Assembly (NCBI GenBank): GCA_030390025.1
Contig: CM059432.1
Coordinates: 76,696,001-76,760,000, forward strand
From: Squalus acanthias
Taxonomy: Eukaryota
DNA length: 64,000 nt
Reading direction: 5' to 3'
The notes under the pieces are model-generated. The model was not told the DNA's origin. It saw nothing but the letters and a program-made list of their open reading frames with translations, and did no database searches. A program made the position numbers and the translations under genes. Positions 1 through 64,000 of this stretch are shown here, piece after piece (positions within the stretch are counted from its first letter, which is position 1; the number at the start of each line of letters is the position of its first letter).

Positions 1-2512
1 AACGCAAAGGTAAGTGAAGGCTTCGGGAGGGTAATCATGGGTCTCGGGGATGATCGGGGGTCTCGGGGATGATCGGGTGTCTCGGGGGTGATCAGGGGTC
101 TCGGGAGTGATCGAGGGTCTCGGGGGTGATCAGGGGTCTCGGGAGTGATCGAGGGTCTCGGGGGTGATCGGGGGTCTCGGGGGTGATCGAGGTTCTCGGG
201 GGTGATCAGGGGTCTCGGGGGTGATCGGGGGTCTCGGGGTGATCGGGGATCTCGGGGATGATCGGGGGTCTCGGGGATGATCGGGGATCTTGGGGATGAT
301 CGGGGGTCTCGGGGTGACCGGGGGTCGCGGGGGTCCCGGGGGGGGGGGGGTGATCACAGGTCTCGGGGGGTGACCGGGGGTCTCGGGGATGATCGCAGGT
401 CTTGGGGGTGGTCATGAGTCTCGGGACGATCACGGGGCTTGAGACAATCGTGAGTCTCGGGGTGATCGGGGGTCTCGGGGTGATCGGGGGTCTCGGGGGT
501 CTCGAGGTGATCGGGGGTCTTGGGGGTGATCGGGGGTCTCGGGGGGTGATCGGGGGTCTCAGGGGGTCACCGGGGCTCTCGGGGTGTCTCGGGGGTCTCG
601 GTGGGGGGGGGTGGGTAATCACAGGTCTTGGGGGGTGCCCGGGGGTGATCGCGGGTCTCAGGGGGACGATCGCGGGTCTCGGGGTGATCGGGGGTCTCGG
701 GGTGATTTGGGGTCTCGGGGGTGATCGGGGGTCTCGGGGTGATCGGGGGTCTTGGGGTGATCGGGGGTCTCGGGGGTGATCGGGGGTCTCGGGGTGATCA
801 GGGTTCTCGGGGGTGATCGGGGGTCTTGGGGGTGATCGGGGGTCTCGGGGGTGATCGAGGATCTCGGGGGTGATCGGGGATCTTGGGGGCCATCAGGGGT
901 CTCGGGGGGTGGTTGGGGGTCTCGGCGGTGATGGGGGTCTCGGGGTGATCGGGGGTCTCGGGGTGATCGGTGGGTCTCGGGGGTCTCGGGGTGATCGGGG
1001 GTCTCGGCAGTGATGGGGGTCTCGGGGTGATCACAGGACTCGGGGTTATCGGGGGTCTCGGGGTGATCGGGGGTCTCGGGGAATGATCGAGGGTCTCGGG
1101 ATTGATCGAGGGTTTCGGGGTTGATTGGGGGTCTCGGGGTGATCGAGGAACTCGAGGTGATCGGGGTTCCCGGGGGGTGATCGGGGCTCTCGGAGGGATC
1201 TGGGGTCTCAGGGGGTGATTGGGGGTCTCGGGGTGATCGGGGGTCTCGGGGGTGATAGGGGGTCTCGGGGGTGATCGGGGGTCTCGGGGGGTGATTGGGG
1301 TGATCGGGGGTCTCAGGGGTGATCGCGGGTCTCGGGGGTCTTGGGTGATTGGGGGTCTCGGGAGTGAACGCGGGTCTCGGTGTGATCGGGGGTCTCGGGG
1401 TGATCGGGGGTCTCGGGGGGTGATTGGGGGTCTCGGGGTGATTGGGGGTCTTGGGGTGATCGGGGGTCTCGGGGTGATTGGGGGTCTCGGGGGTGATCGG
1501 GGGTCTCGGGGTGATCGGGGATCTCGGGGGTGATCGGGGGTCTCGGGGTGATTAAGGGTCTCGGGGGTGATCGGGTGTCTCAGGGTGATCGGGGTTCTCA
1601 AGGTGATCGGGGGTCTCGGGGTGATCGAGGGTTTCAGGGGTGATGGGGGTCTCGGGGGGTGATGGGGGTCTCGGGGTGATCGGGGGTCTCGGGGTGATCG
1701 GGGGTCTCGGCGGTGATGGGGGTCTCGGCGGTGATGGGGTTCTCGGGGTGATGGGGGTCTTGGCGGTGATGGGGCTCTCGGGGTGATCGCAGGTCTCGGG
1801 GTGATCGGGGGTCTCGGGGGGGGCTGTGATCGAGGATCTCGGGGTGATCGGGGGTCTCAGGGGTGATCGGGGGTCTTGGGGGGATCTGGGGTCTCGGGGA
1901 TCGGGGTCTCGGGGTGATCGGGGGTCTCGGGGGTGATCGGGGGTCTCGGGGTGATCGGGGGTCTCGGGGGTGATCGGGGGTCTCGGGGGGTAATCGGGGG
2001 TCTCGGGTGATCGGGGGCTCGGGGTTCTCAGGGTGATCGGGGGTCTCGGGGTGATCTAGGGTCTCGGGGGGTGATCGGGGGTCTCGGGTGTGATCGGGGG
2101 TCTTGGAGTGATTGGGGGTCTCGGGGGTGATCGGGGGTCTCGGGGTGATCGGGGGTCTCGGGGGGTGATCGGGGTCTCGGGGTGATCGGGGGTCTCGGGG
2201 GGTGATCGGGGTCTCGGGGTGATCGAGGGTTTCGGGGTGATCGAGGATCTCGGGGTGATCGGGGGTCTCGGGGGGTGATCGGGGGTCTTGGGGGTGATCA
2301 GGGGTCTCGGGGGTGATCGGGGGTCTCGGGGGTGATCGAGGGTCTCGGGGGTGCTCGGGGGTCTCGGGGGGTGATCGAGGATCTCGGGGTGATCAGGGGT
2401 CTCGGGGTGATCGAGGGTTTCGGGGTGATCGAGGGTCTCGGGGGGTGATCGAGGGTTTCGGGGTGATCGAGGGTCTCGGGGGGTGATCGGGGGTCTCGGG
2501 GTGAACTGGGGT

Positions 2513-2901
2513 CATAGAAACATAGAAGATAGGAGCAGGAGTAGGCCATTCAGCCCCTCGAGCCTGCTCCGCCATTCAATGAGATCATGGCTGATCATCC
2601 AAATTCAGTACCCTGTCCCTGCCTTCTCCCCATATCCCTTGATCCCTTTAGCTTTAAGAAATCTATCTAACTCCTTCTTGAATATATTTAATGAATTGGC
2701 CTCTACTGCCTTCTGTGGTAGAGAATTCCACAGGTTCACCACTCTCTGGGTGAAGAAATTCCTCCTCATCTCAGTCCTAAATGGCTTACCCCTTATCATT
2801 AGACTGTGACCCCTGGGTCTGGACTCCCCCGCCATCGGGAACATCCTTCCTGCATCTAGTCTGTCTAGTCCTGTTAGAATGTTATAAGTTTATAAGTTTC
2901 T
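2513..2901 (-). mobile_element. CR1 LINE 3' fragment, copy 1 of 5 inside the satellite
   Basis: Begins CATAGAAACATAGAA, the reverse complement of the CR1 (TTCTATGT)n tail. Minus ORF 2605-2844 (RGHSLMIRGKPFRTEMRRNFFTQRVVNLWNSLP) is the CR1 ORF2 C-terminus. Confidence 0.95.
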
Positions 2902-5848
2902 TGGGGTGATCGGGGGTCTCGGGTTGATTGGGGGTCTCGGGGGCTAATTGGGGGTCTCGGGGGCTAATTGGGGGTCTCGGGGTGATCGCGGGTCTCGGGG
3001 TAATCAGGGGTTTCGGGGAATGATCAAGGGTCTCGGGGTTGATCGGGGGTCTCGGGGGTGATCGAGGATCTCGGGGTGATCGAGGATCTCGGGGTGATCG
3101 GTGTTCTAGGGGGTAATCGGGGTTCTCGAGGGTTGATCGGGTGTCTCGGGGGGTGATCGGGTGTATCGGGGGGTGATCGGGGGTCTTGGGGTGATCGGGG
3201 GTCAAGGGGGTCTCAGTGGGTGATCGGAGGTCTCGGTGTTCGGGGGTCTCGGGGGTGATCGAGGGTCACGGGGGTCTCGGGGTGATTGGGGGTCTCGGGG
3301 GTCTCAGTGGGTGATCGGAGGTCTCGGGGTGATCGGGGGTCTCGGGGGTGATCGAGAGTCTCGGGGGGTGATCGGGGGTCTCGGGGGTGATCTCGGATCT
3401 CGGGGGTGATCGAGGATCTCGGGGGTGATCGGGGATCTTGGGGGCCATCAGGGGTCTCGGGGGGTGGTCGGGGGTCTCGGCGGTGATGGGGGTCTCGGGG
3501 TGATCGGGGGTCTCGGGGTGATCGGTGGGTCTCGGGGGTCTCGGGGTGATCGGGGGTCTCGGCAGTGATGGGGGTCTCGGGGTGATCGCAGGACTCGGGG
3601 TTATCGGGGGTCTCGGGGTGATCGGGGGTCTCGGGGAATGATCGAGGGTCTCGGGATTGATCGAGGGTTTCGGGGTTGATTGGGGGTCTCGGGGTGATCG
3701 AGGAACTCGAGGTGATCGGGGTTCCCGGGGGGTGATCGGGGCTCTCGGAGGGATCTGGGGTCTCAGGGGGTGATTGGGGGTCTCGGGGTGATCGGGGGTC
3801 TCGGGGGTGATAGGGGGTCTCGGGGGTGATCGGGGGTCTCGGGGGGTGATCGGGGTGATCGGGGGTCTCAGGGGTGATCGCGGGTCTCGGGGGTCTCGGG
3901 GTGATTGGGGGTCTCGGGAGTGAACGCGGGTCTCGGTGTGATCGGGGGTCTCGGGGTGATCGGGGGTCTTGGGGGGTGATTGGGGGTCTCGGGGTGATTG
4001 GGGGTCTTGGGGGTGATCGGGGGTCTCGGGGTGATTGGGGGTCTCGGGGGTGATCGGGGGTCTCGGGGTGATCGGGGATCTCGGGGGTGATCGGGGGTCT
4101 CGGGGTGATTAAGGGTCTCGGGGGTGATCGGGTGTCTCAGGGTGATCGGGGTTCTCAAGGTGATCGGGGGTCTCGGGGTGATCGAGGGTTTCAGGGGGTG
4201 ATGGGGGTCTCGGGGGGTGATGGGGGTCTCGGGGTGATCGGGGGTCTCGGGGTGATCGGGTGTCTCGGCGGTGATGGGAGTCTCGGCGGTGATGGGGTTC
4301 TCGGGGTGATGGGGGTCTTGGCGGTGATGGGGCTCTCGGGGTGATCGCAGGTCTCGGGGTGATCGGGGGTCTCGGGGGGGCTGTGATCGAGGATCTCGGG
4401 GTGATCGGGGGTCTCAGGGGTGATCGGGGGTCTTGGGGGGATCTGGGGTCTCGGGGTGATCGGGGGTCTCGGGGTGATCGGGGGTCTCGGGGGTGATCGG
4501 GGGTCTCGGGGGGTAATCGGGGGTCTCGGGTGATCGGGGGCTCGGGGTTCTCGGGGTGATCGGGGGTCTCGGGGTGATCTAGGGTCTCGGGGGGTGATCG
4601 GGGGTCTCGGGTGTGATCGGGGGTCTTGGGGTGATTGGGGGTCTCGGGGGTGATCGGGGGTCTCGGGGTGATCGGGGGTCTCGGGGGGTGATCGGGGTCT
4701 CGGGGTGATCGGGGGTCTCGGGGGGTGATCGGGGTCTCGGGGGTCTCGGGGTGATTGGGGGTCTCGGGAGTGAACGCGGGTCTCGGTGTGATCGGGGGTC
4801 TCGGGGTGATCGGGGGTCTCGGGGGGTGATTGGGGGTCTCGGGGTGATTGGGGGTCTTGGGGGTGATCGGGGGTCTCGGGGTGATTGGGGGTCTCGGGGG
4901 TGATCGGGGGTCTCGGGGTGATCGGGGATCTCGGGGGTGATCGGGGGTCTCGGGGTGATTAAGGGTCTCGGGGGTGATCGGGTGTCTCAGGGTGATCGGG
5001 GTTCTCAAGGTGATCGGGGGTCTCGGGGTGATCGAGGGTTTCAGGGGGTGATGGGGGTCTCGGGGGGTGATGGGGGTCTCGGGGTGATCGGGGGTCTCGG
5101 GGTGATCGGGGGTCTCGGCGGTGATGGGGGTCTCGGCGGTGATGGGGTTCTCGGGGTGATGGGGGTCTTGGCGGTGATGGGGCTCTCGGGGTGATCGCAG
5201 GTCTCGGGGTGATCGGGGGTCTCGGGGGGGGCTGTGATCGAGGATCTCGGGGTGATCGGGGGTCTCAGGGGTGATCGGGGGTCTTGGGGGGATCTGGGGT
5301 CTCGGGGTGATCGGGGGTCTCGGGGTGATCGGGGGTCTCGGGGGTGATCGGGGGTCTCGGGGGGTAATCGGGGGTCTCGGGTGATCGGGGCTCGGGGTTC
5401 TCAGGGTGATCGGGGGTCTCGGGGTGATCTAGGGTCTCGGGGGGTGATCGGGGGTCTCGGGTGTGATCGGGGGTCTTGGGGTGATTGGGGGTCTCGGGGG
5501 TGATCGGGGGTCTCGGGGTGATCGGGGGTCTCGGGGGGTGATCGGGGTCTCGGGGTGATCGGGGGTCTCGGGGGGTGATCGGGGTCTCGGGGTGATCGAG
5601 GGTTTCGGGGTGATCGAGGATCTCGGGGTGATCGGGGGTCTCGGGGGGTGATCGGGGGTCTTGGGGGTGATCAGGGGTCTCGGGGGTGATCGGGGGTCTC
5701 GGGGGTGATCGAGGGTCTCGGGGGTGCTCGGGGGTCTCGGGGGGTGATCGAGGATCTCGGGGTGATCAGGGGTCTCGGGGGTGATCGAGGGTTTCGGGGT
5801 GATCGAGGGTCTCGGGGGGTGATCGGGGGTCTCGGGGTGAACTGGGGT

Positions 5849-6237
5849 CATAGAAACATAGAAGATAGGAGCAGGAGTAGGCCATTCAGCCCCTCGAGCC
5901 TGCTCCGCCATTCAATGAGATCATGGCTGATCATCCAAATTCAGTACCCTGTCCCTGCCTTCTCCCCATATCCCTTGATCCCTTTAGCTTTAAGAAATCT
6001 ATCTAACTCCTTCTTGAATATATTTAATGAATTGGCCTCTACTGCCTTCTGTGGTAGAGAATTCCACAGGTTCACCACTCTCTGGGTGAAGAAATTCCTC
6101 CTCATCTCAGTCCTAAATGGCTTACCCCTTATCATTAGACTGTGACCCCTGGGTCTGGACTCCCCCGCCATCGGGAACATCCTTCCTGCATCTAGTCTGT
6201 CTAGTCCTGTTAGAATGTTATAAGTTTATAAGTTTCT
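5849..6237 (-). mobile_element. CR1 LINE 3' fragment, copy 2
   Basis: Same sequence and junctions as copy 1; ORF 5941-6180 is identical. Confidence 0.95.
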
Positions 6238-8622
6238 TGGGGTGATCGGGGGTCTCGGGTTGATTGGGGGTCTCGGGGGCTAATTGGGGGTCTCGGGGGC
6301 TAATTGGGGGTCTCGGGGGCTAATTGGGGGTCTCGGGGTGATCGCGGGTCTCGGGGTAATCAGGGGTTTCGGGGAATGATCAAGGGTCTCGGGGTTGATC
6401 GGGGGTCTCGGGGGGTGATCGAGGATCTCGGGGTGATCGAGGATCTCGGGGTGATCGGTGTTCTAGGGGGTAATCGGGGTTCTCGAGGGTTGATCGGGTG
6501 TCTCGGGGGGTGATCGGGTGTATCGGGGGGTGATCGGGGGTCTTGGGGTGATCGGGGGTCAAGGGGGTCTCAGTGGGTGATCGGAGGTCTCGGTGTTCGG
6601 GGGTCTCGGGGGTGATCGAGGGTCACGGGGGTCTCGGGGTGATTGGGGGTCTCGGGGGTCTCAGTGGGTGATCGGAGGTCTCGAGGTGATCGGGGGTCTT
6701 GGGGGTGATCGGGGGTCTCGGGGGGTGATCGGGGGTCTCAGGGGGTCACCGGGGCTCTCGGGGTGTCTCGGGGGTCTCGGTGGGGGGGGGTGGGTAATCA
6801 CAGGTCTTGGGGGGTGCCCGGGGGTGATCGCGGGTCTCAGGGGGACGATCGCGGGTCTCGGGGTGATCGGGTGTCTCGGGGTGATTTGGGGTCTCGGGGG
6901 TGATCGGGGGTCTCGGGGTGATCGGGGGTCTTGGGGTGATCGGGGGTCTCGGGGGTGATCGGGGGTCTCGGGGTGATCAGGGTTCTCGGGGGTGATCGGG
7001 GGTCTTGGGGGTGATCGGGGGTCTCGGGGGTGATCGAGGATCTCGGGGGTGATCGGGGATCTTGGGGGCCATCAGGGGTCTCGGGGGGTGGTTGGGGGTC
7101 TCGGCGGTGATGGGGGTCTCGGGGTGATCGGGGGTCTCGGGGTGATCGGTGGGTCTCGGGGGTCTCGGGGTGATCGGGGGTCTCGGCAGTGATGGGGGTC
7201 TCGGGGTGATCACAGGACTCGGGGTTATCGGGGGTCTCGGGGTGATCGGGGGTCTCGGGGAATGATCGAGGGTCTCGGGATTGATCGAGGGTTTCGGGGT
7301 TGATTGGGGGTCTCGGGGTGATCGAGGAACTCGAGGTGATCGGGGTTCCCGGGGGGTGATCGGGGCTCTCGGAGGGATCTGGGGTCTCAGGGGGTGATTG
7401 GGGGTCTCGGGGTGATCGGGGGTCTCGGGGGTGATAGGGGGTCTCGGGGGTGATCGGGGGTCTCGGGGGGTGATCGGGGTGATCGGGGGTCTCAGGGGTG
7501 ATCGCGGGTCTCGGGGGTCTCGGGGTGATTGGGGGTCTCGGGAGTGAACGCGGGTCTCGGTGTGATCGGGGGTCTCGGGGTGATCGGGGGTCTCGGGGGG
7601 TGATTGGGGGTCTCGGGGTGATTGGGGGTCTTGGGGGTGATCGGGGGTCTCGGGGTGATTGGGGGTCTCGGGGGTGATCGGGGGTCTCGGGGTGATCGGG
7701 GATCTCGGGGGTGATCGGGGGTCTCGGGGTGATTAAGGGTCTCGGGGGTGATCGGGTGTCTCAGGGTGATCGGGGTTCTCAAGGTGATCGGGGGTCTCGG
7801 GGTGATCGAGGGTTTCAGGGGGTGATGGGGGTCTCGGGGGGTGATGGGGGTCTCGGGGTGATCGGGGGTCTCGGGGTGATCGGGGGTCTCGGCGGTGATG
7901 GGGGTCTCGGCGGTGATGGGGTTCTCGGGTGATGGGGGTCTTGGCGGTGATGGGGCTCTCGGGGTGATCGCAGGTCTCGGGGTGATCGGGGGTCTCGGGG
8001 GGGGCTGTGATCGAGGATCTCGGGGTGATCGGGGGTCTCAGGGGTGATCGGGGGTCTTGGGGGGATCTGGGGTCTCGGGGTGATCGGGGGTCTCGGGGTG
8101 ATCGGGGGTCTCGGGGGTGATCGGGGGTCTCGGGGGGTAATCGGGGGTCTCGGGTGATCGGGGGCTCGGGGTTCTCAGGGTGATCGGGGGTCTCGGGGTG
8201 ATCTAGGGTCTCGGGGGGTGATCGGGGGTCTCGGGTGTGATCGGGGGTCTTGGGGTGATTGGGGGTCTCGGGGGTGATCGGGGGTCTCGGGGTGATCGGG
8301 GGTCTCGGGGGGTGATCGGGGTCTCGGGGTGATCGGGGGTCTCGGGGGGTGATCGGGGTCTCGGGGTGATCGAGGGTTTCGGGGTGATCGAGGATCTCGG
8401 GGTGATCGGGGGTCTCGGGGGGTGATCGGGGGTCTTGGGGGTGATCAGGGGTCTCGGGGGTGATCGGGGGTCTCGGGGGTGATCGAGGGTCTCGGGGGTG
8501 CTCGGGGGTCTCGGGGGGTGATCGAGGATCTCGGGGTGATCAGGGGTCTCGGGGGTGATCGAGGGTTTCGGGGTGATCGAGGGTCTCGGGGGGTGATCGG
8601 GGGTCTCGGGGTGAACTGGGGT

Positions 8623-9011
8623 CATAGAAACATAGAAGATAGGAGCAGGAGTAGGCCATTCAGCCCCTCGAGCCTGCTCCGCCATTCAATGAGATCATGG
8701 CTGATCATCCAAATTCAGTACCCTGTCCCTGCCTTCTCCCCATATCCCTTGATCCCTTTAGCTTTAAGAAATCTATCTAACTCCTTCTTGAATATATTTA
8801 ATGAATTGGCCTCTACTGCCTTCTGTGGTAGAGAATTCCACAGGTTCACCACTCTCTGGGTGAAGAAATTCCTCCTCATCTCAGTCCTAAATGGCTTACC
8901 CCTTATCATTAGACTGTGACCCCTGGGTCTGGACTCCCCCGCCATCGGGAACATCCTTCCTGCATCTAGTCTGTCTAGTCCTGTTAGAATGTTATAAGTT
9001 TATAAGTTTCT
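8623..9011 (-). mobile_element. CR1 LINE 3' fragment, copy 3
   Basis: Same sequence and junctions as copy 1; ORF 8715-8954 is identical. Confidence 0.95.
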
Positions 9012-11511
9012 TGGGGTGATCGGGGGTCTCGGGTTGATTGGGGGTCTCGGGGGCTAATTGGGGGTCTCGGGGGCTAATTGGGGGTCTCGGGGGCTAATTG
9101 GGGGTCTCGGGGTGATCGCGGGTCTCGGGGTAATCAGGGGTTTCGGGGAATGATCAAGGGTCTCGGGGTTGATCGGGGGTCTCGGGGGGTGATCGAGGAT
9201 CTCGGGGTGATCGAGGATCTCGGGGTGATCGGTGTTCTAGGGGGTAATCGGGGTTCTCGAGGGTTGATCGGGTGTCTCGGGGGGTGATCGGGTGTATCGG
9301 GGGGTGATCGGGGGTCTTGGGGTGATCGGGGGTCAAGGGGGTCTCAGTGGGTGATCGGAGGTCTCGGTGTTCGGGGGTCTCGGGGGTGATCGAGGGTCAC
9401 GGGGGTCTCGGGGTGATTGGGGGTCTCGGGGGTCTCAGTGGGTGATCGGGGGTCTCGGGGGTGATCGAGAGTCTCGGGGGGTGATCGGGGGTCTCGGGGG
9501 TGATCGCGGATCTCGGGGGTGATCGAGGATCTCGGGGGTGATCGGGGATCTTGGGGGCCATCAGGGGTCTCGGGGGGTGGTCGGGGGTCTCGGCGGTGAT
9601 GGGGGTCTCGGGGTGATCGGGGGTCTCGGGGTGATCGGTGGGTCTCGGGGGTCTCGGGGTGATCGGGGGTCTCGGCAGTGATGGGTGTCTCGGGGTGATC
9701 GCAGGACTCGGGGTTATCGGGGGTCTCGGGGTGATCGGGGGTCTCGGGGAATGATCGAGGGTCTCGGGATTGATCGAGGGTTTCGGGGTTGATTGGGGGT
9801 CTCGGGGTGATCGAGGAACTCGAGGTGATCGGGGTTCCCGGGGGGTGATCGGGGCTCTCGGAGGGATCTGGGGTCTCAGGGGGTGATTGGGGGTCTCGGG
9901 GTGATCGGGGGTCTCGGGGGTGATAGGGGGTCTCGGGGGTGATCGGGGGTCTCGGGGGGTGATCGGGGTGATCGGGGGTCTCAGGGGTGATCGCGGGTCT
10001 CGGGGGTCTCGGGGTGATTGGGGGTCTCGGGAGTGAACGCGGGTCTCGGTGTGATCGGGGGTCTCGGGGTGATCGGGGGTCTTGGGGGGTGATTGGGGGT
10101 CTCGGGGTGATTGGGGGTCTTGGGGGTGATCGGGGGTCTCGGGGTGATTGGGGGTCTCGGGGGTGATCGGGGGTCTCGGGGTGATCGGGGATCTCGGGGG
10201 TGATCGGGGGTCTCGGGGTGATTAAGGGTCTCGGGGGTGATCGGGTGTCTCAGGGTGATCGGGGTTCTCAAGGTGATCGGGGGTCTCGGGGTGATCGAGG
10301 GTTTCAGGGGGTGATGGGGGTCTCGGGGGGTGATGGGGGTCTCGGGGTGATCGGGGGTCTCGGGGTGATCGGGGGTCTCGGCGGTGATGGGGGTCTCGGC
10401 GGTGATGGGGTTCTCGGGGTGATGGGGGTCTTGGCGGTGATGGGGCTCTCGGGGTGATCGCAGGTCTCGGGGTGATCGGGGGTCTCGGGGGGGGCTGTGA
10501 TCGAGGATCTCGGGGTGATCGGGGGTCTCAGGGGTGATCGGGGGTCTTGGGGGGATCTGGGGTCTCGGGGTGATCGGGGGTCTCGGGGTGATCGGGGGTC
10601 TCGGGGGTGATCGGGGGTCTCGGGGGGTAATCGGGGGTCTCGGGTGATCGGGGGCTCGGGGTTCTCGGGGTGATCGGGGGTCTCGGGGTGATCTAGGGTC
10701 TCGGGGGGTGATCGGGGGTCTCGGGTGTGATCGGGGGTCTTGGGGTGATTGGGGGTCTCGGGGGTGATCGGGGGTCTCGGGGTGATCGGGGGTCTCGGGG
10801 GGTGATCGGGGTCTCGGGGTGATGGGGGTCTCGGGGGGTGATGGGGCTCTCGGGGTGATCGCAGGTCTCGGGGTGATCGGGGGTCTCGGGGGGGGCTGTG
10901 ATCGAGGATCTCGGGTGATCGGGGGTCTCAGGGGTGATCGGGGGTCTTGGGGGGATCTGGGGTCTCGGGGTGATCGGGGGTCTCGGGGTGATCGGGGGTC
11001 TCGGGGGTGATCGGGGTCTCGGGGGGTAATCGGGGGTCTCGGGTGATCGGGGGCTCGGGGTTCTCGGGGTGATCGGGGGTCTCGGGGTGATCTAGGGTCT
11101 CGGGGGGTGATCGGGGGTCTCGGGTGTGATCGGGGGTCTTGGGGTGATTGGGGGTCTCGGGGGTGATCGGGGGTCTCGGGGTGATCGGGGGTCTCGGGGG
11201 GTGATCGGGGTCTCGGGGTGATCGGGGGTCTCGGGGGGTGATCGGGGTCTCGGGGTGATCGAGGGTTTCGGGGTGATCGAGGATCTCGGGGTGATCGGGG
11301 GTCTCGGGGGGTGATCGGGGGTCTTGGGGGTGATCAGGGGTCTCGGGGGTGATCGGGGGTCTCGGGGGTGATCGAGGGTCTCGGGGGTGCTCGGGGGTCT
11401 CGGGGGGTGATCGAGGATCTCGGGGTGATCAGGGGTCTCGGGGGTGATCGAGGGTTTCGGGGTGATCGAGGGTCTCGGGGGGTGATCGGGGGTCTCGGGG
11501 TGAACTGGGGT

Positions 11512-11900
11512 CATAGAAACATAGAAGATAGGAGCAGGAGTAGGCCATTCAGCCCCTCGAGCCTGCTCCGCCATTCAATGAGATCATGGCTGATCATCCA
11601 AATTCAGTACCCTGTCCCTGCCTTCTCCCCATATCCCTTGATCCCTTTAGCTTTAAGAAATCTATCTAACTCCTTCTTGAATATATTTAATGAATTGGCC
11701 TCTACTGCCTTCTGTGGTAGAGAATTCCACAGGTTCACCACTCTCTGGGTGAAGAAATTCCTCCTCATCTCTGTCCTAAATGGCTTACCCCTTATCATTA
11801 GACTGTGACCCCTGGGTCTGGACTCCCCCGCCATCGGGAACATCCTTCCTGCATCTAGTCTGTCTAGTCCTGTTAGAATGTTATAAGTTTATAAGTTTCT
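11512..11900 (-). mobile_element. CR1 LINE 3' fragment, copy 4
   Basis: Same junctions as copy 1. One substitution seen (CATCTCTGTCC vs CATCTCAGTCC). Confidence 0.95.
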
Positions 11901-12870
11901 TGGGGTGATCGGGGGTCTCGGGTTGATTGGGGGTCTCGGGGGCTAATTGGGGGTCTCGGGGGCTAATTGGGGGTCTCGGGGTGATCGCGGGTCTCGGGGT
12001 AATCAGGGGTTTCAGGGAATGATCAAGGGTCTCGGGGTTGATCGGGGGTCTCGGGGGGTGATCGAGGATCTCGGGGTGATCGAGGATCTCGGGGTGATCG
12101 GTGTTCTAGGGGGTAATCGGGGTTCTCGAGGGTTGATCGGGTGTCTCGGGGGGTGATCGGGTGTATCGGGGGGTGATCGGGGGTCTTGGGGTGATCGGGG
12201 GTCAAGGGGGTCTCAGTGGGTGATCGGAGGTCTCGGTGTTCGGGGGTCTCGGGGGTGATCGAGGGTCACGGGGGTCTCGGGGTGATTGGGGGTCTCGGGG
12301 GTCTCAGTGGGTGATCGGAGGTCTCGAGGTGATCGGGGGTCTCGGGGGTGATCGAGAGTCTCGGGGGGTGATCGGGGGTCTCGGCGGTGATGGGGGTCTC
12401 GGGGTGATCGGAGTTCTCAGGGTGATCGGGGTTCTGAAGGTGATCGGGGGTCTCGGGGTGATCGGGGGTCTCGGGAATGATCGGGTGTCTCGGGGGTGAT
12501 CGGGGATCTCAGGGTGATGATCGGGTGTCTCAGGGGTGATCAGGGGTCTTGGGGATGATCGAGGTTCTCGGGGGGTGATCGGGGGTCTCGGGGGTGATCG
12601 AGGGTCTCGGGGTGATCGGGGGTCTCGGGGGTGATCGGGGGTCTCGGGGTGATCGGGGGTCTGGGGAATGATCGGGGGTCGCGGGGTGATCGGGGGTCTG
12701 GGGAATGATCGGGGGTCTCGGGGGGTGATCGGGGATCTCGGGGGATGATTGGGGGTCTCGGGGGGTGATCGGGGTTCTCGGGGGGCGATCAAGGGTCTTG
12801 GGGTGATCGAGGGTCTCGGGGTGATCGAGGGTCTCGGGGGGTGATCGGGGGTCTCGGGGTGAACGGGGGT

Positions 12871-13256
12871 CATAGAAACATAGAAGATAGGAGCAGGAGT
12901 AGGCCATTCAGCCCCTCGAGCCTGCTCCGCCATTCAATGAGATCATGGCTGATCATCCAAATTCAGTACCCTGTCCCTGCCTTCTCCCCATATCCCTTGA
13001 TCCCTTTAGCTTCAAGAAATATATCTAACTCCTTCTTGAATATATTTAATGAATTGGCCTCTACTGCCTTCTGTGGTAGAGAATTCCACAGGTGCACCAC
13101 TCTTTGGGTGAAGAAATTCCTCCTCATCTCAGTTCTAAATGGCTTACCCCTTATCCTTAGACTGTGACCTCTGGTTCTGGACTCCCCGGCCATCGGGAAC
13201 ATCCTTCCTGCATCTAGTCTGTCTAGTCCTGTTAGAATGTTATAAGTTAAGTTTCT
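12871..13256 (-). mobile_element. CR1 LINE 3' fragment, copy 5 (diverged)
   Basis: Same insertion point and truncation as copies 1-4, but about 9 substitutions and a 3-nt indel at the right junction (counted by eye). Confidence 0.95.
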
Positions 13257-16200
13257 TGGGGTGATCGGGGGTCTCGGGTTGATTGGGGGTCTCGGGGGCT
13301 AATTGGGGGTCTCGGGGTGATCGGAGGTCTCGGGGTGATCGGGGGTCTCGGGGTGATCGGAGGTCTCGGGGTGATCGGGGGTCTTGGGGTGATCGGGGGT
13401 CTCGGGGCTCTCAGTGGGTGATCGGAGGTCTCGGGGTGATCGGGGGTCTCGGGGGGTGATCGGGGTTCTCGGCGGTGAAGGGGGTCTCGGGGTGATCGGG
13501 GGTCTCGGGGGGTGATCGGGGATCTCAGGGTGATCGGGGATCTCGGGGGGGTGGTCGGTGGTCTCGGGGGTGATCGGGGGTCCCGGGGGATGATCGGGTG
13601 TCTCGGGGGTGATCGGGGATCTCAGGGCAATCGGGGATCTCGGGGGGGTGGTCGGGGGTCTCGGGGGTGGTCGGGGGTCTCGGGGTGATCGGGGGTCTTG
13701 GGGGTGATCGGGGGTCTCGGGGGGTAATCGGGGGTCTCGGGGTGATCGGGGGCTCGGGGTTCTCGGGGTGATCGGGTGTCTCGGGGAGATCTAGGGTCTC
13801 GGGGGGTGATCGGGGGTCTCGGGTGTGATCGGGGATCTCGGGGTGATCAGGGTCTCGGGGTTGATCGGGGGTCTCGGGGTGATCGGGGGCTCGGGGTTAT
13901 CGGGGTGATCGGGGGGTCTCGGGGGTCTCGGGGTGATCTAGGGTCTCGGGGGGTGATCGGGGGTCTCGGGTGTGATCGGGGGTCTCGGGGTGATCAGGGT
14001 CTCGGGGTTGATCGGGGGTCTCGGGGTGATCGGGGCTCTTGGGGGGTGATCGGGGGTCTCGGGGTTGATCAGGGGTCTCGGGGATGATCGGGGATCTCGG
14101 GGTGATCGGGGGTCTCGGGGGTGATCGGGGTTCTCGGGGGGTGATCGGGGGTCTCGGGGGGTGATCAGGGGTCTTGGGGGTGATCGAGGATCTCGGGGTG
14201 ATCGGAGGTCTCGGGGTGATCGAGGGTCTCGGGGGGTGATCGGGGGTCTCGGGGGGTGATCAGGGGTCTTGGGGGTGATCGAGGATCTCGGAGTGATCGG
14301 GGGTCTCGGGGGTGATCGAGGGTCTCGGGGGTGATCGAGGGTCTCGGGGTGATCGAGGGTCTCGGGGGGTGATCGGGGGTCTCGGGGGGTGATCGGGGGT
14401 CTCGGGGTGATCAGGGGTCAATGTGTGATCGGGGGTCTCGGGGGTGATCGGGGGTCTCGTGGGTATCGGGGGTCTTGGGGTGATCGGGGGTCTCGGGGGG
14501 TTATCGGGGGTCTCGTGGGGGTGATCTGGGTGATCGATGTTCTCGGGGGGTGATCAGGGTTCTTGGGGTTCTCGGGGGGTGATCGAGGGTCTCCGGGTGA
14601 TCGGGGGTCTCAGGATGATTGGGGGTCTCGGGGGGTGATCGGTGGTCTCGGGGTGATCGGGGGTCTCGGGGTGATCGGGGGTCTCTGGGTGATCGGGGAT
14701 CTCGGGGGGTGATCGAGGGTCTCAGTGTGTTCGGGGGTGTCGGGGTGATCAGGGGTCTCGGGGGGTGATCGGGGGTCTCGGGGGTGATCGATGGTCTCGG
14801 GCTAATTGAGGGTCTCTGGGTAATCGGGGGTCTCAGGGGGTGATCGAGGGTATCTGGGTGATCAGGGGTCTCGGGATGATCGGGGGTCTCAGGGGGTGAT
14901 CAGGTTTCTCGGGGGTATTGGGGGGTGATCGGGGTTCTCTGGGGGTGATCGGGGGTCTCGGGGGGTGATCGGGGCTCTAGGGGGGTGATCGGGGGTCTCG
15001 GGGTGATCAGGGGTCAATGTGTGATCGGGGGTCTCGGGGGTGATCGAGGGTCTCGGGGGGTGATCGGGGGTCTCGGGGGTGATCGAGGGTCTCGGGGTGA
15101 TCGAGGGTCTCGGGGGGTGATCGAGGGTCTCGGGGGTGATCGAGGGTCTCGGGGTGATCGAGGGTCTCGGGGGGTGATCGGGGGTCTCGGGGGGTGATCA
15201 GGGGTCTCGGGGGTGATCGGGCATCTCGGGGGTGATCGGGGATCTCGGGGGTGATCGGGGGTCTCGGGGGGTGATCAGGGTTCTTGGGGGTGATCGAGTA
15301 TCTCGGGGTGATCGGGGGTCTCGGGGGTGATCTAGGATCTCGGGGTGATCGGGGGTCTCGTTGTGATCGGGGTTTTTGGGGTGATCAGGTTTCTCGGGGG
15401 TATTGGGGGGTGATCGGGGTTCTCTGGGGGTGATCGGGGGTCTCGGGGGGTGATCGGGGCTCTAGGGGGGTGATCGGGGGTCTCGGGGTGATCAGGGGTC
15501 AATGTGTGATCGGGGGTCTCGGGGGTGATCGGGGGTCTCGTGGGTATCGGGGGTCTTGGGGTGATCGGGGGTCTCGGGGGGTTATCGGGGGTCTCGTGGG
15601 GGTGATCTGGGTGATCGATGTTCTCGGGGGGTGATCAGGGTTCTTGGGGTTCTCGGGGGGTGATCGAGGGTCTCCGGGTGATCGGGGGTCTCAGGATGAT
15701 TGGGGGTCTCGGGGGGTGATCGGTGGTCTCGGGTGATCGGGGGTCTCGGGGTGATCGGGGGTCTCTGGGTGATCGGGGATCTCGGGGGGTGATCGAGGGT
15801 CTCAGTGTGTTCGGGGGTGTCGGGGTGATAAGGGTCTCGGGGGGTGATCGGGGGTCTCGGGGGTGATCGATGGTCTCGGGCTAATTGAGGGTCTCTGGGT
15901 AATCGGGGGTCTCAGGGGGTGATCGAGGGTATCTGGGTGATCAGGGGTCTCGGGATGATCGGGGGTCTCAGGGGGTGATCAGGGGTCTCGGGGTGATCGG
16001 GGGTCTCGGGGTGTGATCGGATGTCTCGGGAATGATCGGGGGTCTTGGGGTGATCGGGTGTCTCGGGGTGATCAGGGGTCTCGGGTGATCAGGGGTCTCG
16101 GGTGTGATCGGATGTCTCGGGAATGATCGGGGGTCTCGGGGGTGATCAGGGCTCTCGGGGTGATCGAGGGTCTCTGGGTGATCGGGGATCTCAGGGGGGT

Positions 16201-19200
16201 GGTTTGGGTCTCGGGGTGATCGGGGGTCTTGGGGGTGATCGGGGGTCTCGGGGGTCTCGGGGTGATCGGGATGATCGAGGGTCTCGGGGGTGATCGAGGG
16301 TCTCGGGGGTGATCGGGGTCTCGGGGTGATCGGGGTCTCGGGGTGATCGGGGGTCTCGGGGGTGATCGGGGGTCTCGGGTGATCGGGGTGATCGGGGTCT
16401 CGGGGTAATCGAGAGTCTCGGGGGTGATCGGGGTCTCGGGGTGATCGGGGGTCTCGGGGGTGATCGGGGGTCTCGGGGTGATCGGGGGTCTCGGGGGTGA
16501 TCGGGGTACTCGGGGTGATCAGGGATCTCGGAGTGATCGGGGGTCTCGGGGGGTGATCGGGGTTCTCGGAGTGATCGGGGGTCTCGGGGGGTGATCGGGG
16601 TTCTCGGAGTGATCGGGGGCTCGGGGGTGATCGGGGGTCTCGGGGGTGATCGGGGGTCTCGGGGGTGTTTGGGATTCTCGGGGTGATCGGGGTTCTCGGG
16701 GGGTGATCAGGGGTCTTGGGGTGATCGGGGTTCTCGGGGTGATCGGGTGTCTCGGGGTGATCGGGGGTCTTGGGGGTGATCGGGGTTCTCGGGGTGATCG
16801 AGGATCTCGGGGTGATCGGGGGTCTCGGGGTGATCGGGGTGATCGGGGTGATCGGGGATCTCGGAGTGATCGGGGATCTCGGGGGTCTTGCGGGGGTGAT
16901 CCAGATTCTCTGGGGGTGATCGGGGGTCGTGGGTGTGATCGGGGGTCTCGGGGTGATCGGGGGTCTTGGGGTGATCGAGGGTCTCGGGGGTGATCGAGGG
17001 TCTCGGGGGTGATCGGGGGTCTCAGGGTGATCGGAGTGATCGGGGTGATCGGGGGTCTCGGGGTGATCGGGGGTCTCAGGGTGATCGAGGGTCTCAGGGT
17101 GTGATCGGGGTTTCTCGGGGGTGATCGAGTGTTTCGGGGTAATCGAGGGTCTCTGGGTGCTCGGGGGTCTCGGGGGGTGATCGAGGGTCTCGGGGTGATC
17201 GGGGGTCTTTGGGTGATCGGGGGTCTTGGGAATGATCGGGGGTCTCAGGGGGTGATCGGGGATCTTGGGGGGTGATCGAGGGTCTCGGTGTGTTCGGGGG
17301 TGTCGGGGTGATCGGGGGTCTCGGGGGGTGATCGGGGGTCTCAGGGGGTGATCAGGGGTCTCAGGGTGATCGAGGGTCTCAGGGTGATCGGGGGTCTCTG
17401 GGTGATCGGGGGTCTTGGGGTGATCGGGGGTCTCTGGGTGATCGGGGATCTTGGGGGGTGATCGAGGGTCTCGGTGTGTTCGGGGGTGTCGGGGTGATCG
17501 GGGGTCTCGGGGGGTGTTCGGGGGTCTCAGGGGGTGATCAGGGGTCTCAGGGTGATCGGGGGTCTTGGGGTGATCGGGGGTCTCGGGGGTGATCAGGGCT
17601 CTCGGGGTGGTCGAGGGTCTCTGGGTGATCGGGGATCTCGGTGGGGTGGTTGGGGGTCCCGGGGTGATCGGGGGGTCTCGGGGGTGATCGGGGGTCTCGG
17701 GGTGATCGGAGGTCTCAGGGGTGATCGGGGGTCTCGGGATGATCGGGGGTCTCGGGGTGATCGGAGGTCTCGGGGGTGATCGGGGGTCTCGGGGGTGATC
17801 GGGGGTCTCGGAGTGACCGTGGGTCTCGGGGGTGATCGGGGTTCTCGGAGGTGATCGGGGGGCTCGGGGGTGATCGGGGATCTTGGGGGGTGATCGGGGT
17901 TCTCGGAGTGATCGGGGGTCTCGGGGTGATTGGGGTTCTCGGATTGATCGGGGGGCTCGGGGGTGATCGGGGATCTTGGGGGTGATCGAGGTTCTCAGAG
18001 TGATCGGGCGTCTCGGGGGTGATTGGGGGTCTTGGAGTGATCGGGGGGGTGATCGGGGTTCTCGGAGTGATCGGGGGTCTCGGGGGGTGATCGGGATTCT
18101 CGGGGTGATCGGGGGTCTCGGGAATGATCGGGGGTCTCGGGGGCGATCGGGGGTCTCGGAGTGATCGGGGGTCTCGGGGGGTGATCGGGATTCGCGTGGT
18201 GATCGGGTGTCTCGGGGGTGATCGGGGGTCTCGGGGGGTGATCAGGGGTCTTGGGGGTGATCGAGGTTCTCGGTAGGTGATCGGGGGTCTCGGTGGTGAT
18301 CGGGGGTCTCGGGGGTGATCGGGGGTCTCGGGGTGATCGGGGGTCTCGGGGGTGATCGGGGGTCTCGGGGGTGATCGGGGTGATCGGGGGTCTCGGGGGG
18401 TGATCGGGGTTCTCGGAGTGATCGGGGGTCTCGGGGGGTGATCGGGGTTTTCGGGGGTCTTGGGGGGGCGATCGAGATTCTCTGGGGGTGATCAGGGGTC
18501 GCGGGGGTGATCGGGCGTATCGGTGGTGATCGGGGGTCTCGGGGGTGGTCGGGGGTCTCGGGGGTGATCGGGGGTCTTGGGGTGATCGAGGGTCTCGGGG
18601 GTGATCGAGGGTCTCGGGGGTAATCGGGGGTCTCAGGGTGATCGGAGTGATCGGGGTGATCGAGGGTCTCGGGTGGTGATCGGGGGTCTCGTGGGGGTGA
18701 TCTGTGTGATCGGGGGTATCGGGGGTGATCGAGGTACTCGGGGGGTGATCGGGGTTCTCGGAGTGATCGGGGTTCGCAGGGTTATCGGGAGTATCGGGGG
18801 TGATCAGGGGTCTCGGGGTGATCGGGGGTCTCGGGGGTGATCAGGGGTCTCGGGGGTGATCGGGGGTCTCGGAGTGATCGGGGGTCTCAGGGGGTGATCG
18901 GGGGTCTCGGGAATGATCGGGGGTCTTGGGGTGATCGGGGGTCTCTGGGTGATCGGGGATCTCGGGAGGTGATCGAGGGTCTCGGTTTGTTCGGGGGTGT
19001 CGGGGTGATCGGGGGTCTCGGGGGGTGCAGGGGGGTCTCAGGGGGTGATCAGGGGTCTCGGGGTGATCGGGGGTCTTGGGGTGATCGGGGGTCTGGGGCT
19101 GATCAGGGCTCTCGGGGTGGTCGAGGGTCTCTGGGTGATCGGGGATCTCGGTGGGGTGGTTAGGGGTCCCGGGGTGATCGGGGGGTCTCGGGGGTGATCG

Positions 19201-22200
19201 GGGGTCTCGGGGTGATCGGGGATCTCAGGGGATGATCGAGGGTCTCGGGGTGATCGAGGGTCTCGGGGGGTGATCGGGGGTCTCGGGGGTGATCGGGGGT
19301 CTCGGGGGTGATCGGGGGCCTTGGGGTGATTGGGGGTCTTGGGTTTGATCGGGGGTCTCGGGGGTGATCGAGGGTCTCGGGGGTGATCGAGGGTCTCGGG
19401 GTGATCTAGGATCTCGGGGTGATCGGGGTTCTCGGGGTGATCGGGGTTCTCTGGGGGTGATCGGGGGTCTCGGGAGTGATCGGGGATCTCGGGTTGATCG
19501 AGGATCTCGGGGTGATCGGGGGTCTCGGGGTGATCGGGGGTCTCGGGGGTGATCGGGGGTCTCGGGGGTGATCGGGGGTCTCGGGGGGATCGGGGGGGAT
19601 CGAGGGTCTCGGGGGTGATCGGAGGTCTCGGGGGTGATCGGGGGTCTTGGGGTGATTGGGGGTCTTGGGTTTGATCGGGGGTCTCGGGGGTGATCGAGGG
19701 TCTCGGGGGTGATCGAGGGTCTCGGGGTGATCTAGGATCTCGGGGTGATCGGGGTTCTCGGGGTGATCGGGGTTCTCTGGGGGTGATCGGGGGTCTCGGG
19801 GTGATCAGGGGTGTCGGTGTGATTTGGGTCTTGGGGGTGATCGGGTGTCTCGGGGGTCTCGTGGGTCTTGGGCTGATCGGGGGTCTCGGGGGGTTATCGG
19901 GGGTCTCGTGGGGGTGATCTGGGTGATCGATGTTCTCGGGGGGTGATCAGGGTTCTTGGGGTTCTCGGGGGGTGATCGAGGGTCTCGGGGTGATCATGGG
20001 TCTCGGGGGTGATAGAGGGCCTCGGGGTGATCGGGGGGTCTCAGGGTGATCGGGGGTCTCGGGGGTGATCGGGGATCTCGGGTGATCGGAAGTCTCGGGG
20101 GTGATCGGGGGTCTCGGGGGTCATCGGGGGTCTCGGAGCGATCGGGGGTCTCGGGGGTGATCGGGGTTCTCGGAGTGATCGGGGGGCTCGGGGGTGATCG
20201 GGGTTCTCGGAGTGATCGGGGGTCTCGGGAATGATCGGGGGTCTCGGGGGTGATCGAGATTCTCGGGGTGATCGGGGGTCTCGGGAATGATCGGGGGTCT
20301 CGGGGGTGATCGGGGGTCTCGGGGGTGATCGGGTGTCTCGGGGTGATCGGGGTTCTCAGAGTGATCGGGTGTCTCGGGGGTGATCGGGGGTCTCGGGGTG
20401 ATCGGGGGTCTCGGGGGTGATCGGGGGTCTCGGGGTGATCGGGGGTCTCGGGGGTGATCGGGGGTCTCGGGGTGATCGGGGGTCTCGGGGGTGATAGGGG
20501 GTCTCGGGGGGTGAACGGGGTTCTCGGAGTGATCGAGGATCTCGGGAGTGATCGGGGATCTCGGGTTGATCGAGGATCTCGGGGTGATCGGGGGTCTCGG
20601 GGGTGATCGGGGGTCTCGGGGGTGATCGGGGGTCTCGGGGGGATCGGGGGGATCGGGGGTCTCGGGGGTGATCGGGGGTCTCGGGGGTGATCGGGGGTCT
20701 CGGGGTGATCGTGGGTCTCGGGGGTGATAGGGGGTCTCGGGGGGTGAACGGGGTTCTCGGAGTGATCGAGGATCTCGGGAGTGATCGGGGATCTCGGGTT
20801 GATCGAGGATCTCGGGGTGATCGGGGGTCTCGGGGTGATCGAGGATCTCGGGGTGATCGGGGGTCTTGGGGTGATCGGGGGTCTCGGGGTGATCGGGGTT
20901 TTCGGGGGTGATCGGGGTTCTCGGGGGTCTTGGGGGGGTGATCGAGATTCTCTGGGGGTGATCGGGGGTCTCGGGGGGTGATCGGGGGTGTCGGGGTGAT
21001 TGGGGGTCTCGGTGTGATCCGGGGTCTCGGGGGGTGATCGGGGGTCTCGTGGGTCTCGGGGGTCTCAGGGTGATCGGAGTGATCGGGGTGATCGAGGGTC
21101 TCGGGGGGTGATCGGTGGTCTCGGGGATGATCGGGGTTCTCGGGGGGTGATCGGGGGTCTTGGGGGGTGATCGAGTGTCTCGTGGGTGATCGGAGTTCTC
21201 GGGGGGTGATCGAGGGTCTCCTGGTGATCGGGGGTCTCGAGGTGATCGGGGGTCTTGGGGTGATCGGGGGTCTCGGGGTGTGATCGAGGGTCTCGGCGCT
21301 ATCGAGGGTCTCGGGGTCATCGGGGGTCTCGGGGGTGATCGAGTGTTTCGGGGTAATCGAGGGTCTCTGGGTGATCGGGGGTCTCGGGGCTTGATCGAGG
21401 GTCTCGGGGTGATCAGCGGTCTCGGGATGATCGGGGGTCTCGGGAATGATCGGGGGTCTCGGGGTGATCGGGGGTCTCTGGGTGATCGGGGATCTCGGGG
21501 GGTGATCGAGGGTCTCGGTGTGTTCGGGGGTGTCGGGGTGATCGGGGGACTCGGGGGGTGATCGGGGGTCTCGGGGTGATCGAGGGTCTCGGGGTGATCG
21601 AGGGTCTCGGGGTGATCGGGGGTCTCGGGGGTGATCGAGTGTTTTGGGGTAATCGAGGGTCTCTGGGTGATTGGCGGTCTCGGGGGGTGATTGAGGGTCT
21701 CGGGGTGATCAGGGGTCTCGGGATGATCGGGGGTCTCGAGAATGATCGGGGATCTCGGGGGGTGATCGAGGGTCTCGGGGTGATCAGGGGTCTCGGGATG
21801 ATCGGGGGTCTCGGGGTGTGATCGGATGTCTCGGGAATGATCGGGGGTCTCGGGGGTGATCAGGGCTCTCGGGGTGGTCGAGGGTCTCTGGGTGATCGGG
21901 GATCTCGGTGGGGTGGTTGGGGGTCTCGGGGTGATCGGGGGTCTCGGGGTGATCTGGGGTCTCGGGGGGTGATCGAGGATCTCGGGGTGATCGAGGGTCT
22001 CGGGGGTGATCGGGGTCTCGGGGGTGATCGTGGGTGATTGGGGGTCTCGGGGGGTGATCGAGGATCTTGGGGTGATCGAGAGTCTCGGGGGTGATCGGGG
22101 ACCTCGGGGGTGATCGGGGGTCTCGGGGTGATCGGGGGTCTCGGTGTGATCGAGGGTCTTGGGGGTGATCGGGGGTCTCGGGGGTGATCGGGGATTTCGG

Positions 22201-25200
22201 AGTGATCGGGGGTCTCGGGGGATGATCGGGATTCTCGGGGTGATCGGGGATCTCGGGGCTGATCGGGGGTCTCGGGGGTGATCGGGGGTCTCGGGGGGTG
22301 ATCAGGGGTATTGGGGGTGATCGAGGGTCTTGGGGGTGATCGGGGGTCTCGGGGGTGATCGGGGGTCTCGGGGGTGATCGGGGGTCTCGGGGGGTGATCG
22401 GGTGCCTCGCGGGTGATCGGGGGTCTCGGGGATGATCGGGGGTCTTGGGGGTGATCGGGGATCTTGGGGTGATCGGGGGTCTCGGGGGTGATCGGGGGTC
22501 TCGGTGTGATCGAGGGTCTCGCATGATCGGGGGTCTCGGGGTGTTCGGGGGTCTCGGGGTGATCGGGGGTCTCGGGGTGATCGGGGTTTTCGGGGGTGAT
22601 CGGGGGTCTCGGGGGTCTTGGGGGGGTGATCGAGGTTCTCTGGGGGTGATCGGGGGTCGCGGGGGTGATCGGGGTTCTCGGGGGGTGATCGAGGGTCTCG
22701 GGGGTGATCGGGGGTCTCTGGGTGATTGGGGTTCTCGGTGGGTGATCGAGGGTCTCAGTGTGTTCGGTGGTGTCGGGGTGATCAGGGGTCTCGGGGGATG
22801 ATCGGGGGTCTCGGGGGATGATCGGGGGTCTCGGGGGTGATCGAGTGTCTCGGGGTGATCGAGGGTCTCTGGGTGATCGGGGATCTCGGGGGGGTGGTTG
22901 GGGTCTCGGGGTGATTGGGGGGTCTCGGGGGATGATCGGGGGTCTCGGGTGTGATCGGGGGTCTCAGGGGTGATCGAGTGTCTCAGGGTGATCGAGGGTC
23001 TCGGTGTGTTCGGGGGTGTCGGGGTGATCGGGGGTCTCGGGGGTGATCGATGGTCTCGGGCTAATCGAGGGTCTCTGGGTAATCGGGGGTCTCGGGGGGT
23101 GATCGGGGGTATCTGGGTGATCAGGGCTCTTGGGGTGATCGAGGGTCTCTGGGTTATTGGGGATCTCGGGGGATGATCGGGGGTCTCGGGGGTGATCGGG
23201 TGTCTCGGGGGTGATCGGGGGTCTCGGGGGTGATCGAGGATCTCGGGGTGATCGGGGGTCTCGGGCGTGATCGAGGATCTCTGGGTGATCGAGGGTCTCG
23301 GGGTGATCTGGGGTCTCGGGGTGATTGGGATGATCGGGGGTCTTGGCGTTGATCGGGGGTCTCGGGGTGGTTGGGGATCTTGGGGTGATCGGGGGTTCTC
23401 GGGGTTGATCGGGGGTCTCGGTGTGTTCGGGGTTCTCGGGGGATGATCGAGGGTCTCTGGGTAATCGGGGATCTCGTGGTGATCGGGTGCCTCGGGGGTG
23501 ATTGGGTGTCTTGGGGTGATCGGGGGTCTCGGGGGTTGATCGAGGGTCTAGGGGGTTATCTGGGGTCTCGGGGGGTGATCGAGGGTCTCGGGGTGATCGG
23601 GGGTCTCGTGGGGTGATCGGGCATTTCGGGGGGTTAGCTGGGGTCTCGGGGTTGATCGCGGGTCTCGGGGGGTGATCGGGGTGATCGGGGCTCTCGAGGT
23701 TATCGAGGGTCTCAGGGTGATCGAGGGTCTCTGGGTGATCGGGGATCTTGGGGTGATCGAGGGTCTCAGGGTGATCGAGGGTCTCTGGGTGATCGAGGGT
23801 CTCTGGGTGATCGAGGATCTCGGGGGTGATCGGGGGTCTCGGTGTGTTCGGGGGTCTCGGGTGATCGGGGGTCTCGGGGTGATCGAGGGTCTCTGGGTGA
23901 TCGGGGTCTCGGGGTGATCGGGGGTCTTGGGGGGTGATCGGGGGTCTCGTGAATGATCGGGGTTCTTGGGGTGATCGGAGGTCTCGGGAATGATCGGTCG
24001 TCTCGGCGATGATCGGGGGTCTCGGGAATGATCGGGGGTCTCGGGGTGATCGAGGGTCTCGGGAATGATCGGGGGTCTCGGGGTGATCGAGGGTCTCGGG
24101 GGTGATCACGGGTCTCGGGGTGATCGGGGGTCTCGGGGTGGTCGGGGGTCTCGGGGTGATCGGGGGTTTTGGGGAATGATCGAGGGTCTCGGGGTTGATC
24201 GGGGGTCTCGGGGTTGATCGGGGGTCTCGGGGGGTGATCGGGGGTCTCTGGGGGTGACCGGGGCTCTCGGGGGGTGCTCGGGGGTCTCGGGGGTGATCGA
24301 GGGTCTCGGGGTGATCGAGGGTCTCGGGGTGATCGGGGATCTTGGGATGCGATCGAGGGTCTCGGGGGTGATCGAGGGTCTTGAGGGTGATAGGGGATCT
24401 CGGGGGGTGATCGGGGGCCCGGGATTTGGGGGTCTCGGGGTGATCTGGCGTCTCGGGGGTGATCGCTGGTCTCAGGGTGATCGGGGGTCTCGGGGGTGAT
24501 CGGGGGTCTCGGGTTGTGATCGGGGGTCTTGGGGGGTGAGCGGGGGTCCCGGGGGGTGATCGGGGTTCTCTGGGGGTGATCCAGGCTCTCGGGGGGTGAT
24601 CGGGTTTCTCGGGGTGATCGGCCGTCTCAGGGTGTGATCGGGGGTCTCGCGGGGGTGATCGGGGTGATCGAGGGTCTCGGGAGGTGATCGGGGGTCTCGG
24701 GCATTATCGGGGTTCTCGGGGGGTGATCGGGGGTCTCGGGGGTGATCGGGGTTCTTGGGGGGTGATCGGGGGTCTCGGAGTGATTGAGGGTCTTGTGGGT
24801 GATCGGGGGTCTCGGGGGGTGATCGGGGGTCTCGGGGGTGATCGGGGGTCTCGGGGGATGATCGAGGGTCTCGGGGGTGATCGGGGGTCTCAGGGGTGAT
24901 CGGGGGTCTCGGGGTTATCGAGGGTCTCAGGGTGATTGAGGGTCTCTGTGTGATCGGGGATCTCGGGGTGATCGAGGGTCTCTGGGTGATTGAGGGTCTC
25001 TGGGTGATCGAGGATCTCGGGGGTGATCGAGGGTCTCTGGGTGATCGAGGATCTCGGGGGTGATCGGGGGTCTCGGTGTGTTCGGGGGTCTCGGGGTGAT
25101 CGGGGGTCTTGGGGGTGATCGGGGATCTCTGGAGGTGATCGAGGGTTTCGGAGGTAATTGGGGGTCTCGGGCATTATCGGGGTTCTCGGGGGGTGATCGG

Positions 25201-28200
25201 GGCTCTCGGGGGGTGCTCGGGGGTCTCGGGGGTGATCGAGGGTCTCGGGGTGATCGAGGGTCTCGGGGGTGATCGGGGATCTTGGGATGCGATCGAGGGT
25301 CTCGGGGGTGATCGAGGGTCTTGAGGGTGATAGGGGATCTCGGGGGGTGATCGGGGGCCCGAGATTTGGGGGTCTCGGGGTGATCTGGCGTCTCGGGGGT
25401 GATCGCTGGTCTCAGGGTGATCGGGGGTCTCGGGGGTGATCGGGGGTCTCGGGTTGTGATCGGGGGTCTTGGGGGGTGAGCGGGGGTCCCGGGGGGTGAT
25501 CGGGGTTCTCTGGGGGTGATCCAGGCTCTCGGGGGGTGATCGGGTTTCTCGGGGTGATCGGCCGTCTCAGGGTGTGATCGGGGGTCTCGCGGGGGTGATC
25601 GGGGTGATCGAGGGTCTCGGGAGGTGATCGGGGGTCTCGGGCATTATCGGGGTTCTCGGGGGGTGATCGGGGGTCTCGGGGGTGATCGGGGTTCTTGGGG
25701 GGTGATCGGGGGTCTCGGAGTGATCGAGGGTCTTGTGGGTGATCGGGGGTCTCGGGGGGTGATCGGGGGTCTCGGGGGTGATCGGGGGTCTCGGGGGATG
25801 ATCGAGGGTCTCGGGGGTGATCGGGGGTCTCAGGGGTGATCGGGGGTCTCGGGGTTATCGAGGGTCTCAGGGTGATTGAGGGTCTCTGTGTGATCGGGGA
25901 TCTCGGGGTGATCGAGGGTCTCTGGGTGATTGAGGGTCTCTGGGTGATCGAGGATCTCGGGGGTGATCGAGGGTCTCTGGGTGATCGAGGATCTCGGGGG
26001 TGATCGGGGGTCTCGGTGTGTTCGGGGGTCTCGGGGTGATCGGGGGTCTTGGGGGTGATCGGGGATCTCTGGAGGTGATCGAGGGTTTCGGAGGTAATTG
26101 GGGGTCTTGTGGGTGATCGGAGTTCTCGGGGGTGATCGAGGGTCTCGGTGGTGATCGGGGGGTCTCGGAATGATTCGGGGTCTTGGGGTGATCGGGTGTC
26201 TCGGGTGGTGATCGGAGGTCTTGGGGTGATCGGGGATCTCGGGTGGTGATCGGAGGTCTTGGGGGTGATCGGGGATCTCTGGAGGTGATCGAGGGTTTCG
26301 GCGGTAATTGGGGGTCTTGTGGGTGATCGGAGTTCTCGGGGGTGATCGAGGGTCTCGGTGGTGATCGGGGGGTCTCGGAATGATTCGGGGTCTTGGGGTG
26401 ATCGGGTGTCTCGGGTGGTGATCGGAGGTCTTGGGGTGATCGGGGATCTCGGGGGGTCATCAGGGGTTTCGTGGTGATTTGGGGTCTTGGGGTGATCGGG
26501 GATCTCGGAGTGATCGGGGGTCTCGGGGGGTGATCGGGGGCTTCGGGGTGATTCGGGGTCTTGGGGTGATCGGGGATCTCGGGGTGATCGGGGGTCTCGG
26601 GGGGTGATCGGGGGTCTCGTGGGGTGATCGGGGGTCTCGTGGGGGTGATCGGGGTGATCGAGGGTCTCGGGGGGGATCGGGGGTCTCGGGGGTCTCGGGC
26701 ATGATCGGGGTTCTCGGGGAGTGATCGGGGGTCTCGGTGGTGATTGGGGGTCTTGGGGGGTGATCGGGGGTCTCGGGGGTGATCGAGGGTCTCGGAGGTG
26801 ATCGAGGGTCTCGGAGGTGATCAGGGGTCTCGGGGTGATCGGGGGTCTTGGGTGGTGATCGGGGGTCTCGGGGTGATCGGGGGTCTCGGCGTGATTCGGG
26901 GTCTTGGGGTGATCTCGGATCTCGGAGTGATCGGGCGTCTCGGGGGGTGATCGGGTGTCTCGGGAATCATCGGGGGTCTCGGGGGGTGATCGGGGGGTCT
27001 CGGGCTGATCGGGTGTCTCGGGTGATTGGGGGTCTTGTGGTGATCGGGGGTCTCGGGGATGATCGGGGGGGATCGGGGGTCTTGGGGTGATCGGGGGAGT
27101 GATCGGGGGTCTCGGGGTGATCGGTGGGGGGTGATCGGGGGTCTTGGGGTGATCGGGGGGGTGATCGGGGGTCTTGGGGTGATCGGGGGTCTCAGGGAAG
27201 ATTGAGGGTCTCGGGGGGTGATCGGGGGTCTTGGGGTGATCGGGGGGGTGATCGGCGGTCTTGGGGTGATCGGGGGTCTCAGGGAAGATTGAGGGTCTCG
27301 GGGGGTGATCGGGGGTCTTGGGGTGATCGGGGGGGTTATCGGGGGTCTTGGGGTGATCGGGGGAGGTGATCGGGGGTCTCGGGGTGATCGGGGGGGTGAT
27401 CGGGGGTCTTGGGGTGATCGGGGGTCTCAGGGATGATTGAGGGTCTCGGGCAGATCGCGGGTCTCGGGGGTGATCGGGGGTCTTGGGGTGATTGGGATTC
27501 TCGGGGGTGATCGGGGGTCTCGGGGTGATCGGGGACTCGGGGGGTGATCGAGGGTCTCGGGCAGATCGCGGGTCTCGGGGAGATCGGGGGTCTCGGGGGG
27601 TGATCGCGGATCTCGGGGTGATCTGGGGTATCGGAGGGTGATCGGGGTCTCGGGGGGATCGGCGGTCTCGGTGGTCTCGGGGTTATCGGGGGTGTCAGGG
27701 GGTGATCGAGGGTCTCGTGGGTGATCGGGGGTCTCGGGCTGATCGGGCGTCTCGTGGGTGATTGGGATTCTCGGGGTGATCAGGGGTCTCGGGGGTTGAT
27801 CGGCGGTCTCGGGGATGATCGGGGGTCTCGGGGTGATCGGGGATAATCGGGGGTCTCGGGGGTAATCGGGGTCTCGGGGTGATCGCGGGTCTTGGGGTGA
27901 TCGGGGGTCTCAGGGGTGATTGATGGTCTCGGGGTGATCGGCGGTCTCGGGGGTGATCGGGGGTCTCGGGGTGATCGGGGATAATTGGGGGTCTCGGGGG
28001 TAATCGGGTTCTCGGGGTGATCGGGGGTCTCAGGGGTGATTGAGGGTCTCGGGGTGATCGGGGGTCTCGGGGTGATCAGGGTTTCAAGGGTGATCGGGGA
28101 TCTCAGGGTGATCGGGGGTCTCGTGGGGAGATCGCGGGTCTCGGGGTGATCGGGGGTTCTCGGGGTGATCAGGGTTTCAAGGGTGATCGGGGGTCTCGGG

Positions 28201-29271
28201 GTGATCGGGGGTCTCGTGGGGAGATCGCGGGTCTCGGGGTGATCGGGGGTCTCAGCGTGATCGGGGATCTCGGGGGTTGATCGAGGGCCTCGGGGGTGAT
28301 TGGAGTTCTCTGGGGGTGATCGAGGGTCTCAGGGGGTTGATCGGGGGTGTCAGGGTGATCGGGGTGATCGGGGGTCTTGGGGGTGATCGGGGGTCTCGGG
28401 GGTCTCAGGGTGATCGGGGATCTCGGGGGTGATCTGGGTTATCGGGGGTAATCGGTGGTCTCAGGGTGATCGGGGGACTCGGGGGGTGATCGAGTGTCTC
28501 GGGAGGGTGATCGGGGGTCTTGGGGGGTGATCGGGGGTCTCGGCGGTGATCGGAGGTCTCGGGGGGGTGATCGGGTGTCTCGGGGTGATCTGGGGTCTCG
28601 GAGGGTGATCGGGGGTCTCAGGGGGATCGGCGGTCTCGTGGGTGATCGGGGGTCTCGGGGGTGATCGGGGGTCTCGTGGTTATCGGGGTCTCGTGGGTGA
28701 TCAGGGGTCTCGGGCTGATCGGGGGTCTCGGGGGTGATCGGGGGTCTCGGGGTGGTCAGGCATCTCGGGGGGTGATTGGCGGTCTCGGGGTGATCAGGGG
28801 GTGATCGGGGGTCTCGGGGGTGATTGGGGGTCTCGGGGTGATCGGGGGTCTCGGGGTGATCGTGGTCTCGGGGTGATCGGGGGTCTCGGGGGTGATTGGG
28901 GGTCTCGGGGTGATCGGGGGTCTTGGGGTGATCGGGGGTCTCAGGGTGATCAGGGTTTCGAGGGTGATCGGGGGTCTCGGGGTGCTCGGGGTTTCGAGGG
29001 TGATCGGGGTCTCGGGGTGATTGGGGGTCTCGGGGGTGATCGGGGGTCTCGGGGGTGATCGGGGGTCTTGGGTTTGATCGGGGGTCTCGGGGGTGATCGA
29101 GGGTCTCGGGGGTGATCGAGGGTCTCGGGGTGATCTAGGATCTCGGGGTGATCGGGGTTCTCGGGGTGATCGGGGTTCTCTGGGGGTGATCGGGGGTCTC
29201 GGGGTGATCAGGGGTGTCGGTGTGATTTGGGTCTTGGGGGTGATCGGGTGTCTCGGGGGTCTCGTGGGTCT

Positions 29272-29771
29272 NNNNNNNNNNNNNNNNNNNNNNNNNNNNN
29301 NNNNNNNNNNNNNNNNNNNNNNNNNNNNNNNNNNNNNNNNNNNNNNNNNNNNNNNNNNNNNNNNNNNNNNNNNNNNNNNNNNNNNNNNNNNNNNNNNNNN
29401 NNNNNNNNNNNNNNNNNNNNNNNNNNNNNNNNNNNNNNNNNNNNNNNNNNNNNNNNNNNNNNNNNNNNNNNNNNNNNNNNNNNNNNNNNNNNNNNNNNNN
29501 NNNNNNNNNNNNNNNNNNNNNNNNNNNNNNNNNNNNNNNNNNNNNNNNNNNNNNNNNNNNNNNNNNNNNNNNNNNNNNNNNNNNNNNNNNNNNNNNNNNN
29601 NNNNNNNNNNNNNNNNNNNNNNNNNNNNNNNNNNNNNNNNNNNNNNNNNNNNNNNNNNNNNNNNNNNNNNNNNNNNNNNNNNNNNNNNNNNNNNNNNNNN
29701 NNNNNNNNNNNNNNNNNNNNNNNNNNNNNNNNNNNNNNNNNNNNNNNNNNNNNNNNNNNNNNNNNNNNNNN
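29272..29771. other. Assembly gap (500 N)
   Basis: Run of N. Confidence 1.
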
Positions 29772-30480
29772 TTTGTGTCCTCTTCACAACTTGCTTTCCC
29801 ATCTTTGTATCATCAGCAAATTTGGCTACATTATACCCGGACCCTTCATCCAAGTCATTAATATAGATTGTAAACAGCTGAGGCCCCAGCACTGATCCCT
29901 GCGGCACTCCACTAGTTACAGTTTGTCAACCTGAAAATGACTCATTTATCCCAACTCTCTGTTTCCTGTTAGTTAGCCAATCCTCTATCCATGCTGATAT
30001 ATTACCCCCAACCCCATGAGCTCTTACCTTGTGCAGTAACCTTTTATGTGGCACCTTATCGAATGCCTTCTGGAAATCCAAATACACTACATCTACTGGT
30101 TCCCCTTTATTCACCCTGCTCGTTACATCCTCAAAGAACTCTAGCAAATTTGTCAAACATGATTTCCCTTTCATAAAACCATGCTGACTCTGCTTGACTG
30201 TATTATGATTTTCTAAATGTCCTGCTTCTACTTCCTTAATAATGGACTCCAGCATTTTCCCAATGACAGATGTTAGGCTAACTGCTTTCTGTCTCCCTCC
30301 TTTCTTGAATAGGGGTGTTACATTTACGGTTTTCCTTTCCAGAATCCAGGGAATTTTGGAAGATTACAACCAACGCATCCACTATCTCTGCAGCCACTTC
30401 TTTTAAGACCCTAGGATGCAGGCCATCAGGTCCAGGGGACTTGTCCACCTTTAGTCCCATAAGTTTGCCTAATACTTTTT
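29772..30480 (-). mobile_element. Degraded CR1 ORF2 (reverse transcriptase) fragment on a small contig between the gaps
   Basis: Minus ORFs give KVDKSPGPDGLHPRVLKE, QHGFMKGKSCLTNLLEFFE...VYLDFQKAFDKVPH and [19 protein letters not shown]...AKFADDTK, split by frameshifts and small deletions. Confidence 0.93.
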
Positions 30481-30710
30481 GACTATGAGCCTGTAAATTT
30501 CCACTTAAATACTGAGGCTGATTTTGTAATTCTAATTAGTGATAACTCAATTAGTATAAAGTTGTTTTTATATATTGCCTCCATGATGTGTTTTAGTGCT
30601 TTTGTCATTATATTGTTCTCCCATAATGTTGTTCATGAACTACAGTAAAATTAAAAGTTGCAAATCGCTTCATATAACTGCCTCTGTTTCCCTCCCTCTC
30701 TAATTCATTC

Positions 30711-30910
30711 NNNNNNNNNNNNNNNNNNNNNNNNNNNNNNNNNNNNNNNNNNNNNNNNNNNNNNNNNNNNNNNNNNNNNNNNNNNNNNNNNNNNNNNNNN
30801 NNNNNNNNNNNNNNNNNNNNNNNNNNNNNNNNNNNNNNNNNNNNNNNNNNNNNNNNNNNNNNNNNNNNNNNNNNNNNNNNNNNNNNNNNNNNNNNNNNNN
30901 NNNNNNNNNN
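30711..30910. other. Assembly gap (200 N)
   Basis: Run of N. Confidence 1.
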
Positions 30911-33900
30911 GGGGGTGATCCAGATTCTCTGGGGGTGATCGGGGGTCGTGGGTGTGATCGGGGGTCTTGGGGTGATCGAGGGTCTCGGGGGTGATCGAGG
31001 GTCTCGGGGGTGATCGGGGGTCTCAGGGTGATCGGAGTGATCGGGGTGATCGGGGGTCTCGGGGTGATCGGGGGTCTCAGGGTGATCGAGGGTCTCAGGG
31101 TGTGATCGAGGGTCTCGGGGTGATCGGGGTTTCTCGGGGGTGATCGAGTGTTTCGGGGTAATCGAGGGTCTCTGGGTGCTCGGGGGTCTCGGGGGGTGAT
31201 CGAGGGTCTCGGGGTGATCGGGGGTCTTTGGGTGATCGGGGGTCTTGGGAATGATTGGGGGTCTCTGGGTGATCGGGGATCTTGGGGGGTGATCGAGGGT
31301 CTCGGTGTGTTCGGGGGTGTCGGGGTGATCGGGGGTCTCGGGGGGTGTTCGGGGTCTCAGGGGGTGATCAGTGGTCTCAGGGTGATCGGGGGTCTTGGGG
31401 TGATCGGGGGTCTGGGGCTGATCAGGGCTCTCGGGGTGGTCGAGGGTCTCTGGGTGATCGGGGATCTCGGTGGGGTGGTTAGGGGTCCCGGGGTGATCGG
31501 GGGGTCTCGGGGGTGATCGGGGGTCTCGGGGTGATCGGGGATCTCAGGGGATGATCGAGGGTCTCGGGGTGATCGAGGGTCTCGGGGGGTGATCGGGGGT
31601 CTCGGGGGTGATCGGGGGTCTCGGGGGTGATCGGGGGTCTTGGGGTGATTGGGGGTCTCGGGTTTGATCGGGGGTCTCGGGGGTGATCGAGGGTCTCGGG
31701 GGTGATCGAGGGTCTCGGGGTGATCTAGGATCTCGGGGTGATCGGGGTTCTCGGGGTGATCGGGGTTCTCTGGGGGTGATCGGGGGTCTCGGGGTGATCA
31801 GGGGTGTCGGTGTGATTTGGGTCTTGGGGGTGATCGGGTGTCTCGGGGGTCTCGTGGGTCTTGGGCTGATCGGGGGTCTCGGGGGGTTATCGGGGGTCTC
31901 GTGGGGGTGATCTGGGTGATCGATGTTCTCGGGGGGTGATCAGGGTTCTTGGGGTTCTCGGGGGGTGATCGAGGGTCTCGGGGTGATCATGGGTCTCGGG
32001 GGTGATAGAGGGCCTCGGGGTGATCGGGGGGTCTCAGGGTGATCGGGGGTCTCGGGGGTGATCGGGGATCTCGGGTGATCGGAAGTCTCGGGGGTGATCG
32101 GGGGTCTCGGGGGTCATCGGGGGTCTCGGAGCGATCGGGGGTCTCGGGGGTGATCGGGGTTCTCGGAGTGATCGGGGGGCTCGGGGGTGATCGGGGTTCT
32201 CGGAGTGATCGGGGGTCTCGGGAATGATCGGGGGTCTCGGGGGTGATCGAGATTCTCGGGGTGATCGGGGGTCTCGGGAATGATCGGGGCTCTCGGGGGT
32301 GATCGGGGGTCTCGGGGGTGATCGGGTGTCTCGGGGTGATCGGGGTTCTCAGAGTGATCGGGTGTCTCGGGGGTGATCGGGGGTCTCGGGTGATCGGGGG
32401 TCTCGGGGGTGATCGGGGGTCTCGGGGTGATCGGGGGTCTCAGGGGTGATCGGGGGTCTCGGGGTGATCGGAGGTCTCGGGGGTGATAGGGGGTCTCGGG
32501 GGGTGAACGGGGTTCTCGGAGTGATCGAGGATCTCGGGAGTGATCGGGGATCTCGGGTTGATCGAGGATCTCGGGGTGATCGGGGGTCTCGGGGTGATCG
32601 GGGGTCTCGGGGGTGATCGGGGGTCTCGGGGGTGATCGGGGGTCTCGGGGGGATCGGGGGGATCGGGGGTCTCGGGGGTGATCGGGGGTCTCGGGGGTGA
32701 TCGGGGGTCTCGGGGTGATCGTGGGTCTCGGGGGTGATAGGGGGTCTCGGGGGGTGAACGGGGTTCTCGGAGTGATCGAGGATCTCGGGAGTGATCGGGG
32801 ATCTCGGGTTGATCGAGGATCTCGGGGTGATCGGGGGTCTCGGGGTGATCGAGGATCTCGGGGTGATCGGGGGTCTTGGGGTGATCGGGGGTCTCGGGGT
32901 GATCGGGGTTTTCGGGGGTGATCGGGGTTCTCGGGGGTCTTGGGGGGGTGATCGAGATTCTCTGGGGGTGATCGGGGGTCTCGGGGGGTGATCGGGGTGT
33001 CGGGGTGATTGGGGGTCTCGGTGTGATCCGGGGTCTCGGGGGGTGATCGGGGGTCTCGTGGGTCTCGGGGGTCTCAGGGTGATCGGAGTGATCGGGGTGA
33101 TCGAGGGTCTCGGGGGGTGATCGGTGGTCTCGGGGATGATCGGGGTTCTCGGGGGGTGATCGGGGGTCTTGGGGGGTGATCGAGTGTCTCGTGGGTGATC
33201 GGAGTTCTCGGGGGGTGATCGAGGGTCTCCTGGTGATCGGGGGTCTCGAGGTGATCGGGGGTCTTGGGGTGATCGGGGGTCTCGGGGTGTGATCGAGGGT
33301 CTCGGCGCTATCGAGGGTCTCGGGGTCATCGGGGGTCTCGGGGGTGATCGAGTGTTTCGGGGTAATCGAGGGTCTCTGGGTGATCGGGGGTCTCGGGGCG
33401 TGATCGAGGGTCTCGGGGTGATCAGCGGTCTCGGGATGATCGGGGGTCTCGGGAATGATCGGGGGTCTCGGGGTGATCGGGGGTCTCTGGGTGATCGGGG
33501 ATCTCGGGGGGTGATCGAGGGTCTCGGTGTGTTCGGGGGTGTCGGGGTGATCGGGGGACTCGGGGGGTGATCGGGGTTCTCGGGGGTCTTGGGGGGGTGA
33601 TCGAGATTCTCTGGGGGTGATCGGGGGTCTCGGGGGGTGATCGGGGGTGTCGGGGTGATTGGGGGTCTCGGTGTGATCCGGGGTCTCGGGGGGTGATCGG
33701 GGGTCTCGTGGGTCTCGGGGGTCTCAGGGTGATCGGAGTGATCGGGGTGATCGAGGGTCTCGGGGGGTGATCGGTGGTCTCGGGGATGATCGGGGTTCTC
33801 GGGGGGTGATCGGGGGTCTTGGGGGGTGATCGAGTGTCTCGTGGGTGATCGGAGTTCTCGGGGGGTGATCGAGGGTCTCCTGGTGATCGGGGGTCTCGAG

Positions 33901-36900
33901 GTGATCGGGGGTCTTGGGGTGATCGGGGGTCTCGGGGTGTGATCGAGGGTCTCGGCGCTATCGAGGGTCTCGGGGTCATCGGGGGTCTCGGGGGTGATCG
34001 AGTGTTTCGGGGTAATCGAGGGTCTCTGGGTGATCGGGGGTCTCGGGGCGTGATCGAGGGTCTCGGGGTGATCAGCGGTCTCGGGATGATCGGGGGTCTC
34101 GGGAATGATCGGGGGTCTCGGGGTGATCGGGGGTCTCTGGGTGATCGGGGATCTCGGGGGGTGATCGAGGGTCTCGGTGTGTTCGGGGGTGTCGGGGTGA
34201 TCGGGGGACTCGGGGGGTGATCGGGGGTCTCGGGGTGATCGAGGGTCTCGGGGTGATCGAGGGTCTCAGGGTGATCGGGGGTCTCGGGGGTGATCGAGTG
34301 TTTTGGGGTAATCGAGGGTCTCTGGGTGATTGGCGGTCTCGGGGGGTGATTGAGGGTCTCGGGGTGATCAGGGGTCTCGGGATGATCGGGGGTCTCGGGA
34401 ATGATCGGGGATCTCGGGGGGTGATCGAGGGTCTCGGGGTGATCAGGGGTCTCGGGATGATCGGGGGTCTCGGGGTGTGATCGGATGTCTCGGGAATGAT
34501 CGGGGGTCTCGGGGGTGATCAGGGCTCTCGGGGTGGTCGAGGGTCTCTGGGTGATCGGGGATCTCGGTGGGGTGGTTGGGGGTCTCGGGGTGATCGGGGG
34601 TCTCGTAGTGATCTGGGGTCTCGGGGGGTGATCGAGGATCTCGGGGTGATCGAGGGTCTCGGGGGTGATCGGGGTCTCGGGGGTGATCGTGGGTGATTGG
34701 GGGTCTCGGGGGGTGATCGAGGATCTTGGGGTGATCGAGAGTCTCGGGGGTGATCGGGGACCTCGGGGGTGATCGGGGGTCTCGGGGTGATCGGGGGTCT
34801 CGGTGTGATCGAGGGTCTTGGGGGTGATCGGGGGTCTCGGGGGTGATCGGGGATCTCGGAGTGATCGGGGGTCTCGGGGGGTGATCGGGATTCTCGGGGT
34901 GATCGGGGATCTCGGGGGTGATCGGGGGTCTCGGGGGTGATCGGGGGTCTCGGGGGGTGATCAGGGGTATTGGGGGTGATCGAGGTTCTCGGGGGTGATC
35001 GGGAACCTCGGGGGTGATCGGGGGTCTCGGGGTGATCGGGGGTCTCGGTGTGATCGAGGGTCTTGGGGGTGATCGGGGGTCTCGGGGGTGATCGGGGGTC
35101 TCGGGGGTGATCGGGGGTCTCGGGGGGTGATCATGGGTGATTGGGGGTCTCGGGGGGTGATCGAGGATCTTGGGGTGATCGAGAGTCTCGGGGGTAATTG
35201 GGGACCTCGGGGGTGATCGGGGGTCTCGGGGTGATCGGGGGTCTCGGTGTGATCGAGGGTCTTGGGGGTGATCGGGGGTCTCGGGGGTGATCGGGGATCT
35301 CGGAGTGATCGGGGGTCTCGGGGGGTGATCGGGATTCTCGGGGTGATCGGGGATCTCGGGGGTGATCGGGGGTCTCGGGGGTGATCGGGGGTCTCGGGGG
35401 GTGATCAGGGGTATTGGGGGTGATCGAGGTTCTCGGGGGTGATCGGGAACCTCGGGGGTGATCGGGGGTCTCGGGGTGATCGGGGGTCTCGGTGTGATCG
35501 AGGGTCTTGGGGGTGATCGGGGGTCTCGGGGGTGACCGGGGGTCTCGGGGGTGATCGGGTGTCTCGGGGGTGATCGGGGGTCTCAGGGGGTGATCAGGGG
35601 TCTTGGGGGTGATCGAGGTTCTCGGGGGGTGATCGGGGGTCTTGGAGGTGATCGAGGATCTTGGGGTGATCGGGGGTCTCGGGGGTGATCGGGGGTCTCG
35701 GTGTGATCGAGGGTCTCGCATGATCGGGGGTCTCGGGGTGTTCGGGGGTCTCGGGGTGATCGGGGGTCTCGGGGTGATCGGGGGTCTCGGTGTGATCGAG
35801 GGTCTCGCATGATCGGGGGTCTCGGGGTGATCGGGGTTTTCGGGGGTCTTGGGGGGGTGATCGAGGTTCTCTGGGGGTGATCGGGGGTCGCGGGGGTGAT
35901 CGGGGTTCTCGGGGGTGATTGGGGGTCTCTGGGTGATTGGGGTTCTCGGTGGGTGATCGAGGGTCTCAGTGTGTTCGGTGGTGTCGGGGTGATCAGGGGT
36001 CTCGGTGGATGATCGGGGGTCTCGGGGGATGATCGGGGGTCTCGGGGGTGATCGAGTGTCTCGGGGTGATCGAGGGTCTCTGGGTGATCGGGGATCTCGG
36101 GGGGGTGGTTGGGGTCTCGGGGTGATTGGGGGGTCTCGGGGGATGATCGGGGGTCTCGGGTGTGATCGGGGGTCTCAGGGGTGATCGAGTGTCTCAGGGT
36201 GATCGAGGGTCTCGGTGTGTTCGGGGGTGTCGGGGTGATCGGGGGTCTCGGGGGTGATCGATGGTCTCGGGCTAATCGAGGGTCTCTGGGTAATCGGGGG
36301 TCTCGGGGGGTGATCGGGGGTATCTGGGTGATCAGGGCTCTCGGGGTGATCGAGGGTCTCTGGGTTATTGGGGATCTCGGGGGATGATCGGGGGTCTCGG
36401 GGGTGATCGGGTGTCTCGGGGGTGATCGGGGGTCTCGGGGGTGATCGAGGATCTCGGGGTGATCGGGGGTCTCGGGCGTGATCGAGGATCTCTGGGTGAT
36501 CGAGGGTCTCGGGGTGATCTGGGGTCTCGGGGTGATTGGGATGATCGGGGGTCTTGGCGTTGATCGGGGGTCTCGGGGTGGTTGGGGATCTTGGGGTGAT
36601 CGGGGGTCTCGGGGTTGATCGGGGGTCTCGGTGTGTTCGGGGTTCTCGGGGGATGATCGAGGGTCTCTGGGTAATCGGGGATCTCGTGGTGATCGGGTGC
36701 CTCGGGGGTGATTGGGTGTCTTGGGGTGATCGGGGGTCTCGGGGGTTGATCGGGGGTCTCGGTGTGTTCGGGGTTCTCGGGGGATGATCGAGGGTCTCTG
36801 GGTAATCGGGGATCTCGTGGTGATCGGGTGCCTCGGGGGTGATTGGGTGTCTTGGGGTGATCGGGGGTCTCGGGGGTTGATCGAGGGTCTAGGGGGTTAT

Positions 36901-39900
36901 CTGGGGTCTCGGGGGGTGATCGAGGGTCTCGGGGTGATCGGGGGTCTCGTGGGGTGATCGGGCATTTCGGGGGGTTAGCTGGGGTCTCGGGGTTGATCGC
37001 GGGTCTCGGGGGGTGATCGGGGTGATCGGGGCTCTCGAGGTTATCGAGGGTCTCAGGGTGATCGAGGGTCTCTGGGTGATCGGGGATCTTGGGGTGATCG
37101 AGGGTCTCAGGGTGATCGAGGGTCTCTGGGTGATCGAGGGTCTCTGGGTGATCGAGGATCTCGGGGTGATCGGGGGTCTCGGTGTGTTCGGGGGTCTCGG
37201 GTGATCGGGGGTCTCGGGGTGATCGAGGGTCTCTGGGTGATCGGGGTCTCGGGGTGATCGGGGGTCTTGGGGGGTGATCGGGGGTCTCGTGAATGATCGG
37301 GGTTCTTGGGGTGATCGGAGGTCTCGGGAATGATCGGTCGTCTCGGCGATGATCGGGGGTCTCGGGAATGATCGGGGGTCTCGGGGTGATCGAGGGTCTC
37401 GGGAATGATCGGGGGTCTCGGGGTGATCGAGGGTCTCGGGGGTGATCACGGGTCTCGGGGTGATCGGGGGTCTCGGGGTGGTCGGGGGTCTCGGGGTGAT
37501 CGGGGGTTTTGGGGAATGATCGAGGGTCTCGGGGTTGATCGGGGGTCTCGGGGTTGATCGGGGGTCTCGGGGGGTGATCGGGGGTCTCTGGGGGTGACCG
37601 GGGCTCTCGGGGGGTGCTCGGGGGTCTCGGGGGTGATCGAGGGTCTCGGGGTGATCGAGGGTCTCGGGGGTGATCGGGGATCTTGGGATGCGATCGAGGG
37701 TCTCGGGGGTGATCGAGGGTCTTGAGGGTGATAGGGGATCTCGGGGGGTGATCGGAGGCCCGGGATTTGGGGGTCTCGGGGTGATCTGGCGTCTCGGGGG
37801 TGATCGCTGGTCTCAGGGTGATCGGGGGTCTCGGGGGTGATCGGGGGTCTCGGGTTGTGATCGGGGGTCTTGGGGGGTGAGCGGGGGTCCCGGGGGGTGA
37901 TCGGGGTTCTCTGGGGGTGATCCAGGCTCTCGGGGGGTGATCGGGTTTCTCGGGGTGATCGGCCGTCTCAGGGTGTGATCGGGGGTCTCGCGGGGGTGAT
38001 CGGGGTGATCGAGGGTCTCGGGAGGTGATCGGGGGTCTCGGGCATTATCGGGGTTCTCGGGGGGTGATCGGGGGTCTCGGGGGTGATCGGGGTTCTTGGG
38101 GGGTGATCGGGGGTCTCGGAGTGATCGAGGGTCTTGTGGGTGATCGGGGGTCTCGGGGGGTGATCGGGGGTCTCGGGGGTGATCGGGGGTCTCGGGGGAT
38201 GATCGAGGGTCTCGGGGGTGATCGGGGGTCTCAGGGGTGATCGGGGGTCTCGGGGTTATCGAGGGTCTCAGGGTGATTGAGGGTCTCTGGGTGATCGGGG
38301 ATCTCGGGGTGATCGAGGGTCTCTGGGTGATTGAGGGTCTCTGGGTGATCGAGGATCTCGGGGGTGATCGAGGGTCTCTGGGTGATCGAGGATCTCGGGG
38401 GTGATCGGGGGTCTCGGTGTGTTCGGGGGTCTCGGGGTGATCGGGGGTCTTGGGGGTGATCGGGGATCTCTGGAGGTGATCGAGGGTTTCGGAGGTAATT
38501 GGGGGTCTTGTGGGTGATCGGAGTTCTCGGGGGTGATCGAGGGTCTCGGTGGTGATCGGGGGGTCTCGGAATGATTCGGGGTCTTGGGGTGATCGGGTGT
38601 CTCGGGTGGTGATCGGAGGTCTTGGGGTGATCAGGGGTCTCGGGGGGTCATCAGGGGTTTCGTGGTGATTTGGGGTCTTGGGGTGATCGGGGATCTCGGA
38701 GTGATCGGGGGTCTCGGGGGGTGATCGGGGGCTTCGGGGTGATTCGGGGTCTTGGGGTGATCGGGGATCTCGGGGTGATCGGGGGTCTCGGGGGGTGATC
38801 GGGGGTCTCGTGGGGTGATCGGCGGTCTCTTGGGTCTCGAGGTGATCGGGGATCTCGGGGTGTGATCGGGGGTCTCGTGGGGGTGATCGGGGTGATCGAG
38901 GGTCTCGGGGGGGATCGGGGGTCTCGGGGGTCTCGGGCATGATCGGGGTTCTCGGGGAGTGATCGGGGGTCTCGGTGGTGATTGGGGGTCTTGGGGGGTG
39001 ATCGGGGGTCTCGGGGGTGATCGAGGGTCTCGGAGGTGATCGAGGGTCTCGGAGGTGATCGAGGGTCTCGGAGGTGATCAGGGGTCTCGGGGTGATCGGG
39101 GGTCTTGGGTGGTGATCGGGGGTCTCGGGGTGATCGGGGGTCTCGGCGTGATTCGGGGTCTTGGGGTGATCTCGGATCTCGGAGTGATCGGGCGTCTCGG
39201 GGGGTGATCGGGTGTCTCGGGAATCATCGGGGGTCTCGGGGGGTGATCGGGGGGTCTCGGGCTGATCGGGTGTCTCGGGTGATTGGGGGTCTTGTGGTGA
39301 TCGGGGGTCTCGGGGATGATCGGGGGGGATCGGGGGTCTTGGGGTGATCGGGGGAGTGATCGGGGGTCTCGGGGTGATCGGTGGGGGGTGATCGGGGGTC
39401 TTGGGGTGATCGGGGGGGTGATCGGGGGTCTTGGGGTGATCGGGGGTCTCAGGGAAGATTGAGGGTCTCGGGGGGTGATCGGGGGTCTTGGGGTGATCGG
39501 GGGGGTGATCGGGGGTCTTGGGGTGATCGGGGGTCTCAGGGAAGATTGAGGGTCTCGGGGGGTGATCGGGGGTCTTGGGGTGATCGGGGGGGTTATCGGG
39601 GGTCTTGGGGTGATCGGGGGAGGTGATCGGGGGTCTCGGGGTGATCGGGGGGGTGATCGGGGGTCTTGGGGTGATCGGGGGTCTCAGGGATGATTGAGGG
39701 TCTCGGGCAGATCGCGGGTCTCGGGGGTGATCGGGGGTCTTGGGGTGATTGGGATTCTCGGGGGTGATCGGGGGTCTCGGGGTGATCGGGGACTCGGGGG
39801 GTGATCGAGGGTCTCGGGCAGATCGCGGGTCTCGGGGAGATCGGGGGTCTCGGGGGGTGATCGCGGATCTCGGGGTGATCTGGGGTATCGGAGGGTGATC

Positions 39901-42900
39901 GGGGTCTCGGGGGGATCGGCGGTCTCGGTGGTCTCGGGGTTATCGGGGGTGTCAGGGGGTGATCGAGGGTCTCGTGGGTGATCGGGGTTCTCGGGCTGAT
40001 CGGGCGTCTCGTGGGTGATTGGGATTCTCGGGGTGATCAGGGGTCTCGGGGGTTGATCGGCGGTCTCGGGGATGATCGGGGGTCTCGGGGTGATCGGGGA
40101 TAATCGGGGGTCTCGGGGGTAATCGGGGTCTCGGGGTGATCGCGGGTCTTGGGGTGATCGGGGGTCTCAGGGGTGATTGATGGTCTCGGGGTGATCGGCG
40201 GTCTCGGGGGTGATCGGGGGTCTCGGGGTGATCGGGGATAATTGGGGGTCTCGGGGGTAATCGGGTTCTCGGGGTGATCGGGGGTCTCAGGGGTGATTGA
40301 GGGTCTCGGGGTGATCGGGGGTCTCGGGGTGATCAGGGTTTCAAGGGTGATCGGGGGATCTCGGGGTGATCGGGGGTCTCGTGGGGAGATCGCGGGTCTC
40401 GGGGTGATCGGGGGTTCTCGGGGTGATCAGGATTTCAAGGGTGATCGGGGGTCTCGGGGTGATCGGGGGTCTCGTGGGGAGATCGCGGGTCTCGGGGTGA
40501 TCGGGGGGTCTCAGCGTGATCGGGGATCTCGGGGGTTGATCGAGGGCCTCGGGGGTGATTGGAGTTCTCTGGGGGTGATCGAGGGTCTCAGGGGGTTGAT
40601 CGGGGGTGTCAGGGTGATCGGGGTGATCGGGGGTCTTGGGGGTGATCGGGGGTCTCGGGGGTCTCAGGGTGATCGGGGATCTCGGGGGTGATCTGGGTTA
40701 TCGGGGGTAATCGGTGGTCTCAGGGTGATCGGGGGACTCGGGGGGTGATCGAGTGTCTCGGGAGGGTGATCGGGGGTCTTGGGGGGTGATCGGGGGTCTC
40801 GGCGGTGATCGGAGGTCTCGGGGGGGTGATCGGGTGTCTCGGGGTGATCTGGGGTCTCGGAGGGTGATCGGGGGTCTCAGGGGGATCGGCGGTCTCGTGG
40901 GTGATCGGGGGTCTCGGGGGTGATCGGGGGTCTCGTGGTTATCGGGGTCTCGTGGGTGATCAGGGGTCTCAGGCTGATCGGGGGTCTCGGGGGTGATCGG
41001 GGGTCTCGGGGTGGTCAGGCATCTCGGGGGGTGATTGGCGGTCTCGGGGTGATCAGGGGGTGATCGGGGGTCTCGGGGGTGATCGGGGGTCTCGGGGTGA
41101 TCGGGGGTCTCGGGGTGATCGTGGTCTCGGGGTGATCGGGGGTCTCGGGGGTGATTGGGGGTCTCGGGGTGATCGGGGGTCTTGGGGTGATCGGGGGTCT
41201 CAGGGTGATCAGGGTTTCGAGGGTGATCGGGGGTCTCGGGGTGCTCGGGGTTTCGAGGGTGATCGGGGTCTCGGGGTGATCGGGGGTCTCGGGGGGGAGA
41301 TCGCGGGTCTCGGGGTGATCGGGGGTCTCGGGGTTGATCGAGGGTCTCAGAGGTTGATCGAGGGTATCGGGGTTGATCGAATGTCGCAGGGGTGCTCGTT
41401 ATCTCAGGGGTGATCGGGGGTCTCGGGGGGTGATTGGGGGTCTCAGGGGTGATCGGGAACTCGGGGGGTGATCGGGGGTCTCGGGGTGATCGGAGGTCTC
41501 AGGGGTGATCGGGGGTCTCGGGGGGTGATCGGGGGTCTCAGGGGTGATCTAGGGTCTCGGGGGGTGATCGGGGGTCTCGGGGTGATCGGAGGTCTCAAGG
41601 GTGATAGGGGGTCTCGGGGGGTGATCGGGGGTCTCAGGGGTGATCGGGGGTCTCGGGGGGTGATCGGGGGTCTCAGGGGTGATCGGGGGTCTCGGGGGGT
41701 GATTGGGGGTCTCGGGGTGATCGGGGGTCTCGGGGGGTGATCGGGGTTCTCGGGGTGATCGGAGGTCTCGGGGGGTGATCGGGGCTCTCGGGGTGATCGG
41801 GGGTCTCGGGGGGTGATCGGGGTCTCAGGGTGATCGGGAGTCTCGGGGGTGATTGGGGGTCTCGGGGTGATCGGGGGTCTCGGGGGGTGATCGGGGGTCT
41901 CGGGGGTGATCGAGGGTCTCGGGGTGATCTGGGGTCTCGGGGGGTGATCGGGGGTCTTGATGGGTGATCGGGGATCTCGGGCTGATCGGGCGCCTCGGTG
42001 ATCGGGGGTCTCGGGGAGATCGGGGGTCTCAGGGGGTGATCGGGGGTCTCGGGGGGTGATCGAGGGACTCATGGGTGATCGGGGATCTCGGGCTGATCGG
42101 GGGTCTCGGGGGGTGATCGTGGGTCTCAGGGAGATCGGGGGTCTCGGGGGGTGATCGAGGGTCTCGGGGACATCGGGGGTCTCGGGGGGTGATCGAGGGT
42201 CTCGGGGGTGATTGAGGTTCTCGGGGTGATCGGGTGTCTCGGGGGTTGATTGAAGGTCTCAGGGGTGATCGAGGGTCTCGGGGGGGGTGATTGGGGGTCT
42301 TGGGGAGATCGAGGGTCTCGGGGGTGATCGGGGGTCTTGGGGGGGGTGATTGGGGGTCTCGGGGTTGATCAAGGGTCTCGGGGGTGCTCGGCGGTCTCGG
42401 GGTGATCGGGGGTCTCGGGGTGATCGGGAGTCACGGGGTGATCGAGGGTCTCGGGGGTAATCGGGGGTCTCGGGGTGATCGGGGGTCTCGGGGTAATCGG
42501 GGTCTCGGGGGTTGATCGAGGGTCTCAGGGGTGATCGGGGGTCTCGGGGGTGATCGTTATCTCAGGGGTGACCGGGGGTCTCGGGCGGTGATCAGCGGTC
42601 TCGGGGTGATCGGGTGTCTCGGGGGGTGATCGGGGGTCTCGGGGGGTGATCGGGGATCTCGGGGGTGATCGGGGGTCTCGGGGGGTGATCGGGGGTCTCG
42701 GGGGGTGATCTCGGATCTCGGGGGGTGATCAGCGGTCTCGGGGGGTGATCGGGGATCTCGGGGGTCTCGGGGGGTGTTCAGGGGTCTCTGGGGTGATCGG
42801 GGATCTCGGGGGTGATCAGGGGTCTCGGGGGGTGATCAGGGGTCTCGAGGGTGATCGAGGGTCTCGGGGGTTGATCGAGGGTCTCGGGGGGGTGATCAAG

Positions 42901-45900
42901 GGTCTCGGGGGCGATCGGGGGTCTTGGGGGTGTGATTGGGGGTCTCGGGGTGATTGGGGGACTCGGGGGGTGATCGGGGATCTCGGGGGGTTTATCGGGT
43001 GTCTCGGGGGGTGGTCGAGGGTCTCAGGGTTTGATCGAGGGTCTCGGGGGGGTGATTGGGGGTCTCGGGGTGATCGGGGGACTCACAGGGGTGATCGGGG
43101 TCTCGGGGGGGTGATCGGGGGTCTCGGGGGGTTATCGAGGGTCTCAGGGGTTGATCGAGGGTATCGGGTTGATCAAATGTCGCAGGGGTGATCGTTATCT
43201 CAGGTGTGATCGGGGGTCTCGGGGTGATCAGGTGTCTCGGGGGGTGATCAGGGGTCTCGGGGTGATCGGTGGTCTCAGGGGGTGATCGGGGGTCTCGGGG
43301 TGATCGGGGGTCTCGGGGGGGTGATCGGGCGTCTCGGGTGATCGGGGGTCTCGGGGGTGATCGGTGGTCTCGGGTGATTGGGGTTCTCGGGGAGATCGGA
43401 GGTCTCAGGGGGTGATCAGTGGTCGGGGGGGATCTGGGGTCTCGTAGGGTGATCGGGGGTCTCGGGGGGTGATCGGGGGTCTCAGGGAGATCGGGGGTCT
43501 CGGACTGATCGGGCGTCTCGGGCTGATTGGGGGTCTCGGGGGGTGATCGTGGGTCTCAGGGAGATCGGGGGTCTCGGGGGGTGATCGAGGGTCTCGGGGG
43601 GTTATCGAGGGTCTCGGGGGTGATTGAGGGTTTCGGGAGGGTGATCGGGGGTCTCGGGCAGATCGGGGGTCTCGGGGTGATCGGGGGTCTCGGGGGTGAT
43701 CAAGGGTCTATGGGGTGATCGAGGGTCTCGGGGTTGATCGAATGTCGCAGGGGTGATCGTTATCTCAGGGGTGATCGGGGGTCTCGCGCGGTGATCAGCG
43801 GTTTCTGGGTGATCGGGGGTCTCGGGGGGTGATCGGGGGTCTCGGGGTGATCGAGTGTCTCGGGGGGTGATCAGGGGTCTCGGTGTGATCGGGGGTCTCG
43901 GGGTGATCGGGTGTCTCCGGGTGATCGGGGGTCTCGGGTGTAATCGGGGGTCTAGGGGGTTGATCGAGGGTCTCGGGGGTTGATCGAGGGTCTCGGGGAA
44001 TGATCGAGGGTCTCTGAGGTGATCGGGGGTCTCGGGAGTGATCGAGGGTCTCGGGGGCCATCGGGAGTCTCGGGGTGATCGAGGGTCTCAGGGGCCATCA
44101 GGGGTCTCGGGCGGTGATCAGTGGTCTCGGGGGGTGATGGGGAGTCTCTGGGGTGATCGGGGGTCTCGGGCGGTGAACAGCGGTCTTGAGGGGTGATCGG
44201 GGGTCTCTGGGGTGATTGGGGTCTCGGGGGGTGATCGGGGGTCTCGGGGGGTGATCGGGGGTCTCGGGGGGTGATCAGGGGTCTCTGGGGTGATCGGGGA
44301 TCTCGGGGTGATCGCCGGTCTCGGGGGGTGATCGGGGATCTCGGGGGGTGATCGGGGATCTCGGGCTGATCGGGGGTCTCGGGGGGTGATCAGGCGTCTC
44401 GGGTGATTGGGGGTCTCGGGGTTTTCTGGGGTCTCCTAGGGTGATCGGGGGTCTCGGGGGGTGATCGGGCGTCTCGGGTGATCGGGGGTCTCGGGGGTGA
44501 TCGGTGGTCTCGGGTGATTGGGGTTCTCGGGGAGATCGGAGGTCTCAGGGGGTGATCAGTGGTCGGGGGGGATCTGGGGTCTCGTAGGGTGATCGGGGGT
44601 CTCGGGGGGTGATCGGGGGTCTCAGGGAGATCGGGGGTCTCGGACTGATCGGGCGTCTCGGGCTGATTGGGGGTCTCGGGGGGTGATCGTGGGTCTCAGG
44701 GAGATCGGGGGTCTCGGGGGGTGATCGAGGGTCTCGGGGGGTTATCGAGGGTCTCGGGGGTGATTGAGGGTTTCGGGAGGGTGATCGGGGGTCTCGGGCA
44801 GATCGGGGGTCTCGGGGTGATCGGGGGTCTCGGGGGTGATCAAGGGTCTCAGGGGTGATCGAGGGTCTCGGGGTTGATCGAATGTCGCAGGGGTGATCGT
44901 TATCTCAGGGGTGATCGGGGGTCTCGCGCGGTGATCAGCGGTTTCTGGGTGATCGGGGGTCTCGGGGGGTGATCGGGGGTCTCGGGGTGATTGAGTGTCT
45001 CGGGGGGTGATCAGGGGTCTCGGTGTGATCGGGGGTCTCGGGGTGATCGGGTGTCTCCGGGTGATCGGGGGTCTCGGGTGTAATCGGGGGTCTAGGGGGT
45101 TGATCGAGGGTCTCGGGGGTTGATCGAGGGTCTCGGGGAATGATCGAGGGTCTCTGAGGTGATCGGGGGTCTCGGGAGTGATCGAGGGTCTCGGGGGCCA
45201 TCGGGAGTCTCGGGGTGATCGAGGGTCTCAGGGGCCATCAGGGGTCTCGGGCGGTGATCAGTGGTCTCGGGGGGTGATGGGGAGTCTCTGGGGTGATCGG
45301 GGGTCTCGGGCGGTGAACAGCGGTCTTGAGGGGTGATCGGGGGTCTCTGGGGTGATTGGGGGTCTCGGGGGGTGATCGGGGGTCTCGGGGGGTGATCGGG
45401 GGTCTCGGGGGGTGATCAGGGGTCTCTGGGGTGATCGGGGATCTCGGGGTGATCGCCGGTCTCGGGGGGTGATCGGGGATCTCGGGGGGTGATCGGGGAT
45501 CTCGGGCTGATCGGGGGTCTCGGGGGGTGATCAGGCGTCTCGGGTGATTGGGGGTCTCGGGGTTTTCTGGGGTCTCCTAGGGTGATCGGGGGTCTCGGGG
45601 AGATCGGAGGTCTCAGGGGGTGATCGGGGGTCTCAGGGGTGATCGAGGGTCTCGGGGAGATCGGAGGTCTCAGGGAGTGATCGGGGGTCTCGGGGGTGAT
45701 CGGGGGTCTCGGGGGTGATCGGATGTCTCGGGTAATCGGGGGTCTCGGGGAGATCGGAGGTCTCAGGGGGTGATCGGGGGTCTCGGGGGTGATCGGGGGT
45801 CTCGGGGGGTGATCGGGCGTCTCGGGTGATCGGGGGTCTCGGGGTGATCAGGGGTCTCGGGGGGTGATCGAGGTTCTCGGGGAGATCGGGGGGTGATCGA

Positions 45901-48900
45901 GGGTCTCGTGGGTGATCGGGGGTCTCGGGGGGTGATCAGGGGTCTCGGGGTGATCGGTGGTCTCGGGGGGTGATCAGGGGTCTCGGGGGGTGATCGAGGG
46001 TCTCGGGAGGTTGATCGGGGGTCTCGGGGTGATCGGTGGTCTCGGGGGGTGATCATGGGTCTCGGGGAGATCGGGGGGTGATCGAGGGTCTCGTGGGTGA
46101 TCGGGGGTCTCGGGGGGTGATCAGGGGTCTCGGGGTGATCGGTGGTCTCGGGGGGTGATCAGGGGTCTCGGGGGGTGATCGAGGGTCTCGGGAGGTTGAT
46201 CGGGGGTCTCGGGCAGATCGGGGGTCTTGGGGTGATCGAGGGTCTCGGGGGTGATCGAGGGTCTCGTGGGTGATCGGGGGTCTCGGGGGGTGATCAGGGG
46301 TCTCGGGGTGATCGGGGGTCTCGGGGGGTGATAAGGGGTCTCGGGGTGATCGGGGGTCTCGGGGTGATCGCGGGTCTCAAGGGTGAGCGAGGGTGTCGGG
46401 TTGATTGGGGGTCTTGGGGTGATCGGGGTTTCAAGGGTGATCAGGTGTCTCGGGGTGATCGGGTGTCTCGGGGGTTGATCGAGGGTCTCGGGGGTTGATC
46501 GAGGGTCTCGGGGAGTGATCGAGGGTCTCGGGGAGATCGGGTGTCTCGGGGGGTGATCGAGGGTCTCGGGGGTGATTGGGGGTCTCGGGGTGATCGGGGG
46601 TCTCGGGGGATGATCGGGGGTCTCGGGGGGTTCGGCGGTCTCGGGGGTCTTGGGGTGATCGAGGGTCTCGGGTGTGATCGAGGGTCTCATGGGTGATCGG
46701 GGGTCTCGGGGGGTGATCGGGGGTCTCGGGGTGATCGGGGGTCTCGGGGGGTGATCAGGGGTCTCGGGGTGATCGGGGGTCTCGGGGGGTGATCAGGGGT
46801 CTCGGGGTGATCGGGGGTCTCGCGGTGATCGCGGGTCTCAAGTGTGATCGGGGGTCTCGGGGTGATTGTGGGTCTCGGGGGTTGATCGAGGGTCTCGGGG
46901 GTGATCGAGGGTATCGGGGGGTGATCGAGGTTCTCAGGGAGATCGGGGGTCTTGGGGAGTGATCGAGGGTCTCGGGGGCTATCGGGGGTCTCGGGGTGAT
47001 CAGGGGTCTCGGGGTGATCGAGGGTCTCGGGTGCCATCGGGGGTCTCGGGGTGATCGGGGGTCTCGGGGCGATCGGGGTGATCGGGGTGATCGGGGATCT
47101 CGGGGGGTGATCAGGGGTCTCTGGGGTGATCGGGGGTCTCGGGGGGTAATCGGGGGTCTCGGGGGTGATCGGGGGTCTCGGGGGGTAATCGGGGGTCTCG
47201 GGGGTGATCGGGGATCTCGGGGTGATCGGGGGTCTCGGGGGGTGATCAGGGGTCTCTGGGGTGATCGGGGGTCTCGGGGGGTGATCGGGGATCTCGGGGG
47301 GTGATCGAGGGTCTCGGGGTGATCGGGGATCTCGGGGTGATCGGGGGTCTCGGGGTGATCGAGGGTCTCATGGGTGATCGGGGGTCTCGGGGGGTGATCG
47401 GGGGTCTCGGGGTGATCGGGGGTCTCGGGGGGTGATCAGGGGTCTCGGGGTGATCGGGGGTCTCGGGGGGTGATCAGGGGTCTCGGGGTGATCGGGGGTC
47501 TCGCGGTGATCGCGGGTCTCAAGTGTGATCGGGGGTCTCGGGGTGATTGTGGGTCTCGGGGGTTGATCGAGGGTCTCGGGGGTGATCGAGGGTATCGGGG
47601 GGTGATCGAGGTTCTCAGGGAGATCGGGGGTCTCGGGGAGTGATCGAGGGTCTCGGGGGCTATCGGGGGTCTCGGGGTGATCAGGGGTCTCGGGGTGATC
47701 GAGGGTCTCGGGTGCCATCGGGGATCTCGGGGTGATCGGGGGTCTCGGGGCGATCGGGGTGATCGGGGTGATCGGGGATCTCGGGGGGTGATCAGGGGTC
47801 TCTGGGGTGATCGGGGGTCTCGGGGGGTAATCGGGGGTCTCGGGGGTGATCGGGGGTCTCGGGGGGTAATCGGGGGTCTCGGGGGTGATCGGGGATCTCG
47901 GGGTGATCGGGGATCTCGGGGGGTGATCAGGGGTCTCTGGGGTGATCGGGGGTCTCGGGGGGTGATCGGGGATCTCGGGGGGTGATCGAGGGTCTCGGGG
48001 TGATCGGGGATCTCGGGGTGATCGGGGGTCTCGGGGTGATCGGGGGTCTCGGGGTGATCGAGGGTCTCGGGGTGATCGGGGATCTCGGGGGGTGATCGGG
48101 GGTCTCGGGGGTGATCGAGGGTCTCGGGGTGATCGGGGGTCTCGGGGGGTGATCGGGGATCTCGGGGGGTGATCGGGGGTCTCGGGGGTGATCGAGGGTC
48201 TCGGGGTGATCGGGGATCTCGGGGTGATCGGGGGTCTCGGGGTGATCGAGGGTCTCGGGGTGATCGGGGATCTCGGGGGGTGATCGGGGATCTCGGGCTG
48301 ATCGGGGGTCTCGGGGGGTGATTGGGCGTCACGGGTGATCGGGGGTCTCGGGGTGATCGGGGGTCTCGGGGTGATCGGGGGTCTTGGGGGTGATCGGGGG
48401 TCTCGGGGGTGATCGGATGTCTCGGGTGATCGGGGGTCTCGGGGAGATCGGAGGTCTCAGGGGGTGATCGGGGGTCTCGGGGTTTTCTGGGGTCTCGTAG
48501 GGTGATCGGGGGTCTCGGGGAGATCGGAGGTCTCATGGGTGATCGGGCGTCTCGGGCTGATCGGAGGTCTCAGGGGGTGATCGGGGGTCTCGGGGTTTTC
48601 TGGGGTCTCGTAGGGTGATCGGGGGTCTCGGGGAGATCGGAGGTCTCATGGGTGATCGGGCGTCTCAGGCTGATCGGGGGTCTCGGGGGGTGATCGAGGG
48701 TCTCAGGGAGATCGGGGGTCTCGGGGGGTGATCGAGGGTCTCGGGGGTGATTGGGGGTCTCGGGGTGATCGGGGGACTCAGGGGATGATCGAGGGTCTCG
48801 GGGTGATCGGGGGTCTCGGGGGATGATCGGGGGTCTCGGGGGGTTCGGCGGTCTCGGGGGTCTTGGGGTGATCGAGGGTCTCGGGGATGATCGGGGGTCT

Positions 48901-49898
48901 CGGGGGTGATCGGGGGTCTCAGGTTATTGGGGGTCTCGGGGTGATCGGGGGTCTCAGGGGGTGATCGGGGGTCTTGTGGTGATCGGGGGTCTCAGGGTTG
49001 ATCATGGGTCTCAGGGAGATTGGGAGTCTCGGGGGTGATTGGGCGTCTCAGGGTGATCGGGGAACTCGGGGGGGTGATCGAGGGTCTCGGGGGGGGTGAT
49101 CGGGGGTCTCGGGGTGATCGAGGGTCTCGGGGTGATCGCGGGTCTCGGTGTGATCGGGGGTCTCGGGGTGATTGGGGGCCTCCGTGTGATCGGGGGTCTC
49201 GGGGGTGATCGGGGGTCTCGGGGGTGATCGGGGGTCTCGGGGTGATCGCGGGTCTCGGTGTGATCGGGGGTCTCGGGGTGATCGGGGGCCTCCGTGTGAT
49301 CGGGGGTCTCGGGGGTGATCGGGGGTCTCGGGGGTGATCGGGGGTCTCGGGGTGATCGCGGGTCTCGGGTTGATTGGGGGTCTCGGGGTGATCGGGGGTC
49401 TCGGGGGGTGATCAGGGGTCTCGGGGTGATCGGGGGTCTCGGGGGTGATCAGGGGTCTCGGTGTGATCGTGGGTCTCGGGGGTGATCGGGGGTCTCGGGG
49501 GTGATCGGGGATCTCGGGGGGGTGATCGAGGGTCTCGGGGTGATCGGGGGTCTCGGGGGGGTGATCAGGGGTCTCGGGGTGATCAGGGGTCTCGGGGGGT
49601 GATCAGGGGTCTCGGGGTGATCGGGGATCTCGGGGTGATCGTGTGTCTCGGGGTGATCGGGGGTCTCGGGGGGTGATCGGGGGTCTCGGGGGGGGTGTGA
49701 TCGCGGTTCTCGGGGGATGATCGCGGGTCTCGGGGTGATCGGGGGTCTCAGGGTGATCGCGGTTCTCGGGGGATGATCGGGGGTCTCAGGGTGATTGGGG
49801 GTCTCAGGGTGATTGGGGGTCTCAGGGTGATCGGGGGTCTCAGGGTGATCGGGGGGTCTCAGGGTGATTGGGGGTCTCAGGGTGATCGCGGGTCTCGG
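30911..49898 (+). repeat. G-rich satellite array, right part; same monomer and orientation
   Basis: The repeat resumes after the 200-N gap. The last clear monomer is ...GGTGATCGCGGGTCTCGG at ~49898. Confidence 0.98.
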
Positions 49899-50341
49899 AC
49901 GGAGCGATCAGTGGTGCTGGGCAGTAACATCAGCGGGCAGTGGCCCACGGTTTCGGCCCTGGTGGTCAGCTCTTGTGACGTTGGTTTCAGGGGGTCTTGG
50001 GAGATCAGAGGTCAGGGATCTCAGGGCCCAGGGTACGGTGGGGGGAGAGATTGGAGGTTGTGGTCTAGGCCTGGCGGTCAGGTGTTGAGGATCTTTGGGC
50101 CGGGCAAACCAATGTTGCAGCGGGGACCTAAAGCAGGTGTTATGCTCGCTATTTGCATATTCAAAGGACCTTATGCCTGCTTCAGGCATGGGTAATGGAT
50201 TTCTCTTGTTTGTCCTTACCCAATACGCCGGGCAGCACACATCCAGTCGGAAGTGCGCACACGCTTCCTGCCTGCCATTTTAGACTTAGGAGGCTGCGTA
50301 GCGCCTGAAAAATGGGCGCTATGGGACCCAATTTCTAGGCC
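49899..50341. mobile_element. Right arm of a Harbinger-type MITE adjoining the satellite; TIR AATTTCTAGGCC at 50330-50341
   Basis: Its end TAGCGCCTGAAAAATGGGCGCTATGGGACCCAATTTCTAGGCC parallels the end of the complete MITE at 61956 (ATCGCCCCAAACGGGGCGCTACGGAATTTCTAGCCC): a similar subterminal hairpin and an 11/12 TIR match. No left TIR lies in the window. Confidence 0.75.
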
Positions 50342-50520
50342 ACCTCTTCTTCTGAAAATTATCCAGGTCAAGTTTGAGGTGAAGGTGAGGATTGCCAGGG
50401 TCTCCAAGCCATAGTCATAGCCTGGAAAGCCTTAGAATTGCCTGTGGCACATTTTTTTGATTGGCCCTTTGTCTTTAGTAATACAATTGGCTTAACACTC
50501 CTATTCTTGTAAAACCTCTC

Positions 50521-52626
50521 AGGGTTTATAATTGGGGGAGGGGTAATTATGATACGATTAGGCAAGAATTAGGGAGTATAAGATGGGAACAGAAACTATC
50601 AGGGAAAAGCACAAACGAAAAGTGGAGCTTTTTCATGGAGCAATTACTGCGTGTCCTTGATAGGTATGTCCCTGTCAGGCAGGGAGGAAATGGCCGAGTG
50701 AGAGAACCATGGTTCACAAAAGAGGTTGAATGTCTAGTCAAGAGGAAAAAGGAAGCGTATGTAAGGATGAGAAAACAAGGTTCAGTTGGGTCGATTGAGG
50801 GGTACAAGGTAGCAAGGAATGAGCTAAAAAAAGAGCTTAGGAGAGCTAGGAGGGGGCATGAGAAGTCCTTGGCGGGTCGGATCAAGAAAAACCCCAAGGC
50901 CTTTTACTCTTATGTGAGAAATAAAAGAATGACCAGGGTGAGGGTAGGGCCGGTCAAGGACAGTAGTGGGAACTTGTGCATGGAGTCAGAAGAGATAGGA
51001 GAGGTGATGAATGAATACTTTTCGTCAGTGTTCACCGAGGAGAGGGGCCATGTTCTTGAGGATGAGAGTATGATAAAGGTGGATAGGTTGGAGGTGGTAG
51101 ATGTTCTGAGGGAAGATGTTTTAGCAATTTTGAAGAACCTGAGGGTCGATAAGTCCCCTGGGCCAGATGGGATATATCCTAGGATTCTTTGGGAGGCAAG
51201 GGAGGAGATTGCAGAGCCTCTGGCTTTGATCTTTGGGTCCTCACTGTCCACGGGAATGGTGCCAGAGGACTGGAGAGTGGCGAATGTTGTTCCTCTCTTC
51301 AAGAAAGGAAATAGGAATGACCCTGGTAATTATGGGCCGGTTAGTCTTACTTCGGTGGTTGGTAAGATAATGGAAAAGGTCCTGAGGGATAGGATTTATG
51401 ACCATTTGGAAAGGGGCAACTTAATCAGGGATAGTCAACACGGATTCGTGAAGGGTAAGTCTTGCCTAACAAATTTGATTGAATTCTTTGAGGAGGTAAC
51501 TAAGTGTGTAGATGAAGGTAGAGCAGTTGATGTCGTATACATGGATTTTAGTAAGGCGTTTGATAAGGTTCCCCATGGTCGGCTCATGAAGAAAGTAAGG
51601 AGTTGTGGGATAGAGGGAAATTTGGCCGATTGGATAAGTAACTGGCTATCTCATAGAAGGCAGAGGGTGGTGGTGGATGGAACATTTTCGGACTGGAGAC
51701 CAGTTACCAGCGGTGTGCCACAGGGGTCGGTGCTGGGTCCTCTGCTGTTTGTGATTTTTATCAATGACTTGGAGGAGGGGACTGAAGGGTGGATCAGTAA
51801 ATTTGCTGATGACACCAAGATTGGTGGAGTAGTGGATGAGGTGGAGGGCTGTTGTAGGCTGCAAAGAGACATTGATAGGATGCAGAGCTGGGCCGAAAAA
51901 TGGCAGATGGAATTTAACCCTGATAAGTGCGAGTTGATTCATTTTGGTAGGGCAAATTTGAATAATGATTACAGGGTCAACGGCAGGGTTCTGAGGAACG
52001 TGGAGGAGCAGAGGGATCTGGGGGTTCATATCCACAGATCTCTGAAGGTTGCCACTCAAGTGGATAGAGCAGTAAAGAAGGCCTATGGTGTGTTGGCGTT
52101 TATTAACAGAGGGTTTGAGTTTAAGAACCGTGAGGTTATGCTGCAACTGTACAGGACCTTGGTGAGACCACATTTGGAATATTGTGTGCAGTTCTGGTCA
52201 CCTCACTATAGGAAGGACGTGGAAGCATTGGAAAGAGTGCAAAGGAGATTTACCAGGATGCTGCCTGGTTTGGGGGGGAGGTCTTATGAGGAAAGATTGA
52301 GGGAGTTGGGGCTTTTCTCTTTAGAGCGGAGGAGGATGAGAGGCGACTTAATAGAGGTTTATAAGATGATGAGGGGGATAGATAGAGTGGATGTTCAGAG
52401 ACTATTTCCTCGGGTAGAGGCAGCTGTTACAAGGGGGCATAACTATAAGGTGCATGGGGGGAGATATAGAAGGGATGTCCGAGGTAGATTCTTTACTCAG
52501 AGAGTGGTTGGGGTGTGGAATGGACTGCCTGCTGTGATAGTGGAGTCGGACACTTTAGGAACTTTCAAGCGGTTATTGGATAAGCACATGGAGCACACCA
52601 GAGTGATAGGGAGTGTGATAGCTTGA
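50521..52626 (+). CDS. CR1 ORF2 remnant: reverse transcriptase and C-terminal domain, endonuclease absent (first ATG at 50635)
   Basis: Uninterrupted frame with [70 protein letters not shown] and FFTQRVVGVWNGLP. Confidence 0.93.
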   Translation, partial: RVYNWGRGNYDTIRQELGSIRWEQKLSGKSTNEKWSFFMEQLLRVLDRYVPVRQGGNGRVREPWFTKEVECLVKRKKEAYVRMRKQGSVGSIEGYKVARNELKKELRRARRGHEKSLAGRIKKNPKAFYSYVRNKRMTRVRVGPVKDSSGNLCMESEEIGEVMNEYFSSVFTEERGHVLEDESMIKVDRLEVVDVLREDVLAILKNLRVDKSPGPDGIYPRILWEAREEIAEPLALIFGSSLSTGMVPEDWRVANVVPLFKKGNRNDPGNYGPVSLTSVVGKIMEKVLRDRIYDHLERGNLIRDSQHGFVKGKSCLTNLIEFFEEVTKCVDEGRAVDVVYMDFSKAFDKVPHGRLMKKVRSCGIEGNLADWISNWLSHRRQRVVVDGTFSDWRPVTSGVPQGSVLGPLLFVIFINDLEEGTEGWISKFADDTKIGGVVDEVEGCCRLQRDIDRMQSWAEKWQMEFNPDKCELIHFGRANLNNDYRVNGRVLRNVEEQRDLGVHIHRSLKVATQVDRAVKKAYGVLAFINRGFEFKNREVMLQLYRTLVRPHLEYCVQFWSPHYRKDVEALERVQRRFTRMLPGLGGRSYEERLRELGLFSLERRRMRGDLIEVYKMMRGIDRVDVQRLFPRVEAAVTRGHNYKVHGGRYRRDVRGRFFTQRVVGVWNGLPAVIVESDTLGTFKRLLDKHMEHTRVIGSVIA

Positions 52627-52715
52627 TCTTGGTCTCGGACAATGCTCGGCACAACATCGAGGGCCGAAGGGCCTGTACTGTGCTGTACTCTTCTATGTTT
52701 CTATGTTTCTATGTT
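50521..52715 (+). mobile_element. 5'-truncated CR1 LINE with intact 3' end
   Basis: ORF2-like coding from RVYNWGRGNYDTIRQEL at 50521 to the stop at 52626, then a short 3' UTR and a (TTCTATGT)x3 tail at 52691-52714. Confidence 0.96.
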
Positions 52716-53397
52716 AGCAATGCCACAGAAGATTTGCTAGCACTGGATATTGAAAGTCTCGAGTCTGCATGCATTTCCTGTTGTGTAGCACACACTTGGT
52801 GTAACATCACAATTTTGTTGTCACACTTTGGCCATCACCTTTGTCTATCATACTTTGTTGAATTACCTCAAAGTAAAATAGCAACAAACTGAACAGAAGA
52901 GGTAGGGAATGCATGGATCAAAAATTAGAAAAGTCCAAAGTCATGGGCAGCCTGCTCCTCATTCCATGGTGGCACATCTTCACCCACTCCCACTCCTGCG
53001 GTTCCCTCATGCTCTGTCAATTAACTGCTGCCGCATCCTCATTAACATTGTCTAGCTCCCTTCCACCCCCGGGTAAAAATATTTGAGTAGTGTGTGGACT
53101 GAGAAAGCAAGTGATGCAGGGGATGTGATCAAGGGGGTTTTGAGAGAGGAACACAAGGCACGATTTAGACCCAGGGACTAAAAGGTGGGCTTGACCTCCG
53201 CATCCTCTCTCGCGTCATCATCATCGTCCAAGGCATTGTTATCCTCATAGTTCACAAGGAAGAGCAACCTCCTCCTCATCATCATCCCCTTGCTGCTGTG
53301 GTGGATCTTCAGGAAAGGAGGTATAAGCTAAGAAGAAAGCTTGTGGTTGTGTGTTGCTCCACAGCAATGCTGCGGCACCTGTGTAGGTGTGCATTCA

Positions 53398-54075
53398 CTA
53401 ACCTGGTACTGACAACTCTTCCACCAACTCCCACATTAGAGCAGAGTGTCTCCCAAACAGCTTCATGAGCTCCTTCTCATAGGGGGTGAGCTCTTTAATA
53501 TTGGGGATGCACTCTCCGACACCCTGCCTCTCACAGACATTGTGTGCAAGTTTCTCATGAAACAAGATTGAGTGAATGAGGTGAAGGTTCACAGTTGAGG
53601 CCTGTGTCCCAGATAGCATAGGACAGCTGATGGAAGAGATCTGGTGGTAGTTCCCTGTTAAAGCGGAGGAAGGCGTTTTAAGGTTCTACACGGATGTAAG
53701 TGCTGTTAGGGGAGATGGCAATACATACTATAACCAGCGTGCTCTAGTTGAACAGCTCTTAGTTTTTGAGGATGAAATGTATACTGGTGCCCAGGGTGTC
53801 CCAAGTAAGAAAAAGGAGATTGGCTCATGTGTGAATTTGCCTATCCTGGTCAAGTTATTGAACTATTTGCGGCACTGGTCTGCATTTCTGGGAGTGAAAG
53901 AATAGGCACTCAGTGTCAGTGCCACTTCATTCAACGTGGCACAAAAGGCAATTTCTTGTGACTTCCCCTCATGGAAGCCCAGAAGTCTCTCTCGCCTCGG
54001 CTCAACTCTTCTCAAAGCGTGTTTAGAAATTGGTCGCATTGAAATTATGAGTTCTTCTTTTGCCCCTCCTTGCAA
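53398..54075 (-). pseudogene. Decayed Myb/SANT-like DNA-binding gene of a Harbinger transposon (two exons)
   Basis: Exon 1 (~53830-54075) reads ...LNEVALTLSAYSFTPRNADQCRK*FNNLTR, resembling the WxEVA...RTxxQCRKRFNDL motif. Exon 2 (~53403-53555) reads EKLAHNVCERQGVGECIPNIKELTPYEKELMKL, resembling EKxAHNxRER..TGGG.P....LTPxEE. There is an in-frame stop. An acidic low-complexity stretch follows at ~53200-53300. Confidence 0.75.
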
Positions 54076-54439
54076 TTAACTTGCCCGTTCTGTGTTCAGT
54101 GCCAGATTCTCCAGTGGTAGATATTCTTGAAAAGTGGGACAAAAGCACACATGAGCCATTTAGTGCAGCTACCTGACATGAAGTCAATGAGCCACGTTCT
54201 TTCCTATTTACCAGCTGCCCCCTCCCCCAGTCTGTTGCAACAATCTTCAGGCAGAATTGGTTTTTAAAGTCTGCACTCTATTTTCCAAGCACCCCCAGCA
54301 CATTACTTAATTTTATCATGGCATTTGCACTGAAGATTCTCCAATGCATATGTAAATTAGCTCATCCATAAAATTCTGGTGTATTCAGCCCTGCAAAGTA
54401 TCGGCAAGACACATTGGCACAAACCCAGCACAACTCGCC

Positions 54440-54885
54440 ACACGGAACTTTGGGGCCACTGTCTTCTTTCACACACAGTCTTGCATATCAAACCTGTCTT
54501 CATCAAGCTCCTCTGGCTCCCCACTCCTCAGCACATCAACTTCCAGCTCCTTGTCCTCATTATAAAATCCTTCCACAGCCCCACTCCACCTTACCTCAGT
54601 GACTTTCCCCAGGGCATATCCCCAGCACACAGTCTCTGCTCCTGTGATTTAGGATTACTGCTCACCTGCTTGCTCTGCTTCACCATCAGAGGGTCATTTT
54701 TCAGCCATTATACCCCTTCTCTGTGGAACTCTTCCTAAATCGTTGAGCCATGTTACTTCACTTCTTCTAAAGCCTCCTAAAATATATATCTTTTTGACGT
54801 TACCTTCTGTCCTTTCTCCTCAATCCTTTCTGCCTGCTGCCTGCCATCCTTCTCTCCCATGTGATTGCTGCTATAAATACAAGTT
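54440..54885 (+). mobile_element. Old L2 LINE 3' fragment
   Basis: HIKPVFIKLLWLPTPQHINFQLLVLIIKSFHSPTPPYLSD...FSHYTPSLWNS resembles the L2 ORF2 C-terminus (compare ORF 62605-62940). Ends TGCTATAAATACAAGTT, like the L2 3' end. Confidence 0.8.
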
Positions 54886-54959
54886 ACAGATTTGAGAGCT
54901 TATATAAACTCCATGAAACTTTGTCATGCAGATGTTGCTTAGTTGCAGAGTAACACAAT

Positions 54960-55701
54960 GGCCCAAAAATTAGTGTTGATACGCGAGAGTACGCACTGTG
55001 TACTCTCGCGTATTCTGTCTCCAATTGCCGGTTTTCTGCATGCACTGCGCATGCGCTGAAAACCGGCACTTGGTGAATGGAAAAGGGGGCGGTTCCTAGG
55101 TGAACCGCGTGCGCGCTACAGGCTGCGCGCACGCTGTGCACTTAGTGGTTTCAACGCGCAGGTAAGTATGGAAGATTTTACACATAAAAAAAGGAGGAGT
55201 AAGACCCACTTTTAACAAGGTAAGTAGTGAATTAAGTATTATTTTGAATTTTTTTTAACAGGTATATCTTTTTTAGAGACTTTAAAGACAGGTAAGTTTA
55301 TTTTTATAACTTTTTAAAAGATTTTAAATTTTTTCAAAAATTTAATTTTTTATTTAAAATGGTTAATTTATTTAACTATACTTATTTTATTAATGTGATG
55401 GTTTTTTTTTAATTTAATTGAGGTTTAGCTGTTCTTTTGGGGGGCTATAGTATTCATAGCTTTCACAGCACTTATGTGAAAGTTATGAATGGAAGATGGT
55501 GTGCTGCCATTGGCTCTAACTGAGTCACGTGATCCCACAGCTCGCACGAATTAACTACGCCTGTGGGATACGCAAGCCCAGCACAGCAGCTGTCCAGAAC
55601 ATCAAGTTCGTGCGAGCTGGAACTGAAAAAGCCAACGCGCAGTGAGAGAGCGCGGGGAAGCCTTACCCTCGCACGAAGGCTTCCTCACGAATTTTTGGGC
55701 C
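54960..55701. mobile_element. MITE (742 bp), PIF/Harbinger-type TIRs
   Basis: Perfect 12-bp TIR GGCCCAAAAATT (54960-54971) / AATTTTTGGGCC (55690-55701). Flanks are AAT / ATT (an AT duplication, or a 3-bp TSD with one mismatch). Arms are CpG-rich and hairpin-forming, the centre is AT-rich, and there is no coding capacity. Confidence 0.9.
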
Positions 55702-56299
55702 ATTTTTTAACTGGTATCAGCACATTTCCTTATTTCAAACATAACTCACCACATTCTGTCAAATTGAAATCTGTCTTCAGATTCCACAAATACAACTTGG
55801 CGAAAATCTTCAGCTGCTTTATACAAGCAATGGCATCAAAAAGTCGGCACTGAGGACCAGGAGTATGGACGGAGATTAGCAATGCCGATTCCTGGTCATT
55901 TCCAGTCGGGCGTGAAGTCAGTACTCAGCAGTCTCACTAAGACCAGCAAGATGCCGATTTTAATATTATAATGAGCTGCCAAGGGCAGCATATGCACTTT
56001 CAAATTTTGCACTGCACTCAGCGCAAGTGACTTTCCTTAAAGCTGCACTCCCCAGTACAACAAGATCAACAACCCAATTTTGAAAGAATTTTTGGAAAAT
56101 TTTCTTTTTCTTTTGTTAGCCCTCTAGAAACTTTGCTAGGGGTTTTATATATGGTTTGCACCTATTTATTTTCACTTACCTTTAAAGTGCCATGGTGAAG
56201 TTTCCAATGGAAATCCCATTATATTTATGTTTCCTGGAAGAAGAAGTGGAGAAGCAAAGGAGAGATGCCTGGCAGGTCAGGTTAAACCACAGCCACATT

Positions 56300-56805
56300 T
56301 AGCGAACCGTCAGCTACCCTCCAAGCACCATATATTGATGAGGTGATCTAATTTCAATTTGTCCAAGGAACAGTGCCTCAGGAAGCTCAACTTCAGTAGA
56401 GAGGCTTTAACAGAGTTTTGTAACATGCTTCAACTAGACCTCTAGCTATGTTCCAGCTCAGACATGGCACTGCTGGTGTCCGTGAAGGTCAACAATGCCC
56501 TCAATTTCTATGCATCAGGATTCTTCCACACACCTACGGAGGACATCACCCACATCCGCCAGTCTGCTGACCACAGATGCAGATACCAGGTGACTAATAC
56601 TATATACACTAGAGCCAGCCAATTGATCTCCTTCCCCATGGACAATCAGCTGCAGCTACAGGATTACTGTGAATTTCTACCGCATAGCAGGATTCCCTCT
56701 GGTTCAGTGATCCTAGGTGGAACACATGTGGCTCTACAGATGCCTCCTCTGCTTTATGAAGCATAAGAAGATATAATTCCCTCAACATGAAGCTTTTGTG
56801 TGACT
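56300..56805 (+). pseudogene. Decayed Harbinger (HARBI1-like) transposase, N-terminal half
   Basis: Reads LSKEQCLRKLNFSREALTEFCNMLQLDL*...ALLVSVKVNNALNFYASGFF...ISFP, then across frameshifts RIAGFPLVQ, ILGGTHVAL and NSLNMKLLCD. These match Harbinger motifs ALxFYATGSFQ, IAGFP, IDCTHV and HSLNVQLVCD. It has stops and frameshifts, and the first catalytic Asp is lost. Confidence 0.88.
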
Positions 56806-57216
56806 ATGGGGTGAAATTGGTCTTGGGCGGTAGCATAAAACAGGGAAACTGTCAAGGACAGACTATTTAACGGTTCCATTTACCATTTACCAGGTACATG
56901 GCCCATGTATGCATATCATAAAGGGTTGCTGGTCAACCAGTTACTGCTGGCCCACGCCAAACATTCACACAACCTCACAGCTCTTTCATTGTTGACCATG
57001 CATATCCATAAGGCAGGCATTACAGCTGAAACTTACAATTGACAGCCTTGGAGCACTCACATCTTCAAAGGACTTCACACAGAAAAACACAACTGAACTG
57101 CATAATACATGATCATTTAATGACACCCAGAATGGGCTGTAACTTTGGTACCTGTCTGTTACCATGCATCTGTTCCTCCAACATATAACATTTCAAGACC
57201 ACATCTTTGCTTGCAG

Positions 57217-57346
57217 GACAAAATGCCACCTAATATAAGGGAACAGACAATAGGAGGAGGACTTTGAAATTACAAGCCCTTGACTCCATTGGAAGATGCC
57301 ACCCTGGACAACCTTTCCGATCAGAACATTGAGAAAATAAGAGAAG
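57217..57346 (+). pseudogene. Second Harbinger Myb/SANT-like gene remnant (exon-2 equivalent)
   Basis: TTTGCTTGCAG|GAC...GAAG|GTGAGT. Translates DKMPPNIREQTIGGGL*NYKPLTPLEDATLD, similar to the exon at 53403-53555, with an in-frame stop. Confidence 0.65.
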
Positions 57347-58180
57347 GTGAGTCTGCAGCATTTATTTAAGTTGTGGAATGGTATCATCCACTTCTTACGA
57401 CTTGCCTCCATCTCACTCAGTCCCACACAGACATACATAGTTACATAAACTACAGGCACGATTAATATCTTGTGATGTGAGCTCCTTTGGAGGATGTCAC
57501 ATGAACAGAGCATTGTAAAATTAGTCACTTTTCTGACAGTATGCCAGGTCAAGACAACACAACAGCACCCTGCATCCCTTTTATTAAACACATTAAACAT
57601 TTTAAGCACCAGCATTGCTATGCATATCCCAAAGGATGCAGTTAGGCAGCTTGAGGAGGTAGTACTGGGTGAATTACAGGTGAGGAAGAGCAAGTGTTGG
57701 TGGCAGGGAAAGAGTTGGAACCTTCAAGGACCACTTGGGAAATGTAGCAGTACGATGTCATGAGGATGTCCCATCATGCTCCTGTTGCTAGTGAATAGGA
57801 AAAGAAATGAACTACCTGGCTTAGCTGACTGATGCATTAGTTTCATATATCTCTGGCCACCGCATTGGCTGATAGAGCAGATGATGCCTATGCTAGACTG
57901 GAAGGAGATGGAGTCAAAAAAAGTGGGTATGCAGATAACCTTACCTACCAATGAGAGAACCAATCCTATGGTTCAGGTTGGCTACATGTGTCCTTGTGGA
58001 GTATGTTTCCCAGTGTCCCAGGTAGGTACGTAAGGGCCCTGTAGATATTATTTGTGACATCAGGACAGGTGCCAACCTAGTTGTGGTGTCTTCTGATCTC
58101 CCTATTATGCCTAATTTCATCTTGTAATGTAATTGTGGTGTTTTCCAAGCACCCCTAACAGTAAGGCAGGAGTGACTTAC

Positions 58181-58419
58181 CAATTGATACACTTGGTGTT
58201 GTTTCTAGTTAGACACAGCACTGCACTCTTATGTGGTATGAACATTGATATTGTGGGAGACTCTTCACAGATCCCATTTAGTTTAAGGATCGTCCTGTTC
58301 TGCAGAAATCTTGGAAAGAGTTTCTGTATGGTCAGTTTATCTGTGCTATTGGTAACAATGGTGCACCTGCTTCTCGTAACAGAAACATTTCCATCGTGAA
58401 AAAGTAAATTAAACAATAG
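58181..58419 (-). CDS. Possible host-gene internal exon, product unidentified
   Basis: Acceptor TTTATTTTCAATCTTTAG and donor G|GTAAGT bound a 239-nt open frame (LLFNLLFHDGNVSVTRSRC...LTRNNTKCIN). No homology recognised. Confidence 0.25.
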
Positions 58420-60271
58420 CTAAAGATTGAAAATAAATGAATATAATGGAAACATTAAAGCTGAAAAATAAAAACAAATTCCCAATAAAAGACAGAAAGC
58501 TTTTAACTTCTGTTCCTTTACATTGGGACCTCAATAAGCTTCTCTTGCATGATTGTACTGGAGGAAATACCACCGGGTAGGACTTCTGTCGAAATGTCAG
58601 AAACATAAGAGGGCTTGCTAAAGGCCTTCATTCTTATTCTGCATGCATGCTTAATAAAGCTCTTGCTCAAATGTAGCAGGAGTGATTGGCACAGACATAT
58701 GGTCCCAGCAGATATATGTGTGGGACCAAGTGGAATTGCTAGCCTTGCAACTTCTTGGTCTCCACTCACCCAAATTCTGCCAGTAGAAGCAGAATTTTCC
58801 ATAAAAGCTAACCCATGGTGGAAATGATGGCTTACAGTGCATTGGTTGGTTGGTCAGTTTTTAACTTCAGATTTGTAACGCCAAGGGGAAGATATCCTCT
58901 GGTTATTAAATATCAGCAACCTCAGAAATATATCAAAAAGATGTCTAGCAAAATCATAAACCTTGGCCCGAATCTTACTTGCAAAAATATAACTATTTCA
59001 CGAGAAATAACAATGAAGAAATCTTCCTGTTAAGCTTACAAGGTCACTTAGCCACAGGGCACAAGAGGAAATCATCACCAAATGTGTCAGTTAATTTTAG
59101 TCAAATGATTATTCTTTATTCTTTATTCTTTCTATCATATAAAAGTTTATTTTTTAATATTCTCCATCGAGGCCTGCTTAATATTTCACAAGGGTAAAGA
59201 TCAGAAAGATTACTAAGTATGTGATCAAACTACTGTTACAAGTGCACTATCCAGCACTGCCAGTTAGCAGTGGTTTGAAAGCAAGTGTACAAAATAATTC
59301 CCCCCCTCCCAGCTGTATGCAGAAGGGGAATGACAGATGCTTTGGTGTTGAAGTCTATAATGTCTCTCCTTAGATAAAACACTGTGGCTGTGGTCAGGCC
59401 ACACCATAACTTGTGTTGTATCCCAACATCAAATAGTAACAAAAAAAAACATTTGCAGTGGACTTGTGTTCCTGGAAAACAGAAAACTTTTAGCAAACAT
59501 GTTCAGGGTTTCTTTTCTCTAAAGTCAGCTTATTTAATCGTAACATCTCTCTTCTGAATTGTGCCCAGTATCCTGTTTACATCCTATTTCACTTCCAGCA
59601 CAATTCTAAAATGGTCACTTGTAAGAAGTTAACACTGTTGCTGGGATCGGCTTATTATTTACTGTAGTAATGTAGTCAGCACAGGAGGGGAGAATATATA
59701 TTGCTTCCCAGTATAAATCCAACCATTTTGCATTGTCTTTTTTGTGGAAATATGTCCTTGTCCAAGAGGAGCCCAACTTTACTCTTTACTGGTCAAAAGC
59801 AACTGGCATTGCTTTTAGCATTTTAATGTAAAGTCAATTGTTTTTAAATTGGAGCAAATTAAGTCAAATTAAATTTCCTCCAGAATTTTATTTGCAAGTA
59901 CAAAACAATGCGGTGATATGTCAATGTCAGTTACCTGCAAATGATGTACTGGCTTCAAGTAACCTACTCCACTGGCAAAAATCCAGAAACTTAAGTGTGC
60001 CGAGGCAGCACATTTTTGGAAAGCTAAGCATTGCTTCCATATTCAGCATTGTTGTTTTCTAAAGACTTTACAAAAATATCTAGTATGGAGGGTGACTGTT
60101 GTCGAAGATTCAACAATGCCCGTAGACTAAGGGCCAGCCTGCCAAAATGGATCCCAGCAGAATGAAGGACGCATCACTGTTTTCTGATGAGATATAAAGA
60201 GTTGAAGCTAGACTTGAAGGATCAGGTGTAAAATAAGAATGCTTTAGAATAAATCATCAATCATATATAAA

Positions 60272-60460
60272 CTGAAACGAAAACAGAAAATGCTGGAAAC
60301 ACTCAGCAGGTGAGGCAGCATCTGTGGAGAGAACAACACTGACGAAAGGTCTCCACTCGAAACATTAACTTATCTGTTCTCTCCACAGATGCTGTCTGAC
60401 CTGCTGAGTGATTCCAGAATTTTCACTTTTTGTTTCAGAGTTTCAGCATCTGCAGTTTTT
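60272..60460. repeat. Palindromic Penelope-type terminal repeat remnant
   Basis: Imperfect ~63-bp inverted repeat (GCTGGAAACACTCAGCAGGTGAGGCAGCATCTGTGGAGAGAACA / TGTTCTCTCCACAGATGCTGTCTGACCTGCTGAGTGATTCCAG) with CTGACGA...GAAAC in the spacer. The family assignment is from recall. Confidence 0.7.
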
Positions 60461-60914
60461 TTATTTTTGTTTATACATAAATTGAATACATTTAAAAGCA
60501 CATTCATTTTGTCTATTTAAATAATAATTCATCTTAACTGGAGTTTACATAAGCGTAACTTTATATATTGATGTTTTGCATATAGCGTACAATGAATGCA
60601 TGCTGTCTTTCAAAGGTGTCACGCCTGAAAGTGCAGCCTCGGAGATGTCACAACTGTGGGCATCACACCGTCAAACCATCACACATTCGAGGAACTTAAC
60701 AAATAAGTGGTTATTTGAGTCAATTAAATATCTGATTGATTAAATGTGAAAGAATTAAAAAGTAGCAGGAAGTACCAGTGTGGAACAAGTAGTTGCCAAA
60801 AAATCAAGCAGTCAAATCCCTCATTTTTTTCTCAAAGCAACCATTCACTAACCAGCTAGTACCACAAAGCCGACCAATCAAATTTCTCAAACAATTTTCT
60901 TCTTCACTGAGATC

Positions 60915-62063
60915 AGGTACTCCCACAGTGCTGTTAGGGAGGGCGTTCCAGGATTTTGACCCAGCAACTATGAAGGAACAGCAATATATTTCCAAGTCAG
61001 GATGATGTGTGACTTGGAGGGGAACTTGGAGGTGGTGGTGTTCCCATGCGCCTGCTGCCCTTGTCCTTCTAGGTGGTAGAGGTCGCGGGTTTGGGAGCTG
61101 CTGTCGAAGAAACCTTGGCGAGTTGCTGCAGTGCATCTTGTAGATGGTACACACTGTAGCCACATTGCGTCGGTAGTGGAGGGAGTGAGGGGGATAAATT
61201 CGGCTCCTTTGCGTCTCTCGTTAGCACCTGGGGGGCGATAACGGGGTGCTAAGGGGTCAGCGACCGGGCGCGGTGAATTCAGCGAAGCCCGCGAACTTCC
61301 CTGCCGGTTTAGCGCTGGCGCTAACACTTACCACCTCGCCCTCTAGCGCCTCACAGATTATGATGTCATAAAGTGCGCAGTGCCCCGTTACCGCCCCGGA
61401 TGTGAAATTGCCTCCCGCCCCCTGCTGTATCACCAGGTGTTAACAACGGCAGCAACAGGAGGCGTTGTCACCTCGGCTGGCCACTTGGGGAGCGCTAATT
61501 AAAAGCAGTGGTTTTCAGCTAGGCCAAACTTTATTCTTTGCACCAGTCTGGTGCCTGCTGAAAGTTTTCGATGCTTTATTGCTGCGAGATGTCCAAGCCC
61601 TCCACTCTCTGAGAGTGTTTGGGGCTGTAATGGCAGTTGCGCAGGTCGCCTGGCAACACAGAACTGAGCAGAAGTATGTTGTGCACCATTATTGGTCCTT
61701 CCCTTTAAGCGAGGGAAGCAGCCTCCGATGCCGGTATCTTTGCACTCCACATTGTTTAGCGCTCTGTCGCTACTGCCCCGTTCTTGCACTTTAACGCCCT
61801 AAGAGAAGTAGCTAGCGCTTAATTTAGTGCTCCACTTCCCTCTTGGAGTGCTAAAGCTCAATTTCCCGGGACCAGTAAATGATTATCGCCTGGCGATACT
61901 TTTCCGAGATTTCAAAAGTTATCGCCCCAAACGGGGCGCTACGGAATTTCTAGCCCTGAATGCTTCTGGTGGTGGATGGGGTGCTGACCAAGTGGGCTGC
62001 TTTGCCCTGGATGGTGTCGAGCTTCTTGAGTGTTGTTGGAGCTGCACTCATCCAGGCAAGTGG
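60915..62063 (-). mobile_element. CR1/L2-group LINE ORF2 C-terminal fragment, split by a MITE
   Basis: After removing 61189-61959 the minus strand reads PLAWMSAAPTTLKKLDTIQGKAAHLVSTPSTTRSIHSLHYRRNVATVCTIYKMHCSNSPRFL...SFIVAGSKSWNALP in one frame. Confidence 0.85.
61189..61956. mobile_element. MITE (768 bp), PIF/Harbinger type, 3-bp TSD TGA
   Basis: Imperfect TIRs GGGGGATAAATTCGG / CGGAATTTCTAGCCC. TGA is duplicated at 61186-61188 and 61957-61959. Excision restores the reading frame of the host LINE. Confidence 0.9.
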
Positions 62064-62485
62064 AAAGATTGTTCCCGCTGCTGCCCTCCAATACTGACCC
62101 ACTGGAGCATACAGTGTCAATAGGAGGGTACCTCACTATCATAGTGCCAGCAGGTGCCCAAACCAGTATGGGCACATCTCAGGCACCGCCAACCCCACTT
62201 GGCTGGAAGCTCAGGTACCTGGCTGCCATTGGTGGTGGGGTGGGAGTTAGAGGGTTGCCTATGCCCCCACCTAGAAAAACCTTTTCCACACCATTCAGCA
62301 CCATTGCCAAGGGAGCCACTAATAGCAATTTGCTTTTTAAAAGCTTGCTTCATCTCAGGGGGGTTGAGGCTGCTTCTCTGGCCTAGACACCCCAGTGAAA
62401 CCCATTTACAACTCTTCTGGAGGCTGATATATCTCATCGCAATGGGTGTACCAGCCTCTGATCTTATACCAAATTCCACTGATAG

Positions 62486-64000
62486 AATAACAATAACAAC
62501 AACAACTTGCATTTATATAGCACCTTTAACATAGTAAAACATCCCAAGGTGCTTCACAGGAGCATTAGCAAACAAAATTTGACACAGAGCCACAAAAGGA
62601 GATATTAGGACAGATGACCAAAAGCTTGGTCAAAGAGGTAGGTTTTAAGGAGCATCTTAAAGGAGGCGAGAGAGGTAGAGAGGCGGAGAGGTTTAGTGAG
62701 GGAATTCCAGGGCTTAGGGCCGAGGCAGCTGAAGGCACAGCCATCAATGGTGGAGTAATTAAAATCAGGAATGCACATGAGGCCAGAATTGGAGGAGCAC
62801 AAAGATCTCGGAGGGTTGTGGGGCTGGAGGAGGTTACAAAGATAGGGAGGGACAAGAACATGAAGGTATTTGAAAACAAGAATGAGACTTTTAAAATTGA
62901 GGTGTTGCCGGGCCGGGAGCCAATGTAGGTCAGCAAGCACAGGGGTGAAGGGTGAATGGGACTTGGTGCGAGTTAGGATATGAGCTGCAGAGTTTTGGAT
63001 GAACTCAAGTTTATGGAGGCTGAAAGATGAGAGGCCAGCCAGGAGAGCATTGGAATAGTCAAGTCTAGAGGTAACAAAGGCAGATGAGCTGAGTCAGGGG
63101 TGGAGTCGGGCGATGTTACGGAGGTGGAAGTAGGCAGACTTTGTGATGGAGCGGATATGTGGTTGGAAGCTCATCTGGGGGTTAAATATGACACCAATAT
63201 TGCAAATGGTCTGGTTCAGCCTCAGACAGTTGCCAGGGAGAGGAATGGAGTTTGTGGCAGAGACCAAAAATAATGGCTTCGTCTTCCCAATATTTAGTTG
63301 GAGAAAATTTCTGCTCATTCAGTACTGGATGTCGGACAAGCAGTCTGACAATTTAGAGACAGTGGAGGGGTCGAGAGAGGTGGTGGGGAGGTAGAGTTGG
63401 GTGTCATCAGCGTACATGTGGAAACTGGTGTTGTGTTTTCGGATGATGTCGCCGAGGAGCAGCATGTAGATGAAAAATAGGAGGGGGCCAAGGATAGATC
63501 CTTGGGGGACACCAGAGGTAACGATGCGGGAGTGAGAAGAGAGGCCATTGCAGGTGACTCTCTGGCTACCATTGGATAGATAAGAATGGAACCAGGCGAG
63601 TGCAGTCCCACCCAGCTGGACGACGGAGGAGAGGCGTTGGAGGAGGATGGTGTGGTCAACCATGTCAAAGGATGCAGACAGGCCGAGAAGAATGAGGAGG
63701 GATAGCTTATCACAGTCACAGTCACATAGGATGTCATTTGTGACTTTGATAAGGGCCATTTAAGTACTGTGGCAGGGCAGAAACCTGATTGGATGGATTC
63801 AAACATGGCATTCCAGGAAAGATTGACATGGATTTGGGAGGCGACAGCATGTTCAAGGACTTTGGAGAGGAAAGGGAGGTTGGAGATGGGGCGGTATTTT
63901 GCAAGGACAGAGGGGTCAAGGGTGGGCTTTTTGAAGAGAGGGGTGATGATGGCAGATTTGAAGGGGAGGGGATAGTGCCTGAGGAGAGGGAACAGTTAAC
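62486..64000 (-). mobile_element. L2 LINE 3' portion (RT and C-terminus, frameshifted), runs off the window
   Basis: An (AAC)n tail is followed by TTGCATTTATATAGCACCTTT on the + strand. Minus ORFs give ALIKVTNDIL...LSASFDMVDH...SGVPQGSILGPLLF...HMYADDTQLY, MSRNFLQLNIGKT and LADLHWLP. Confidence 0.95.

Follow-up and report, generated by a model that had tools for sequence, protein, structure and literature searches.

A G-rich tandem array in the window (the whole 64,000-nucleotide stretch of DNA that was analysed) lies inward of a genuine TIR end, 200 bp from the terminal 240 bp of a multi-copy inverted-repeat element. The best account, to which a probability of roughly 0.55 is assigned, is that a minisatellite grew in place inside one immobile Harbinger-like non-autonomous copy.

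The G-rich array and its growth

The features of the array region, including a neighbouring LINE, are as follows.

39-49898, plus strand: G-rich tandem array (TRF: period 18, 2645 copies)
39-29271, plus strand: left part of the array, commonest monomers TGATCGGGGGTCTCGGGG(G)(G)
30911-49898, plus strand: right part of the array, delimited by TRF and monomer parsing
2518-13257, minus strand: one LINE 3' fragment in five copies of 382-385 bp each, starting at 2518, 5854, 8628, 11517 and 12876
16953-29021, plus strand: collinearly repeated array segment, with a second occurrence at 30954-41280, past the gaps
29272-30910, no strand: two N gaps, 29272-29771 (500) and 30711-30910 (200), with a 939-bp non-satellite island between them
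50482-52626: LINE ORF (RVT_1, E 7.8e-35), ending in a TTCTATGT octamer tail

The array is real and consists of a G-rich 18-19-bp unit. Parsing of 39-49898 gave monomers of mainly 18-20 bp with G-runs of variable length, the monomer being built from two 9-bp halves, GGGGTGATC and GGGGGTCTC. The GC skew of the array is ~+0.5, and G-quadruplex motifs (G3+ N1-7, single strand) cover 71% of it versus 0% of 50342-64000. A monomer dimer had 0 matches in metagenome, viral and prokaryote contigs, as expected for an animal repeat. The share of repeated 30-mers is 0.46 and 0.25 at the left margin and 0.21 at the right margin, against a median of 0.90, and values of 0.3 or less occur in 8 of 191 windows along the array. 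Since both margins are poorly homogenised relative to the interior, position ~39 looks like a true array edge.

The array grew in place, recently, via block duplications of ~0.4-9 kb that followed the landing of a LINE fragment. Three of the five fragment copies are identical, one carries 1 substitution and one carries 9 substitutions and a 3-bp gap, and the junctions with the array are identical across all five; the common junctions and near-identical copies therefore indicate a single LINE insertion that was copied four times within 1.4-3.3-kb blocks. Numerous further exact duplications of 0.3-1.3 kb lie within the array. At the protein level the fragment is 39% identical to the C-terminal end of the ORF at 50482-52626, which belongs to a LINE that we take to be CR1; the DNA as a whole is vertebrate-like. 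Should the left end be confirmed, the nested duplications, together with the LINE insert, would act as an internal clock for array growth.

The island between the two gaps contains part of a LINE reverse transcriptase, encoded on the minus strand (RVT_1, E 1.2e-13), and no monomers, and may be misplaced. The segments 16953-29021 and 30954-41280 can be chained collinearly, with exact matches over 8439 bp and block indels that reach 1.5 kb. Flanking the gaps, ~10 kb per side is collinear and 99.8% identical, and 16 of 7351 sites (0.22%) are substituted in six blocks picked from the chain. The repeated segment could be either an overlap of contig ends from two haplotypes, with an array of ~35.9 kb, or a young large duplication that broke the assembly, with an array of at least 50 kb. 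Divergence failed to separate the two, being 0.22% across the gaps and 0-0.26% among five within-contig duplicates. The array size may be inflated by up to 14 kb, and the length may be anywhere from 36 to 50 kb, or ~1900-2600 unit copies. The satellite of ~50 kb proposed in an earlier, sequence-only reading is confirmed as an array by TRF, but its length is not secure and is possibly ~36 kb, given the collinear near-copies. More generally, overlapping contig ends can make arrays that cross assembly gaps in this genome look longer than they are.

The transposon end at 50341

The right margin comprises three features.

49899-50101, plus strand: near single-copy linker with weak monomer-like pieces, TTTCAG/G at 49990 and a TIR-like word at 50041
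50102-50341, plus strand: right arm belonging to a non-coding, multi-copy TIR family, with a TAGCGCC/GGCGCTA hairpin and AATTTCTAGGCC at its end
50342-50344, plus strand: ACC, predicted right TSD copy of 3 bp, read from the sequence only

Contigs from four public runs, out of 24 listed, were mapped to 49850-50640 (791 bases) at 80% likeness. Two runs, X1 and X5, are from organism A and were not counted as independent, since either may be the source of the assembly; the other two, X22 and X9, are from other organisms, left the unique flank without cover and carry no weight on the question of an empty site. Of 466 loose-end rows, 21 joints and 1871 pieces, the contig results draw on 15, 15 and 19, respectively, and repeats interrupt the contigs.

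The arm at 50102-50341 lies under many diverged contigs, with another letter at single positions in 106 (X1) and 92 (X5). Loose contig ends cluster at 50341-50342 (61 in X1, 36 and 43 in X5), with an agreement of 0.40-0.43 and unrelated letters beyond, and this pile-up indicates that AATTTCTAGGCC is a real element end. Such a sharp family end is what an interspersed multi-copy MITE should display, and it was found for 50102-50341. One X5 contig traverses the junction at 50341 without differences, and one X1 contig spans 49857-50127, joining the array to the flank and arm. Outside the element the flank does not resemble the array.

The terminal 45 nt matched the right end of the neighbouring MITE at 61189-61956 better than 2000 of 2000 shuffles, whereas the match to the MITE at 54960-55701 was at the TIR level only (p 0.085 and 0.017). 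The earlier observation that the right TIR and hairpin lie close to the ends of both MITEs holds to that extent: the end at 50341 is real and shared with 61189-61956. The flanks of 61189-61956 read TGA/TGA and those of 54960-55701 read AAT/ATT, with 2 of 3 letters matching. When the whole 443-bp flank was compared, neither neighbour scored above shuffles, and the two MITEs were not accepted as members of the same family, as the likeness extends over at most the terminal 45 bp and the interiors of the three elements are unrelated. The TAGCGCC/GGCGCTA stem is not the DNA-folding optimum of the arm end; another optimum was returned, so that the hairpin is read from complementarity alone.

The Harbinger-like label derives from the end shared with the MITE at 61189-61956 and from the 3-bp TSD of that neighbour. 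ACC is not A/T-rich, and the majority letters after other copies start with A or T among the loose-end rows listed. Nor does ACC fit the zebrafish Harbinger3_DR target consensus, which is centred on CWG. The TIR reads GGCCTAGAAATT and lacks the motif G(N)5GTT, which PMC2213677 used to mine plant sequences and which perhaps has no bearing on vertebrate elements; the same source gives paired TIRs of 14-25 bp as typical of a PIF/Harbinger MITE. A copy with the array inside would be at least 36 kb, outside the MITE size of ~100-800 bp stated in PMC12054243, and could at most be a MITE-derived relic.

Coding capacity was not found in the arm: two arm frames had neither a Pfam family nor a homologue, and the arm frame at 49908-50279 yielded 0 of 6 candidates and 0 matches among 1.84 billion representatives at the protein level, a search that is silent on DNA copies. 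Equally silent on DNA copies, the searches for protein homologues of the junction frames gave 0 of 122 (left) and 0 of 8000 (right). An autonomous element sharing these ends would encode a DDE transposase and a Myb-like protein; no Pfam match linked any of 10 nearby frames to a transposase, and the arm motif was found in 0 metagenome contigs.

The sequence-only reading had suggested a search for genomic copies of 49899-50341. Multi-copy likeness in the public contigs covers only 50102-50341 and not that whole stretch: depth in X1 is 3.6-4.4 at 50039-50092 versus 626-4487 at 50093-50335, 49904-50092 is near single copy, and the linker has no multi-copy left end in these contigs. At 50102, 38 X1 contigs depart with non-monomer letters (agreement 0.56), and paralogous contigs continue past this point with different sequence, median 255 letters. 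These departures, together with the near single-copy state of 49904-50092, suggest that the main subfamilies do not share the interior of this copy. A joint at 50028-50102 occurs in two contigs per run, among the 15 of 21 joints listed, with a weak, 21-nt monomer-like side. No short-array relative with the same monomer was seen among the 19 of 1871 contig pieces listed, where contigs break at repeats.

Degenerate monomer-like pieces had been reported in the flank at ~49990-50025. They are present but weak: three clusters are equalled by 17 of 600 shuffles and their local score by 114 of 1000, and linker-to-monomer identity is 0.57-0.58 versus a background of 0.50 +/- 0.03 with a maximum of 0.585 in 87 windows. 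The acceptor-like TTTCAG/G at 49990 was discounted as evidence, as 11 such words occur in 13.7 kb. No convincing partner TIR end was found between the array and the right TIR.

The left margin and the origin of the array

Only 38 bases precede the array in the window.

1-38, plus strand: head outside the repeat, a candidate for the inner end of a left arm, with a perfect 5' splice-donor word AAG/GTAAGT at 7-15

A perfect donor word at 7-15 arises in 41 of 20000 shuffles of the head. Five other perfect donors are present in the window, three of them in the MITE at 54960-55701, one at 56182 in a possibly decayed element and one at 57344 outside any recognised MITE. That the head represents a MITE arm is a fair reading of these letters, and a host exon would look alike. 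The match of 13 of 15 between bases 1-15 and 55153-55167, on which the sequence-only reading relied, is present but near chance: 9 of 300 shuffles do as well when the two MITEs are the target, and 105 of 300 when it is the 14-kb flank (p 0.03-0.35). The match consists mostly of the splice-donor word; the argument that this motif lies ~195 bp inside a left TIR does not transfer, since a comparison with 54960-55701 crosses families. A better match of the head is an exact 13-mer at 56171-56183 on the minus strand (E 0.016). A second match to 54960-55701, in opposite orientation, scored 23 against a shuffle maximum of 22 (E 2.3) and fits no model.

The preferred account, growth inside one Harbinger-like copy, would begin with insertion of the element copy. 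The seed would have been a G-run of two 9-bp halves in the variable centre, just behind a left-over splice-donor word, which may have lengthened by slippage; once long, the array would grow further through unequal exchange or gene conversion, with fork stalling at G-quadruplexes as a probable aid. Swollen to this size, the copy would have neither mobility nor function. This account predicts a left TIR and an ACC target duplication at most ~1 kb upstream of position 1, the TIR starting with a GG(C/G)CTAGAAATT-like or GGGGGAGAAATT-like word with ACC before it, and it predicts that, in at least some family members with 50102-50341-like arms, the other arm carries the AAAGGTAAGTGAAG word. The original proposal of a satellite expanded inside a Harbinger-type MITE stands insofar as the array lies inside a real TIR end, has its edge at ~39 and has no partner end in between; the proposed retention of both arms is a prediction, and no same-family member with a short array was seen among the contig pieces listed.

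A different origin is unlikely, yet it has to be weighed seriously: a G-rich minisatellite of separate origin, perhaps located where a host intron begins, may lie beside a truncated MITE arm (50102-50341) whose left part was deleted or overrun, with the donor at 7-15 stemming from a host exon or another element. The near single-copy linker and the 38 paralogous contigs that depart at 50102 without monomers are consistent with such an arrangement, as are the density of TIR-like ends in this region, five at element ends in 14 kb, and the perfect donor at 57344 outside any recognised MITE. However, it requires a deletion or overrun and, 24 bp from the opposite edge, a donor that arose by chance; the arm is oriented towards the array, and three of the five other donors are inside a MITE.

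In an elaboration that we regard as doubtful, the array would be a vestigial intron from a Harbinger leader, enormously expanded, with the candidate donor at 7-15, a candidate acceptor at 49990 and both TIRs and the TSD intact. If so, a sub-kb element would have grown at least 50-fold via a G-quadruplex repeat spliced out of any read-through transcript, and the locus would preserve the birth of a satellite as a dated record with defined limits, for which an empty site or a short allele could serve as control.

Derivation of the left and right ends from different elements or loci, via mis-scaffolding or recombination between two arrays of the same repeat, appears decidedly improbable. Room for it is left by the two gaps, which enclose an unrelated LINE island, and by the restart at 29070 of the 9.4-kb block of the left contig. 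Nevertheless, 62-92% of 40-mers in 19-29 kb are common to the right contig, versus 1-12% for 0-14 kb, and a divergence of 0.22% with collinear order is the expectation for one locus, unless recent block copies exist elsewhere. Because of this common 10-kb variant pattern, both sides of the gaps are considered to belong to one array; the pattern largely lifts the caveat raised earlier, that two gaps part the left end from the right, and weakens the claim on size.

The weakest alternative, very improbable in our judgement, is that a complete 301-bp MITE, 50041-50341, merely lies 140 bp away from the array. In its favour, 10 of 14 letters of GGGGGAGAGATTGG at 50041 agree with the right TIR (97 of 2000 shuffles; 17 of 3000 for a pattern chosen afterwards), and the word shares 13 of 14 letters with a family end among the contig rows listed and resembles the left TIR at 61189, but it also resembles a decayed monomer, there is no TSD (GTG or GGT versus ACC), 50039-50092 is single copy whereas the last 60 bp are multi-copy, and paralogous contigs carry other sequence beyond 50102 (median 255 letters), and it is the word at 50041 being without a TSD and without paralogues that places this reading so low.

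Relation to known systems

Repeat growth inside non-autonomous elements is a known route, and the present case would be one of larger scale with no new mechanism. No publication describing this array, or any satellite borne by a shark Harbinger, was found in a search that was sparse in subscription papers and repeat databases; the words 'Harbinger', 'MITE' and 'satellite' are absent from the main text of a shark genome preprint, whose supplements may hold repeat libraries.

The miDNA4 element of Xenopus tropicalis is a Tc1/mariner MITE that carries a satellite internally (Scalvenzi and Pollet 2014, via PMC12628747, PMC9659126 and PMC12054243). Growth of repeats inside non-autonomous DNA transposons is likewise described for Xmix/Xstir. 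Like the array described here, miDNA4 holds a tandem repeat within a non-autonomous TIR element, with a proposed lengthening to a satellite while the ends decay; it differs in its superfamily, in its element size of 300-600 bp and in a family-wide monomer (61% with one copy), whereas here one array of 36-50 kb was found and no family-wide monomer was seen among the contig pieces listed. The Tetris/TIR-220 system of Drosophila virilis (PMC4079207) also comprises large arrays born in a DNA transposon, for which unequal crossing-over is invoked, and some of its long arrays are still flanked by both terminal domains on fibre-FISH. Tetris is a foldback element with an AT-rich 220-bp unit inside the TIRs, in at most 66 copies in the assembly, whereas here the centre holds a G-rich 18-19-mer in ~1900-2600 copies. 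The lengthening in place that marks the miDNA4 and Tetris route was found in this array as block duplications and five copies of the LINE insert.

The PIF/Harbinger subfamily MtPH-A6-4 of Medicago truncatula (PMC2213677) belongs to the same superfamily and has variable tandem repeats between its TIRs, but these are 2-35 copies of a 60-bp unit, subterminal and in 18 of 23 members, with the plant TSD TTA/TAA. In DTC84 of Donax trunculus (PMC3879986), the arms similarly form a cassette around central core repeats, although these number at most five and the TSD is AA. Human CEB1 (PMC2673046) is, like the present array, a G-rich strand-biased minisatellite, and its instability is tied to G4 structures; CEB1 was tested in yeast with Pif1 loss, whereas here dense G3+ N1-7 tracts on one strand were found as a sequence motif alone (71% vs 0%). 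Taken beside these systems, and if the left end is confirmed, the locus would be an unusually large, cleanly bounded vertebrate satellite-sized array born in a Harbinger-type element.

Near-identical blocks on the two sides of the assembly gaps

Positions 16953-29021 and 30954-41280 of the G-rich tandem array are near-identical and collinear, with one copy on each side of the two gaps, 0.22% substitutions between them and block indels of up to 1.5 kb. The pair is probably either a haplotype overlap or a young duplication. Between the gaps lies a short contig, the ends of which carry no monomers and which is possibly misplaced:

29772-30710, contig between the two gaps, 939 bp, containing a LINE reverse transcriptase (RT) fragment

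A single LINE 3' fragment was found at five places within 2518-13257, copied along with the array, and can be used as an internal clock. The C-rich strand of the monomer is poor in stop codons, which results in long Pro/Arg/Asp-rich open frames on the minus strand of 39-49898; gene finders could wrongly take these frames for proteins.

Right junction and the adjoining LINE

At 49857-50542, locus contigs of X1, one public sequencing run, had a depth of approximately 3.6, whereas many paralogous contigs had approximately 7. This lower depth could reflect a single haplotype or coverage noise. The LINE family represented next to the junction had very high depth and was also found in runs of other organisms:

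50482-52715, LINE ORF2 remnant, 714 codons open, with RVT_1 and an octamer tail

Neighboring transposon-like elements

Three features were recorded further to the right:

54960-55701, MITE
55867-56360, minus strand, candidate decayed TIR element carrying a donor word
60272-60438, inverted repeat of 64 nt, 89% complementary, loop of 39 nt

The MITE contains three perfect splice-donor words, has several hairpins in its interior and is flanked by AAT/ATT, which is an inverted and not a direct repeat. The donor word of the second feature, possibly a decayed TIR element, has an exact 13-base match to the array head, and the inverted repeat looks like a small foldback element. Among the tested frames of 52700-54100, none matched Pfam; by eye, the frames in this interval are reminiscent of decayed Harbinger transposase and Myb-like pieces.
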